A stretch of 64,000 nucleotides of DNA from NCBI GenBank assembly GCA_964016885.1, contig OZ024755.1, forward strand, positions 13,330,001 to 13,394,000. The letters are read 5' to 3'. The translations under genes and the position numbers were made by a program. Under the pieces are notes generated by a model. It saw nothing but the letters and a program-made list of their open reading frames with translations. It ran no database searches and was not told where the DNA came from. Positions 1 to 64,000 of the stretch are shown here, one piece after another (within the stretch, counting starts at the first letter, position 1; each line of letters begins with the position of its first letter). The DNA is from Eledone cirrhosa. Taxonomy: Eukaryota.

Positions 1-139
1 ATATATATATGTGTGTGTGTATATATATATATGTGTGTGTGTATATATATATATGTGTGTGTGTGTATATATATATATGTGTGTGTGTGTATATATATAT
101 GTGTGTGTGTGTATATATATATGTGTGTGTGTATATATA

Positions 140-187
<48 letters not shown>

Positions 188-188
<1 letters not shown>

Positions 189-290
189 TGAGTTGGCAAG
201 AAAGTAATTTCGTTTTTTGCAAATAGAACAACAACATGGAAAATATATAATTGATTAAAAAAACCAAAATTACTTTCTTGTCAACCCATT
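188..290. mobile_element. mariner-like MITE
   Basis: imperfect TIRs ttgagttggcaagaaagtaatt / aattactttcttgtcaaccca, inserted at the end of a TA tract. Confidence 0.65.
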
Positions 291-420
291 GTATATTTTT
301 TTTCCTCCAAAGTGGCTGAATGAATATATACATGCTTTTTCTCAAATACTTCTTTCTTCCACTCCTTCTTCTTCTCACTCTTTATCTTTCTATTTCATCT
401 TTTATTTCTCATTCTATCTT

Positions 421-446
421 CTAATGAAGGAATAGTGTCCGAAACA
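421..446 (+). ncRNA. degenerate minimal hammerhead core (family of 54653-54691)
   Basis: CUAAUGA-a GGA auagug UCC-GAAAC; core G5 mutated to A. Confidence 0.4.
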
Positions 447-666
447 TACTCTTTCCCTATGAAGCGTTAAACTTATATATTTCTTCATTGTTTTGTGTTG
501 TTTGCTTTGTTGTTTCCATTTACTTTTTGTATATATATTATTTATTAAAATAGCAGATTAAATTTGCTCTAGGGGTCTTATATATTTGATATATATTTAT
601 CCTTATTGAGCTCTCTTTGGATTTTAGTCTTCAAATTTATTATTATTACTATATATATATATATAA

Positions 667-1656
667 TCTCTCTATATATATAAAACAGAGGATGTCTGTC
701 TGTCTGTGTAAATCCCTAAAACTCGAGAAGTACCTGACCGATTTTTTTGAAACTTTACACATGCGTTACTTATATTTCTTGAAGTGCAATGGGCTGAACA
801 TTTTTTAACTTTTTCTACATTAGGCGAAAAACCGAATTTTTAAGACATTTTAAGGCTTTTTTGAGGCGTAACTTAAAGATAATCCAGCCGATTTCTTTGA
901 AATTTGCAGCACACATTAGTTAGTCCCCTTGCATTGCTGTGGACAAAAAAAAATTTCAGGTTCCATTAATGGTTTCTAGGAAATTTACGAATTAGCATTG
1001 CGCATTACATGTCATTTACATTTTCAGTATAAACGCTACTTAAACATCGTAAGTAGCGTATAATATTTCGTTAAAAATTTGGTTTATTTAACAGAGGACA
1101 CAACACTTACTTACTTTTAAGAAAATGAGGGGGACCTTAAAATTTTTGTTGCCGCCCTGTTGACGCTTTGTGCTTTCATCACGCGCACATCCGGGCCTTG
1201 TGTACGTTGCCGTGTTATTGACACCGTAAAACTCACGTCTGTGTTACTTCTATTAAGACCCCTTTTGTTGTACCTACACCACAGTATGAACGTTCCGCCA
1301 AACAGCAGTTGTGCTAATTCCGTGGTGACCCCTTTTGTCGCACCTTTGTTGCTAGAAAAGTACCTAACCGACTTTCACGAAAAGTACCTAACCGATTTTC
1401 TCCAAATAGAAGAAAAATCATACTCTAAGATTTAGTACGCTCAAAGAGTATCCAGCTGATTTTCTTCAGATTTTGCACATGCATGCAAATGTTTCACGAT
1501 TCGGGCCTGCTTGTGTTCTACGTTTCCAGTAGATGAACCATCATTCCCTGAGAATAAGGGATTTCAAAAAGTACACAGCTACATTCCTCAATCTTTGCAT
1601 ATGCATGTTGCTATTTCACATTTCCTACCCCGTGCAACGCCGGGTCCTGCTGCTAA
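667..1656 (+). mobile_element. non-autonomous Helitron
   Basis: 5' TC...tatataaaa end with a (tgtc)n run; 3' GC hairpin CCCGtgcaacgcCGGG followed by CTAA, between host A and T; internal repeats of agtacctaaccgattt. Confidence 0.75.
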
Positions 1657-1862
1657 TATAAAATAAATTCAAGAGTAAATGACATATATAGGAATATAGA
1701 TAACAATACACAGGAGATAATTATATATATATAAGAATATGTTGTTTATGTGTGTGAAAAGAATATATATATAAATATATAAATATAAAGAAAAGTTTAA
1801 TAAACCATTTTGAAACCACTAATGTAATTAATTAGTAAATAATTTCATGTTTTAATTTACAG

Positions 1863-1896
1863 ATGAATCTCAAAAGGCAAGTTGGACTGTTGCTAG
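1863..1896 (+). CDS. SNX14: SNX14 coding exon (PX domain; (D)ESQKASWTVAR); upstream exons lie outside the window
   Basis: tttacAG acceptor, GTatgg donor; joins the next exon to give WTVARRYQEF, matching recalled vertebrate SNX14 WSVYRRYLEF. Confidence 0.85.
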
Positions 1897-2887
1897 GTAT
1901 GGATACAATTTTAATTAAATAGCTTATATTTAGAAGGAATCATAAAATCCCCATTAATAGAATGTTCTTTAAACAAGTCTTACATTGAAAACTTTAACAG
2001 TTTATCTCAACATCTCATATATTTAGTGTGGCTTCTTTAATTTGATATTGACTCTCTGAGGAATTCATGGTGTTGTAGAAGGTTCTTAAAGAATGCAGTC
2101 TGCTCTGCGAACTAGTTTGAATTCCTTACTGGGAAGATGTTATTTTCTACTTTGAAACATTCCAGAAAGGCATGCAAATTACAAATTTCTGTTTTATTTT
2201 GTCTTAAATCTAAGCTTTATCTCTAATTAGAAATAGCTATTGTTAACTTTTCCCCAACTTTTAAATATTTAAAAAATATTTTTTAAATATTATTTTATAT
2301 TTGGCACAGAAATATGTTAGTGATGTTAAAGATAAATTGAATAAAAAAAAATAACCCATGCAAGCATGGAAAAATGCACATAAAAATGATGATGATAATG
2401 CAACTCTCTGCACTTTGAGTTCAAATCCTGCCTCTTTCTGTCAGGAATTTCAACCAGCAGATAGTATCAGCAATAGCAAGATCAATAGAAACTTTGTTTC
2501 ATTGATCTGATCTGATAATTGGTTCCTTTCCTTTTTTTTTATCTTTTCCTATTATCTTCACATTATTACACTATCTTCTGTGAAGGGGTGTGGCTTAGTG
2601 GTTAGGGTATTCAGCTTGTGATCATAAGTATGTGAGTTCAATTCTCTTGTGTCCTTGAGTAAGATACTTTATTTGATGTATCTGTAATTCAAAGAGCTAG
2701 CTTTGTTACACTGTGTCATACAGAACCTCCCTGAGAATAACTGAATTACGGACACATGGGTGCACATATCTGTAGCATGCTCAGCTACTTGCATGTTAAT
2801 TGCATGGTTGTTCTATTATTTGAACATCTGTAGCACTCATCATTGTAATATTCCAACTATAACTGTAATATTCCAACTATATTTCAG

Positions 2888-2937
2888 ACGCTATCAAGAG
2901 TTTTATGTTCTAGAACAAAGACTGACAGAATTCCATG
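2888..2937 (+). CDS. SNX14: SNX14 coding exon (RRYQEFYVLEQRLTEFHG)
   Basis: tttcAG / GTaagt; near-identical to recalled SNX14 PX motif RRYLEFYVLESKLTEFHG. Confidence 0.95.
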
Positions 2938-3583
2938 GTAAGTAATTTACTGTAAGCTTTGCAGAAGTGGATGAAGAGAATGTTGACACATTGTAGTTAA
3001 AGTTTCTCAGTTTAAAACACACTGAAAGGTTGTTCAAATATGAAAAATAGATGTTAAACAGTGATGATGATAGTAATGGTGGTAATGATGATGATGATGA
3101 TGATGGAGATTATGATGGGGCTGATGGTGATGGAGTATGATGATGATGAAGGCGATGATAATAATGATGGAGATGATGATGAAGAAGAAAATGATGATGA
3201 TGAGGAGGAGGAAGAGTTTGAAGGAAGCAACAGTGCTTGTGGCCTTCACAGGCACTTCCAGAGAAATTGAAGCCATTAATGGGAGCTGCTTAAACTCCTT
3301 TCAGAAAGACATGAGCAGAAAGGGACTTTTAAGGGATTGACATTCTAACTATGAAGGATTGAGTATAGTGGTTCAATACATGGCCTGGGAGTTTGGATTT
3401 AATATAGGTGATGAGAATAGGAGAGATGAATATGTTGGTAGTGCCTGGGTGTAGGTACCATGAGACCAGCAAACTCTGAGTATCAGAAACTATTGTAGTA
3501 GTGGCAGATAAAGTAGAGGGAAGAGACATGTTTGCAGAGTATCATCTGTGAGTGACTTTATGCTGAACATATGTATCTGTTAT

Positions 3584-3890
3584 AGGCGGGAAATTGGCAG
3601 AGTTGTTAGAACATTGTACTCATTCCAGCTCTCTGAGTTCAAATCCCGCCAAGGTCAACTTTGTCTTCCATCCTTTCAAGGTTGATAAAAAAGTACCAGT
3701 CTAGTACTGGGGTCGATTCTTCCTCTATATCTCTTTCTCAGTTCCTCTCTCTCACTTTCTACCTTTCTCTGGAAGAAATCTGCTGTACTCAGGCCTGGAG
3801 AGGGGTGGGCTCTGCCAGGCTTAAAATGCCCAAGAAACACTGTGTCAATATGGCGCCCCCTACGATTCCATCAGGTGTTATGGGATCACA
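3584..3890 (+). mobile_element. tRNA-derived SINE (MetaSINE-like core); related copies near 11661-11920 and 36220-36600, many fragments elsewhere
   Basis: B-box gagttcaaatccc followed by gcctttcatcctttcxxggtcgataaaataaagtaccag-like core, seen about 10 times on both strands; family label is from memory. Confidence 0.7.
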
Positions 3891-4156
3891 CAGACATACA
3901 TGTATCTGTTAGAAATACATGCACACACGCGCACATATACATCACATACACACACACATAAACAAGCACACAAACACACACACATTAGTTGAAAGAGATT
4001 ACAATGTTTCACTTTAAAATGTTCTTATTACATATTAACCATTACATATGTTTCACAGATGATTGGCTTGAGGTTTTTATCGATGTGATAGACCTGACTC
4101 CAGTATTGATCCACTCATCAAATCAAAATGAGATGAAAATGTTTTGATTTCAATTC

Positions 4157-4254
4157 ACACATCTGATGAGCAGATCAATACTGGACTCATGTAGTCATGT
4201 ATATTACATTGATAAAGACCTTGAGCCAATCATCTGTGAAACATAAGTAATGGT
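4157..4254 (+). ncRNA. type I hammerhead motif with a long (about 55 nt) loop II
   Basis: CAU-CUGAUGA-GCAGAU...AUCUGU-GAAA-C auaa GUA-AUG; the mirror copy on the minus strand of the left hairpin arm has palindromic GAAACAUAUGUA. Confidence 0.65.
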
Positions 4255-4443
4255 CAATATGTAATAAAAACATTTTAAAATGAAACTTCATTATCATATA
4301 CCTAATATATACAGTCATTCTGCTACAGCTCCAAGTAATTCACATAACCTAGACATACACACACACACACTTATATGTTTTATTATTTACTATAATGTGT
4401 AATGTTGTTGTTTGATATATAATATTTTGATATATGTCCTCAG

Positions 4444-4550
4444 GTGTCAATTACTTTTCTGCATGTCAATTACCACCAAAGAAATCTTTTGGTACAAAGA
4501 ACCAAGATTTCATGGAGAGTAAAAAAGAACAATTTGAACAGTATCTGCAA
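4444..4550 (+). CDS. SNX14: SNX14 coding exon (GVNYFSACQLPPKKSFGTKNQDFMESKKEQFEQYLQ)
   Basis: cctcAG / GTaagt; 107 nt fits phase 1 to 0; PX proline-rich loop and helix. Confidence 0.95.
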
Positions 4551-5743
4551 GTAAGTAACAAATAATATCTATGTATTTGTATTAGTAACTTAAGTTATAT
4601 GCTATATGCATATATAGCACATTATATATATACAAATTTAAGGACTCAAAACATATCAAATATGTTAGAATTTTGTGCTTCTCAATAAACAAGCTCAATA
4701 GACTTTATCCAGAGCAATAATAAATCATCAAATGTAAAAGATATATGTATATATATATAGAGAGAGAAAGAACCATGTATCTTGCAGAATACACAATATA
4801 TTGTATATATACTAAATACATATTACAGAGAGGAATATGTACTCTTGATAGAATCAGAGTACATATTCCTCTCTGTAATATGTATTTAGTATATATACAA
4901 TATATTGTGTATTTTCCAAGATATATGGTTCTTTCTCTCTTTATATATACATAGATCTTTTACATTTGATATATATATATCAAATGTATCAAGAGTTTTT
5001 GTAGACTAAATTAAGGAAAAAGAGCACTCTCTGTTAAATACAGTGCTAAAGTATATTATTATAAAGTATATTATTTTACATGATTTACTTAGGAGAAAGG
5101 CTTCTGTGAGTATTATCCTCAGACTGAGGAACTTGTCTGAATGTTTGTAACAGAGTGGACTCTGTTAAAAGTAACCAAAAGCTAGGTGATGGTGTTAAAC
5201 CAGGTGGTGGAATAAATCTATCCCTCATGTAGGCCACATTGAGATTATGAACTCTAAGTGCAACAAGCTGCAACAAACACGGCAAAGCATCTCAAACAGC
5301 TCTAACGATTTTACTAATTCCTTGGACTGGTACTTCATTTTATCAACCCTTAAAGGATGAAAGGACAAGTTAATCATGGCAGGGTTTGAACTTAGGGAAT
5401 TTGTCTTGCACCTTAACAACTCTGCCAATTCACTGCTTTAACTCTTAACATCATATAATGGTTTAGCAGAAACCATCTAAAAATGGGTTTGTTAATTCAA
5501 ACATTTGCAGTACTTTTACTAGTGAACAGATCCTTGTGAAAATTCTTAATATTAAAAGGAGGACATAAATTTCTGATGTGATATAGTCATAGGGCTGTTT
5601 TATAATTTTTCAAGACTGTCTTTGATAATGCAGTTTCATGTGGTACAAGATGTTAAGTGTGAAACAGAGCATTTAAGAAGCCCATAGAGAATGTATTTAC
5701 ATTTAACAGACTTTTTATAAATTCAGAATTTCAAACTGAAATA

Positions 5744-6069
5744 CAGTGGAACTTCAGTTCACAAACTTAATTCATTCTTAAAAGCCATTCATCACCCAAA
5801 ATGTACATAAACTGAAACTATTTTTCCCATATGAAATGTTGAGAGAGAGACTGTGTGTGAAAGATAGATAGATATCACCATAGTAACTTACTACACAGCA
5901 AGTGACGCTTACCCACCGATACTCTAAGCTTGTTGCCAACCACTGTTGCCAGCTTGCATGTTCATTACTCAAGACACCATTCATGAACTGAGATATTTTA
6001 TGTTCAGAAAAATTGTTTGTGAACCGATTTGTTTGTGATGAGAGATGTTCGTGAAGCGAGGTTCCATTG
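5744..6069. mobile_element. pogo/Tigger-like MITE
   Basis: TA|cagtggaacttcagttcac ... gtgaagcgaggttccattg|TA: imperfect TIRs with TA TSD. Confidence 0.7.
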
Positions 6070-6195
6070 TACTTATGAATGAATTTCTTCCCTATAATGT
6101 TTATTGCACCACTATATCTACTTTTTATGTTATTTCTGTTTAGTCAGTTGTCTGTGACATTTTATTGTATATATTTCTGTTTCTAATTAATGTAG

Positions 6196-6298
6196 AAACT
6201 TGTTGCCATCCCCCAGTTACGAGGAAGTGAGTTACTTTACAACTTTTTGACCTCAAAAGATGAATTAACTTCAAGTTTTCTACCAGACATCAATATTG
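6196..6298 (+). CDS. SNX14: SNX14 coding exon (KLVAIPQLRGSELLYNFLTSKDELTSSFLPDINIG)
   Basis: tgtAG / GTaaag; 103 nt, phase 0 to 1; matches recalled KLLQHPELSNSQLLADFLS...LPDVNLG. Confidence 0.93.
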
Positions 6299-6899
6299 GT
6301 AAAGATAACTTTTATGTTTTTCTTTTTGTCTCAATATTACTTGATCTATTGGTTATTAGGGAAATAAAAAAAAGCAAAATATGGGGAAAATGTTCGTTTT
6401 TGCACTCTGTGTTAAAATTGACACTGAACCAACATCTGTAAACAAAATTACGTGCAATTTGCTTTTAAAGTAGGCTAAAAGTAACGGCTATCAAATGTCA
6501 AAAAGAAAACTTTCTTACTAACCCAACATTTTATTACCGCATGTTTTTGCCTTTCCTGTATAAGATGCACCCATATTTTGAAGAAAAAGTTACGAGGAAA
6601 AATGTTTTACTCTTATTAAAAAGGATTAACTCTTTTGATATGAAACTGCCTCTGTTTAAAACCTTTTGTTTTAAAGTGTTTATATTTATCTAAAAATCTT
6701 CCACCATAATTCTGATCCACCTCTGTCACTCACACATGTGACTGATCCACTTAAGTCATTTCTACTTATGATTAATCCATCTTAGTCGCTGTCAGGTATT
6801 TGACAGAGCCAGATTCTCACCTCCAATTTATGTTGTAACATAAAATGTTCTTATATAAAATTATGCTGGAATGTTTTAATTTAAATAGGAACCCTTTAA

Positions 6900-7120
6900 C
6901 CCTTTATCATTTACATTACTCTATATATAGTATTGTATTTTTGTAGTAAAGGCTTTACCTTACATAATTATCTCACATAATATTGAATCTACAACATTTT
7001 GATGTTATTTATTTTGAGAACAATATGTTAACGTCAGTATGAGTGGCTAATTATGGCCAGATTGAACAGAAAGAGGTGAGAGAATTCTGGCCGTATACAG
7101 CTGGTTTAGATGGTAAAGGG
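6900..7120 (+). mobile_element. piggyBac-like MITE (about 220 bp), copy 1
   Basis: TTAA|ccctt...aaaggg|TTAg; homologous to 13942-14161 and 15287-15507. Confidence 0.7.
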
Positions 7121-8408
7121 TTAGAGTGTTTATATTTATTTAAAAATCATAATTTTATCTTAGAACTTTTGATAAATTATGTCCCAAACACTAACTTAAT
7201 AATGAAAAAGTTATATTTCTAATCTTTTCAAGTTCTTGAAAATCATAGATAATGTCTATTATTAGAAATATGGTGATGAAAGGGTAAAGAAGGATGGCTT
7301 TGTGGTTAAAAGGTTTTGCTTTGCAAACCCATGGTTTCAGGTTTGATCCCACTGCATGGCATCTTGGGCAAGTGTCTTCTATTATTGCTTTAGGCTGACT
7401 AATGCCTTGTGAGTGAAATTTGGTTTACAGAAACTGTGCGGAAGCCCATCGTATATACTAGAGTCAGCTGAAAATTTCATAGGCTGACTATGGAGGAGTT
7501 ATGCTAGAGCTGTGAAATTTTGCATGCATTCATTTGAACTCTTTTTATTAATAACTGCATTGTTTCTTTCTAGGGACTATGTTAAAAAATAAACCTCATT
7601 TTGTCATTCCATGAAAGTATCTTGTTCAGCTTTGTGTGAACGTTGACACCACTTTGGTGATGTTTGCTTATGTCTCACTATTTAGCATTTTAATGGGTGA
7701 AAATCGGCTGAAAAAATATCAGATTTAAAAATAAATTTGGGTTGGCATCAGGAAGGGTGTCTGGATGTAGTGTACTGCTTGGAGAAGTCTTATCCAACCT
7801 ATGCCAACATAGAAAATAAAGTAGCAGTCCATAGGTGGTGGATAAGCGGAATTGTTAAAGAATCAGACAGGATGCCCTGCAGTATCTGATCCATTTCTGC
7901 CAGGAGTTGTGACCAGCAGATACTATCAGTAATGAAAAGACCAATCGAACTATAATTGCCATGGTCAGATCTGACAGATCTTTTATTTTCTATTTGAAAT
8001 GCGTCATTTGTTTGTGAGAAGCACTTTCAGGCTTTATTCCAGTTTAAAGCTAAACATTTTACTACCTTCTGAGAGAGCTCTTGTAGCATGATATTACCAG
8101 GGAAATATAATATAACTGTTCTAAGATGACTTATTGTTCTTTAATGTTAGTTACAGATAATGATTTCTTTATTGGTTTACAGATAATACAATGTAATAAC
8201 ATGTGATTGGTAACAATGTCATTGTCATTTACAGCTGCAGACAAAACTATAAGTTTAATAGGATGTAAGGTGAATATCCATCTTTATTTGTTTGCTATGA
8301 ATGAGGCATTCATTGGTAGAAATAAAAGCCACAAGGAAACCATATATTTATTGCTTGATTAACTCTCTTGTTTGCTGAACTGAATTTTGACTGTTTTATT
8401 GCTTGCAG

Positions 8409-8449
8409 GAAAAATTGTCAAGTCTGTTCCAATGAAACTACTGAAAGAG
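8409..8449 (+). CDS. SNX14: SNX14 coding exon (GKIVKSVPMKLLKE)
   Basis: ttgcAG / GTaaga; matches recalled GKIIKSVPGKLMKE. Confidence 0.93.
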
Positions 8450-9312
8450 GTAAGATCTGACGCACTATCTATCATGTATTAAAGTCTGTAGTCAATATAA
8501 TAACACATTTTATGAATTGCTAGAGTCAATGTAATTTACAAAGCTATCACACTCTACTAAATGTAATTTATTACTTTCACTTTCAAATAATATACTATAA
8601 TCAAGAACAGCATCCAGTCATAGCATACTGCCTAAAAAAAGTCTTGTCCAACTCATGCTGACATGGAAAAGCAGATGTAAAAATGATGGTGATAGTGATG
8701 ATGGTGGTAAGGGTAGTGGTGGTGATAATAAACTTATCCTTTGGAAAAATAATTTCTTTTTTTTTTGTTAGAATGTGCACACTTTTACTTTCTTTTATTC
8801 CTTTATTGGTTTCAGTCATTAGACTACGACTATGATAAGGGGATTTAACCCCAGTACTTATTAATTTTTTTTGTCTGTTACATATTTTATCGATTTCTTT
8901 TTATCAAATTGCTAAGTCATGGGACATAGGCAAATGTAAACACACAAATGTAAACACACATACATGCACCTAGCCCACACTGTAAATGTGGTTGGTGTTA
9001 GGAAGGGCATCCAGCCATAGAAACCAAGCCAGAAATAGTTCTGTATGGGTAAGACACGATCATCTGATCTGAATTGGCCCACAATGGGACAACTCATCTA
9101 ATCCATGCTAGCATGGAAAAATGGATGTTTACTGGTGATGATGATGATAAGCATATGATGAGCTTTATCAGTTTCCGTTTACCAACTCACAAGTCATTAG
9201 TCAATCCGAGGCTATAAAAGAAGATACTTGCTCAAAGTGCCACACAGTGAGACTAAACTGGAAACCAACAACATTGTGAAGTGAACTCTTTACATGCTTG
9301 CACCCCTATATA

Positions 9313-9489
9313 TGAGGGTCGGCTGAACATTTTATAAGCTGACTAAGATACTATCATGGAATGACCAAATGAGGTTTATTTTTCCTGGAAGGAAACTACA
9401 GTTATTAATAAGAACAGTTAAAATTAATGCATGCAAGATTTCACACCTCTAGCATAACTCCTTCATATGAACTTTTCAGCCTACCCTCA
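9313..9489. mobile_element. mariner-like MITE; related fragments near 7455-7640 and 38565-38720
   Basis: TA|tgagggtcggctgaa ... ttcagcctaccctca|TA. Confidence 0.7.
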
Positions 9490-10204
9490 TATTTTTGTTT
9501 GTGTATAATATCATAGTTAAAGTAAAATGATATCCGTCAGACAATGTGCTTTGTGATATTTCTTCTGGTTCTTTGTGTTCTGAGTTCAAATCCTGCTGAG
9601 GCTAACTTTGTCTTTTATCCTCTGGGTTTGATGAAATAAAAGTACCAGTCAAGTACTGGGGTTGATTTAATTGACTTTCCCCTTCAACGAAAATTGCTGG
9701 TCTTGTGCCTATATTAAATACCACTGTAATTATTTTGTATATGTGAATGTTTGAAATGAATTATTGTAAAAATAATTTAATTTTCTGTTAAAATATAATG
9801 AAGCATAATTCTGCTTGAAAAATTAATAAAACTAGGAAATTTTAAATTATTTTAGTTTTATATTTTGTTCTATTTATTTGTTAATTACTTAAATTAAACA
9901 TAAGATAAATTAGTATACAGAAAAGCTATTCAAACTTAAATATAAAAGCACTTATTAATTATTAATGAATTAGAATTGAAAAACTATCACTGATGAGTGT
10001 TAATTAATAAATTGATTGTTATATAATTAACTGAAAGTTATAGCTGGCAGGGTTGATAGGATGGTTGTTTACCAGCTGAATGGTTGATGGCAATTTTTAT
10101 ATACATTACTGGAGCTGTATGTTGGTTTATGTACCATCACAGCTCAACCCTCATACTAAAGTATGAACACTGTTTTCCCTAACCGTATTTCATGTGACAT
10201 GTAC

Positions 10205-10832
10205 TACATAGGATGACTGTGTATGAAAGATGACAGCTGTATAAAAAAGTGCAGGGCGATCAAAATTGATGGAAGTTACGGAATAGGTAGACCCAGAAAA
10301 ACCTGGGATGACATGATGAAATTTGACCTTGCACACTTACACCTCTCTAAGGCAATGTCACTGGATCGAGACCTTTGGTGCTACGCAGTAATACAGACGA
10401 CCTGCCTTCTCCTATGTACGGAAGTTAAACCTATAGTCAGTAGGCACCTCTTAACCAAATATACACCCAACCCACTACCCCTACTCCATCCTCCCACTCC
10501 CACCAACACCACCCTTTCTCTGTAAAGTTATGTTGGTACCACAGAACATCTAGTCCACACTAAAGTGGTTGTGTAGGTGTCACGTCAAAAAGTGCCCAGT
10601 CCACGCTGTAAAGTGATTGTGTAGGAGACACAGTAAAAAGGCTCCCAGTCCACACTGTAAATCTGGTTGGTGTTAGGAAGGGCATCCAGCTGTAGAAAAC
10701 CTGCCAGATACAGTCCTATTTGAGCATGACATGGTCACCCGATCAATCTTGCCTCAAGAGGGACAGTTCCCGTCTAACTCATGCTAGCGTGGAAGATAGA
10801 CATTAAACGATGATGATGATGATGATGATGAT
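10205..10832 (+). mobile_element. RTE LINE 3' fragment
   Basis: [30 protein letters not shown], homologous to 43146-43337, plus 3'UTR and (GAT)n tail. Confidence 0.9.
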
Positions 10833-11281
10833 AAGCAATAATGTATTGATGTGTAAAATTTCATTGAAGAAGGAAAGATGCTATATATGCTATATAAACT
10901 GTACTGCATGAAACCATATTGCTAGACATTTTTGAAAAGTACAAAACAACACTGTGATTATTTCATATTTAAAATGAAAAGTCCTTATTTAGTTTACTGC
11001 AAATTTTCACAACTATTTGTCCACCAGTAAAAATACTACAAACATTTGAATTAACAAACCACATTAGCAAAACATTTTTGAAAAGTACAAATGGCACTAT
11101 GATTGCAACACAAAATAAAAATAAGATTTTTAAATCTAATGCTGCTAATTTTTAAGATGATCTGTCGACTGGTAAAAATACTTTAAATATTTGAATTAAC
11201 ATATTTAAAAATATGTTCTGCTATTACCGGATGTTAAGTGTTTAAAAATCTCTTAACCATTATGTTTCTATCTCTTTATAG

Positions 11282-11352
11282 CGAGGGCAGCATATTGATC
11301 CATTTTTACAATCATTTCTTCAATCAACAGAAGCTCCGAAGCCTCGACCTTG
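11282..11352 (+). CDS. SNX14: SNX14 coding exon (RGQHIDPFLQSFLQSTEAPKPRP)
   Basis: ctttatAG / GTaagt; matches recalled [23 protein letters not shown]. Confidence 0.93.
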
Positions 11353-12209
11353 GTAAGTTGCTTGACATAAATTATTTTCATACACTTTTCCTACCCCATC
11401 ATGTTGCTCATACTGCATTTCTGTTTAACCTCATATCCATTAACAACAACCAACATGTAACTACCACTGTCTTTCTGCAACCTTTCACATGCCATCATTT
11501 TAAAACAAAAAAAAGGGATACATTAGACAATGTGGGCCTAGATATACTAAGCCTGAAAATAATAAAAGCTCTGGTCTGCCAGTGCTGGTAAAGAGCTAAA
11601 GAACAACAACATCTGTCAAACATTTTCTAGGATTTCTTTTAACTTTAGTTAAGTAGCATGTAGGCAACAGATTGGCAGACTCCTTGCAACATCGGATAGA
11701 ATGTTTGTGGTATTCGTTTTGGCTCTCTTCTCTATGAGTTCAAATCCTGCCAAGCTCAACTTTGCCTTTCATTTTTTTGAGGTCAATAAAAATGTACCAG
11801 TCAAGTACTGAGGTTGATCTTCCTCTGTATCTATTTCTCACTTTCTCTCTCTCACTCTCTATCCTTCTCTGGAAGAAACCTGCTGTATTCAGACCTGGAG
11901 AGGAGATTGAATCTGCCAGTATGTATATATATATCTTGTTTATATATATATATATATAAACTCCTTAACATCCTGTAATGATATAGTAGAAAATATCTAA
12001 AAAGAGGTTTGCTAATTAAAATGTAAAAATGTGTTGTATTAGAATAAAGACTAATTTTTAACATAATGCAATCATTTGTATTTTTTTAAAGTGTCTTGCT
12101 AATGCGGTTTCATGTGGTACAGGACTTTGATAGGTAACACTACAAACTAGTGAGTACCTTTTTACTATATACATCGTTATTTAACCATATTTTTCTGTTC
12201 TTATTCTAG

Positions 12210-12264
12210 TCGGCTAGAGAGAAAAGGTTCTGATACATCACTGAAATCAGTTAGCAGTGAAAAG
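12210..12264 (+). CDS. SNX14: SNX14 coding exon (CRLERKGSDTSLKSVSSEK)
   Basis: ttctAG / GTaaat; 55 nt bridges phase 2 to 0 exactly; poorly conserved linker. Confidence 0.82.
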
Positions 12265-13941
12265 GTAAATTTATTCATTTATTTTTTATTTTATTTTATA
12301 AACTTTTGTGACTCTCTCTCTCTACACACACACACATACAGAATAAAAACCAAGTAAGCTTTTTTTTTATATTCGATATCCAAACCACATATGTACATTT
12401 TTACTGTGCAGTATTTGAAACAACTTGTCAGCCCCTAAATATATATGTATTCATAAATCTTTGTTGTTCTCTCCAGCATTTTAAATATGATATATATATA
12501 ACTTCAAAATTTTATTAATGTCACTGTGTATCTATTTTAGAATAGGTGCACCACACCTTTGCATGTTGTAAAAAGTAACTAAAAGGTAGGTGTAGGGATG
12601 GGCATCTGGCTTTAAAACATTGCCTTAAAAAGTTCTGTCCAGCCCATGTCAACATAAAAATATTAATATAAAAATGTTGATGCTCTTTATCTGTATACAA
12701 GGTACATAACTCTGCTTGCCTTACCTGATCTACCAAATTTACAGCAGCTTTGCTTCCTATTTCATACAACCTGCTGGTAGAGCAATGGCTAACCATGAAG
12801 CTGTAGAACAACATTTTTCCAACACAAAGTAAATGTATCAATTTACAAGAAAATCATCTCTATAATATTTATCATCAACATCATTATCAACACCAACATT
12901 GTCATCATCTCATTGCTATCATGGTCATTACCATCAACGCCATTATCCCCCATCATCGTCCTCATCAACCCCATCCTCATTATCATCATTACACCATCAT
13001 CATCATCATATGTAAGGTGTTAGTGTTGGTGCCATGACAAAAAGCACAGTCAGGTGAGTAGTGCTGGTACCATGACAAAAAAGCACCCAGTTCACCCTGT
13101 AAGGTGGGTAGTGCTGGTGCTATGACAAAAAAAGCACTCATTCCATCCTGCAAGATGGGTAATGCTGGTGCTTTGAAAATGCACCCATTACATGCAATAA
13201 AGTGGTTGGAGTTAGAAAAGGCATCCAACCATAGAAAACCAAGCTAAAAATGAAATGTATGAGTAAAGATATGGCCACTTGACATATCTTGCCACAGGAT
13301 CTAACCCAAGCAAGCATGGAAAATAGACAAATTAATGGTTATGATGATGGTAGTGTCTCTCATTAGAAATATGGTAATGAAAGGTTTAAAGAGTTTATAT
13401 TTATCTAAAAACATTTCATCATAATTTTATGTAAACAGCTCAATAATGAGAATTTAGGATATTGATGATGGAACAGGATATGTGGAATGTCCATCATTAT
13501 GTTGGATGCAGGTGCAGGTTATACTTGATAGATGATGATGATGTTGGTAGTGGTGGTGGTGGGGTTTATTGTTCATGGAAAGTAGATGTTAAACAGTGGT
13601 GATGATGATGGTGGTGGGGTGGTGCTGTCTATTGTTCATGGAAAATAGATGTTAAACAGTGATGATGATGTTGGGTTTAATGTTCATGGAAAGTAGATAT
13701 TAAACTGGTGGTGATGGTAGTGGTGGGGTGGTGCAGTTTATTGTTCATGGAAAATAGATGTTAAACAGCAATGATGATGATGATGATGGGGTGGTGGTGG
13801 AGTGGCGAAGGCTTTATTGTTCATGGAAAATAGATGTTAAACAGTGATGATAATGATGGTGGGTTTAATGTTCATGGAAAATAGACATTGCAAAACAAAC
13901 CAACAAATCACACTACCTTTACTTCAAAGTTGAATGATTAA

Positions 13942-14161
13942 CCTTTTAACATTTACACTACTGTATATATACTATTGTATTTTTGTGGGAAAAGCTTTAT
14001 ATCACATAATATCTTACATAATATTGAATCTATGAGATTTTGATATTATTTATTTTGAGAACAATATTTTAACATCAGTATGAGCGGCCGGTTACAGCCG
14101 GTTTGAACAGAAAGAGGTGAGAGAATTCTGGCCGGATACGGCAGGTTTACATGTTAAAGGG
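13942..14161 (+). mobile_element. piggyBac-like MITE copy 2
   Basis: TTAA TSD on both sides; cctttt..aaaggg TIR. Confidence 0.75.
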
Positions 14162-14985
14162 TTAATGGTGGGAAGATTATTCAATTTTCTGGCATATTAC
14201 TCCAGCCACATGCATAAGTCTACATTTATGAAAACCTATCCCATTTATAAAAATCAATAGGCAGAAAACAATGTAAATGAAGACAAATAAAATATTCATG
14301 TAAAGATCATTTAGTTGTATTGGGACAACACCATGCATTGTATTGATATACAATGTAAGTTTATATCTGTTTATTAGCTGCAGCTTATATTGGCACATGG
14401 CTAATTTTACTATTATTGTGATCTATGTTTGACAAATAAACTCTTTAATCTCCCTAACATTAATTTTGAGTCTATCATATACCTTGTTGTGTAATGCAAG
14501 CACAGAAAGCATCTTACATTCTGTGTAACATGTTGGAAATGTTAAAATAAATATTGGATAACTTGGCTAATGCTGATATCAGATACAGTCATATCTATCT
14601 ATCTATCTGTTTGTTTGTTTGTCTGTTTGCCTATGTGCCTGTCAGTCTGTATGTCTGCCTGTCAATTTCTCTGTCTATTTGTCTGTCTGTCTCTCTTTGC
14701 TTGTCGTTTGTCTGTCATCTATCTATTTGTCTCTCTCTCTGTCTATCTGCCTACCTATCTGTGTATCTATCAATCTATCTCTTCAACTACATATATATTA
14801 TACATACACCAACTATGTATTAATATTAACCTATCCTCGACTACAGTTACATACATTTTCTAATTAAATCATAAGTGTAATATTAACATATATTTAACTA
14901 TCTTTCGTAGGTAAATCTTTTGTATATTAATACTAACCTATATTTAACTATATATATTTTGTAGGTATTATCTACAATATATTAA

Positions 14986-15216
14986 CCCTTTCATGATTGT
15001 ATTTCTAATGAAATACACTCTATTTCAATTAATTAGTGAAGAATGTTTAGGGATTTATTAAAATTATTAATTTTTTCATTAGTAAGATAGTAACTTAATG
15101 TAAGGTTTTTATATAAAATTATGCTGGAAGATTTTAATTTAAATTGAAAACATTTAAAAGGGGTAACTTATTTTATAGAACCAGAGCCAAATTTGGCCAG
15201 ATTGGTAACTAAAGGG
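14986..15216. mobile_element. second TTAA-flanked MITE family
   Basis: TTAA|cccttt ... aaaggg|TTAA; internal motifs recur near 6630-7290, 13360-13450 and 56990-57190. Confidence 0.6.
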
Positions 15217-15286
15217 TTAATATTAACCTATGTTTTACAACATATATTTTATAAATATATCTCTACAGGGAATTAGCTCCTTTTAA

Positions 15287-15507
15287 CCCTTTAGCATTTA
15301 AACTGGCCATATCTGGCCAGAATTCTCTCACCTCTTTCTGTTCAAACCAGCTGTAACCGGCTGCTCATACTTATGTTAAGGTATTGTTCTCAAAATAAAT
15401 AATACCAAAATCTCATAGATTCGATATTATGTGGGATAATTATGTTAGATAAAGACATTACCATGAAAATACAATAGTAACTATAGAGTAATGTAAATGC
15501 TAAGGGG
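15287..15507 (-). mobile_element. piggyBac-like MITE copy 3 (inverted)
   Basis: TTAA TSDs; reverse complement of copies 1 and 2. Confidence 0.75.
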
Positions 15508-16599
15508 TTAAAGGGTTCCTATCTAAATTAAAACCTTCCAGCATAATTTGATATAGGAACATTTTGTTATGTTACAGATAATATCTTAATGAAATAATGG
15601 TTTCTGATTTAGGCACAAGGCCAACAATTTTTGGGAAGGGGAAAGTCAATTAAATCAATCCCAGTGTGTTACTGGTACTTTATTTATCAACCCCTGTAAG
15701 GATGAAAGGCAAAGCTAACCTCAGCAGGATTAATAATGAAATAATAAACAATTTTAGTGAACCCTAAAATTTTCCATTAATTAGAAATATGGTAATAAAA
15801 GGTTGAATACTAACCTCTCTTTTACTACAACTACATACAGGCCCTTCAGTCTTTCATTCATATCTTTAATATTCCACCTTTCCTCATACTCCATTTTTCA
15901 GCATCAGCACTGTCATTTTACAGAGTGTACTGGGAGCACTTTATCATGGTAACAGCAGTACTACTTTACAAAGTGTACTGGGTGCACTTTATTGCAGCAC
16001 CAGCAGTACCACTTTACAAAGTGTACTGGGTCCACTTCATTTATATATTGTACTGGTTAATGAAAATCTAAGCCAAGCAGCTGTCCATATCTCACTTCCA
16101 GATATAATCGTAAACTATTGTCCAGATGTTGTTAATGTCCTTGAGAAAGAACCAAAGAGATATGTACTCTATAGTTTCTATTTTTCACTGTAAAAATCTG
16201 ACATCACACATGTATAGGTGAAAATCAATACCATCATAAACATACAACATAAAACTTTTCACCACCGTTTAATGTCTATCTTCCACGCTAGCATGGGTTT
16301 AGATATGTATATATACTCTCCTTAGTATGCTTGCTTTCATATTTCTCCTTGCTTCCCTTTTCTCATTGTATTTGTATATAAACAAGTACATAGATATAAG
16401 GAGAAAGGGAGACCAAGGGGAAAAGGAGAGCAAAGAGAGTAATGAGAAAAGGAGAGCAAAGAGAGTAATGGGAAAAGGAGAGTAATGGGAAAAGGAGAGC
16501 AATGAGAAAAGGAGAGCAATGAGAAAAGGAGAGCAATGAGAAAGGGAGAGCAATGGGAAAAAGGAGAGCAAGGAGAAAAGGAGAGGTTAAGGCAAATAT

Positions 16600-17472
16600 T
16601 GCTCAAGTTATGCTGGAAGCAGACAAAGGTGAAGAAGAGGAAGAAGAAAAAATCAACTGAAGAGGTACATCCGCACCAAAATGACTTTTCTTCCTTTACA
16701 AGCATCGAGTTTTTCGTCTTTTGTAACTCCTGGTACACAAAGTTTCTTCATGAGATTTTCAATCAGCATCGATTTTCTCGACAAAGACCCTTCAATATGG
16801 AAGGAGGATCCTGGTTACAGAAGTGGACTTGAAAAACTTGAGAAGACAGTTGTAAATGATGTTGCAGGAAGAAGTGTCAAACTCATTCAGGATTACAATA
16901 ACATTCTCACAAAAGATGAAACTGAGAAACAATTTGTTTTACAGATTGTTACCAAAAACCACAAAACATACCCAACTGCCACTAAATCCTCTCTTATACA
17001 AAAATAATGTTCAATATTCAGTGTTCAGTGTTCACATTATGTTTTTGATTCTATAGAAATTATCGTTGTAAATAAAAATGCGTTTCTCTTATAGAAGTTG
17101 TGTGCTTTATTAAGAAAACCTAATATGTCTTAAGTTTTTCATGTTATTTCAGGAATTTTTCAAATTAATTATTGGTAAATTTGATTCAGAACGTTTTTAA
17201 ACATTTGTTGGGATTGCCTGGATGAGTCCACATAAATTTCTCTAAGAAGAAAAAAAGAAAATGGTCGAGATAGGGAACAGTATACTGCTTTTAAACAGAA
17301 TTAATCGTTGCGTATACTATGTTCCAACTTCAAGGCATTTGAGGGTTGCCTAACAGTTGTCCAATTGAGCTGAAATTTTGCATACCCCTTGTTTTTGTTG
17401 ATTGGAACAGGATTAGGGGTGGGAGCAGCAAAATTTTAACTTTTGGAATGTTACCTATTGCTAAAGGCCACC

Positions 17473-17473
<1 letters not shown>
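16600..17473 (+). mobile_element. DNA transposon remnant: transposase C-terminus plus right end (possibly Sola2-like)
   Basis: ORF 16681-17007 FLDKDPSIW...VVNDVAGRSVKLIQDYNNILTKDETEKQFVLQIV resembles the VVNDxAERGVKL transposase C-terminus; ends ggccaccc|taat with subterminal ccaattgagctgaaattttgca; left boundary and superfamily uncertain. Confidence 0.6.
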
Positions 17474-17507
<34 letters not shown>

Positions 17508-18398
17508 TCATCATCATTTTCTATGCTTGCATGTTCACATGACCACATGTTGCTCATGTAGGTCTGTATTTTGGCTTGGCTTCTATGGCTGAAGAGTCTT
17601 TCAATTGCCAAAATTGTAGCCCCCAGTCTCTTATACATTTACTTTAGTGTCGGAGTGCTTGTATAGGTAGATGAGTCTTTTGTATATTGCCAGTCAGCTC
17701 AGTCCTGTGTCATCTCTTTTTTGAGGTTCTTCTTCACAACTTTGTCCCATGTCTCCATATATTAAAAAAAATGACGACTCAGGATTCTGATAATTGGTGA
17801 CTTGCTGCAATAGAAAAAACTCAATCACCAGTTTTAGCATGGCAACACTAAATGTGAATTCAGTGATGGATCAAAGACTACATAGCACAAAGAGGGCTCC
17901 TTTTTAGCCTGTTGTGGATAGGGCTTGCTGATGAGCAAAGCATATCAACCCATCTAATGCTGGTACCATGATAAAACACACCAAGTATACTTTGTAATGT
18001 GGTAGTGCTGATGAGACAAGATGGTTCCATATTTCTAGATGATTTTTATTGCTAGATGTCCTTCTCAATGTTAACCACCTTACAGAGTGTATTGGGTGCA
18101 TTTTATCAGTACAATCACTAGAGAAGTTATGTACTTTAGCATGAGACCAGGACTAGTGACATTAAGTCTTCAGCATGACCAAAGACTCCTTCTTTGTCCT
18201 CATATTGTCTCAGTTTATCTGTGAAAAGACAATGTGTACTGGGTGTACTTTAGCATGAGACCAGCATTAATGACATTGTCAAGTCTTCAACAAGACCAAA
18301 GGGCCCTTCTTTGCCCTCGTATTGTCTCAGTTTATTTTTGAAAAGACAGGTAAAAAACAGCTAAAATCAAACAAGTTGTTTTTATTTCTTTGTTTCAG

Positions 18399-18519
18399 TT
18401 TTCTAGTCCATTGTTTGAGAACAATTTCAATTGTGAGAGTTCCTACCCATTACCTGCTGTTTCAGACAATCTTCCCATTGGCACCATTGATGGTATCTTT
18501 AATATGTTTATTTATATTG
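18399..18519 (+). CDS. SNX14: SNX14 coding exon (FSSPLFENNFNC...TIDGIFNMFIYI)
   Basis: tttcAG / GTaagt; 121 nt, phase 0 to 1; matches recalled LFKNNAN...VEGVYDYLMYV. Confidence 0.9.
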
Positions 18520-18816
18520 GTAAGTAGTTCTTTTTATTATTATTATTTTATGACCATTTATGTTCTGAGTTGAAATCCTGCCAAGGTTAACTTTACCTTT
18601 CATCCTCATGGGATCAGTAAAATAAAGCACCAGTAATGCACTGGGGTCGATTTAATCGACTTTTCCTCTGCCTTCAAATTGCTGGCCTTGTGCCTAAAGT
18701 AGAAATAATTATTTTTCTTTCATTGATTCTTAGTTCTTCTTCTTCTCCTTCCTCTTCTTCTTCACCAACATGCTCATTCTCATCTCTTAATCTCTCTCTT
18801 TCTCTCTATATTTCAG

Positions 18817-18981
18817 CACGCTTTGTGTACCATATCCCCGAATGGTTACACCATACTCTAATAATGTCCCGAATGCTCTTCAAACGTACCATTGAGAGCT
18901 ACGTACAGTATTATATCCAACAGAAATATTTCCAGATATGTCAGGAACACCGACTCGTTTATTATATCAATGTTGTTAAAA
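18817..18981 (+). CDS. SNX14: SNX14 coding exon (ARFVYHIPEWLHHTLIMSRMLFKRTIESY...QEHRLVYYINVVK), start of PXC domain
   Basis: tttcAG / GTaggt; matches recalled [27 protein letters not shown]...QEHRLV. Confidence 0.95.
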
Positions 18982-20798
18982 GTAGGTACATAATATTGAT
19001 TACAGTTTTACATATAGAAATTGGCAAATTATTCGTTCATATACTATTTAATTATATACACCATTGTATTAATCAATTTTGCGAAATATAGTAGCCATAC
19101 TTTTTATTGTTGCTTTTTTGTCTCTTTTCATATTTTATTTTATTTTTTATTTGTATTATTATTTTTTTTTCTTTATTTATTCATTTTTGTTGCTTTTATT
19201 TTGAGCACATCAACATCTTCTTCAGTTCTGTTCTGCAGGAAATCAATAATAATGGATATATTTAATAACAAGTTTAAGTCTTATCTCTCTAATGAATGTT
19301 GTAAATAAGAAAATAGACTTCTCATTATGCGCGTGTGTGTGTGTGTGTGTGGGTGTGTGATAAAGATAAAGCTTTGTATTGCTTTTTTCTAGGTGTAGTA
19401 GATATATAGGAATTGTAATAGTTGAATGACTAAGGTGTTGTTAGCCTCTAGGCTGAGAAGAACATTATTAGTTAGTTGTGTGCCATTTTACTGGCACTCT
19501 GTTGTATCTTGTTATGTACAATATCATTAATTTACATCTACCTACTCATTCATATACTGCTCCCCACCACCACCTGTTCACTTCAGAGCCAGTATGTAAA
19601 GGGTGAGAGTTATTGCTCTATATTAGAGCACACTCCTTTTATTGTGAATTAGTATGAAGTTCTCTGGTCTGTAAGTGACTTAATCTTTTCCTTACCATAT
19701 TTCTAATGAATATACACACACACACACACACACATATATATATGCAATATTTATAAGTGCATGGTATTCCTGTGTGTCATAAAAGGCAACTAAAAGGGTT
19801 GGTAGCAGCAAATGCATCTGGCTGTTCTTCAAAGAGAACTCGATAATGAGTATAAAACCTGTCCTGGGTCCTGCAAGCTTTGTTTCATCAGAGAAAACAG
19901 CATTAAAACATTTGTATTATGTAATATATTTATATATGTTCATTATCATCTCCTGCTAGCAAGGGTTGGACATGTCATCACAGATCAGTCAATACTCAAG
20001 CAAAGCCACTGACCTCATAGTGTGCCAGGGGAAGGTGGTGGTGGCCCACATCCTGCTTATGTGTGTTCCTATACTCTAATGATTACTCTGATGGGCCAGA
20101 GGTCTGACATATGATTCCATGCTTTACCAAGTGCATTTTATCATGACATTAGGAAAATTGTCATGCCATATGATATATTGGTAAATTTATAGCACACCCA
20201 CCTCGATTTCAAGTTTTTCCTCATTTTCTTTTGTCTGCTATCAATTAATCTAACCTCCAAGATGCTTGCAGCCCCCTGTTTTCCTGGAAAATGTTTTTTC
20301 CAACTGAAATCGAAGGGGAGTATTTTTCTATAATAATACTGATATATTTATATGTTATATAATATATTTATATGTGGATAGGTTGAGGGAGTATGGGAGA
20401 GGGTGGAGTATGAGCTATTACATAATGGGGTCATAGTTGCTGCAGATAATAATAGTTTTAGCTTTATTATACAGAAACTATGTAATATGACAGCTGCAGC
20501 TTGATAACGACTGTCTTCCCATTAGATGGATATTACGGTCTGCTTGCAAATATCGAGTTTGGGAGAATGGGTGGTTCGCATTTGATTTGTTGAATTTGGA
20601 GGGTGAGTATGGTTTGGTTTGGCAGGAGTCATGGGTACAGGTTGGTGTTCGGTTTAGTGTATTTGTTGAGGGTTAGTTGACTGATTAGAGCAATAATGGT
20701 CTTATTTACATATATATGTTTCTATTTGTCTAACTCTTGCTAGCAGGGAAAATAAACTTTAAATGATGTTGATGATGTATATGTTTCCTCTACTGCAG

Positions 20799-20829
20799 AT
20801 CTTCTGTTTTTTGACACTGATCCCCCAAG
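20799..20829 (+). CDS. SNX14: SNX14 31-nt coding exon (NLLFFDTDPPR)
   Basis: ctgcAG / GTaagc; phase 1 to 2; matches recalled DAIFCENTEPR. Confidence 0.85.
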
Positions 20830-21869
20830 GTAAGCTCCATTGAAATATAAAGTTTTCTTTACATGTTTTAGTAAAACAATTTCATACTTTTTTTAAATGC
20901 ACCTTTTTTTATATTTTAAATTTATACACACTAGTGAAATAAAATTTCTTTTTTTCTTATCATTTAACCCTTGAGATATAAACTGTTGACTGGATTTTGA
21001 CAAAGTTTGATCTCAGTAGTCAGAAGACTCAAACTAGGTACCACAAAGGTATTATTCTCATTAGATATATATATCTTTATTATATATAGAAATTACTTCT
21101 ACAGGACTACAACTGTTTCATTCATAAGAAATCATCAAGAATATATGCTCAAATTATGGGCAATGAAATCTCAGAAAAAAATAACTCTCACGTATACTAT
21201 GCACTGACTTTTCTTTAGTATTATATGGAAAACAAATGTCTTGTCATTTATTATAATTAGTTTATAAAATGCATTGAAAAAGTTTACACATCCTAAACAA
21301 AACAAAACACAAATTCAAAAGCAGCTCTGAACTTTACTAGCCTAGGCCCATAAAACTGCACCTGCTGTAAATTCAACATTACGGAAATCACATAATTATG
21401 TATTTTTCTAGAAAATCGATTTGATTTTGATAATGATGGTGTACTCGAATAGGTTTATAGTCAATTTTACTATTCAGTTTGTTTCGTGATGCACATATTG
21501 TTGTGTTGCCTCCGGAAAACAAAGTGTTTATCATTTAAGCATAAATTGTTATAAAAATCCTATAACTTATTATTATTATTATACATTTAAAAAAAAAATG
21601 GTTTTTGGATATTTATTTTGCACTTCAGCTCTTCAGGATCTGCCAAAAAAAATGTTTTTAAAGTTAATAAAAAGAAACTATATTAATGAAAATTTATTCA
21701 GTATTTAAAATTTTCAGTAGTTTTCAGAGAGTGATTTTAAACCACTGCAATCAGTGATTCATATGTAATTCCATCGGCCATAGACCATGTTGACGCCATA
21801 CATATTTATAGCAAAAATTTCTATCTAGATTAAAACAAAAGAAAAGTGAAACATTTTTGTTTTTTTTAC

Positions 21870-22107
21870 AAAGCTGCCACAATGTAAAATAGTTGAATAA
21901 GTAGGGGTGAAGAAATCCCAGTGGAAGGAAGCTGCAGTAGATGTAGACCAAGAAAGTTCTGGGCAGAGGTGGTGAGAGCTGACCTCAAATTGTTGGGACT
22001 CACAGTGAAGGTGACGAAGGAAGGTAGTGAGTGGAGAGATGTTGTGTCGAGAAAAACCCGCTGAATCCATGCAAGCATGGTAAAACGAACGTAAAAACGA
22101 TGATGAT
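21870..22107 (+). mobile_element. decayed RTE LINE 3' end
   Basis: EIPVEGSCSRCRPRK..WAEVVRADLKLL plus RTE tail and (GAT)n; homologous to 54286-54615. Confidence 0.8.
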
Positions 22108-22474
22108 TGTAAAAAGGTGGATAGAGATACCTACAGAAATTGAACCTTGCATCTATTGTATACTGGAAGACTGAGGAGTAATTTAACCAACTTATTTGAC
22201 TATTTTATAGTTCAGATGTACTATAATGGCTTTTAAAAGAAAAGGCAAACAAATTTCCACATTCCATTTTTACCCAATAGCTTAGTAAATCTATCTGTAT
22301 AGTTAACAGAAAATGGCATTTCATTACTACCAATGTCAACGGCTGATAGGGGACTGCCTGTATTTGTTTTTGTTTTGCACACATAGAAGGCATGTGCGTG
22401 TGTACTCATTAAAACAACAAAAGGCCTGCTATGTATGTATGTATATATATGTATGTATATGTATACATATATAT

Positions 22475-23119
22475 ATGAATGAGACTAAAACAAAATATCT
22501 GGTAGAGAATGTTGAGAAGCCCGAGGGGATCACTAATGTAGGCAAAGATTGGGAGCAAAGATTAGGAGCAAAGATTGGGAATATGGAAGATGATGTGGTT
22601 GAGAGGAAGAGCAAGGCCTGGGCGGTATACCACAGCTTGAGATCGGTGTGGAAGTCGGACGTTCGTAAAGACCTGAAAATCCGCCTCTACATTGCTGTAG
22701 TGGAGTCTGTGCTGCTGTACGGGTCTGAGACTTGGACACTGACCAAGAAACTCACTCAGATGGTGGATGGGTGCTACACGAGAATGCCGAGGATGGCTCT
22801 GAACATTAATCAGTATACACTGAGGATGAAAAACTCAGAGCTGTATGGGAGCCTCCCAAAAGTCAGCTCAAAAGTGACACAGAGGAGACTGAGGTTAGCT
22901 GGACATGCTCACCAACATCCAGAGTTGACATTGCACTCAGTGCTCCTGTGGGATCCCCTACATGGACACACTGGAAGAGGAAGACCAAGGTTAACATATG
23001 TTGATGCCCTAAGGACAGACACTGGTCTGTTGGAGATGCAGGACATGGCAGCGATGATGAGGGACAGAGACCGCTGGAGAGAACTTGTCCATGGATCTTG
23101 GGAATTTTACCCGCCCTAG
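22475..23119 (+). mobile_element. 5'-truncated non-LTR retrotransposon, second RTE/RTEX-like family, ORF C-terminus
   Basis: AVVESVLLYGSETWTLT...RRLRLAGH...GRPRLTY...DRDRW; flanked by TA/TACA repeats. Confidence 0.88.
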
Positions 23120-23654
23120 AATACATATACATATACATGTATATATATTTCCGAGAATGTGTGTATATATATATATTTATTTCTTAGAATATGTGTGAGT
23201 ATATATATATAAATATATATATTTCCTAGAATGTGTGTGTGTATATATATATATATAAATATATATATTTCCTAGAATGTGTGTGTGTGTATATATATAT
23301 ACATATATATATGCACACACACACATATATATTTCTGAGAATGTAATAAATATTTACAAATTCATTTCAATGAACTTTATTAAAGATGCAATTAAAATAT
23401 CTATAGAATGGTTTCCTAAGTCCAGTCATCTGAATTGTTTTATTGATGCAACTGAAGTCAATGGCCGATAGAGAGCTGCCTCTGTTTGTTTTGTAGTTGT
23501 GAATGGCATGGATATGTAAATTCATGAAATTGTGTTAGAATAAAATAAAAATTTCTGAACTAATTATAATTAAAACTTTATTAAACATGCTTTTATAATT
23601 TCCAAACACTAGTGTCATGAATCTATCATTACTATTAGCTCACTGACATAATCT

Positions 23655-23872
23655 ATAAAGTCTTAAGTCTGCATCATAACCTAAAAAGTCTCAAGTCTGT
23701 ATCATAACCCTAAAAGTCTTAAGTCTGTATGATAACCTAAAAAGTCTCAAGTTTGTATCATAACCCTAAAAGTCTCAAGTCTGTATCATAACCCTAAAAG
23801 TCTCAAGTCTGTATCATAACCCTAAAAGTCTCAAGTCTGTATCATAACCCTAAAAGTCTCAAGTCTGTATCA
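23655..23872. repeat. 29-bp minisatellite, about 7.5 copies
   Basis: unit aaagtctcaagtctgtatcataaccctaa. Confidence 0.9.
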
Positions 23873-25867
23873 AGTTTGCAGGCTTCTCAGGCTGGTACAT
23901 ATCCCAGTTTCTGTGGTGTGGAGCAACTGAGATTATAAAACTCCTTTCCTGGACAGGATGCCAGTTCATCGCAGGGTTAAACCCCCACCTATTGCTACTG
24001 GTACTCATTTTCAGTAACGTGAAATGAAGTGTTTTGCTCAACAAATCAACATGCAGCCCAGTCCAGCAATCGAACCTTCGGCATTATGATCATAAGTCCA
24101 ACACCCTTACCACTAGGTCATGTATCTCCACTCATTATACTGTAGCAACATGAAATGAAGTGTTTTGCTCAAGAACACAACACACAAGCCAAGAATCGAA
24201 CTCACGACATTATGATCGTAAATCCAACACCCTTACCATTAGGCCATATGCCTCCACACTGACATAATGCTATCCGATTTCTGTTTATAAACATCATACA
24301 CCACCCAGCTGAATAATAGAACTTCTGAGTAATATTACATTCTGAGTAATATTACGGATGTTTAAAAAGTTATCTGAGAACCTTGCTATTAAAATGCATT
24401 GGCTGCCCAGTTACTTATGACTCTGTGTATAAATGTTTCTGCAATTTCTCATATATGTAGAAACAGTTTAGTATGTTTTGTTTTTGGCATTCCTTCAGGG
24501 TTTCTTTTTGTTACCACCAGGCACTCATTAATTATTCCAACACTTAAAACTCATTCGATGCCAATGTTTCCATGCCCTTTAGTATATTCATCATCATCAT
24601 CATCATCATTATTTTATGTTTGCTTTCCATGTTGTCATGTTGGAAAGGTTGTCAGGTCAAAGACCAGATGTGTGAAAGTGACCTCATCTAGCTCATAATT
24701 CTATATTTGGCATGGTTTCTACAGCTGGATGTCCTTCCTAATGCCAACCATCTTGCTGAGTCATCAGAAGAAGGGAGGTTGGTGTAAAAGCCAAACTTGC
24801 TATCTTCAATTCAGTATTTGTGCTGAGCCATACATATGGTCAGTAATCTTAGGTAATGACTGAAAGATTACAATCGTGAATAGAAGTTATAGGACATAAA
24901 TAAATACAGACACGTATGTATGTATGTATGTATGTATATATACATACATATATACACACACATGGTGGCTGCCAACTCGTTTTCGAGTACGGTCACTACT
25001 TTATATCCATGTAGGAGAACCCCTACCGATGCACTGAACGAGTGTGACTTTTTAGTCCAGCCAGCGACTTGAAAACTCTGGTACAAACACTACACTTGTG
25101 ACAATTATTGACACATAGTGTTTGGCCCATAGTACCATGTGACGACAAGTGCAGAGAGATCTCCAGATACAAAGCAATGCCTGTGCCGTGAAGCTTTTAT
25201 TGTGAGCAAAGGCACTGCACAAAGCCAGTCCCACTCTCTTAACCAAGTTGATATTTACCAAAAGGAAGAACATGTCAACACCATTGGATACCATCAGGGT
25301 TGCAGATGTTATATCAGAGTTTTCCTTCTCCTAGAATTCTGCCTTGACAAAGGCTAAGGGGTCATCTCTCCCGGTGATTTTAGATGGCCATTGACTCTTA
25401 AGAGCTCCTTTGCCCTTTGACATGACAGGTTTTGTTTTTAGTCCTGCAGGATGTCCAAAGTCACCCTCCTCACCAAGAAACCTTTGTGGGGTTGCCAGTT
25501 TAGTCGCCAACGATCCGACCATGGGACAGGTTATACTGGGATACATGTTAACCAGTAGCACCAACATATACACACATACTTGCGAGTTTCCATACAGTTT
25601 CCATCTAACAAATTTCACTGAGAAGGCATTGGAAGGTACCTGAAATCATGTGGTTGCCAAGTGAACATGTTAACCACACAGCCACATCTGCACCTATATA
25701 TATATATTTATTATTAGTACAGATTAGTAAAGTTAAGCAAAGAATTGCTGCTTTCACCTTATTCCGGGATCTTCTGAAACTGCTCTATGGGTTTTATATA
25801 TATATTATATACATATATAATCCTTATTGAGCCTTCTTCAGATTTGGCCTTCATAATTATTATTACT

Positions 25868-25940
<73 letters not shown>

Positions 25941-28118
25941 GTCAAAATGGCCGGAGCTCAGCCGTCAGGGTCCTGAATCTACTCCAAGTATTGAGTACTC
26001 TGGTGCTTTATGGTCCACCTGGTATCTTACCACACCCTATTTGTTTATATATATATATATATATAAAGTTCTAATATTTTCCATTGTTAACTCATTCAAT
26101 ACCAACCTACGACAGACCACTCTTATTGCTATGATACAGAAAAATATAAAACAAGACAGCAACCTTATTCCACTTTTAAATATTCCTGTTTAAATTAAAA
26201 GATTCCACAATAATTTTACATAAGAACATCGTTAAATTATTCTCTAAACACCAGATTAATAATGAAAAAGAAAAAAGTAATGATTTTTTTTACTAAATCA
26301 TTTCAAATTATTGAGTAGTTTCAAAATTAATCAAAGCTCGTCAGCAGTTTATTTAATTAGGAATATTTTCTAAGCTGTAATCTACCAAGAGAACAATTTC
26401 AGTAACTGTGGTATAGCTATTTTTTATCTTGTCTTCTCATTGGCCATGCTGCAGCAGACTTCTATGTAGTAGTGCTGGTTGTGGTGGTTGTAGGGGTTGT
26501 GGTGGTGGTTGTGATGGTGGCGGTGGTGGTTGTAGTGGTGGTTGTGATGGTGGTTGTGATGGTAGTGATTATTGTGGTGGTGGTAGTGGTAATAAATGAA
26601 TTAGAAGGTAATGATATAATAGCTGTTAGAATATTTGGAAAGTCCCATGATAACTTCTACTCTGCACTTGATAGAATGTATGACCGTACATAAGTGAGAT
26701 GCACACCCCTCAGCCTGTCTGAGAGGTCAGTAGCCTCGCTTCAGTACTAACTTGGTCTATAAAGACCTATCCAACCCTTGCTAGAAAGGAAAGTGGATAT
26801 TAAATGATGATGATGATGATCTTTACATTCTGAGTTCAAATCTTATTGAAGTCATCCTTGCCCTTATCCTTTGAGGGTTCACAAAATGAAATATCAGTCA
26901 AGTACTAGGGTTGTGTTTATTGATTTTTACCCTTCCCCTAACTTTGTTGACCTACGGCATCACCATCATCTTTTTTTTTGTCCATTTTCCATGCTGGCAT
27001 GTCCTGGACAGGTCATTGTTCCCTAAGACAGATCTTATTTGGAGTTACTGCCATCTCAGATGGTTTGAAGGACTATGTCTTATTTGTACATTTGTTTCTG
27101 GCGTAGCTTTTACAGCTAGATGCCCTTCCTAACACCAACCACTTTACAGAGTGTACTGGGTGTATTTTATCATGGCATCGACATTAGAGAAGTTGTTATA
27201 TCATTGATAAGACTAAGGAGCCTTCTCTATGTTACATTGACTGTTTGGTTGCCAACCACTTTACAGAGTGTACTGGGTATATTTTATTATAGCACTAGCA
27301 CAGTTATCATGTCCTCAATAAGACTAAAAATACCTCTCTTTTTTTATTTGATTGTCAATCAGTTTATAGAATGTATTGTGTACATTTTATCAAAGCACTA
27401 TCACGGTTGCCATGTCCTAACCCAGACTAAAGAATCCTCTTTACCCTACATTAACTCCATTCAATAACCAACCACTTTATTGAGTGTATTGAGAGCATTT
27501 TATCATATTAACACTAGTGAGTTTGTCATGTCCTTGACAGGGCTTAAGAGAAGTTCTCTCTATCTCATGTTATTTTTTTTCTATTTGCTCACCAACCACT
27601 TACTTACTTTACAGAGAATACTATATCCATAGTTGAAATTTATGTTATTATTATTATTATTTGTCATATTCCCCATATGGGATAAGTGATTGTTTTCTAA
27701 TGTTTTTCTGTTTCCCCTTATTTCAAGACTGTTATCAATTTGTACGGTTTCATATAATGCTTTTTTTTTGTTTGGATTATCATTTCAACTCTATGCAAAG
27801 CAATCCTTTTCTACATGTGCCAAACATAACAATTCTGTAGTAACTTTCCCTCTCTCTCTTCACTCTCTCTACTTTTTATTCATCTGTTATTTAAACACCA
27901 CCTAAACTGACATTCAAAGCTGTTTCAACCTTCAATTTATAGCTATATCTTTCATTCTTTTATGTAATACAGTCAAACTATTAGTACACCCCCTGTCTCT
28001 CCTCCACCCCCAATCTTCAATGAGACTGTATCCCATTGATATTTTTACTCAATAATCTTTGTCATATTTGTTTTTTGCTTTTTTAAAATTTTTTATCTTA
28101 TAATCGAACTATGTTGTT

Positions 28119-28119
<1 letters not shown>

Positions 28120-28197
<78 letters not shown>

Positions 28198-28226
28198 ATA
28201 AATATATATATATATCTGTGTGTGTA

Positions 28227-28277
<51 letters not shown>

Positions 28278-28474
28278 ATATAAATATATATATATATCTG
28301 TGTGTGTATATATCTATATATATATGTGTGTGTGTGTGTATATATGTATATATATCTATATCTGTGTATGTATATATGTATATATATATATATCTGTGTG
28401 TGTATATATGTATATATATATATATCTGTGTGTGTATATATGTATATATATATGTGTGTGTGTGTGTATATATG

Positions 28475-28524
<50 letters not shown>

Positions 28525-28548
28525 TATATATATGTGTGTGTGTGTGTA

Positions 28549-28587
<39 letters not shown>

Positions 28588-28766
28588 ATATATGTATATA
28601 TATATATGTGTGTGTGTATATATGTATATGTGTGTGTGTATATGTGTGTGTATATATGTGTGTGTGTGTATATATATATATATATAAGGATATATATATA
28701 TATATGTGTGTATATATATATATATGTAAGTGTGTATATATATATATGTATGTGTATATATATATG

Positions 28767-28813
<47 letters not shown>

Positions 28814-28868
28814 ATATATATATATATGTGTGTATATATATATATATGAATGTATATATATATATATA

Positions 28869-28902
<34 letters not shown>
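28120..28902. repeat. compound (TA)n/(TG)n microsatellite
   Basis: direct inspection; a similar tract occupies 1-187. Confidence 0.97.
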
Positions 28903-29180
28903 GTATTAAGGGTACTATTTATGGTTATGTATGCAATAAAACCTTTGATGGTAATATATTATATATACACAAACCCTAAATAGTGAGAGATAGTCTTTAA
29001 TTACTATCCTATTACCAGTAAGTTAAATAGCTCAATGTAATAACATCAGTTGTTATACCAATATGCACATATGTTTTATGTGTCTCTTGGGTTGAAAAGG
29101 AGGTCAAGTATGTTATAAATAGCTGCTCCGAAGAATCCAAACCTCGGTTTGGAGGAAACAATTGTAAGCAAATAAATGAC

Positions 29181-29462
29181 TATATATATATATGTATGTG
29201 TGTATATATATATATATATGTATGTGTGTATATATATATATGTATGTGTGTATATATATATATATGTATGTGTGTATATATATATATATGTATGTATATA
29301 TATATATATATGTATGTGTGTATATATATGTATGTGTGTATATATATATGTATGTGTATATATATATATATATGTATGTGTGTATATATATATATATATA
29401 TGTATGTGTGTATATATATATATATGTATGTGTGTATATATATGTATGTGTGTATATATATA

Positions 29463-29507
<45 letters not shown>

Positions 29508-29820
29508 ATATATATATGTATGTGTGTATATATATATGTATGTGTGTATATATATATATATGTATGTGTGTATATATATATATATATGTATGTGTGTATA
29601 TATATATATATGTATGTGTGTATATATATATATATGTATGTGTATGTATGTGTATATATATATATGTATGTGTATATATATATATATATGTATGTGTGTA
29701 TATATATATATATATGTGTGTATATATATATATATATATGTATGTGTGTATATATATATATATATGTATGTGTGTATATATATATATATATGTGTGTATA
29801 TATATATATATGTATGTGTG

Positions 29821-29880
<60 letters not shown>

Positions 29881-30031
29881 TGTATGTGTGTATATATATA
29901 TATATATATGTATGTGTGTATATATATATATATGTATGTGTGTATATATATATATATGTATGTGTGTATATATATATATATGTATGTGTGTATATATATA
30001 TATATGTATGTGTGTATATATATATATATAT

Positions 30032-30111
<80 letters not shown>

Positions 30112-30116
30112 ATATA
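29181..30116. repeat. higher-order (TA)n-TGTATGTGTG microsatellite
   Basis: direct inspection. Confidence 0.97.
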
Positions 30117-30259
30117 TTTGTTAATATAGTTCTGCTGTTTTTTTGTAAATATATTAAAAATCAAAGCCGACCCCACTCTGTAGTTTTCCAATATGTTTCT
30201 CTTCTTTATATCAGACACCATTTCTTTCCATCAATTTTCCTAGTGTTTTACCTTAAGCA

Positions 30260-31354
30260 TTAACACCATTATCACTGCCAATGCCAAAATCATTATTAAT
30301 ACCACCAATACCATTGACACCACCAATGCTACTGACACCACCAACAGTCATGGACGACATCAACACTACCAATATCATTAATACCATCATCACTATCCCC
30401 ACCACCACCAACATCATCAACACCACCACTACTATCACTACCAATACCAACACCACCACCACTAATACCAACACTACCACCACCACCAATACCAACGTCA
30501 GCACTGCCATCACCAGCACCACCAATACCAACACCACCAACAATGCCTTCAACACCATCAGCATTATCAACACTGCCATCACCACCACCACCAATGCCAA
30601 CACCACCACCACCACCAATACCAACACCACCATCAATACCACCACCACCACCACCAATACCAACACTACCACCACCACCACCAACACTACTACCACCAAT
30701 ACAAACACTACCACCACTAGCACCAATACCAACACTACCACCACCAATACTACCACCACCACCACCACCACCACCAATACTACCACCACCACCAATACCA
30801 ACACTACCAACACTACCACCACCACCACCACCAATACCAACACCACCACCACCAACACTACTACCACCAATACCAACACTACCACCACTAGCACCAATAC
30901 CAACACTACCACCACCAATACTACCACCACCACCAATACTACCACCACCACCAACACTACCAACACTACCAACACTACCACCACCACCACCACCACCAAT
31001 ACTACCACCACCACCAATAGCAACACTACCACCACCAACACTACCAACACTACCACCACCACTACCACCACCAATACCAACACCATTGTCACCACAACAA
31101 GGACCAATGCTAACACCACCACTAATAACACTATCACCACCATCAATGCTTCCAACAATAACGACCAACACCAACATCCCCTCAACCACCATCAATACCA
31201 CCACCACAACTACAAACATCACCACTCTCACCTCCATCACCACCGCACCTCTAACAACCACAACACCTCCCACCACCACCTCCCACCACCAACAACAACT
31301 ACACCACCACCAACAACTACACCACTACCATCAACTTTACCACCACCACCATCA
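30260..31354. repeat. degenerate (ACC/ACT/AAT/AAC)n trinucleotide tract
   Basis: produces spurious poly-Thr/Pro/Val/Gly ORFs. Confidence 0.92.
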
Positions 31355-31454
31355 TGAACATAGTTTTGTAACTTCTCATACTTTTATACCAAACATACTT
31401 CACTCTCTCTCACTCACTCTCTCCATCTTTATCTCTCCATCCCATCTCTCTCTC

Positions 31455-31489
<35 letters not shown>

Positions 31490-31569
31490 CCATCACTATA
31501 TCTCTCACACCTTCTCTTTCTTCACTCTCTCGCTCTCTTGTTCTTTCTCACTTTCCTTCTATCTATACA

Positions 31570-32081
31570 AAACCGCCAGCCTCTTTCAAAATGAAAGAGA
31601 GGCGGTTTTCCTCTGTACGGTGGCTATGGTGAAAGAAGTTATATGGTAGACGAGGTTGAGAGGACTGAGGACAGATGCCTTTCTCTCCGGACAACAATTG
31701 ATTCCCTTCTTTAAGTATCACTTTAGAAGGAGAATCAGAGTGGAGAGAGAGAGGCACTGCACCCCAGTAAATTTACTGAAAGGTGGGTGAATGAAACGAA
31801 AATGGCCCGAGTGATTGGGCCTTCTCTGTTTATAAGCCTGTAGGTTAAAGAAGAGAGCAAAAAAGGAAGAAGGAAGCACTTGTACAACACACTCCTGGAG
31901 TTGAGGGTTGTTCTATCGACGTGGTATTAAACAACCCATTTGTGGCGCCTCCCCCCTATTGGGGATTTCGATTGTTGTAATTGCTTGTTTTTATATTTTT
32001 TGCACGACTGTATGTAAAATCCCCGGCATGTCTTTGTATTGTCCCCTTTTCTTGTGCACCCTTGTGGCTAATAAAGAAATA
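31570..32081 (+). mobile_element. Tx1/L1-like LINE 3' fragment with 10-bp TSD
   Basis: decayed frame AVFLCTVAMVKEVIW*TR...FFKYHFRRRIRVERE...KFTERWV; ends aataaagaaa; TATCTATACA duplicated at 31560-31569 and 32082-32091; lies between (TC)n tracts. Confidence 0.65.
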
Positions 32082-32238
32082 TATCTATACACAGTTTATA
32101 TTTCTTCTCATTACTCTCTGTCAGCCTCTCTCCACCTCTTTCTTCCTCTGTTTCTGTCTCTCTCTCTCTTCTTTCACTTCACTGTCTGTATCTCCCTGTG
32201 TCTATCTGTAGAAATCACTTTTATTCCTCATATATCTA

Positions 32239-32319
<81 letters not shown>

Positions 32320-32537
32320 TCTCTCTCTATATATATATATAAAATAAAGGAATTGTGGTAAGGAACCAGATGGGCCATAACGCACCCACCAGAGTACTCA
32401 ATACTTAGGGTAGTACAGTGGAAAATAGGAAAAAGTATGACCCCGACGGCAGAGCTCAAGCCGTTTCGATGGCTATTTCTGGACTCAAATAGCCGTCGAA
32501 ACGGCTTGAGCTCTGCTGTCGGAGTCATACTTTTTCC

Positions 32538-32575
<38 letters not shown>

Positions 32576-32587
32576 TATTACATATAG

Positions 32588-32970
32588 ACTCACTCAGATG
32601 GTGGATGGGTGCTACACGAGAATGCTGAGGATGGCTCTGAACATTAATCAGTATACACTGAGGATGAAAAACTCAGAGCTGTATGGGAGCATCCCAAAAG
32701 TCAGCTCAAAAGTGACACAGAGAAGACTGAGGTTGGCTGGACATGCTCACCGACATCCAGAGTTGACATTGCACTCAGTGCTCCTTTGGGAGCCCCTACA
32801 TGGACACACTAGAAGAGGAAGACCAAGGTTAACATATGTTGATGCCCTAAGGACAGACACTGGTCTGTTGGAGATGCAGGATATGGCAGCGATAATGAGG
32901 GACAGAGACCGCTGGAGAGAGCTCGTCCATGGATCTCGGGAATTTTACCCGCCTTAGATAGATAGATAGA
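32588..32970 (+). mobile_element. second copy of the 22475-23119 LINE family, more truncated
   Basis: nearly identical to 22750-23119; (TAGA)n tail overlaps the stop codon. Confidence 0.9.
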
Positions 32971-34102
32971 TTACATATACAATCCCTCTCTACAGTATGT
33001 AGAAATCACTTCCTCTCCTCCCATCTTCCATTCAACTTTCTTTCAATCTCTCTCTACACCGGCTCTCCCTCTCCTATCTTTCCTTCCCCTCTCTCTATAT
33101 ATAGTTTCTCTCTACTCTTCCATCTTCTTTCAAACTCTCTCTATACCATCTCTCTCTCGCCTATCTTTCCTCTCCCCCCTCTCTCTATACCATCTCTCTC
33201 TCGCCTATCTTTCCTCTCCCCCCTCTCTCTATATAGTCTCTCTCTTCCCTCTCATCTTCCATTCCTCACCTTTCTTTCAATCATTTCCTCTCTACATATT
33301 AATGATACAACTGGTTTTTCTGGAATCTCCATTACAGACCAGCTAAAATCACTTCTTTTTTCTATCTAAGCTGTTAAACATTTGCTTCTCTCAAACCATT
33401 TGTTCTTGTATTGTTTTAGTTATGTTGTTGTTGTTATTGTTGGTAGTTATGGTGTTGCTGTTGTTTGTATTTCTATTGCTCTTGTTGTCATTGCTGTTAT
33501 TGTTGCTGTTGAGGTTGTTGTTGTTGGTAGTGATGGCATTGCTGCTGTTACTGTTGATGGTATTAAAGTTGTTGCTATTATTGCTGTTGTTGGTTTTGTT
33601 TTATTGCTGTTGCTGTTGTTGGTATTGTTTTTATTGACATTGTTGTTACTGTTGTTGGTATTGTTTTTATTGACATTGTTGTTACTGTTGTTATTATTGA
33701 TGTTGCTGCTGATACTGTTGTTGCTGGTGGTGTCAGTATTGTTGCTGTTGTTAGTATTGTTTTTATTGATACTGCTGTTGTTGTTGTTTCATTTAGTATT
33801 GTTGGTTTTCTTCCATTAATAGCCAGTTCTTGGTTATCTAATTGAACTGAATTCAGCATTCCCTGCTTTGAGATCAGATCATTCTAGGTTTCATGAGGCC
33901 TTTCATCTGTGATGGTGGTGGGGACAACTAAAAAGGTACCAGTAATATACTGGTGTTCTTAGTTGAAAAAGCATTACCTTTTTACAGAATGTAGTAATAG
34001 TAGTAAAGTAATAAATGATTTTATATATATATATTATTCAAGAGCGGGTAATTGAAAAACACATGCACCACTACAAATATATATATGTATATATATATAT
34101 AT

Positions 34103-34432
34103 ATCATCATTTTACGTCCGCTTTTCCCTGCTTGCAAGGGTGGGATGGGAACTGATTCTGGGTTGATTTCTACAGCTGGATGCCCTTCCTAACACCACCC
34201 TCATTTACAGTGAGTGCTGGGTGCTTTTTTGCCGTGGCACCTCCACGACCACTTTGCAGTGGAATGATAGGGACCCCAGTCCCTATCATCTCATTTCTAC
34301 AGCTGAGTAAACTGGAGCAATGTGAAATAAAGTGTCTTGCTGAAGGAAACAACACATCACCCGGTCTGAGAATTGAACTCACAATCTTTCGATTGCAAGG
34401 CCAATGCTCTAACCACTAAGCCATGTGCCTCC
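34103..34432 (-). mobile_element. tRNA-head, CORE-like body, RTE-tail SINE
   Basis: minus strand A box TGGCTTAGTGG, B box GTTCAATTC, a tccttxagcaagacactt CORE-like motif, RTE 3' tail and (ATG)n. Confidence 0.85.
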
Positions 34433-35453
34433 ATGTACTGGATGTATTTCATCATGTTATCAGCACTATCATTTTACAGAGTGTACTGGGTGCATTTTTT
34501 CATAGCACCAGCTTTAACATCTTGCAGACTGTACTGGAGGCATTTTATCATAGCACCAGTGTGCTACACCTTTGCAGAGAGTACTGGGTGTATTTCATCA
34601 TGGCACTAGCACTACCACTTTACAGACTGCACTGGGTGTATTTCCTCAAGGTACCAGCACTCCCACTTTACAGACTATGCTGGATGTATTTCATCAAGGT
34701 ACCAGCACTACCACTTTACAGACTATGCTGGATGTATTTCATCAAGGTACCAGCACTACCACTTTACAGACTATGCTGGATGTATTTCATCAAGGTACCA
34801 GCACTCCCACTTTACAGACTGTACTGGGTGTATTTCATCAAGGTACCAGCACTCCCACTTTACAGACTGTACTGGGTGTATTTCATCAAGGTACCAGCAC
34901 TCCCACTTTACAGACTGTACTGGGTGTATTTCATCAAGGTACCAGCACTCCCACTTTACAGACTGTACTGGGTGTATTTCATCAAGGTACCAGCACTCCC
35001 ACTTTACAGACTGTACTGGGTGTATTTCATCAAGGTACCAGCACTCCCACTTTACAGACTGTACTGGGTGTATTTCATCAAGGTACCAGCACTACCACTT
35101 TACAGACTGTACTGGGTGTATTTCATCAAGGTACCAGCACTCCCACTTTACAGAGTCTATTGGGTGTATTTCATCAAGGTACCAGCACTCCCACTTTACA
35201 GACTGTACTGGATGTATTTCATCAAGGTACCAGCACTACCACTTTACAGACTGTACTGGATGTATTTCATCAAGGTACCAGCACTCCCACTTTACAGACT
35301 GTACTGGGTGTATTTCATCAAGGTACCAGCACTCCCACTTTACAGACTGTACTGGATGTATTTCATCAAGGTACCAGCACTCCCACTTTACAGAGTCTAT
35401 TGGGTGTATTTCATCAAGGTACCAGCACTCCCACTTTACAGAGTCTATTGGGT
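34433..35453. repeat. 48-bp minisatellite, about 21 units, homogeneous from about 34600
   Basis: unit gtactgggtgtatttcatcaaggtaccagcactcccactttacagact; gives a 16-aa period in the ORF track. Confidence 0.95.
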
Positions 35454-35864
35454 GATGTGAAAAATGCACTTTTCTTTTTGCAATATCTCTGAGTGGAATG
35501 TTAGAATTGGTTATGTTGGCCTTTGGGAGGTTAATATTTGTATGTTTAAAGTGCAATGGTAGAGTATAAAGAACAGTATGGTAATGTGGGTGGGGTGGGG
35601 GTGAAACGTATATGATTTATAGGTTTGTTTTTATTGCTGTTTTCAGTATTGATGAAGATAGGTGTGAGAAGCAAGGGATATTGAAGTTGACATTATTTCA
35701 AACATATTTGTATCTAGTGGTGCTAATATATGGCTATTTTGGTAAGTGTTTGATTAGTCAAGTATTGTACATACAAATGTTTAGTGATAAGTTGTATTAA
35801 CAAATGAAGTAGAGTATATTTATATCCATACACACATACATATGTACACACACACACACGTGTA

Positions 35865-35917
<53 letters not shown>

Positions 35918-36701
35918 GGTGTGTCATGTTAAGTTACTGATGGTTCATCAGTGTAGGTTTCATCGTTTGTGTCATCATTAGTTTTTGGTAGCCATAATAT
36001 GCACAATATTATATATATATATATATTGACATAACCATTGAATATTGTTTAACACTTTAATATATATATATACCCAGGGAGTGTAACACGGAGTTACTGA
36101 GTTCGAATCCCGCCGAGATTAACTTTGCCTTTCATCCTTACGGGGTCGATAAAATAAAGTACCAGTAGTGAATTGGGTAATTGCTGGCCTTGTGCCAAAA
36201 GTAGAAACAATTATTATTAGGGCAGTGGATTGGCACTATTGTTAGTGTTAGATATGCTTTGCAGCATAGAGTTATGGCCTTTTACGTTCTGCGTTCTAAT
36301 TCTGTCAAGGTCAACTTTGCCTTTCATCCTTTCAAGGTTGGTAAAAAAAGTACCAGTCTAGTACTGGGGTAGATTCTTCCTCTATAGCTCTTTCTGATTT
36401 CCTCTCCCTCATTTTATGTCTTTCTCTGGAAGAAGTCTGCTGTACTCAGGCCTGGAGAGGGGTGGGCTGTACTCAGGCCTGGAGAGGGATGGGCTGTACT
36501 CAGGCCTGGAGAGGGGTGGGCTCTGCCAGGCGTAAAATGCCCAAGAAATGCTGTATGTCAATACGGCGCCCCTATGTCTCTATCAGGAGTTACAGGAACA
36601 TATATATATTTATATACACACACACACACACACATATATATTTATATGTATATTTCTTTGCCCACCAATAAACTCAGGAATCTACATATATATATATATA
36701 T

Positions 36702-37160
36702 AATGGAAGCTGCGGAGTGGGGAGACCCAAGAAGACCTGGGATGAGGTGATAGGGGCCGACCTTACCCAGTTGCACCTCTCAAAGGTGATGACACATGAC
36801 CGTGACCTCTGGCGTCATGCAGTAATACAGAGTACCCGACCTCCCATGGGTACAAGCTGAAGCATATAGACAATATGCCCCCACATCCTCCCACTGCAAA
36901 GTGGTAGTGGAGGTGCCACGGCAAAAAAGCACCCAGCCCACACTGTAAAGTGGGCATGTAGGCGCCACGGAAAAAAGCACCCAGCACTCACTGTAAATGA
37001 GGTTGGTGTTAGGAAGGGCATCCAGCTGTAGAAACCAAGCCAAAATCAGTTCCTGTATGAGCAAGGCATGGTCAGCCAACCAGACACTGCCCACAACAGG
37101 ACAACCCGTCTAACCCATGCTAGCATGGAAGAACGGACGTAAAACGGTGATGATGATGAT
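36702..37160 (+). mobile_element. RTE LINE 3' fragment
   Basis: NGSCGVGRPKKTWDEVIGADLTQLHLSK..DRDLWR plus 3'UTR and (GAT)n, inside a TA tract. Confidence 0.9.
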
Positions 37161-37180
37161 ATATATATATATATATATAT

Positions 37181-37528
37181 ATCATCATCATCATCATCAT
37201 TTCATTTTACGTCCGCTTTTCCCTGCTTGCAAGGGTGGGACGGGAACTGATTCTGGCTTGATTTCTACAGCTGGATGCCCTTCCTAACACCAACCTCATT
37301 TACAGTGAGTGCTGGGTGTTTTTTTGCCGTGGCACCTGCACGACCACTTTACAGTGGAATGTTAGGGACCACAGTCCCTATCATCTCATTTCTACAGCTG
37401 AGTAAACTGGAGCAATGTGAAATAAAGTGTCTTGCTCAAGGAAACAACACATCACCCGGTCTGAGAATTGAACTCACAACCTTTCGATTGCAAGGCCAAT
37501 GTTCTAACCACTAAGCCATGTGCCTTCA
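37181..37528 (-). mobile_element. tRNA/CORE-like/RTE-tail SINE copy
   Basis: highly similar to 34103-34432; TA tracts on both sides. Confidence 0.87.
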
Positions 37529-37827
37529 TATATATATATATATAAATACATACACACTATGTCTACTAAATATTTTAATGACTGAAAATGTTAGATTTCT
37601 AGAACAGCAAGTCATCATAAATCTTTATATTATGAACCAAATGACAGCAAAATTGGTAAATTCTTTATAGTCTACAATTTTAGGATATATTGTATGTTGT
37701 AGGAACAAATATTTCTAGAATACTAAATATGAACATTGTTTCTTGGTGTAATAAGTTCAGTGTCAAGTTTACTCTTAAATAACCTCTACAAAATTCAAGG
37801 AGAAAAAAAATACGAATATCATTACAT

Positions 37828-38315
37828 GTTGTAAAGTGGTAGTTCTAGTGACACAATAAAATGCACCCTGTACACTCTGTAAAGTGGTAGTGCTGGTCCC
37901 ATGATAAAATGATCCAATTACACTCTATAAAGTGGTAGTGCTGCTGTCATGATGAAATGCATTATGTACACTCTGTAAAGTAATGATGAGGGTGACACAA
38001 TAAAATGCACCCTGTACACTCTATAAAGTGGTAGTGTTGGTGCCATGATAAAATGTATCCAGTACATTCTGTAAAATGTTAAAGCTGGTGCCATGATAAA
38101 ATGCATCCTGTACACTCTGTAAAGTGGTAGTGCTTGTGACATGATAAAATGTACCCATTACACATTGTTAATTGCTTGTTCCATGATAAAATGTACTCTG
38201 TACACTCTGTAAAATGCTACTGCTTGTGGCATGAGAAAGTTCATCCATTACACTCTGTAAAGTGGTAATGTTGATGCCATGGTAAAATGCACCTAGCCCA
38301 CTCTGTAAAGTGGTT
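37828..38315. repeat. degenerate 48-bp array, reverse complement of the 34433-35453 unit
   Basis: gtaaagtggtagtgctggtgccatgataaaatgcaccc.gtacactct repeated about 10 times; similar array at 48620-48910. Confidence 0.85.
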
Positions 38316-38971
38316 GGCATTAGGAAGAGCATCTTGATGTGAGCATGGAATGACATGACCATACAGGCTTTCTCGTCTCAGGCTATGATAGCTTGTCTAA
38401 CAGATACAAACATAGCATAAGATGATAATGATACATATACCCACAGAATATATAAGCTTATACTCTTATATGGACAACCTATTATTTTATCAGCATGTCA
38501 GTCACCTAAGGCACGCCCTTGATGAAATGGCTAGTCCACTGCAAGTCTGTTTGAACAGTCTGGAACTAGCTGACCAAAATACTCTCATGGAATGACTAAA
38601 TGTGGTTTCTTTTTCAAGATAGTCCCTGAAGAGAAACAATGCGGTTATTAAGAAGAAGATTTGGAATCAGTGCATGCAAGATTTCACAGCACTAGCATCA
38701 CTCCTTCATAGTTAGTCTAGTCTTGTATATATATATATACAGATAGACTGACACCTTCATGCACTGACTCACATTCATGTATATATGTATACTACACAAA
38801 AATGTGTGGGAGGAAGAATATAAGAAGGAAAGCAGGAAGCCAACAGTATGCTCTTTCTTTAAAATTTCCAGAAAATTCCAGCTAAATTCTGAAAATTCAG
38901 AAAATTCTGCTAATGGTTTGATATTGCCTTGCAGTGGAAATACCATGTAGAATATATATATATATATATAA

Positions 38972-39025
<54 letters not shown>

Positions 39026-39311
39026 AGTATATATAAAAGGTAAAATGGACATTAAATGATGATGTATGTATATATATATATATATATATATAATAAAATG
39101 TTAGTCTCGTAAAAGAGGATAGAAAGAAGAGGTAAAAAGAGGTGCGATACAGAGTATTACATGCCAAAAGCGGGTGTGTCAGTGGTCGATGCTTGGGTTA
39201 TCAGGGTTAAATATTAGTGAAAATTAATATTTAGTGTACAGGATTAAGCGGTGATAGGCAAAATAATTAATGAAAGAGTTAGAAGCCGTTATAAAAAAAT
39301 ATATATATAAA

Positions 39312-39690
39312 TCATCATCATCATCATCATCATTTCATTTTATGCCTGCTTTTTCCCTGTTTGCAAGGGTGGGACGGGAACTGATTCTGGTTTGATTTCT
39401 ACAGCTGGATGCCCTTCCTAACACCAACCTCATTTACAGTGAGTGGTGGGGGCTTTTTTTCCGTGGTGCCTACAAGTCCACTTTACAGTGTGGGCTGGGG
39501 GCTTTTTTGCCGTGGCACCTCCACGACCACTGGGGTCCCTATCATTCCACTGCAAAAGTGGTCATTTCTACAGCTGAGTAAAATGGAGCAATGTGAAATA
39601 AAGTGTCTTGCTGAAGGAAACAACACATCACCCGGTCTGAGAATTGAACTCACAACCTTTTGATTGCAATGCTCTAACCACTAAGCTATG
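39312..39690 (-). mobile_element. tRNA/CORE-like/RTE-tail SINE copy
   Basis: same family, with an extra 3'UTR subrepeat. Confidence 0.85.
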
Positions 39691-39999
39691 ATATATATAT
39701 ATAAATAAATATAGATTTATAAATATATATAGTATATGTATATGTAAGTATATATTGATGTGTGTGTATATATATATGTATATATATCGATGTGTGTGAG
39801 TGCATTTATATACATATGTATATATCGATGTGTGTGTGTATTTTTATATATATCTATGTGTGTGTGTATGTATATATCGATGTGAGTGTGTGTGTATATA
39901 TATATATTTATATATGTATGTATATCTATATTGATATGTGTGTGTATATATATATATATATAAATATATATTTATGTAATAAACAACATAAGATAATTA

Positions 40000-40060
40000 T
40001 TTCATTTACCAGTAGTTTCTTGAAAGGAAACGAAATTTGCTTTCATTCATCAGAATGAAA
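40000..40060 (-). ncRNA. type I hammerhead ribozyme motif
   Basis: minus strand UUUCAUU-CUGAUGA-a UGAAAG [13 nt] CUUUCA a-GAAA-CUacuG GUA-AAUGAAA; 7-bp stem I, 6-bp stem II with an A.A closing mismatch. Confidence 0.75.
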
Positions 40061-40136
40061 AAATACTGGTGTCTATATATATATATATATTTCGTTTCTG
40101 AATTTGTTGGCAACATGACCCTCCCAAAGCATAACA

Positions 40137-40409
40137 ATATAAATATATATATATATATTTATATATGTATGTATATATATTGATGTGTGTTTGTGTGTAT
40201 ATATATATGTCGATGTGTGTATATATATATATGTATATATCAATGTGTGTGTATATATTTATATATGTATGTATATATATATTGATCTGTGTGTATATAT
40301 ATATATGTATATATTGATGTCGATATATACATTGATGTGTGTGTGTGTATATATAGATATATTTATATATGTATGTATATATATATATTTATGTATGTAT
40401 GTATGTATG

Positions 40410-40478
<69 letters not shown>

Positions 40479-40731
40479 GTATGTATGTATATATATATGT
40501 ATATATATGTATATATATATATATGTATATATATATATTTATTTATGTATGTATATATATTTATTTATGTATGTATATATATTTATATATGTATGTATGT
40601 ATATATATTTATATATGTATGTATATATATATATTTATATATGTATGTATATATATATATTTATATATGTATGTATATATATATATATTTATATATGTAT
40701 GTATATATATATATATATTTATATATGTATG

Positions 40732-40762
<31 letters not shown>

Positions 40763-41661
40763 GTATGTATATATATATTTATATATGTATGTATATATAT
40801 ATTTATATATGTATATATATATATTTATATATGTATGTATATATATTTATATATGTATGTATATATATTTATATATGTATGTATATATATTTATATATGT
40901 ATGTATATATATTTATATATGTATGTATATATATTTATATATGTATGTATATATATTTATATATGTATGTATATATATTTATATATGTATGTATATATAT
41001 TTATATATGTATATATATATATTTATATATGTATGTATATATATATATATTTATATATGTATGTATATTTATATATTTATATATGTATGTATATATATTT
41101 ATATATGTATATATATTTATATATGTATGTATATATATTTATATATGTATATATATATATATTTATATATGTATGTATATATATATATATTTATATATGT
41201 ATGTATATTTATATATTTATATATGTATGTATATATATATATATTTATATATGTATGTATATATATATATATTTATATATGTATGTATATATATATATAT
41301 TTATATATGTATGTATATATATATATATTTATATATGTATGTATATATTTATATATATATGTATATATACATATTTATATATATATGTATATATATATAT
41401 ATTTATATATATATGTATATATATATATATTTTTTTATATATATGTATATATATATATTTTTTTTTATATGTATGTATATATATATATATATTTATATAT
41501 GTATGTATATATATATATATATTTATATATGTATATATATATATTTATATATGTATATATATATATTTATATGTATATATATATATATTTATATGTATAT
41601 ATATATATATTTATATATGTATATATATATATATTTATATATGTATATATATATATATTTA

Positions 41662-41704
<43 letters not shown>

Positions 41705-41797
41705 GTATATATATATATATTTATATGTATATATATATATATTTATATGTATATATATATATATTTATATATGTATATATATATATATATATATTTA

Positions 41798-41853
<56 letters not shown>

Positions 41854-41859
41854 TATTTA

Positions 41860-41918
<59 letters not shown>

Positions 41919-41932
41919 ATGTATATATATAT
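40137..41932. repeat. 1.8-kb compound (TA)n/TATG/TTTA microsatellite
   Basis: direct inspection. Confidence 0.97.
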
Positions 41933-41933
41933 C

Positions 41934-43729
41934 GACCAGGTCATGAAGGTCACGGAAAGAGTAATAGCGCAGCTAATCAGAGAGAGAATTGACCTAGATG
42001 AAATGCAGTTCGGGTTTGTGTCAGGCAAAAGTACCACAGACGCTCTTTTCATAGTACGACAACTACAAGAGAAGTACCTAGCTAAAGGTAAACCCCTCTA
42101 CTTAGCTTTTGTCGACTTGGAGAAAGCCTTCGACAGAGTCCCCCGCTCCATTATCTGGTGGGCTCTTAGAAAACTAGGCGTTGACGAATGGCTTGTGAGG
42201 GCTATACAAGCCATGTATAAAGAAACAGTCAGCAAGGTTAGAATTAACAACGAATATAGTGAAGAGTTTAGCGTAAAAGTCGGCGTCCATCAGGGCTCTG
42301 TTCTCAGTCCACTACTATTTATTATTGCCCTTCAGGCCATAACAGAGGAGTTCAAGACAGGCTGCCCATGGGAACTCCTATACGCAGACGACCTGACACT
42401 CATAGCGGAATCAATGGCCGAGCTAGAGAAGAAATTCCAAACATGGAAGCACGGCCTAGAGTCAAAAGGACTTAAAATTAACCTGGCTAAGACCAAAGTA
42501 CTAGTTTGTAGGAAAGAAAACAAGGCGGCGGTCCCTTCTGGGAAATGGTCGTGCTCGGTGTGTAGGAAAGGCGTAGGTAGAAACTCCATTTTATGTCCTA
42601 AATGCAAAGTATGGGTGCATAAAAGATGCAGTGGGATCACAGGTAGGCTAACTAAGAACATAGATTTTACATGTGGCCGGTGCTCTGGTGCAATAAGTAG
42701 CAGCAAGTGCCCACAAACTACTAGCTCTTTCAATTGCGCAGAGGGTTCTATAGAAATAGTGGACAGCTTCCGTTACCTGGGCGATAAAATCAGCAGTGGG
42801 GGAGGGTGCTCTGAAAGTACTGTAGCTAGAGTCAGAACTGGTTGGAAAAAGTTCAGAGAGCTTATACCACTATTAGCTGCTAAAGGGTTCTCACTAAAAA
42901 TGAAAGGCAGGTTGTACGATGCCTGCATACGAACAGCAATGCTGCATGGCAGTGAGACCTGGGCATTGTGTGCAGAGGATATACGCAGACTAGAGAGGAA
43001 CGAAGCTTGCATGCTCCGCTGGATGTGTAACAGTAATATACGTGAACGGCAAAGCATAAACGAACTAAGGAATAAATTAGAGATAAGAGGGATCAGATGT
43101 TGTTTACTCGAGAGAAGGCTACGTTGGTATGGACACGTGATGCGCATGAAAGTCGATAGCTGTATAACAAAGTGCAGGGCAATAAAGATAGACGGTAGTC
43201 ACGGAATAGGCAGACCTAGAAAAACCTGGGACGAGCTGATAAACTCCGACATCACACACTTACACCTCTCCAAGACAATGTCACTGGACCGAGACCTTTG
43301 GCGGTACTCAGTAACAGAGAAGACCCGCCTTACCTAAATATATAGTAAAACCTACTCCAGCCAGTAGGCATCTCTAACAAATACACCCCGTCCCACCACC
43401 CCCACCCGATCCACACCACCCCGTTCTATGTAAAGTTATGTTGGTGCCGCGCCATCGAGGCCGAAACAAATGAGATCGTGTAGGTGTCACGACAAAAAAA
43501 CACACAGTCCACGCTGTAATGTGGCCGTGTAGGCAACACGGTAAAAACCTCCCAGACCCACACTGTAAATGTGGTTGGTGTTAGGAAGGGCATCCAACTG
43601 TAGAAAACCTGCCAGACAGTCCTATGCGAGCAAGACAATCACTCTTGCCTCAAGTGGGACTACCCCCGTCCAAACCCATGCAAGCGTGGAACACGGACGT
43701 TAAACGCTGATGATGATGATGATGATGAT
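41934..43729 (+). mobile_element. 5'-truncated RTE LINE; uninterrupted RT C-terminal frame 41934-43337, 3'UTR and (GAT)n tail
   Basis: [48 protein letters not shown] and GRPRKTW motifs; no stop in 467 codons. Confidence 0.96.
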
Positions 43730-43750
43730 ATATATATATATTTATATATG

Positions 43751-43795
<45 letters not shown>

Positions 43796-44203
43796 ATGTA
43801 TATATATATATATATATATTTATATATGTATATGTATAGATATATATTTATATATGTATATATATAGATATATATTTATATATGTATATTGATGTGTGTG
43901 TGTGTGTATGTTTGTATTCCAGGAAAGCTTTACTCATTTATTCAAAAAGAACATCTTAAATTGTTGAAAGCTTTTCTCAAATTCCACATTGATAGGATCA
44001 GCGCTGCCTGCAGACATGATACATATATATCCAATATTTACAGCTCTGATCTAGTTTATTCCAACATCCACCATACACCATACACAACCATTTGCCTGCT
44101 CCTACCAACATTATATCTCTTATATCATATATTATATTATACTATAGTATTAAACCTTACCTCCCACACCCTCTCTTAAATGCATATAAATATATTTACA
44201 TGC

Positions 44204-44234
<31 letters not shown>

Positions 44235-44377
44235 TACATACACACAAATACATATATATATATATCAATTATCATCCTTGTTTAACATCTATTTTCCATG
44301 TTTGCATGGGTTAGACAGCTGTCACATGCTGAGGCCAGACTGGTCAAATGACTATGTTCTTTTTGTACACTTCTTGT

Positions 44378-44990
44378 ACAGCATGTACTGGGAGTATGGC
44401 TTCTACAGCTGGATGCCCTTTCTAACATCAACCACTTTACAGCATGTACTGGGAGTATGGCTTCTACAGCTGGATGTCCTTTCTAACATCAACCACTTTA
44501 CAGCATGTACTGGGAGTATGACTTCTACAGCTGGATGCCCTTTCTAACATCAACCACTTTACAGCATGTACTGGGAGTATGGCTTCTACAGCTGGATGTC
44601 CTTTCTAACATCAACCACTTTACAGCATGTACTGGGAGTATGGCTTCTACAGCTGGATGCTCTTCCTAACACCAACCACTTTACAGCATGTACTGGGAGT
44701 ATGACTTCTACAGCTGGATGCTCTTCCTAACACCAACCACTTTACAGCATGTACTGGGAGTATGACTTCTACAGCTGGATTCCCTTCCTAACACCAACCA
44801 CTTTACAGCATGTACTGGGAGTATGACTTCTACAGCTGGATTCCCTTCCTAACACCAACCACTTTACAGCATGTACTGGGAGTATGACTTCTACAGCTGG
44901 ATGCTCTTCCTAACACCAACCACTTTACAGCATGTACTGGGAGTATGACTTCTACAGCTGGATTCCCTTCCTAACACCAACCACTTTACA
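44378..44990. repeat. 61-bp minisatellite, about 10 copies, derived from the antisense RTE 3'UTR
   Basis: unit tacagcatgtactgggagtatgacttctacagctggatgcccttcctaacaccaaccactt. Confidence 0.93.
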
Positions 44991-45586
44991 ATAATTACTG
45001 GGAATATTTATTGTGACTCCAACACTACTGTCTTTCAGGGTGGACATTGTTTCTACAGTAGGGTGGTCTTCCTGTTGCTAATCACCCATACTGAGTGTAC
45101 CTCAATATTCACAGCCTCATTTGCATTGTAGAGGTTTCCAAAACCTACCCAAATTTCCATATTCCATATAGTCACAATGCTTCAAGCAGACTATTATTGG
45201 CACTATCAGTATAGCGTCAGATGCTATACTTTGAAACATAGTTATGGCCCTTTACGTTCTGAATTCAAATCTCGCCCAGGTTAACTTTGCCTTTCATTCT
45301 TACGGGGTCAATAAAATAAAGTACTAGTAATGCACTGGGAAAATTGCTGGCCTTGTGCCAAAAGTAGAAACAATTATTATTGTCATCCCCCCCCCCCCCC
45401 GCCCCACCCTCTCCCCCTCCTTTTCCTTCTCACTTCTGTTGATTTTTAGGTTGTTATCACTACTGCCATTATTGGTGATATTATTATTGTTTTTATTGCT
45501 GTCATTATTGATGTTGTTGTTCTTATCATTATTATTGTTATTGGTTTTATTGGTGTCATTATTGATGTTGTTGTTGTTATTTGAAG

Positions 45587-45651
45587 AACTGATGAACAGA
45601 AGAAAGAAAGATATGCAAAGACAATATCTGAAATGAAGAAGTTTATTCCAA
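45587..45651 (+). CDS. SNX14: SNX14 coding exon (RTDEQKKERYAKTISEMKKFIP)
   Basis: ttgaAG / GTaaga; phase 2 to 1; matches recalled [22 protein letters not shown]; follows a 24.8-kb intron. Confidence 0.88.
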
Positions 45652-45937
45652 GTAAGAATATATCAATTTTTCTGGAAAATGACTTTGTATGTGGTGTGTG
45701 TTCATGTATGTGTGTGTGTATATCTGTCTGTTAGTGTTAATGTATTGGTTAGTTTGTGTATGTATATATGCACGTGTCTGTAGTATGTATGTGTATGTTT
45801 GTGTATAGATGTTTGCTTGTGTGTATGTATATATATGTATGCATGTATGTGCCTATATATGTTTGACTATGTATATGTGCACATGTGTCTATGTGTATTT
45901 TTGTATGTAGATATGTGTTTGCTTGTGTCCATGTGTG

Positions 45938-45968
<31 letters not shown>

Positions 45969-47169
45969 TTAAATATAGAAATGGCTTTTACAGGACTAGA
46001 ACTGTTTCAATCGAAGGAAATCATCAGGGCTTTCCTTCGAATGAAACAGTTCTAGTCCTGTAGAAGCCATTTCTATATTAAAAATGTATACTCTGTTATA
46101 TATTGAGTGCCTTACTTACTCTGGTTACCCCTGATGGAACCCAGGATACACATATCTATCTCTCTTGAGATATGTTTGTGTATGTACCTATATATGTCTG
46201 TGTATTTATATATGTACATGTGTCTGTATGTGTATCGATGAGTGTTTGCTTGTGTTTCAATGTATATATAGATATGTATGTAGTGTATGTGCTTATATAT
46301 GTGTATGTGTGTTTGCTTATGTATGTAAGTGCACTTGTGTCTATATGTGCATAGATGTGTGTTTACTTCTGTCTGTGTATATGTGTGTGTGTGCATGTGT
46401 TTATATAGATATGTATGTGTGTATATATTTCTGTCTGAATGTATATGTAATTTATGTTTAATATTCTCACCATAGCATTAACAAACAGTTCAGTTATATT
46501 TTATCAAGAGAAAATATTCTCTCAGAAATTGTTGTGAGCAAATAGTAACAAATAATTGCATTCACAATGGTATGTCATTTATAATGTTATGTCATTTATA
46601 ATTTCTCTTCTAATATACATTTTGTAATGATTATTATTTTTATTATTATTGATGGCTTGCATAGTAAATATGATAATTGTTGGATCTTATACTGCTTACC
46701 GAGTCTCAACAAAGAACATTAGACAGATACTACATTCCTACAGTGGCCAACAGGGCAGTCTTTTGTAGGAGCGTAATTTGGGATTTGATACACTCTCAGT
46801 TTTAGTGGTGATAAAAGCCCCCTAAATTTAAGGTATATTTACTTAAGATACCCTTTCAGTTTTAGGGGTGTCAAGCCCCCTAAATTATCTTGATGTTAGG
46901 TGGTATTGACCACATTTGTCCAATTTTAATTTTTGTTATTGTTTTTTTTAAATTTCTTCTAATGCATGTTGTGGTCTTCTGGGACAGTAACATCAATGAT
47001 CTGGCAATTATTATTATTAGGGCACTGGATTGGCAGTATAGATAGACCATCGGAAATATGCTTTGCAGTATATAGTTACGGCCCTTTCAGTTCTGAGTTC
47101 AAATTCTGCCGAGGTTAGCTTTCATCCTTACGAAGTCGATAAAATAAAGTTATTAGTTGTTAGGAGCAG

Positions 47170-47850
47170 AAGCATTTTATTGTTCTGAAGAGGAAGTCTA
47201 GTTTTTGAGATTCAATTTTTACTATGTTGAGTATGTGTATTCACCAAGAGAGGGCCTCAGAAATAGTGGGACCTAGCATATGTAGACACTTTGAGGTTTC
47301 TAGTTACATACTGTTATTTAGTAAGGGATGGATGTGTGTTGTTTTCTTGATATGTGTAGTGATTGTGTCTTTTGAAGGGACCAAGATTGGCATGAGTCCA
47401 TTTAAGGGATACTTCAGAAGTCTCTGTTTATCGAATCAGTGAAGACTTTGTGAGGAGGTGTTGAGGTTGCATGTGGATGATGCTTGGGTGTGGAAGGTTA
47501 TGGAGGAATGGAGGATGTTATTATCTGTGTAGAATTGAGCATTTGTGGGGGTGATGGCAAGCAGGTTGTTGATGTATAGGATGAAGAGCATGAGGAGCAC
47601 AACACCGAACCTTGGGTCATACCATGGTTGATAGAATGTAGGCCAGGGAGAGCTGCATCAATATATGCCACACTGTTGTAATATGACAAGAAGTCTCCTA
47701 TAGAAGAGACATGAGGAGCCTATAGTTTGGTAGTTATGGCAGGAGATTTGTGTGCCAGATACTGGTAAAAGCTTTGCTGATGTCAAGTACAACAGCCTCA
47801 TTTTCACCAAATTTCTTTGGGGTAAGAACCTACTGGTAAGTGACATGGAG
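47170..47850 (-). mobile_element. heavily decayed non-LTR reverse transcriptase fragment
   Basis: minus-strand HSINHGMTQGSVLCS resembles the RT motif INxGVPQGSVLxP; frameshifted. Confidence 0.5.
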
Positions 47851-50190
47851 TACGTTTTCAGTAATTTTATGTTGAAGTTGTCTTACATTTTCTAATATGT
47901 TCTGTATTATGCATAAATGTTTGTTATTTCAATCATTAGTTCTATTTTGGCAATTTTTATGTGCAATTATTGGCTTGCATAAAAGGCAGACTGCATGCGA
48001 GCTGAGAATAACAACTGAGCATTAGAAATATTAGCCAATGTATGTGCAGGGTGGAGAGCAGGTGAGCTGGTATGGACATGTTGTGTAAATGGACAACAGC
48101 TGTTAAGTGAAAACATGCTGTGAACTGACAGTGGGAAGTAGCAGGTGAAAGAAGAAGACTTGGGAAAGAAATGGTGAGATTTAATCTGAGGATATTAGCT
48201 CTGGCAGACAGGATAATGTAGTATGAATGAGAGTAGAGATATGTTGTACAGCAGACATTTTCAGCTCATTGCAACAACAACAACAAACAAAAGCAACTAA
48301 AAAACTAATGTTAAAATGATGATAATTATATGTACATTTTTCTATTTGAAACATAATTTAATAGGAACAAACATGTGTTTATATGTCACATTCTCAGACA
48401 ACAGACATCTAATTCTTTGTTTCTGTTTAATGATTAAAGTCTTAAGAAAATGAGTTATCATCATCAATTTATGCTTGTTTTTCCATACTTGCATGGGTTG
48501 GATGGGTCTTCTCAAGCAGTATATCTTATTACTTGATGTTGTCATCTTGGTGAAGTTCCACCTTCATCACTACTTCTTTCTGTGTTGTTCTTGGTCTTCT
48601 TTGGTACTCTTCTTCTACAGCTGTAACATGGTAGTGCTGGTACCACAATAAAATGAACCTGGTACACTTTGTAAAGTGATAGTGCTGGTACCATGATAAA
48701 ATGCAGCCAGTACACTCTGTAAAATTGTAATGCTTGTGCCATGATAAAATAAACCCAGTACATTCTGAAAAGTAGTATTTCTGGAAATAAACTCAATATA
48801 TTTTGTAAAGTGGTATTGCTGGTACCACAATAAAACGAACCTGGTACACTTTGAAAGGTGGTACTGTTAGTGGCATGGTAAAATGCAGCCAGTGCACCCT
48901 GTAGAATGATTGGTATTAGAAGCCCAAGCTATAGAAGAAACGATGCCAAAATATGAAATGCATGAGAAGACGTAGTCTCTTCAACTCATCTAGTCAAGGA
49001 TAACAACAACTTGTCCAAACCATACCAGCATTGAAAACAGATGTTGTTGTTGTTGTTGTTGATGATGATGATTGTCTGTCTCTGGATCTTCTTATTCTCC
49101 ATTACCTGGCAATAACATCTGTTAATTCCACTTTGAAAGCTTTCTTTTAAAAACATGCAGGCAGAGCCACATATGTTTCCAAAACAAACAATTTCTATTT
49201 TGTCTACCAAAATATGAAGAATACTATGCAAGTGAGAGGTGTCAACTATTGCTGACATTATTCAGATTTTTACATCTTCTCTTATGAATTTGTATCCCAT
49301 TGAATACAACGATGTGTTATTGTTAGTCAAGACACTTAACTCTGCTTGGCCAAAGGCTATATTCCTAATTAAAAAATAATTATACAATTTTCTCGTTTCC
49401 TATCAGATAATGCATTATTTAGTCAGTGAAATAAAAGTTTACACTTAACTGTTACATCATAATAAAAGCATGCATACACATAAAAAGACACATATATATG
49501 TATATAAATGCACATACATGCATACGCATAAACACACACACATATATATAAATATACATTCATATTAACACTAATATATATATATATAAATGCACATACA
49601 TGATGTGCACATATACCCACACATACAAGTAAATTCACAAACACACATGCACACACATCTATCAATACACATTCCTACATACACATACATGTATACACAT
49701 ATAATACAGATACTTATACATTTATACACATACATACATGCATTCATATACACATACACAAACATATACAGCACACAAACATGCACACATGCTGACATAT
49801 GCACACACATAAACACACTGAACAGATTGCCATTTCATTATTAAAATTGTATATAGAGGAAGTGCGTGTGTGTGTTTATCATCATCATCGTCACTGTTTG
49901 ATATCTATTTTCCATGCTTGCATGAGTTAAACAGGCTGTCACATTGTGAGGCTTGCTAGATCAGGACAGGTGACCAAGTTTTGCTCATATGGATCTGTTT
50001 CGGGCTTGGTTTTTATAGCTGGATGCCATTGCCAGCCACATTACAATGTACACTGGGAGTTTTTTCATGGCACCACAATTACCACTTTATAGGGTGGACT
50101 GGGTGCTTTTCATTATAGCACTAAAATGGCCAAACAGTGGGGACAGTGTTCTCTTTTGTTGTACCAGCACAATGTCCCTAGAGAGTGGAA

Positions 50191-50502
50191 ATCATCATCA
50201 TCATCATTTTAAGTCTGCTTTTCCCTGCTTGCAAGGGTGGGACAGGAACTGATTCTGGGGTGATTTCTACAGCTGGATGCCCTTCCTAACACCAACCTCA
50301 TTTACAGTGAGTGCTGGGTGTTTTTTTTCCGTGGCGCCTATACGTCCACTTTACAGTGTGGGCTGGGTGCTTTTTTTTGCCTTGACACCTCCACGACCAC
50401 TTTGCAGTTGAATGATAGGGACCCCAGTCTTATTTCATTTCTACAGCTGAGTAAACTGGAGCAATGTGAAATAAAGTGTCTTGCTCAAGGAAACAACACA
50501 TC
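50191..50502 (-). mobile_element. SINE copy lacking the tRNA head
   Basis: same body and tail as 34103-34432. Confidence 0.8.
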
Positions 50503-50697
50503 ATATCAAATATATATATATTTATGTGCATATATATCATCATTGATTAACATCTATCTTCCAGGCTAGCATAGGTTAGACAAGTTTGTCCTATTTAGAG
50601 GCAAGTTGGGTCGCCAACCACATTGACAGTGTGTGCTGGGTGCTTTTTGTCATGACACCTACACAATCACTTTACAGTGTGGGCTGGATGTTTTGTG

Positions 50698-50738
<41 letters not shown>

Positions 50739-51000
50739 CATATGCCATATATGTAATATACATACACATATCATACATATACATACACACTTCATATATA
50801 TACACACATAAATATATCATCAACCTTGTCCATCATTCATGGGTAGGACGGATTAACCCTTGTTTAGCCACCAGGGGCAGATTTTGGCTTGGTTTCTACA
50901 GCTGGGTGCCATACCTACCGCCAACCACATTTACAGTGTGTGCTGGGTACTTTTTGTTGTGTCACCTACACCACCACATTACAGTGTGGACTGGGCACTA

Positions 51001-51355
51001 TCATCATTTCATCATCATTTTTCATCATTTCATTTTACGTCCACTTTTCCCTGCTAGCAAGGGTGGGACGGGAACTGATTCTGGCTTGAATTCTACAGCT
51101 GGATGCCCTTCCTAACACCAACCTCATTTACAGTGAGTGCTGGGTGCTTTTTTGCCGTGGCACCTCCACGACCACTTTGCAGTGGAATGATAGGGACCCC
51201 AGTCCCTATCATCTCATTTCTACAGCTGAGTAAACTGGAGCAATGTGAAATCAAGTGTCTTGCTGAAGGAAACAACACATCACCCGGTCTGAGAATTGAA
51301 CTCACAACCTTTCGATTGCAAGGCCAATGCTCTAACCACTAAGCCATGTGCCTCC
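51001..51355 (-). mobile_element. tRNA/CORE-like/RTE-tail SINE copy
   Basis: nearly identical to 34103-34432. Confidence 0.87.
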
Positions 51356-51396
<41 letters not shown>

Positions 51397-52414
51397 TATA
51401 TAGGTGGGTTTCCAATGTATAAAACCTCTCTAGTGCTGGTACCATGATAAAATGAACCTAGTATGCCCTGTAAAGTGGCTGGTGTTGGTGCTATATGGCA
51501 TTACACTGTCAACATACTCCCTCCTATTGTCACTTATGACATAATACTTATCCTCCTCCTTACTCCTCTCCCCCCATAAAGTAGAGAGAGTTTTTAGTGG
51601 AGCCAATTACCGACAACTTCTCGAGTGCTGGTGTCAACATAAAATGCATCCTGTACACTTTGTAAAGTATTTGCTGGTAGGAAAAGCATCCCGCTGTAGG
51701 AAACTTGCCAAACGAAGTGTAGAGAAAGTGTAGAGAAAAGCTGTCAAGGACATGACAATCTCTTTAGTGCTGGTGCCATGATAAAATAGATGGCACACTC
51801 TATAGAGTGCAGGGATATATGTATATAAGCGAGAAGAGGTCCCGACTTATTTGAGAGATCAGATTAAGAGGCTCTGATTAAGTTCTGATTTCTGTGACAA
51901 CTCGACCAAACTTTGCTAGCAGAGTAAACAGATGTCTAATGATGATAATAAATAAATAGAAGAAAAAAACAAGAAATGTTATTAATTATACTAGTATTTT
52001 TTTCTATAAATATCAACCTATATTTAGTAATGTAAGTTGCTTTTGTTTCATTGATTAATACCAAATAGTTTGGCTTTTTTTAAATATCTCAGACAAGATT
52101 TTTTTCTATCTTACCATTTAAATCTATTTATCTATCTATCTATCTATCCACCCACCATCTCTCTCTCTTGCTATCTCTATATAAATATATATGTGTGTAT
52201 GTGTGGTATTGTGGAAAAATGGACGTTAAATGGCGATGATGATATGTGTGTGAAGAACCCATATATATATATATATATATATATATGGGTTTTTCTCAAG
52301 GTTATTTACATATGTAACTTGGCTGTATTTTATTTCTGGTGCTGGATATCTAAATAAATATTGGCAGCAGGTAGATATGGATTTTCATTATTTACTTCTG
52401 TCTATCTTTTCTGT

Positions 52415-52465
<51 letters not shown>

Positions 52466-52532
52466 GTAGCCATTTCTATATATATATAGTGACGAACATA
52501 AGTCAATTGCATGAACTCATAATCCTTTATTT

Positions 52533-52588
52533 ACTGCTATATATATTTCGATGATAGCCATTGAATGGCTATGACCTCATCAGGCAGT
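52533..52588 (-). ncRNA. type I hammerhead ribozyme motif (intact core)
   Basis: minus strand reads ACUGC-CUGAUGA-GGU C AUAGCCAU uca AUGGCUAU C AUC-GAAA-U auau AUA-GCAGU: 5-bp stem I, long stem II, minimal palindromic stem III, AUA cleavage triplet. Confidence 0.85.
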
Positions 52589-52777
52589 TAGTCAGTTCTT
52601 AGATGTGCCATCTCTGTGTTTATAGTGTTGATGGTATCAGAGCCTTGGGACATATATATATGGTATCAGAGCCTTGGGATATATATATATGTGGTTACAC
52701 AACAGTTAGTTCACCATACCGAGAACAATTGGACATGGACATGGTTATAACAACAATAGACATGGTTATAACCATGT

Positions 52778-52827
52778 CCATTACGAGCTGAAGATCCGCT
52801 AAGGTGAAACAATTGTTCTCAGTATGG
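52778..52827 (+). ncRNA. minimal type I hammerhead motif
   Basis: CCAU uac GAG-CUGAAGA-u CC gcuaa GG u-GAAA-C aauu GUU-CUC agu AUGG; palindromic stem III AACAAUUGUU; stem I has an internal loop. Confidence 0.65.
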
Positions 52828-53121
52828 TGAACTAACTGTTGTGTAACCACTTCTACCTAACTCGTCCCATGGACTGAGTGCTCTACCACTACGGATATTA
52901 CCTCCCAATGTTCTACCACTATATATATATATATATATTCAATTGGATTTGACTCTATTTATAAGCTCCTATTAATATGTCAATGGTGGAAGATTTTATC
53001 GTCACGTTAAGAGATGGTAAAAGATGGAAGGGTAGCAGAAGATTGATGGTATTAATGAGGAATCAGTAATATTGGATACAAGCAAATGCTACGAGAGATC
53101 AGAGGCTACATACATCCACCA

Positions 53122-53538
53122 GTGTCCTGTATTCTAAGCTACACATAGCACCAGACTTTACCAAAATGACCTGTATTCCAAGCTATGCTTAGCACCAGGC
53201 TTTGCCAAAATATCTTGTATTCCAAGCTACACATAACACCAGACTTTATCAACATGTTCCATTTTCCAAGCTACACATAGGACTAGGCTTTACCAAAAAT
53301 GTCCTGTAGTCCAAGCTATACATAGCATGAGACTTTACCAAAATGTCCTGCATTTCCAAGCTACATGTACTACCCCTCTTGTATCAGACTTTACTAAAAT
53401 GTTCTGTAGTCCAAGCTACACATAGCACCAGACTTTACCAAAATGTTCTGTAGTCTAAGCTACACATACCACCCCTCTTGTACCAAAATGTCCTGTAGTA
53501 CGAGATAAACTTAGCACCAGACTTTACCAAAATGTCCC
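53122..53538. repeat. about 44-bp degenerate minisatellite, about 9 copies
   Basis: unit tgtcctgtattccaagctacacatagcaccagactttaccaaaa. Confidence 0.85.
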
Positions 53539-54285
53539 AACTGGTTACCAATCAATTACATATTTTGATGTTATTTTTATTGATCTACAGACAACTGATA
53601 GTTTCATCATGATATTAAATATATATTTGTGTGTGTATGCCTATCTATTTATGTGTGTCTATGTATGTATACTTGTAAATTTGTATGTGTGTCTATGTAT
53701 GTGTGTATGTGTATATCTGTCTATGTATGCGTATGTCTGTCTGTATGTATGTGTATGTCTATGTATGTGTGTGTTTGTGTATGTATGTATATGTATGTCT
53801 GTGTATGCATGTGTGTGTATGTGTCTGTATGTCTGTGTCTATGTGTGTGCATGCTTTACTGTTTGATGTTGTAGTTACCATATCACAGCTCTTATTTTCT
53901 GCTCTAGTTGATTGAAATTCATGTTAATTTCATACACCTTTGTCTCCTCCTCCCCCTCACCTGAAGTTCTGTGATATAATCATTTATATTGAACAGATTC
54001 CAATAAAGGTAGCAGACATATGTCTCATTATTTGAAGAATTAGAGTAGGAGGAGACCCGTGAAAACAACCAGCTTATCCACACCCCACCCCACACTGACC
54101 CACATCACATAGCTCCACACAGCCCTGACAGATCTTGAAATAATGCATGTTGGTCATCCATCACTTGTGATGATGAGTGCTCCAGTTATTTGAACAATGG
54201 AACAGCCTGATTGTGAAATTAACATGCAAGTGGCTGAGCATTCTACAGATACATGCACCCTTAACATAGTCTGGATTTTACATAC

Positions 54286-54615
54286 ATCATCATCATCATC
54301 ATTTTACGTCCGCTTTTCCCTGCTTGCAAGGGTTGGACGGGTCCTATTCAGCACAGCATCTCTCCACTTGTCACGGTCCTTCGTCATCTCCTCGGTGAGT
54401 TTCAGTGATCTGAGGTCTGCTCTCACCACCTCCGCCCATGTTTTACGTGGTCTACCTCTGCTGCATCTTCCTTCTACTGGGATTTCTTGGCACTTCTTTA
54501 CCCAGCGGTCATCCTCCATGCACATCACATGTCCATACCATCTCAGCCTTCTCTCCTGCACACCACAACTTATCCCTCTTATACCCAGTTTCTTTCTCAA
54601 CTTGTCTATGGAAGG
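54286..54615 (-). mobile_element. RTE LINE 3' fragment
   Basis: [21 protein letters not shown]...GRPRKTWAEVVRADL; (GAT)n tail. Confidence 0.9.
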
Positions 54616-54652
54616 AATATATTAGGTTAATGCTTGTACTAGCAGGAAGAGG

Positions 54653-54691
54653 GTCTTAACGTTTCGGATGCTAGTCCTTCATCAGTAGAAA
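54653..54691 (-). ncRNA. Penelope-type minimal hammerhead motif
   Basis: minus strand ucua-CUGAUGA-a GGA cuagca UCC-GAAA-CGUU aaga; palindromic AACGUU stem III can only pair as a dimer; stem I weak. Confidence 0.6.
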
Positions 54692-55612
54692 GAATGCGGA
54701 ATAGGATAGATTGAAAGGACAGGTGGGTTGGGATTGGAAAAAATATCTTTAGATAAAAATAATATATAACATTTGTGTGTGTGTCTTCATATTCAACATC
54801 ACAAGCAATGATATTTGTTTATGTTCTATATAAACAAAGATCTCACTGCCCACCAGTTATGTGTGTGAGCATTAATACCCTACTTAGAAACATGTGAGGG
54901 TCATCTCCATTAATGACAACCAACCATAGAACACTACCTCAAAAAGAATCTCCTCCAACCCATGCCAGTATGGAAAAATAAACGTAAAACTGATTATTAC
55001 GATGATGATGATTGTGTGGTGTTTGATTAGGTAGGAGTTTTGAAGAGTTTCTGCTATATCTGAAGTTTTTTGATTTGTCATTAATAAACCAGAATTTGTC
55101 TCAGAGATTTTCAATTCTTTCTACGCTTGCTGTATATCATTATTCCTTATTGTCCTGCATCCTTTCCTGCTGGCCATTGGCTCTCAATATAATTTGTTGA
55201 ATAACTCTTACTTTTCACCCACACAAATCTGATTATGATAAATTAGTTATAAGTAATTGAAGTGTCGATTAATAAGATATAAGCCTTTGGGAGAGAGGAA
55301 TTAAATTCTTCCACGTTCAATAAATTCAATATCTTCTGAAATTCAATAAAGAACTCATTTCTGTTACTAAAAATCAAGTTTTCTCTGGGGAAATTTCGTA
55401 AAGTACCTGGATAAAACTGGAAATCGAACTAATGGGAAAAAATATAAAGCAAAACTAACAAACAAAAACAACAAAAAAGCAACCCAAATAGTTCCACATT
55501 TTGTTTTTAAAAGATTCTTCTTAAATTCCATTTATCTTCATTAGTTAAAATCTTCATGAACTGGATAAAAATCATTTTCTCTCAGATTGTCAGTGTGTTT
55601 AAAAAGATTAAG

Positions 55613-55643
<31 letters not shown>

Positions 55644-56634
55644 TAAATGTATGTATATATATAATGTATGTGTATGTATATATTCATATATATAAGGGAA
55701 ATGGATGTTAAATGTTGAAGACAATGTAATATACTCTTCCTGTTACTGGAAAGTAGATACAATTCTCTCATCATTTACAATCAAATATACGCGAGTCATT
55801 GCTTGTGTGTATATGTGTGCACATGTGAAAGTAATCCCCACAGTAAATAGCTATAATAAATTCGATAAGTTTATAAATACCATGGCTCTCAATATATTTA
55901 TTTTCATTAATTACATAAAAGACAAATGTCTGATACACTGTTGTTCAACTGTCCATTCCTCTCTCTATATCGTTACAACTAATATTTCATTTAACTCATT
56001 AATTTCCTGCAAATAGAAGCTAATTCCTTAATTCCTTAAAAACAATAAATATTCTGTCACACAAAATGAAATAGTTTAATGAAATATGAACATCTGTGAA
56101 CTTAAATATTTTTTGGTTTCAAAATATTCGAAATTTCATGAAGTTTGGAAAAAGTAAGGTGATTTATTTTGATATTCTTGTAAAAAATTTTTTTTCATAT
56201 ATTATTTAGTCAGAGAAGACAGGCCAGTATCTATAGGTGTATTCAGGGCTTCCAAAATTGGTGGGTGTGAGGGAGGAAGGACAGTGTCCTCAAACTAGGT
56301 TGTGGCAGTGATAAACTGGGTAATTACTACCCAAGCAGGTCACAGCAGGTTTTGAACTAGGATTGAAAATTGCCAGCACTGTGGGAGCTCAGCAGTCAGC
56401 ACAAACTATTTATAATATATAAACTCTACTTTCTCAAGTATTGTGTACTTAGCTGAACATGGTCTTACTGGTCTAGACTAGTAACTTCCAATCTCTCTCT
56501 CTGTATGTATATATATATATATAAACAACTGACCATAGCAGAACGTAAAAATAACCGTTAAAAACTTTACTTTTCTCTAATATTATTTCTCCAAGAAAGA
56601 CTTTCTTTTTTATGTTTTCTTTGTGTTGCTTCTA

Positions 56635-56693
56635 ACTATCTGAAGAGGTCATAGCTGTTGAATTGTGGCTATCACCAAAATATATATAATGGT
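56635..56693 (+). ncRNA. degenerate hammerhead, same family as 52533-52588 (GAAA mutated to AAAA)
   Basis: ACUAU-CUGAAGA-GGU C AUAGC...GCUAU C ACC-AAAA-UAUAUAUA-AUGGU; stems preserved by compensatory changes. Confidence 0.7.
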
Positions 56694-56807
56694 AATGAAA
56701 GAAGTAAATTATGAAATGTTGTTTATATATATATATATATATCTTGCAGCTTCTTTTTATAAAGATGATAGCCTGATGATCAAAATATATTTTCTATTTG
56801 CTTTTAG

Positions 56808-56899
56808 ATATCCTAGTGTTTGCAATTGGCGAGCAGAACCACCATGAAGGAACCAAATTAATTCTTGACTTATTGCAACAACCAAAACTCAATAAACAG
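56808..56899 (+). CDS. SNX14: SNX14 coding exon (NILVFAIGEQNHHEGTKLILDLLQQPKLNKQ)
   Basis: ttttAG / GTaaca; contains the PXC signature LQQPxLNKQ. Confidence 0.95.
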
Positions 56900-57980
56900 G
56901 TAACATGTAATGTTCATGTTGTGTAAAACTTCTGGGATAATTCTTGTCTATATTGCTAATGAAAGACACTGAATACAAATTTTGAAAAACTTTTGAAAAT
57001 TATTAAGAATTTGGATGGATTTAGTAATATATTCAATTTTCTCATCATTAAGCTGGTATTTTTGGAACATAACTTAACAGTTCTAACATAAAATATGATG
57101 AAAGGTTTTAGATAAATGTAAGCATTTAAAAATAAACAGCTAAGTATTGTAAAACCAGGGGAGGTTTCAGGTGGTTTGGTAGCAAAAGGTACATGTTTGT
57201 ATATATATATATATGTGTGTGTGTGTGTGGTAATATGGTAATATTAGTACAGATCCACAGGCAGGGTTGGGCTATTTAGAAGTTGACTTTCAAATTAAAT
57301 TCATCGGGATATTCTTGTCTTTATTGTTGCATAGACTTTTTTCATTGTTTAGTCAGAGAGGATAGGTCAGTGCACACAGTTGTTTTCAGGGCCTCAGTTT
57401 GTTTGGTTAGAGGGAGAGAGGAAAGTGTCCTCAAACTCTGGAAATATGGCCCAAATACTTGCAACAGAGTAGACTCTACTACAGATAGATAGTGCTTTCT
57501 ACTACAGGTAAATGGTACCTTTAGATAGGATGGAAAACATGGAGATTAAAATGATGAGAATATACAAAATTTAACCAAAACTGTAAAATGTGTAAGTAAC
57601 TACATTGGCGTGTGTAAATGTACATCTTTTTTTAATGTGTTCATCTTATAAAGCAATTAGTTGTATATTTTTCTGAAGACTTAGATTGAATCGAACAAGA
57701 TTTGAAACCTGAGTCATATCTTTCAGTTGATTTAGGTGTTTGGCAATATACATAAAAACATATGTTGGTGTGTATATATAGTAATAATAAATGTGAAGAC
57801 TAAAATCCGAAGAGGGCTCGATAAAGATTATATATATATTTATAAAATATATATAAATATAAAAACCCGTAGAGCAAATATTTATTATAAGAACAGATTA
57901 AAGTTTAAGCAAAGAATTGCAGCTTTCACCCTTAACTGTTAAGGGTGTAAGCAGTGATTCTTTGCTTAAACTTATAATAA

Positions 57981-58019
<39 letters not shown>

Positions 58020-58406
58020 TATCCGAAATAAATTTAATTAAATTAAATTAAGGGAGTCATGTCCGAGACATGCACCATATCCACCGTAGAATAAGCTCAA
58101 AGATTCCAATGAATAGATCCGAGCATTTTATATCAACTAGAAATTGATTGACATATATATATATATTTAAAATAAACACATGAAACAATCACATGGGATA
58201 ATTTGTAAAGTGTGTAATCACACATAGCTAGGTAGGTAACTAATTAAAGTTTAACTAGAGCTTCAAATATTACCTTTTAAAAAATGATTAAACTTTAATT
58301 AGTTACCTATCTAGCTATGTGTGATTACACACTTTAAAAATTATCCCCTGTGATTGTTTCATGTGTTTATTTTAAATATATATATATATGTCAATCAATT
58401 TCTAGT

Positions 58407-58446
<40 letters not shown>

Positions 58447-58735
58447 TATTTCAGCTGCCTAGTGCATAATTTAATATGATTACGCATCACAGATAGATTG
58501 ATAATTGATATGCTGTTTAGAACAGCCTATTGTAAATGATATATTGGACAAGATATTTAACTATTCTTTAGTTTATAACTAGATGAAAAATAGTTATCAG
58601 TTTATTAATTTAACACTTTGTCCATAAGGAGTCTCATTATTTGTTACGGCAGAAATGAAAGCTAATTTTTTTACCTACATGGACCAGTTGTTATCTAAGG
58701 AGAATTTTATTCAATTGATGTTAGAAATATTACTG

Positions 58736-58925
58736 TGGACTCCGTATGCTGTAGTGAAGGTAACCCATCCAGGAGGGTGGTGTCTTCGATTAAAAATGAC
58801 TGCATAGGCAGACATGGACTCGGTAAGCTGTAGTGAAGGTAACCCATCTAGGAGGGCAATGACTCTGATTAAAAACAACTGCACTGGGCAGACAGGGTTC
58901 TTTCAGCCATAGTGAAGGCAACACC
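58736..58925. repeat. about 80-bp tandem repeat, 2.3 copies
   Basis: ggactc.gta.gctgtagtgaaggtaacccatc.aggaggg...gattaaaaa..actgca..ggcagaca. Confidence 0.75.
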
Positions 58926-61320
58926 CAAATAAAAACTGATATAGAATGGAGAAGGCACTTGAGTCCAGTAAGGCAACCTCTCTAGTGTTGGTCGCATGAA
59001 CAATACACCCAGTCTATGCTGTAAAGTGGTTGGTAATAGGAGGGGCATTCAGCCAGAAAAACTCTGCCAAAATTATGACAAGCAAGCTCAGTAAACTGAA
59101 TCAATTATTCACAACTGTGTTGCTGTTAATATTCCCTCAAATTTTCTTAATGTTTTTATGGTAACAAATTGTGTAAAATTTCTCCAGTGACAAAAAAGAA
59201 ACAACAAAAAAACAAAAAAATATGTATGTGCTTTGAATTCTGAGTGCATGTTAATCTAAAATCTGAAAATATCCAGATAATTTTGGTATGTATCTCAAGG
59301 GTTCATAAAATTTTCACATGGTTTCTAATCTTAAAAAACTAGAATAGTTACCATTGAATTACATTTCAGTATGTGTTGCTGTTAGCATATAAACTATGCA
59401 CCTGTTTTTAAACAAATGTATTCACTTTTTATGTATTATTTAATTCAAGATTTGTATATTGGTTTGGAAAACATTGCATAGCTTAAAGCAATGATTCTGA
59501 ATATAGGGTGCATGCTCCACAGGCTAGGCAATTTTAATGTATTTTTGGTGGGGTGTATATGGGATTTTAAAAAATTTGTCATGTCATTTTAACTTCTGTG
59601 TGTATAGAATAGAGATATTGTATCCCTGTGTGTTGTATCAAGCAACCACATAATAGTTGGCATGAAAAGAAGCATCTGCCTGTAAAACATTGCCTCAAAA
59701 AGGATTCCATACTGAGTTTGATGTCTATCATGTGACCTGCTCTAAGCAGGAGAAATAGAGCTAAAACACTTGTTAGGTTGTATATCTTTTTAATACTAAA
59801 TAGTTTCTATATTCAAGAGGGATCATTAGACATTTTTGGGTGTTGTGGTGGGGCATGGAGCAAAAATGGTAAAGAACCATCATTGATCATTCACACACTT
59901 CCTTTCACATGACAAGTGGAAGGAAGCTGTGTTGGAGATGATTTGTTCAACTCATGCAAGTATGAAAAAATATATGTAAAAAATGTTGATGATGATGAGT
60001 GATTGAAATTAGTTAATTATTTTGATGGTTCTATGGTACAAAACTGTCCATTTTAAAGTGTTCATACTTATATTAACATATCCCATTATCATTTTATGTT
60101 CCAAAAATCATCATCATTATTTAACATCTACTTTCCCTGCTAGCAAGGAGTGGATGGGTTTACATAGACCAAGTCAGTACTGAAATTTGTAGACTTCCCA
60201 GGCAGGCTGCTTACATACGGTCATACATTCTATCGAGTGCAGAGAAGTTGTGTCTTTTGACACAAACAGAAGGAACCATCTAATTCCTTATTTAGCAAGC
60301 TTTCTATAGCTGGATGCCCTTACTAACACCAATACCTTTACAGTGTCCACTGGTTGAGTTTATTGTGTAGATCACTCTAGGGAGGTTGTCATGTCCTTGA
60401 CACAATATGACATAAATGTGGGCACGGCTGGACCTTGAACATAGTTTCTACTCAATTTCCCTCACATAGTTTGGGTTGACCAAAGGCTACAGTAAAGATA
60501 TTTTGCCAAGATGCTGCTTGGTGGGACCAAACCCAGGACCTCATGATTGTGAAGCAAGCTTCTTGACCACTCAGCCATGCCTGTGTCCACATAGGTAAAT
60601 AGAAGTTACTAGAAGTTCTAATTATTTTGAAAAACAGTGGCTAGGAATCAAAGATATTAAGAGATGTGGGTGAAGAAATGCCAGAAGTTCCATGTTGTAG
60701 AGATAGGTGAAGAAACTCCTGGACAGAAGTGGTGAAAGAGAATCAGAGGCTGCTAAACTTAACAAAAGAAAGAGACAAATGGGACGGACAATGTACTGAT
60801 GAGGGCTTATCTAACTTATGCAAGCATGGAAAATAAACATAAATATAATGATGATGGTAGTGGAGTGGTGACTCTATTACATCATCCAGCCACATGGAGG
60901 TTCAGTGTATGATATACATGTTGGACAAAAATGTACCATGGATTGATGAAAGAAAGCTGTTAGAGTAGATTCAAAGAAGACTTTAGGAAAAGTATTTAGA
61001 GAAAGAGAAGTGAAAATGTTGAAGATAATGAAGGATAAAGATTAAACCAATTTATTTATAAACCTATCTAATGGATATATCAGCACATTGGATGTTAGAA
61101 TGTTAATGAAGGGGATGATAGTAGTGTTGGTTCTGATGGTGGTAGTTGTGGTGATAAGGATGATGATCAGGGTGATACTAGTGATGATAATGGTTGTGTA
61201 ATGGTAGTGGTGGTGATGATGCTAGTAACGGCATTTAAGATGTTACAAAATAGCAGCTTTTTTTTTCACTTTTATCTTTCCTCGATCATTTTAAAGATAA
61301 ATGATGTATGTATGTGTGTG

Positions 61321-61428
<108 letters not shown>

Positions 61429-61734
61429 AATACATGTAGGTATATATCTATGTGTATATATAATATATGGATGTACATATCTATGTATATATGTATGTAT
61501 GTATCTATGTATGTATATATCTACGTATATATACAAATAAGTATGTATGTGTATTTATATATCTATGTATATATGTATGTATGTGTATTTATATATGTAT
61601 GTATGTGTATTTATATATGTATCTATGTATATCTATATATCTATGTGTCTATGTATATCTATGTATATCTATGTATATATCTATATATCTTTGTATGTAT
61701 GTATAACAATCTTTTTTCCCCTTTTTTCTTGCAG

Positions 61735-61833
61735 TTAACTTATGTCTTTCTTGACATCATCATTGTAGAGCTGTTTCCTGAACTGAAAGAAAATTACAGC
61801 CCAGATGTTCGACTTAACAATTCTAATAGTTAA
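61735..61833 (+). CDS. SNX14: SNX14 last coding exon ([32 protein letters not shown])
   Basis: strong polypyrimidine tract and ttgcAG; LTYVxLDIxxxELFPEL signature; TAA at 61831-61833. Confidence 0.96.
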
Positions 61834-62027
61834 TCTATTTCGAAAATAGACTGAAAACTTCCTTCTTTTGTTTGTAATGCAAGTCTGTTTGAATGTAAAC
61901 AATACACTATTAATGTTGTTGTTGGTGTTGGTGGATGATGTAGCTCTATTCCTGGAGGGACAACATCTTTCTTATTATGACTTATTTACTAACAAACAAT
62001 ACAATTGAACATTCCCACACTTTGATA

Positions 62028-62033
62028 AATAAA
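62028..62033 (+). promoter_or_regulatory. candidate SNX14 polyadenylation signal AATAAA
   Basis: AATAAA about 195 nt after the stop codon; further AATAAA hexamers occur downstream, so the true site is uncertain. Confidence 0.25.
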
Positions 62034-62039
62034 TAAGAA

Positions 62040-62820
62040 GAACAGCAACTACACAAAAACAACAAAATCCTCCAGCAACAACAACAACTACTACTACTAC
62101 GACAAACAAACCCAACAGTAACAACAACAACAATAACAACTACAACAATGACTATGTCAAACAAGCCCAATAGTAAAAACAACAACAACAACAACAACTA
62201 CAACAATGACTATGACAAACAAACCCAACAGTAACAACAACTACAACAATGACTATGGCACATAAACCCAACAGTAACAACAACAAGAACAACACAGCAA
62301 CAGCAAAACAATCCCCCCAGCAACAAGAATAAAAACAATTACAACAAGAATGACTAAAGCATACAAACCTTACAACAACAACAACAAACACATCCTTCAA
62401 CAACATAGAAAAAACTAGCCAGAACAATAGCAATAGAAATAATGACAACAAAACACAACACCATTAACACTAACAACAACAACAATCCCAGCAACAACAC
62501 CGTCAACAACAATAAAAAAAACAAACAAACCAAAAAAAACAAACAACCACAACAACAAAGCCATCAACAACAAAAACCTAACAAACCAACAAAAACCCTA
62601 CAAAACAACAGCAACAGCAACAACATCACCACCAGCATCATCAACAACAATAACAACAACAACAATCTCAGCAACATCACCACCAGCATCATCAACAACA
62701 ACAAAAACCCAACAAAACAACAACAATAACAATCATAGCAACAGCAGCATCATCATGAACAACAATTACTAACAATACTGTTCACAAAGAAAATAACAAA
62801 AGACCATGATAAAAACAGCA
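62040..62820. repeat. degenerate (CAA)n tract in or after the SNX14 3'UTR
   Basis: direct inspection; (CTA/CCA)n tract also at 63420-63836 and (GTT)n tract at 33420-33790. Confidence 0.85.
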
Positions 62821-64000
62821 ATCTAAGCAAATAAGAGAAGACAGTAATTAAGAGCATTAAATGAAACTAGCAGAAAAACCACCCTTGTGTAGTGTGTATA
62901 TTGGTATTATACATAGGTATATATACATGTAGATATGATACATCAAATAAAATCGTAATTGACAATATATAATACATAGAAAGTGAACGAAGACTGCGTT
63001 ACACTGTCTTATGTAATCAGTAAAGTAATCCATGATACATTAAAAAAAGACGATATTATATATAAACTGCATTAGGAGAAAATTAGTGACGGAAAATTAG
63101 TATGTTTATTTAAGTGTTGGAAGTGTTGACATTTCAGAAATTTTAAAGAAGTGAATCTTTAAATAAACAAAATATATTTAATGAACAGCCACAACATTTA
63201 GTAGATAAATTATGTAATATTCATTCATTATTTATTCAAAGTAATCCAACTTATTTTACAAACAGGATAAAAAAAACAAAACATACGCAATCCCGCAGAT
63301 CTTCCTTTATTATAGTTTAGATATAATAATTCTTTAGAAATCAGATAAACCTATCTTTGATGTTAGTACATATAGTGTTCAATATTTTTTCTCAAGTGAT
63401 ATATTTTCAATAGACACAATATACTACTACTGCTACTACTACTGCCATCACCACCACCACCACCACCACCACCACTACTACTACTACTACTATCACCATT
63501 GCCATCACCACCACTATCACTACTATTACTACCATCACCAACACAACCATGACTACTACTTCCACATCACTACTGCTACTACCACCACCACAACCACTAC
63601 CACCGCCACCACTACTACTACTATTGCTACTGCTACCTCCACCAGCACCACTACTACTATTATTGCTACTGCTACCGCTACCACCACGACCACCACTACT
63701 ACCACTACTACTATTGCTAAAACCACAGCCACCACCGCCACTAGTACTACTACTACTACTATTGCTACTGCTACCACCAGCACCACTACTACTACTATTG
63801 CTACCACCACCACCACTACTACTACTACTACTACTCAGGTTTTTAGTTGTATCAAAAAAGGTGCCTGATTCTCCACTGTATAAAAGTATGCCATATTGAT
63901 TGCAGTTTCTTTTCAGTATATATGTGTGTGTGTATACTCTAGTGGGTTATGATCTACCTGGTTTTTACCACACCCTATCTGATATATACGTGTGTGTGTA

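What the first reader, a model, noticed from the sequence alone, without database searches (positions are those of the whole stretch)
421..56693. Dispersed hammerhead-ribozyme units, mostly beside (TA)n microsatellites, in SNX14 introns: candidate non-autonomous Penelope-like or retrozyme system
Seen: at least seven short non-coding units carry the type I hammerhead core CUGA(U/A)GA...GAAA...NUH with plausible helices: 4157-4254 (+), 40000-40060 (-), 52533-52588 (-), 52778-52827 (+), 54653-54691 (-), and degenerate 421-446 (+) and 56635-56693 (+). Weaker cores occur near 21100-21140 and 45990-46030 (-). They belong to several unrelated sequence families, most lie beside (TA)n tracts, and several have a tiny palindromic stem III (ACAUAUGU, AACAAUUGUU, AACGUU, AUAUAU). 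Established: minimal hammerheads with a palindromic stem III that cleave as dimers mark Penelope-like element pLTRs and metazoan retrozymes. Inference: a multi-family population of small ribozyme-bearing retroelements associated with TA microsatellites, at roughly one per 7-9 kb here, with no Penelope ORF recognised in the window. I cannot tell from the sequence whether these families are already catalogued.
Basis: partly seen in the sequence, partly recalled or inferred. Interest (0 to 1): 0.9.

Follow-up and report, generated by a model that had tools for sequence, protein, structure and literature searches.

The report
Penelope retroelement hammerhead stubs, octopus-like genome
The scattered hammerhead-ribozyme motifs in these introns are real but ordinary: they belong to repeat families, most of which continue in longer copies into the genes of Penelope-like jumping elements, so they are likely cut-off tail ends of a known kind of element that lands in TA repeats, and most copies here are damaged and predicted not to cut.

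Summary
The motifs are real: 4 strict type I hammerheads against 0.08-0.19 in shuffles. The nine listed units fall into six interspersed repeat families, and a seventh (29128, U4C core) was missed. They are mostly not non-autonomous elements or retrozymes. Walking upstream in longer genomic copies joins 52778 (9 of 30 loci), 52533/56635 (11 of 30) and, weakly, 40000 (1 locus) to Hydra-type RT/GIY-YIG ORFs, and 54653/421 to a Neptune-type ORF. 45990/21100 links indirectly through a sister copy; 4157 stays unlinked. Copies show the published Penelope anatomy: variable 5' truncation, inverted arm, one-sided tail, 3' end in (TA)n. Only 3 of 300 loci had a same-strand pair, so no retrozyme arrays. 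An unbiased 400 kb sample held 38 motifs (about 280,000 genome-wide), so this window is average. Only two window copies match their family majority in all stems. The class is published (PMC4209133, PMC8557442), and this scan already noted it in 52 findings. Residual interest: the scale, and a small tail motif shared by unrelated families just past where short arms end.

The parts
400..446 (+). Unit F: decayed stub of family E (Neptune-type 3' end); core G5 changed, stem III/I lost; predicted dead
   Evidence: (91% to E copies)
4006..4286 (.). Unit A: fold-back of two arms; + arm hammerhead 4160-4251 with long stem II and broken stem III palindrome; - arm 4012-4120 with C3 changed to U. Old family (78-84% identity), parent ORF not found
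11282..11352 (+). Probable exon of the host sorting nexin gene (SNX14 likeness recalled, no database hit)
18843..18980 (+). Host exon matching Pfam Nexin_C positions 1-47
   Evidence: E 5e-4, under cut-off
21065..21141 (-). Unit H: decayed stub of family I, core C3 changed to U, ends at TA
29059..29179 (+).
39972..40078 (-). Unit B: nearly intact hammerhead and short 3' end; family has a ~1.2 kb low-complexity upstream body joined in one locus to a Hydra-type RT/EN ORF
45955..46150 (.). Unit I: fold-back 45960-46090 plus one-sided tail on +; tail-bearing arm has lost CUGAUGA, the other arm lacks the stem I partner; predicted dead
46090..46113 (+). Tail motif (RCTC-loop-RAGY-RCYYT) of family I
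52488..52652 (-). Unit C: intact hammerhead identical to family majority; 3' end of a Hydra-type element with ~1.3 kb 3' UTR; ends in TA
52691..52919 (+). Unit D: inverted partial arm 52691-52731 (-), main arm with intact hammerhead 52778-52827, short terminus ~52854, 65-nt tail to 52919, then TA; 3' end of a Hydra-type element, core ~170 nt after the EN stop codon
52860..52884 (+). Tail motif hairpin of family D, starting ~5 nt past the short terminus
54604..54740 (-). Unit E: minimal hammerhead (extra A after A9, loop-less ACGU stem III), stem I mismatch in this copy; 3' end of a Neptune-type element
56632..56706 (+). Unit G: old copy related to family C, G12 changed to A; predicted dead
61735..61833 (+). 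Probable last exon of the host gene (SNX14 likeness recalled; no Pfam hit)

Best explanation
The units are members of genome-wide repeat families, most of which run upstream into Penelope-like RT/GIY-YIG genes in longer copies, so they are likely 5'-truncated insertion stubs of autonomous Penelope-like elements (Hydra-type for 52778, 52533/56635 and probably 40000 and 45990/21100; Neptune-type for 54653/421). Shown: family membership, fixed 3' ends at (TA)n, variable 5' ends, inverted arms, one-sided tails, colinear ORFs, decay of most window copies. Inferred mechanism: the element's endonuclease nicks (TA)n, reverse transcription starts at the RNA end that carries the hammerhead and tail, and usually stops after 100-300 nt, often folding back to make an inverted arm; because the hammerhead sits within ~50-100 nt of that end, nearly every stub keeps it. 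The ribozyme is predicted to cut only as a dimer through its palindromic stem III in tandem transcripts of the parent element. Lone intronic copies are predicted not to cut the host pre-mRNA: they are single, mostly mutated, and those in fold-backs are sequestered in long hairpins.
For: Every queried family is interspersed on many contigs (first-look candidates 46-2139, lower bounds). Same-strand upstream ORF: D 9 of 30 colinear at 70-92% to the L020 ORF (10 hits, one being another family); C 11 of 30 after one walk, with RT, DKT, CxCx5C, CxxC, CxH in L297; E contiguous with an RT/EN ORF in L236, L261, L296 carrying DKG, CX4CxxC and CCHH-type residues; B in L278/L293. Family I: with a junction-free query, 19 of 30 copies had an inverted arm with many different junctions, and two had a longer body that by eye resembles the body of sister copy L058, which abuts a Hydra-type EN fragment. 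3' ends fixed at TA: D 27 of 30, C 30 of 30, B 30 of 30, E 22 of 30 against 0.25-0.35 in flanks; 27 of 38 unbiased motifs against 0.22. Stem I of the I group shows double-sided changes at 2 of 6 pairs (12 cells, 0 of 500 shuffles). Stem III folds as an intermolecular duplex but not as a hairpin in A, B, C, D, E. Same anatomy in print (PMC4209133 parts 1-2, PMC8557442 section 11 and passages, PMC3846280 passages).
Against: Family A: 0 of 30 loci with an upstream ORF, and TA within 150 nt in only 12 of 30 (control 0.18); the walk found only the query. Family I: 0 of 60 loci with a colinear ORF, and 28 of 29 copies from the junction-containing query share one junction. B rests on one ORF-bearing locus, with ~140 nt after the stop codon only partly matched in other copies. 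The E count of 27 of 30 is partly circular because the DNA query lay at the ORF end. Pfam did not recognise the D, C or L200 ORFs; only the L069 EN hit GIY-YIG (E 5e-4, under cut-off), so clade labels rest on motifs read by eye against the published alignment and on tblastn links, with no tree. Covariation rows were preselected by the descriptor and 7 of 28 were left out. No cleavage or expression evidence.
Confidence: 0.88

Rival explanations
1. Some families (4157, 29128, or the fixed-junction subfamily of 45990) are true non-autonomous elements that borrow Penelope RT/EN and are copied as short units.
For: No ORF found upstream of A (0 of 30) or I (0 of 60); one junction shared by 28 of 29 copies, across two tail subtypes. 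PMC3846280 reports mobilisation in trans by pLTR sequences alone.
Against: The unbiased I query gave many junctions and longer bodies; arm variants are private (2 mirrored, 59 one-arm-only variant calls), which cannot tell unit copying from a fold-back hot spot. A is too diverged for the word-based search, so absence of an ORF is weak. C and E also showed almost no ORFs (0 and 1 of 30) until walked.
Confidence: 0.2
2. The units are animal non-LTR retrozymes: tandem 150-450 bp repeats that yield circular RNAs.
For: Type I hammerheads in a mollusc-like, AT-rich genome; mussel retrozymes are published (PMC7229834 passages).
Against: Only 3 of 300 family loci had a same-strand pair 100-1000 bp apart; of two inspected, one looks like two separate insertions and one is a partial tandem of the E 3' end. 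Stems are the minimal Penelope type, not the canonical 6/4-bp type.
Confidence: 0.04
3. The hammerheads are co-opted to cut or regulate the host sorting nexin pre-mRNA.
For: Units A, D, F, G, J lie on the sense strand of the gene; D is intact.
Against: Density in the window (4 in 64 kb) is no higher than in 40 fixed genomic samples (38 in 400 kb); most copies are mutated in core or stems; D and A are predicted to be locked in fold-backs of -92 and -146 kcal/mol.
Confidence: 0.03

Closest known systems
Minimal hammerheads in pLTRs of metazoan Penelope-like elements (Cervera and de la Pena 2014, PMC4209133; parts 1-2 of 4 read)
   Same: Type I topology, short or absent palindromic helix III, short helix I, long helix II, extra nucleotide after A9, many families per genome, mostly single dispersed motifs attributed to truncated elements, pairs on opposite strands 100-700 bp apart.
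   Different: Estimated ~280,000 motifs here against 2,000-9,000 per genome there (different descriptors). Several families have a 10.1-11.1 mismatch (U-U in D and I, A-A or C-A in B) instead of G-C, and J has U4C. Cephalopods are not named in the parts read.
Hydra clade of C-terminal EN+ Penelope-like elements, incl. Hydra-1_Obim of Octopus bimaculoides (Craig et al. 2021, PMC8557442; section 11, passages, supplement search hits)
   Same: RT then GIY-YIG, CxCx5C linker, CxxC and CxH, DKT, (TA)n target, hammerhead near the 3' end; RT motifs of D, C and B resemble the printed Hydra alignment.
   Different: The Hydra-1_Obim hammerhead row differs in sequence from all window units, so these are other families; C and B have 3' UTRs of 1.2-1.3 kb; no tree was run.
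Neptune clade Penelope-like elements
   Same: Family E ORF has DKG, a CX4CxxC linker and CCHH-type residues around GIY-YIG.
   Different: Assigned by motifs only; Nematis, which has a reduced linker, was not excluded by phylogeny.
Penelope insertion structure in Adineta vaga (PMC3846280; passages)
   Same: Inverted truncated pLTR, optional one-sided tail, palindromic junctions read as self-priming.
   Different: Tails here are ~55-75 nt rather than ~31 nt and carry a shared motif; targets are TA tracts, so target duplications cannot be read.
Animal non-LTR retrozymes (Cervera and de la Pena 2020, PMC7229834; passages)
   Same: Type I hammerhead in short AT-rich repeats.
   Different: No tandem arrays, minimal rather than canonical ribozymes, and coding parents exist.

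Membership tests
Type I hammerhead ribozyme | CUGANGA/GAAA/NUH core with three stems, above chance | tested here: met
   4 of 10 window units pass; shuffles 0.08-0.19; family majorities of A-E all pass
Type I hammerhead ribozyme | Core conserved and stems covary across copies | tested here: met
   Core columns 80-90%+ conserved except N7; 2 stem I pairs with double-sided change in the I group (rows preselected); one stem II pair U-A to C-G between C subfamilies seen by eye
Type I hammerhead ribozyme | Self-cleavage | not testable with these tools
   No assay; RNA contigs gave no cover
Rfam Hammerhead_1 (RF00163) | Score above gathering threshold | tested here: not met
   No window unit listed; 18 matches of another family elsewhere in the genome among 74 scored candidates
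Penelope-like element 3' end / pLTR | Colinear upstream RT and GIY-YIG ORF | tested here: met
   D, C, E in several loci, B in one
Penelope-like element 3' end / pLTR | Colinear ORF for families A, I, J | tested here: inconclusive
   A 0 of 30, I 0 of 60 with an indirect link through L058; J not walked
Penelope-like element 3' end / pLTR | Variable 5' truncation, inverted arm, one-sided tail | tested here: met
   Seen in D, B, A, I copies; C rarely inverted; E not seen inverted
Hydra clade | CxCx5C linker; CxxC and CxH in EN | tested here: met
   D, C; B has CxC, CxxC and CxH with a break in the linker
Hydra clade | DKT motif | tested here: met
   C only, L297; the D and B copies held do not reach it
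Hydra clade | RWK motif and placement in an RT tree | not tested
   No copy inspected at the N-terminus; reference proteins not available as files
Hydra clade | (TA)n target | tested here: met
Neptune clade | DKG, CX2-5CxxC linker, CCHH in EN | tested here: met
   Family E, read by eye in L236, L261, L296; no tree
Animal non-LTR retrozymes | Head-to-tail arrays of 150-450 bp monomers | tested here: not met
   3 of 300 loci with a same-strand pair
Animal non-LTR retrozymes | Circular RNA expression | not testable with these tools
   Only contigs with small word shares were offered

The most novel reading that the evidence does not exclude
Unrelated Hydra-type families share a small tail element (RCTC, 8-16 nt, RAGY, RCYYT) 5-12 nt past the point where tail-less arms end; it is the cis signal that sets where the RT/EN protein binds or starts, and it lets short ORF-less units (possibly the 4157 or 29128 family, and a hammerhead-less palindrome at 32432) ride the same machinery, in a genome holding some 280,000 hammerheads.
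Probability: 0.3. Interest if true: 0.55.

Novelty: new member of a known kind. Interest (0 to 1): 0.24.

Why it matters
As it stands it adds several uncatalogued families to a published class and shows how dense such stubs are in an octopus-like genome (about one descriptor-passing hammerhead per 10 kb). A 2026 repeat annotation of Octopus vulgaris lists Penelope-like families but its main text has no occurrence of 'hammerhead' or 'ribozyme' (PMC13282606, word search), and the giant squid paper counts 235 Rfam hammerheads (PMC6962438), so the scale may be under-reported. How Penelope-like elements start reverse transcription and make tails and inversions is unresolved; thousands of young junctions and a shared tail motif would make that testable.

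Tried and rejected
Rfam scans: no hammerhead row shown for the window (one search showed 150 of 230 rows). Pfam on Hydra-type ORFs: nothing above cut-off. My first label 'Neptune' for family D was dropped after reading the Hydra definition. The RT next to the C copy in L050 belongs to another element, as does the EN upstream in L292. Walk for family A from L082 returned only itself. Reading family I as a fixed MITE-like palindrome was weakened by the junction-free query. RNA evidence: 24 runs listed, RNA ones with word shares of 0.07 or less; 4 laid, none covered the stretch; this says nothing for or against expression. Lunse et al. (PMC5785218) was not held, so dimer cleavage is cited second-hand through PMC6765202 passages. 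Paper searches for hammerhead+Penelope+octopus and hammerhead+cephalopod+retrotransposon returned only PMC8557442 and PMC6962438; no search was run specifically for the tail motif or U4C, and supplements other than those of PMC8557442 were not examined, so families may be catalogued in repeat libraries that I could not see. Look-ups of earlier findings by place and by sequence gave nothing relevant.
Full report
Setting. The window is G000:C15:13,330,001-13,394,000 of a 3.0 Gb assembly in 1,796 contigs. I infer an octopus-like genome from its size, contig pattern, repeat content and the likeness of its Penelope-like ORFs to Hydra-1_Obim; no call names the species. The window is 34% GC, rich in TA tracts, holds RTE-type LINE fragments and exons of a sorting nexin gene on + (Nexin_C, E 5e-4; the SNX14 name is recalled). 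It has no Penelope ORF.

Observation. All cited units are present. A type I descriptor gave 4 complete motifs against 0.19 in 100 local shuffles; a looser version written after seeing the candidates gave 4 against 0.08. The nine units reduce to six families: A (4157), B (40000), C (52533, 56635), D (52778), E (54653, 421), I (45990, 21100). A seventh, J at 29128+, has a CCGAAGA core that is kept in 5 other copies among 371 loci. Against family majorities, only C and D are intact; B has two stem changes; A has lost its stem III palindrome; E has a mismatch at the base of stem I; F, G and H have core changes; I has lost the core on the arm that can form stem I.

Families. Each unit retrieved 40 scored candidates across many contigs (first-look candidates: D 1723, C 46, A 533, E 1720, B 1076, I 2139; lower bounds). 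D, C and B are young (92-100%), E about 90%, A 76-84%. Copies passing the descriptor: D 27, B 27, E 22, C 20, A 5 of 30 each, I 7 of 30. 3' ends are fixed and abut TA: D 27 of 30, C 30 of 30, B 30 of 30, E 22 of 30, A 12 of 30, against 0.18-0.35 in flanks; I 22 of 30 within 60 nt of the tail end. 5' ends vary, many copies carry an inverted partial arm, and a tail of about 55-75 nt is present on one side only. This is the anatomy described for endonuclease-bearing Penelope-like elements (PMC8557442 passages; PMC3846280 passages).

Link to coding elements. D: 9 of 30 loci run upstream into a GIY-YIG-type ORF ending about 170 nt before the core, with RT in longer or inverted copies. C: none of the first 30 loci reached an ORF, but one walk upstream gave 11 of 30 with an EN about 1.3 kb before the ribozyme, and L297 shows RT, DKT, CxCx5C, CxxC and CxH plus an inverted C hammerhead ahead of the ORF. 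These are the Hydra features in section 11 of PMC8557442. E: a walk gave RT/EN ORFs with DKG, CX4CxxC and CCHH-type residues, hence Neptune-type. B: a low-complexity body of about 1.2 kb is shared by many copies and follows a Hydra-type RT/EN in one locus, L278/L293. I: no colinear ORF in 60 loci, but longer bodies in L323 and L327 resemble by eye that of sister copy L058, where an EN fragment lies between the inverted arm and the forward copy. A: no link. Pfam recognised only the EN of a neighbouring family (L069, E 5e-4); D and C ENs match it at 25-46% by tblastn. Clade labels therefore rest on motifs, not a tree. The Hydra lead came from earlier findings of this scan and was checked against the paper and its supplement.

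Non-autonomous or retrozyme? Same-strand pairs 100-1000 bp apart occurred in 3 of 300 loci, so there are no retrozyme arrays of the kind in PMC7229834. Family I looked like a fixed palindrome (28 of 29 copies with one junction), but the query contained that junction; a junction-free query gave 19 of 30 with an inverted arm and many junctions clustered near the start of stem I. I read this as a fold-back hot spot, though a subfamily copied as a unit is not excluded.

Ribozyme. Stem III of A, B, C, D and E forms an intermolecular duplex and no hairpin in folding calculations; E's is a loop-less ACGU that can only pair in a dimer. 16 of 31 sequence clusters among 366 descriptor hits in the loci had a member with a perfectly palindromic stem III, which the descriptor did not demand for loops of 4 nt or more. 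In 21 I-group rows (7 bulged rows of 28 left out), 2 stem I pairs show double-sided changes, 12 cells against 5.1 in shuffles. PMC4209133 reports no monomer cleavage and weak dimer cleavage for such motifs. Activity here is untested; RNA contigs gave no cover.

Scale. Forty 10-kb stretches at round coordinates held 38 motifs in 21 stretches, against 0.85 in 20 shuffles; that is one per 10.5 kb, about 280,000 genome-wide (Poisson 200,000-390,000; wider in truth, since inverted pairs count twice and a few hits are chance), with 27 of 38 near TA against 0.22. The window, at 4 per 64 kb, is not enriched.

Mechanism. Shown: stubs of repeat families with fixed TA-abutting 3' ends and coding parents. 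Inferred: target-primed reverse transcription at (TA)n from the hammerhead-bearing RNA end, early termination, frequent fold-back. The ribozyme probably serves the parent's tandem transcript; lone intronic copies are predicted inert, and the A, D and I fold-backs are predicted long hairpins in the pre-mRNA (-146, -92, -82 kcal/mol).

Side result. Following a lead from earlier findings, a pattern drawn from the D, B and I tails (RCTC, 8-16 nt, RAGY, RCYYT) occurred at fixed distances after the cleavage site in D (29 of 46), I (16 of 33), B (16 of 49) and, out of sample, in an unrelated group (10 of 26, 3 of 7, 2 of 4), against 0.0085 expected per 170 nt; it was absent from C (0 of 42) and E (0 of 36). 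It starts 5-12 nt past the short terminus. Its function is untested and other agents of this scan noted it before.

Verdict. Real, ordinary for this genome, a new set of members of a published class; found before by this scan in 52 findings in at least 3 genomes.

Noticed in passing
Parent not sought.
   Followed up: partly
window 52860-52884 +, 46090-46113 +, 25981-26001 +: Shared tail motif RCTC-loop-RAGY-RCYYT in families D, I, B and an unrelated group, just past the short terminus; absent from C and E.
   Followed up: partly
window 32432-32533 and ~25940-26050: Abundant ~100-bp palindromic element without a hammerhead, flanked by TA, with a one-sided tail that carries the shared motif at 25981; hits in 60 of 371 loci and 7 of 40 unbiased stretches. 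Candidate passenger of the same machinery.
   Followed up: partly
L001-L010: A young, canonical-looking hammerhead family that scores above the Rfam Hammerhead_1 cut-off, with the same TA, inverted-arm and tail anatomy; not present in the window.
   Followed up: no
window 52488-52919: Units C and D are stacked back to back at one short TA tract; such nesting of different families is common in the loci (one motif per 6.1 kb of flank).
   Followed up: partly
L200:3075-5640 +; L194:1212-3420 +: Further near-full-length Hydra-type elements, each with its own different hammerhead family.
   Followed up: no
L204, family C 3' UTR: A ~149-bp segment of the C 3' UTR is tandemly amplified up to 7 times; B also has a microsatellite-like UTR, so these elements may spread simple repeats.
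   Followed up: no
window 41997-43337 +, 22500-23119 +, 32590-32957 +: RTE-type LINE fragments; the first has RT and a PHD-like finger.
   Followed up: no
window 34434-35454, 37830-38314: 48-bp tandem arrays derived from a common short interspersed repeat.
   Followed up: no
window 4006-4286, 4800-4901, 45960-46090, 52691-52850: Several long intronic fold-backs would form double-stranded RNA in the host pre-mRNA and could be A-to-I editing substrates (idea also in an earlier finding; untested).
   Followed up: no

Follow-up and report, generated by a model that had tools for sequence, protein, structure and literature searches.

EN+ Penelope-like insertions are described, in the passages of PMC3846280 and PMC8557442 that deal with their structure, as carrying an inverted 5′-truncated copy and a tail on one arm, with a bias towards (TA)n targets. 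For palindromic junctions, self-priming has been proposed in the relevant section of Arkhipova 2013 (PMC3846280). According to the corresponding parts of PMC11167929, the PAc enzyme cuts and extends both strands, two reverse transcription starts define the tail, and hammerhead cleavage is unnecessary in vitro. In its passage on this subject, PMC8557442 states as open both the origin of Penelope-like tandem and inverted structures and the role of the hammerhead. Published minimal type I hammerheads occur as paired motifs 100–700 bp apart on opposite strands. In L1 twin priming, said to have been described by Ostertag and Kazazian in 2001, a 5′ inversion reportedly has its breakpoint at an internal priming site whose position is not fixed, and little if any sequence is duplicated.

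The window analysed here is a 64,000-nt stretch of Eledone cirrhosa DNA (GCA_964016885.1 OZ024755.1:13330001-13394000), taken on one strand. At least seven inverted repeats, most of them flanked by TA or CA tracts, had been reported in a preliminary description, and all seven listed there (P1–P7) are present, with arms of 41–126 bp and 88–98% identity. These are P1 (4006-4286; arms 118/126 bp, spacer 37 nt, identity 88%), P2 (4727-4970; arms 123/118 bp, spacer 3 nt, 97%), P3 (32425-32540; arm 54 bp, spacer 8 nt, 94%), P4 (45972-46079; arm 49 bp, spacer 10 nt, 96%), P5 (52691-52850; arm 41 bp, spacer 78 nt, 98%), P6 (57879-57984; arms 58/47 bp, spacer 1 nt, 91% plus a 12-bp deletion) and P7 (58129-58413; arm 126 bp, spacer 33 nt, 98%). 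P6 is longer than first reported, not being confined to 57901-57973. An ungapped scan of the repeat-masked window recovered six of the seven, P6 scoring too low, and the same scan found no inverted repeat in any of ten shuffled controls. In six palindromes an arm end has a (TA)5 or longer tract no more than 5 nt away, against 0.40 expected, and these six show the insertion bias toward (TA)n or AT-rich DNA; the exception is P1, which has a CA tract only, about 20 nt away. The window also holds a 1.8-kb TA/TG tract.

P3, P5, P6 and P7 each combine a long arm, with an extension on that side only, and a short arm that sits on TA, and in P4 both arms end at the family 3′ end. An inverted 5′-truncated copy lies adjacent and head to head in P1 and P3–P6, judged by hammerhead polarity; for P2 and P7 this polarity is presumed. 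Direct tandem copies, whether of the pLTR or the head-to-tail retrozyme type, are absent among the copies in the window; short stumps need not carry a direct pLTR tandem. No duplication of unique flanking DNA beyond the TA was seen for any of the seven palindromes. Relatives' contigs gave no empty orthologous site, and TA tracts would hide target-site duplications.

TA flanks of this kind look like TA target duplications, and a TIR-type family exists elsewhere in the window, as would suit a reading of the arms as terminal inverted repeats of MITE or foldback DNA-transposon families. The arms, however, differ among loci, junction positions vary among copies, and the extension stands on one arm. 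The arms prove to be interior stretches of dispersed families, most of whose other copies have a single arm, and so these are not MITEs, as the preliminary description had held. Single-armed copies of the P3, P4 and P6 families occur in the window (P1, P2 and P5 have no paralog there), among them a P4-family copy with a hammerhead and the same 3′ end (21080-21137, minus strand) and a P3-family copy with TA on both sides (25935-26051, plus strand), 5′-truncated in stem II a few nucleotides from the P3 turn. Reads pass the turn in the P6 and P7 families; for P6, 3,777 raw reads carry on into the native core, whereas 115 change strand at that point. Evidence from P3, P4, P6 and P7 shows that the two termini are not both fixed in most copies, and for these four the MITE reading is largely refuted; across the set it is highly improbable. 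Palindromes of this kind are prone to mis-annotation as MITEs or microRNA hairpins, and sub-threshold Rfam miRNA matches were seen at P2, P3 and P5.

Assembly or amplification artefacts, in the form of fold-back chimeras, are scarcely credible either. They would suit the 98% identity of the P5 and P7 arms, and the exact P6 and P7 centres are found in none of the contigs listed (8,438 further pieces being unlisted); one listed contig does span the P7 centre, with 13 differences and 8 gaps. Set against this, the arms across the palindromes differ by 31 substitutions (21 transitions, 10 transversions) and by indels. Three sequencing runs hold 83–85% of the sampled words of 52470-58730, though these may be the assembly's source, and like junctions recur at no less than single-copy depth, both in contigs, where two species labels are represented, and in another sample's raw reads.

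P1 and P3–P6 are probably Penelope-like inverted-pLTR-plus-tail insertions, and for P2 and P7 we lean slightly towards the same class. Membership is proposed from non-coding signatures because no Penelope ORF is seen in the window: its six frames contain no PLE motif (RT or GIY-YIG), and the sole Pfam RT match belongs to a separate LINE ORF. The earlier proposal that the palindromes are insertion scars of ribozyme-bearing elements is supported for P1 and P3–P6 and less so for P2 and P7, where no hammerhead was found.

The turn lies within 11 nt of a hammerhead motif in four of the seven palindromes (P1, P3, P4 and P5), against 0.20 expected (P ~1.5e-5) under a permutation null of genome-wide placement, not placement within an element. 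This count added full and half calls made on structure to a published descriptor; the calls were readjusted once an initial version had given three motifs in the window and missed P1, P4 and P5. With the published core-only descriptor by itself, two of seven turns qualify (P4 and P5; 0.05 expected, P ~0.001). The revised descriptor gives 6 full motifs against 0–4 in shuffles and 11 half motifs against 2–11, so half calls are weak on their own. No Rfam hammerhead reaches the gathering score across the window, and none appears among the best 150 of 230 matches by E-value or in two small regions. Minimum-energy folds mostly do not take the hammerhead shape. The statement that palindromes turn at or beside hammerheads thus holds for these four, and for P6 by way of a degenerate core known from a paralog and reads; it fails for P2 and P7, where no motif is found and the nearest calls are 586 and more than 3,000 nt distant.

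The left arm of P1 (4006-4123, minus strand) is an inverted copy from the hammerhead core, which starts at 4121 with its first base changed. Arm alignment gives a 37-nt spacer (4124-4160), whose right end may be the 5′ strand of the forward copy's stem I, paired by eye. The forward right arm (4161-4286, plus strand) has a type I hammerhead-like motif with CUGAUGA at 4163-4169, a long stem II and GAAA at 4238-4241. P2 has arms at 4727-4849 and 4853-4970, the right end lying on a short TA tract, and shows neither a hammerhead motif nor a paralog within the window; just outside its left arm is a GCTC..GAGCA hairpin-like motif (4693-4716, plus strand) common to the P6 and P7 extensions. By structural call and family alignment, the long arm of P3 (32336-32478, minus strand) runs from a hammerhead 3′ half to the family 3′ end and TA, with GAAA at 32467, a 4-bp stem III, a GAGCTC palindrome in loop III and GUC ending at 32445; the 54-bp short arm (32487-32540, plus strand) is joined to a TA tract. 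In P4, the forward copy (45972-46030, minus strand) reaches the family 3′ end and TA, with CUGAUGA at 46027-46021 in the spacer and GAAA at 46008-46005, and the inverted copy (46031-46079, plus strand) begins right after the core and, by arm and family alignment, ends at the same family 3′ end.

For P5, a turn at the stem III palindrome had been described. The long arm does start there, but the apex is a perfect 20-bp palindrome (52759-52778) centred 19 nt upstream of the core. The inverted part (52691-52768, minus strand), with its left end on TA, comprises the 41-bp arm from the loop III palindrome and rearranged upstream sequence that stands in place of the core. The forward copy (52785-52919, plus strand) holds a minimal type I hammerhead by structural call (CUGAAGA at 52788, GAAA at 52806, CAATTG in loop III, 3-bp stem I) and an extension to the TA tract at 52920.

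P6 comprises a tail (57773-57878, minus strand), a long-arm body (57879-57936, minus strand) that starts in loop II, takes in GAAA and stops at the proximal 3′ end, and a short arm covering loop II to that same end (57938-57984, plus strand), joined to a TA tract. The locus itself has no core and a single intact GAAA box; the paralog and reads place its turn in loop II of a core that reads CAGAAGA in place of CUGANGA and has A for U4, a stem II of 3 bp and no stem I alongside; this core is at best hammerhead-derived. This changed core (A at position 4) persists in a very high-copy family. The long side of P7 (58058-58287: extension, left arm 58129-58254 and spacer) is likewise high-copy family sequence, and the short arm (58288-58413) is an inverted 126-bp copy joined to a TA tract, in which no hammerhead was found. 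A loose-end consensus from 20 contigs (agreement 0.73) holds a possible core just past the P7 turn, for which no GAAA box fits.

CUGANGA and GAAA boxes with stems II and III and a NUH are present in P1, P4 and P5; P3 has the 3′ half only. Loop III is palindromic in P5, P3 and the P1 left arm and not in P6. All five turns (P1 and P3–P6) lie 7–88 nt 5′ of the predicted cut site, which indicates an uncut template RNA; we rejected the idea that the turns are ribozyme-cut RNA ends on the same ground.

Read data cover the P6 and P7 families. In the P6 family, 3′ ends are fixed at two positions, each with TA beyond it: 57879 (493 reads) and about 57773 (616 reads). Its tail, of about 90–106 nt, is an optional 3′ extension found on one arm, and tail and body are contiguous in contigs of two species labels; read ends and family alignment spoke against taking 57773-57878 for a 5′ part. 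Only about 3% of reads switch strand at the turn (115, against 3,777 plus 352 running on), so most P6-family copies pass the ribozyme, and a median of 63 loose letters past loop II indicates that templates reach well upstream. P7-family sequence also continues past its turn (500 reads beyond 58251; contigs 58086-58247), and joints 58207/58208 to 58335, at mirror positions of the arms, were dropped as alignment ambiguity. Runs X1 (0.09) and X2 (0.05) were considered as the orthologous locus and set aside, their shares being repeat-family matches. A metagenome scan with a P6-family motif gave three chance-like loci; outside the motif itself none resembles the family, and one sits within a long, apparently fungal ORF.

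Other P6-family copies provide seven distinct body-to-body junctions, each anchored on one side at 57935-57938; they are carried by 115 raw reads, 4 contigs in X3 and 2 in X1, the second species label included. Because the P6 reference stops at 57936, turns lying beyond it on the upstream side would not show as direct joints; 15 joint rows are listed and one is not, and 28 were dropped at repeats in X6. None of the seven starts in 57899-57934; one row, 57906/57892 with 29 letters between, is an exception. These data bear on whether the hammerhead link is positional only, RNAs starting just upstream or copies being short, with a fold that stalls nothing. Hammerheads lie only about 50–130 nt from family 3′ ends, our null was genome-wide and not within-element, and non-palindromic copies are also cut near the core. 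The clustering at 57935-57938 and the reads that run on past loop II speak against it, however, and we find this reading rather doubtful; it is compatible with two-strand priming or with a single cDNA folding back.

Two P6-family copies in the window, both on the minus strand, have an inverted tail without duplication: one with a forward body that carries a hammerhead-like core and is truncated 5 nt upstream of it (25705-25875), and one with a 27-nt forward 3′ stub (539-657). Their inverted tails break at 57876 and 57878, which is the proximal end, and other copies contribute three joint rows in which tail and body are likewise joined in inverted orientation. On sequence grounds, this arrangement is a twin-priming signature.

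We propose that short, 5′-truncated pLTR-derived elements would target (TA)n, where the element's enzyme would cut both strands and each 3′ end would prime reverse transcription on the element RNA. One priming would occur at the distal 3′ start, at the tail end, and the other at the proximal start, as the two fixed ends of the P6 family suggest. With the template uncut by its own hammerhead, the cDNAs would tend to stop at the folded ribozyme and be joined head to head via short homologies, often loop palindromes. Two cDNAs that both covered the body would give a palindrome tailed on one arm, whereas arrest of the first where the second is primed would leave the tail inverted and nothing duplicated, as seen at 539-657 and 25705-25875. 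Taken together, element class, two-strand priming and arrest at the folded ribozyme are in our view evenly poised. That the hammerhead is a stop-and-join point in integration, and not a cutter, with a dimeric enzyme, two reverse transcription starts and both cDNAs arrested and joined, is a tentative suggestion; it would explain inverted pLTRs, one-sided tails, junction palindromes and the persistence of the changed core. Standing against our proposal are the absence of a PLE RT or GIY-YIG motif from the window, the degenerate P6-family core, the missing G10.1-C11.1 pair in P4–P6, the negative Rfam result, a P6 tail longer than the 30–40 nt described, the lack of a hammerhead in P2 and P7, and the passage of most P6-family copies through the ribozyme.

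In the same elements, the palindromes could also arise from a single cDNA that stalls at the ribozyme, folds back on a stem or palindrome, copies itself for 40–126 nt and is joined to the TA target. This is the template switch of the preliminary description, similar to the self-priming of Arkhipova 2013, and an explanation that is possible without being probable. Spacers are short (1–10 nt in four of seven); P3 and P6 turn in stem/loop II, and P5 at its 20-bp palindrome with further switches; the short arms of P2, P3, P6 and P7 end at TA-like microhomology; and palindromes at inverted junctions are taken as self-priming in the relevant part of PMC3846280. P5, which shows several switches and has its apex on the upstream side of the core, fits such self-priming at least as well. 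It would not account for the inverted-tail copies without duplication, for the P4 and P6 short arms ending at the family proximal end, or for one P6-family junction without a spacer, which we infer an intramolecular hairpin cannot prime; the 57931 to 57936 joint expected of exact stem II priming is absent among the 15 rows listed. Template switching during DNA replication after insertion, at short inverted repeats and independent of retrotransposition, would fit the P3, P5 and P6 apices, which lie on DNA hairpins or palindromes, and the hammerhead-free P2 and P7. We regard it as very unlikely, as short arms stop at TA junctions and family termini, unique flank is duplicated in none of the seven as far as seen, and P7 too lies in a high-copy family.

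The flip of most palindromes at an uncut, folded hammerhead hints at how the mirror copy arises. If turns cluster at the folded ribozyme, upstream of the cut site, and inverted tails break at the internal start, the questions of structure and of hammerhead role become testable, with the existing in vitro system and any high-copy genome as test grounds.

Compared with known systems, the motifs resemble minimal type I hammerheads in their CUGANGA and GAAA boxes, short stems and palindromic loop III (CAATTG in P5, GAGCTC in P3). They differ in that G10.1-C11.1 is absent in P4, P5 and the P6 family (U opposite U) and is G-U in P1, in the 68-nt stem II region of P1 and in the P6-family A at position 4; cleavage here is predicted. 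Copies 539-657 and 25705-25875 are like L1 twin priming, whereas the palindromes duplicate the body. Non-LTR retrozymes, in the description drawn on here (bioRxiv 10.64898/2026.07.22.740005; see also PMC7229834), are similarly short non-coding hammerhead units from PLE terminal repeats; they form head-to-tail tandems, unlike any copy here. The PAc Poseidon element in vitro (Frangieh et al. 2024, PMC11167929) is alike, in the parts describing these assays, in its two internal reverse transcription starts that define the tail, its AT-rich targets, the cutting and extension of both strands and uncut RNA as main template; its start-site spacing corresponds to a 30–40 nt tail, and inverted junctions are not analysed in those parts. 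EN+ Penelope-like insertions, as presented in the structural passages of PMC3846280 and PMC8557442, share the head-to-head inverted copy, the junction palindromes, the one-arm extension and (TA)n targets that mask target duplications. They differ from the 100–330 bp stumps here, which have no ORF and no direct pLTR tandem and whose extensions measure 70–106 nt against 30–40 nt. The inverted pLTR segments to which the preliminary description had pointed are indeed part of this published architecture. In those passages the junction is given no position with respect to the hammerhead; the insertion architecture is already known, and only the position of the turn looks new.

All seven inverted repeats claimed in the preliminary description are present in the window, at 4006-4286 (P1), 4727-4970 (P2), 32425-32540 (P3), 45972-46079 (P4), 52691-52850 (P5), 57879-57984 (P6) and 58129-58413 (P7). 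Their arms span 41-126 bp at 88-98% ungapped identity, are separated by spacers of 1-78 nt, and differ arm against arm by 31 substitutions (21 transitions and 10 transversions). When masked window DNA was scanned without gaps, six of the seven were recovered, against none in 10 shuffles. The claimed TA flanks are also seen, with a tract adjoining an arm end in six of the seven palindromes versus 0.40 expected. The surrounding DNA is AT-rich (GC mostly 30-43%), with simple repeats making up approximately 23% of the window, numerous dispersed repeats and a LINE-type RT ORF. The stretch is probably animal DNA.

That ORF (41934-43334, plus strand) is an unbroken frame of 467 aa with an RVT_1 match (E 7.7e-30) and a PHD-like finger; it comes straight after a 1.8-kb TA/TG tract and is presumably RTE-like. 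Three 320-bp copies (34107-34430, 37202-37525, 51034-51355) share 96-97% identity and form a young, SINE-like family; on the minus strand, two of them match a tRNA at 28 bits, below threshold. An eighth inverted repeat (36941-37356), absent from the preliminary description, has 117-bp arms of 92% identity and a 183-nt spacer, and is formed by an abundant repeat, two copies of which meet in opposite orientation at a TA tract. Two LINE 3' fragments (32588-32953 and 22750-23115) are 96% identical, and one of them begins on the far side of the TA tract adjoining the P3 short arm, about 50 nt away from that arm. The P5 short arm adjoins a tandemly duplicated 29-bp unit (52631-52691), within which lies a motif that we take to be a tRNA-Met primer-binding site of LTR elements.

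The preliminary description placed hammerheads at the inversion points of three palindromes (P1, P4 and P5), and motifs are found at all three. In P1 the core is the start of the inverted copy, and in P4 it lies within the spacer. At P5 the minimal motif is complete; the fold's apex is a palindrome of 20 bp, 19 nt upstream of the core, and the inverted copy picks up again at the loop III palindrome. P3 has only the 3' half of a hammerhead, turning 11 nt ahead of GAAA. The P6 turn falls in loop II of a hammerhead-like core that is missing at the locus itself. No hammerhead motif was found at P2 or P7. A descriptor restricted to the core, as given in the methods of PMC8557442, matched five motifs across the window (mean of 1.37 in shuffles, with 0 of 100 reaching five), two of them at turns (P4 and P5; P about 0.001). 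With our own structural calls added, four of seven turns lie within 15 nt of a hammerhead motif (0.20 expected, P about 1.5e-5), a value that rests on calls tuned after the first descriptor version missed three loci. The permutation null placed turns anywhere in the window, rather than within an element. That turns and hammerheads are linked by position alone is a less probable but viable reading. Rfam gave no hammerhead at gathering score window-wide, among the best 150 of 230 matches by E-value, or in two small regions. The predicted cut site is 3' of the turn in all five cases (P1 and P3-P6; 7-88 nt), so the cDNAs were probably made on uncut RNA. Palindrome-free hammerhead-like motifs occur at 403-486, 26319-26344, 29128-29166, 40007-40053, 52525-52591, 54611-54703 and 56632-56701; they represent at least four further families and include two homologous pairs.

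The palindromes had also been read as insertion scars rather than MITEs. This is upheld for P3, P4 and P6 by single-armed family copies in the window (25935-26051 and 63935-63988 for P3; 21080-21137 for P4; 25705-25875 and 539-657 for P6); no such copies of P1, P2, P5 or P7 were found in the window. Both P4 arms share the 3' end of their single copy. The 5' truncation of the P3 paralog falls only a few nt from where P3 turns. An origin as MITEs is unlikely. Elsewhere in the window, a family with TTAACCC-type inverted ends (6834-7173, 13938-14165, 14982-15598; six motif matches), presumably piggyBac-like, is a candidate true MITE.

P2 and P7 also show the long-arm/short-arm-on-TA layout. A GCTC..GAGCA motif, noticed after the fact, is found no more than 11 nt from the left arm in P2, P6 and P7 (three of five window matches), in their one-sided extensions (4693-4716, 57816-57876 and 58095-58125, respectively). 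Together, layout and motif suggest that P2 and P7 share the origin of the others. The three palindromes carrying the motif are otherwise unalignable, and it may serve them all as a recognition hairpin close to the RT start.

Four of eight sequencing runs listed were aligned at 80% likeness to 57250-58730, which covers P6 and P7 only. Both belong to high-copy families, with raw-read depth in run X6 of approximately 4,400 on the P6 left arm, 2,000 beside P7 and 0 on unique flanks. A single TA tract (57981-58058) has the P6 element on one side and P7 on the other, and two rare joints in raw reads link the two families. Reads continue into a native P6-family core at 57936 (3,777) and 57932 (352); its first box, CAGAAGA, is shared with the 25.8-kb paralog. 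Unaligned read ends mark two fixed termini followed by TA, at 57879 (493 reads) and 57773 (616 reads), which bound an optional tail. Tail end and body are contiguous in at least four contigs each of X3 and of X1, a run under a second species label; the native order is therefore core, body, tail (minus strand). At P7, 500 reads continue beyond 58251; the native parts are therefore the left arm and the spacer, and the right arm is an added copy.

Among the 15 joint rows listed of 16 (28 joints were dropped at repeats in X6), seven switch strand from body to body at differing junctions, each with one side at 57935-57938, where 57936 is also the edge of the core-less P6 reference. They are supported by 115 reads (RAD reads sample few loci, at 2-7 starts per junction), four contigs (depth 14-60) of X3, which may be the source of the assembly, and two of X1. 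In a further three rows, part of the tail is linked to the body in inverted order. The remaining five belong to P7; two of these reflect mirror-position ambiguity of the arms and were not taken as real junctions. No listed contig reproduces the exact P6 or P7 centre; the unique flank 58454-58730 is present without differences at depth 12. An artefact is an unlikely explanation.

[quoted passage not shown] These inverted-tail copies, the two termini, the TA flanks and the varied loop II junctions are the observed base for the best-fitting mechanism, to which we give an even chance. Both strands of the TA tract would be cut by an enzyme, and reverse transcription would be primed from two start sites, one per cut strand; the cDNAs would halt at the folded ribozyme and then be joined head to head. 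A less likely alternative is that a single cDNA folds back and primes itself, which would account for P5 and the short spacers but fits the inverted-tail copies poorly. Replication switching after insertion is unlikely. L1 twin priming is a known system to set beside the inverted-tail copies.

Much of this architecture is known. The parts consulted of PMC3846280 already describe head-to-head inverted pLTRs (the terminal repeats of Penelope-like elements), junction palindromes and a one-arm tail; those of PMC8557442 report a (TA)n bias and name the formation of inverted and tandem structures as unsolved. Minimal hammerheads and opposite-strand pairs appear in the sections seen of PMC4209133, and two RT starts, extension of both strands and dispensable cleavage in those of PMC11167929. 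No report placing an inverted junction on a hammerhead was found in literature searches or in the main text consulted, including PMC8969392, PMC6431247 and bioRxiv 10.64898/2026.07.22.740005; the supplements and figures of all these papers may hold such maps. The palindromes are real, mostly explained, new members of the known Penelope-like insertion architecture, a membership drawn from non-coding signatures. Where the turn falls, and the existence of copies of twin-priming type, are modestly new and testable.

Follow-up and report, generated by a model that had tools for sequence, protein, structure and literature searches.

One intron of the SNX14 gene of Eledone cirrhosa contains two hammerhead-like motifs in opposite orientation. 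The initial annotation of the window, that is, the whole stretch of 64,000 nucleotides analyzed, took the differences between their stems for compensatory changes and held the motifs to be real ribozymes. This raises the questions of what brought the two motifs here, whether selection has kept their fold, and whether they matter to the gene in which they lie.

Two motifs in one SNX14 intron

The coding exon at positions 56808-56899 (+) belongs to the C-terminal region of SNX14 and is 81% identical to an Octopus vulgaris sorting nexin-14-like protein, with further SNX14 exons flanking at 45585-45653 and 61732-61815. Both motifs sit in the intron preceding this exon (about 45654-56807), and its acceptor AG (56806-56807) is located 115 nt past the sense motif, bearing out the gene context and the spacing of ~115 nt first proposed. 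A genome search with the Pfam Nexin_C domain returned only exons near 18.8 kb of the window, below the cut-off.

Copy A (52533-52588, minus strand, antisense to SNX14) is a type I minimal hammerhead with an intact core, and reads ACUGC, CUGAUGA, GGU-C-AUAGC, a loop, GCUAU-C-AUC, GAAA, UAUAUAUA, and GCAGU. Copy B (56635-56693, plus strand, sense to SNX14) is a decayed minimal hammerhead, and reads ACUAU, CUGAAGA, GGU-C-AUAGC, a loop, GCUAU-C-ACC, AAAA, UAUAUAUA, and AUGGU. The initial annotation had read these homologous motifs, their type I layout, the stems ACUGC/GCAGU versus ACUAU/AUGGU, the U or A at N7, and the shared C-C mismatch correctly. Aligned over 70 bases, the two motifs agree at 54 (E 5e-11); the window contains no further copies. 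In copy A, helix I comprises 5 bp, helix II is made up of 3 bp, the C-C mismatch, and another 7-8 bp, helix III is the palindromic AUAUAUAU, and the cut is predicted 3' of 52538, between 52538 and 52537. The type I core (C3 U4 G5 A6 N7 G8 A9, G12 A13 A14, A15.1-U16.1, H17) is present in copy A and in the majority sequences of all eight subfamilies of the carrier element described below, and is interrupted in copy B by an A at G12.

Rfam reports no hammerhead match in the window at gathering score, and none in 52300-56900 at E-values up to 10. Support from folding by itself is weak, the z-scores of the two motifs being -1.89 and -0.19. RNAalifold recovers helix I and misses helix II, and in the most stable structure predicted for copy A, which lies 1.1 kcal/mol below the hammerhead fold, some of the core strand is paired. 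Helix III has 2 bp within one molecule, yet is a self-complementary 8-mer, and two copies could therefore form a double hammerhead, the AU duplex of which is predicted at only -3.2 kcal/mol. Dependence on dimers and on proteins has been described for other PLE hammerheads (PMC4209133; PMC11167929).

The carrier element and its insertions

The motifs are abundant far beyond chance, a 16-nt pattern of the 5' half returning 4,291 exact genome matches and a 22-nt pattern of the 3' half 13,551, with none for either reversed control. The element carrying them, which the initial annotation did not recognize, is present in over ten thousand copies genome-wide, most copies having been collected with search patterns that include some of the hammerhead core. 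Longer copies comprise a reverse transcriptase and C-terminal endonuclease frame 0.9-1.3 kb upstream of the hammerhead. When loci were identified by the endonuclease protein alone, 24 of 30 displayed a same-strand hammerhead 0.9-1.3 kb downstream (23 of 29 without the seed locus). The full-length locus L130, with its direct repeats, is arranged as (TA)n, pLTR, an open frame of 847 residues (YRDD at 317, VY..YIG at 728), 3' UTR, pLTR, and (TA)n, forming a tandem pLTR-ORF-pLTR structure.

Judged by its motifs and not by a tree, the Penelope-like retrotransposon that carries both copies would belong to the Hydra clade. ADKT, in which DKG is changed to DKT, is present in L130 and L131, and the N-terminal RWK-type motif is found as RMRWR in an adjacent broken frame, R replacing K. 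The CxCx5C linker occurs in six of the seven frames examined and is missing in the truncated L137 frame. All seven have CxxC before E, and none has a cysteine pair between GIY and YIG (no CCHH); CxH after N was assigned by eye. These features, checked in contrast to a neighboring Neptune-type frame in L132, match the Hydra diagnosis given in section 11 of PMC8557442, and the linker together with the missing CCHH points to Hydra rather than to a Neptune-type identity. Pfam searches with the element ORFs returned no RT or GIY-YIG domain, a PDB sequence search returned no relevant match, and a homolog search reported 256 proteins, nearly all unnamed. The family is likely of the Hydra type and has a high copy number, eight subfamilies, near-complete ORFs, and a hammerhead that is young and intact. 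A published description of it was not found in the literature searched, and it may already be catalogued in Repbase, Dfam, or bioRxiv supplements.

The insertions exhibit general PLE traits: partial pLTR tandems, inverted 5'-truncated copies, and an optional tail. Their 3' end is fixed and followed by TA runs, 37 of 53 subfamily A copies ending exactly 50 nt past the cut site; the tail, about 85-89 nt overall, ends at 85-86 nt in 23 of 30. Both orientations occur together in 9 of 30 loci, corresponding to six distinct insertions, and true inverted partners are 110-430 bp apart, those compared being 94-97% identical. Copies A and B were rejected as a single inverted insertion, being 4 kb apart, 77% identical, and from different subfamilies. 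They are two independent insertions from two subfamilies: the strands assigned to the motifs stand, but their opposite orientation loses its meaning.

Copy A belongs to a 5'-truncated 3' end (pLTR fragment) of subfamily A (52489-52655, minus strand), flanked by TA runs and 83-97% identical by BLAST to L130 and L065. At its 5' truncation junction, within TA repeats, lies a short duplicate of the element's own sequence (52661-52679, minus strand; 29-bp period repeat 52631-52691). Because copy A differs from the majority of 23 relatives at only 2 of 170 positions, both outside the hammerhead, which is exactly the subfamily A majority, this antisense insertion appears to be simply young. Copy B stems from subfamily C, in the same group of elements, and is part of another 5'-truncated 3' end (56511-56721, plus strand), located between TA runs and 80-89% identical to L066/L071, L072, L095, and L096. 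It departs from the majority of 14 relatives at 12 of 179 positions, four of them at the TA junction, and seems older and more decayed than copy A.

Conservation of the fold and the stem I of copy B

The proposal that structure was conserved during amplification finds its evidence at the level of the subfamilies. Their eight majorities share 11 of 11 core bases in all 28 comparisons and swap whole base pairs as the flanks diverge; between subfamilies A and C, the stems are 86% identical and the flanks 44% and 70%. N7 varies, and H17 is occupied by allowed bases only (A, or U in subfamily B2a). The helix III AU run has one length in all eight subfamilies and slips readily after insertion. Among 30 3'-anchored copies, the C-C mismatch is kept in 29, and pair 6 of helix II is C-G in 17, U-A in 12, and mismatched in one. 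The pattern suggests that the catalytic core is under selection in the transposing lineages. Inserted copies, in turn, show no sign of constraint (core 3/229, flanks 42/2,572, p = 1.0), in a test of low power with three core changes.

The stems were compared in 62 distinct aligned rows against 500 shuffled controls. Paired cells amount to 93.6%, and both sides are changed in 47 cells versus 20.5 +/- 3.2 in the shuffles, none of which reaches this value. The expected covariation across homologs is partly present, but the measures least sensitive to relatedness do not exceed the shuffles (5 pairs versus 4.0, a value reached by 156 of the 500 shuffles, and pair types, reached by 325 of them), which indicates that independent swap events are few, namely three pairs in helices I and II with inherited two-sided swaps.

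One of these swaps, from C-G to U-A at the core-closing pair of stem I, was inherited between the subfamilies of copies A and B, as was the N7 difference; the other stem I change, G-C to A-U, is not of this kind, being specific to copy B (1 of 62 rows). The stem I of its subfamily is ACUGU/ACGGU, not ACUAU/AUGGU, and copy B is the only place in the genome where the ACUAU arm is found in its exact context. The hammerhead of copy B carries three changes: G12 to A at 56677 and C to T at 56690, both at CpG, and G to A at 56638, found in this copy only. Paralogs carry G at 56638 and 56677 (contigs of one sample, possibly the source of the assembly), and the G12 loss fits the CpG decay already suspected. 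Relatives exist with the G-to-A change alone (L177, L091) and with the C-to-T change alone (L078, L178, L081, L083), and the ACUAU/AUGGU stem is predicted to be open (mean pair probability 0.05). The paired change that singles out copy B is likely chance decay, and its reading as compensation is not supported. The conclusion of a conserved structure is retained for the family, where the predicted self-cutting fold is kept, while the two-copy argument holds only in part. The case illustrates how CpG decay can pass for compensation when two copies of a repeat are compared.

Role of the hammerhead and related systems

The best explanation, to which we assign a probability of roughly 0.88, is that the motifs are hammerhead-bearing 3' ends of two separate 5'-truncated Hydra-clade insertions, with a fold kept by selection in transposing lineages, and that copies A and B are likely passive remnants. 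Directly seen are the link to an ORF encoding the reverse transcriptase and C-terminal endonuclease, the fixed 3' ends at TA, the variable 5' truncation, the pLTR-ORF-pLTR tandems, the identical core, and the inherited swaps. The endonuclease would nick (TA)n, and reverse transcription would begin about 50 nt past the cut site, or 135 nt with the tail, and often stop early, yielding short hammerhead-containing ends. To cut after AUA, the RNA likely has to dimerize or to be aided by the element protein, and this cutting is likely slow or late, because most insertions were copied from RNA running through an intact hammerhead. Of 27 pLTRs found attached to element body or tail, 24 begin upstream of the cut site and three at the cut, while 21 start far enough upstream to include the whole hammerhead, among them all six with a long body. 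Cleavage as the determinant of the 5' end of inserted copies, a candidate prompted by L131, was rejected given these three of 27, as TA microhomology yields the same junction.

The upstream starts of these pLTRs also speak for a fold that is retained because the element protein binds it or starts reverse transcription on it, with cutting being minor in transposition, as do the weak dimer helix and the anole element, for which PMC11167929 reports catalytic mutants without effect on insertion in vitro and no reads ending at the cut. We nevertheless consider such a mainly structural role doubtful: across eight subfamilies all 11 core bases are kept, N7 varies, and H17 is always an allowed base, a pattern of selection on catalysis, and the read-through copies are the visible ones, with which cutting of other transcripts is compatible. 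The family could serve to address the role of PLE hammerheads, its inserted cDNA stemming mostly from uncut RNA and its catalytic core still being under selection. Since all subfamilies share the same self-complementary 8-mer, it is thinkable, if improbable, that hammerheads from thousands of dispersed copies, even those in introns with a dead core like copy B, pair across molecules as double hammerheads, and that active element RNA acts in trans on other copies or on host pre-mRNAs, cutting them where (AU)4-H precedes a matching five-base arm. If true, dispersed remnants of repeats could act on host pre-mRNA, a point of relevance to repeat-rich cephalopod genomes.

Two other readings appear less credible still. 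The window fragments are short, non-coding, and endowed with a type I hammerhead, and only 5 of 30 N7=A loci and, in subfamily B, only 2 of 30 have endonuclease sequence within 1.5 kb. This could fit monomers of a non-coding retrozyme, a short hammerhead unit repeated in tandem and mobilized by a Penelope-like element. However, the copies have a single fixed 3' end and variable 5' ends that continue into the 3' UTR and ORF, and no arrays of 150-400-nt monomers were found in the loci examined. Moreover, an upstream endonuclease was traced in one copy or more of subfamilies A, C, and D, though not linked to subfamily B, that of the subfamily C copy L096 being 50% identical to its subfamily A counterpart; because of this ORF link, retrozyme monomers seem very improbable overall and largely refuted for subfamilies A and C. 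We give slightly less credence, and hardly any, to the idea that the host has selected the two copies for an effect on SNX14 pre-mRNA or on an antisense transcript and that the stem of copy B is truly compensated. The common intron, the sense copy close to the acceptor, and the fully intact copy A would agree with it, but copy B lacks G12, its helix I is predicted open, and its two stem changes occur separately among relatives, whereas copy A is antisense and merely young. Furthermore, 13,551 matches per 3 Gb make two per 64-kb window only mildly unusual, and both copies lie in TA runs, the target of the element.

Hydra elements with hammerheads are already published, including Hydra-1_Obim of Octopus bimaculoides (Craig et al. 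2021, PMC8557442), and the present family is a good worked example rather than a new system. As in the Hydra clade described there, it combines a single RT-EN ORF, DKT, RW(K/R), the CxCx5C linker, the absence of CCHH, CxxC and CxH around E and N, (TA)n insertion, and a hammerhead near the 3' end, and its RT motifs align by eye with the printed Hydra-1_Obim protein. In contrast, the element is ~4.1 kb long (L130, from pLTR end to 3' end, including a 1.3-kb 3' region) versus under 3 kb there, belongs to a different family, and has tandem pLTRs, whereas Hydra-1_Obim is listed without pLTR. In all 26 Hydra rows of File S2 of that paper, the triplet is GUH and helix III opens with A-C, as opposed to the AU-only helix III, the AUA triplet (AUU in one subfamily), and the kept helix II C-C mismatch found here. 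Compared with the published Hydra elements, the all-AU helix III, the kept mismatch, and the 85-nt tail would be new.

The motifs resemble known type I minimal hammerheads in their helix I of 4-5 bp, long helix II, G10.1-C11.1 pair, and palindromic helix III region, and in their occurrence mostly as single copies from truncated elements, in close opposite-strand pairs, and in covarying sequence families. They differ from them by the internal C-C mismatch in place of an extra base between positions 9 and 10.1, and by a helix III that is a TA microsatellite resembling the element's own target. The Poseidon element PAc of Anolis carolinensis (Frangieh et al. 2024, PMC11167929) is likewise reported with two reverse-transcription starts, copies with and without tail, and hammerhead read-through in inserted copies, but belongs to a different clade, has a tail of 30-40 nt, and carries its hammerhead across the ORF start, located here ~190 nt before the likely start. 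Metazoan non-LTR retrozymes (PMC7229834; bioRxiv 10.64898/2026.07.22.740005) also have type I hammerheads in dispersed, PLE-related animal repeats; they are described as non-coding tandem monomers, whereas the motifs here form the ends of protein-coding elements.

The hammerhead motifs and their carrier element

The layout proposed in the initial annotation is recovered on rereading at both motifs, 52533-52588 (-) (copy A) and 56635-56693 (+) (copy B). The type I core of copy A is whole. Its helix I has 5 bp, and in its helix II a C-C mismatch separates 3 bp from a further 7-8 bp; UAUAUAUA stands where a stable helix III would be. Copy B has the same layout, but N7 is an A and G12 is replaced by A; 54 of 70 bases are identical between the two. 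The window contains no further copy of the motif, the Rfam hammerhead models match neither copy, and the folding energies are unremarkable (8/200 and 75/200 shuffles fold equally well for copies A and B, respectively).

Exact-pattern searches of the 3.0-Gb genome, with reversed patterns as controls, report 4,291 matches to the 16-nt 5' half (control 0), 13,551 to the 22-nt 3' half (control 0), 765 to the subfamily B/C pattern (control 1) and 165 to the N7=A pattern (control 0); the loci examined are the first 30 per search in contig order. Copies end at one fixed 3' position followed by TA repeats, exactly 50 nt beyond the predicted cut in 37/53 subfamily A copies, and their 5' ends vary, often falling at TA runs, as is typical of retrotransposon insertions truncated at the 5' end. 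Another fixed 3' end, located 85-89 nt into the element body and again followed by TA repeats, occurs in 23/30 loci listed that join a pLTR to the element body (L182-L211). This tail is about twice the 30-40 bp usual in descriptions of Penelope-like elements (PLEs).

Long copies carry an upstream frame that ends in an endonuclease-like domain. When the genome is searched with this domain alone, a same-strand hammerhead lies 0.9-1.3 kb downstream in 24/30 loci listed (23/29 without the seed locus). Locus L130 is laid out as a TA run and a 250-bp terminal repeat (pLTR), then an open frame of 847 aa and, past a 3' region, another pLTR with a TA run after it. The element is nearly complete, but its upstream pLTR (3046-3294) is deleted through the hammerhead 5' core and helix II arm. 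Pfam and PDB searches return no name for the frame. It contains DKT, YRDD, CxCx5C and a CxxC before the catalytic E, and the cysteine pair is absent from its GIY-to-YIG interval; an RWR motif is found too, as is CxH after N, read by eye. These features match those defining the Hydra clade in section 11 of Craig et al. (PMC8557442), and by its motifs the carrier is assigned as a Hydra-clade PLE. Copy B is a member of subfamily C, and the upstream endonuclease frame of another member (L096) shares 50% identity with its subfamily A counterpart.

Hammerheads in Hydra-clade PLEs, octopus included, are already described in PMC8557442, the supplement of which tabulates a hammerhead for Hydra-1_Obim of Octopus bimaculoides. 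The RT motifs of Hydra-1_Obim align by eye with the L130-type frame, but its hammerhead sequence is unrelated to that of the element here, which is therefore a different family. None of the 26 published Hydra rows covered combines an AU-only helix III and an AUA or AUU triplet with a retained C-C mismatch, and a search of papers, as distinct from repeat databases, listed no description of this Hydra family. The feature is real, and it is probably a new family within the published group of Hydra-clade hammerhead PLEs.

Several loci hold other frames. About 1.1 kb after a Hydra-type ORF, L132 carries a separate PLE frame of the Neptune type at 7178-9178 (+), with DKG, a Cx5CxxC linker, a cysteine pair within GIY-YIG and a Pfam GIY-YIG match (E 3.5e-7). 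Near subfamily A copies, L062 (6549-8042 (+), copy on the opposite strand) and L063 (near 9344-9763 (+)) hold frames with RLRW and DKT motifs that belong to another Hydra-like family. By motif, the frames in the upstream region of L064 resemble a putative Helitron replicase-helicase.

Structure across the family and probable decay in copy B

That structure was conserved during amplification, as first proposed, is borne out at the family level by an identical core, inherited pair swaps and diverged flanks. The 125 copies collected, both window copies and two degenerate rows being excluded, give eight subfamily majorities, in which the 11 core bases never differ in any of the 28 comparisons and 102/104 scored helix positions are paired; flank identity between the A and C majorities is 44% upstream and 70% downstream. 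Inherited swaps affect the core-closing pair (C-G or U-A) and outer pair (A-U or G-C) of helix I and pair 6 of helix II (U-A or C-G). An alignment of 63/125 copies (A 11/53, B1 12/13, B2 13/19, C 12/16, D 12/20, E 3/4) comprises 62 distinct rows, with 93.6% of cells paired against 18-59% in slid controls. Both-sided changes reach 47 cells vs 20.5 in shuffles (0/500), cell counts being inflated by relatedness, and pair-level and type-level counts in the 62 rows are not above shuffles (156/500 and 325/500). RNAalifold recovers helix I alone.

Because most other copies were found through the 5' half, 30 copies anchored on the 3' half were rechecked: CUGANGA is exact in 25/30, C-C is kept in 29/30, and helix II pair 6 is C-G in 17/30 and U-A in 12/30. 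According to these copies, the U-G state in the subfamily D majority is an artefact of the search pattern. Subfamily D (CUGAAGA, helix II pair 6 C-G, short loop) is the commonest among the 3'-anchored matches listed (L139-L167), and L141 represents yet another family, which is more diverged and has a helix II of its own.

Every one of the eight majorities has a helix III TA tract of eight bases. In inserted copies, by contrast, the tract expands, which suggests that its length is constrained in active lineages: 18/30 matches listed (L212-L241) have it expanded within an otherwise whole hammerhead, and the other 12 start at a TA run or have lost internal sequence up to one.

Stem I of the two window copies (ACUGC/GCAGU and ACUAU/AUGGU) had been read as compensatory. 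The core-closing C-G/U-A swap is indeed inherited; the G-C/A-U swap of copy B is not. The subfamily C majority is ACUGU/ACGGU. Relative to it, copy B has A for G at 56638 and T for C at 56690, in addition to G12->A at 56677, and its ACUAU arm, taken with 19 nt of context, is present nowhere else in the genome. Since relatives carry G->A without C->T (L177, L091) or C->T without G->A (L078, L178, L081, L083), and 56690 lies in a CpG, this most striking swap of copy B is best explained by two decay events that arose independently. The swapped helix I is predicted open (pair probability 0.05). CpG decay of G12, also suggested initially, agrees with the CpG dinucleotide at 56677; the decay at 56690 is present in 4/14 3'-anchored subfamily C copies. 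At non-CpG sites of 23/29 protein-anchored subfamily A loci, those holding the 3' end, divergence is 3/229 in the core vs 42/2,572 in flanks (p = 1.0), a low-power test with no indication of post-insertion constraint. Copy A owes its intact state to its young age.

Proposed insertion route and the possible role of cleavage

Following PLE biology as presented in PMC4209133, PMC6765202 and PMC11167929, a tandem copy would be transcribed through a pLTR, and the element protein would nick (TA)n and reverse-transcribe from fixed points beyond the hammerhead. Two such start points are evident, one at the common end and the other 85-89 nt beyond it, and early stops would leave short ends such as copies A and B. 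The idea that inserted copies get their 5' end from cleavage is rejected, as 3/27 pLTRs start at the cut; 24/27 start upstream of it and 21/27 span the whole hammerhead, so uncut RNA is the usual template, as in the anole element. Closing helix III inside one molecule has a computed cost of 2-3.5 kcal/mol, against about -3.2 kcal/mol computed for palindromic 8-mer pairing between two molecules, which suggests that cleavage may be weak, as a dimer or protein-assisted. Both modes are described for other PLE hammerheads in PMC4209133 and PMC11167929.

The SNX14 intron and neighboring repeats

The SNX14 context holds, the translation of exon 56808-56899 matching cephalopod SNX14; protein matches identify 13 exons on the + strand between 1862 and 61815, covering the C-terminal 340 residues. 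To judge by these matches, the host is an octopus. Introns in the window include ~25 kb and ~11 kb ones, and copies A and B both lie inside one intron, between 45653 and 56808. No effect on SNX14 is expected from either copy, since the intact copy A is antisense and the sense copy B is devoid of G12. Directly past the exon is a high-copy repeat (56990-57094), over which contig depth resembles that over the hammerhead.

Other repeats in the window comprise a MITE-like 170-bp palindromic element (52686-52855; 46-nt arms 93% complementary), present in L066 too and matching Rfam MIR6217 far under its threshold, a 44-bp tandem repeat in nine copies (53123-53539), and 48-bp repeats of another dispersed family at 15899, 34434, 37830 and 48622. 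Elsewhere in the genome, short tandem repeats (~45 bp) of the subfamily C hammerhead 5' half occur at L083 and G000:C6:10523815-10523920.
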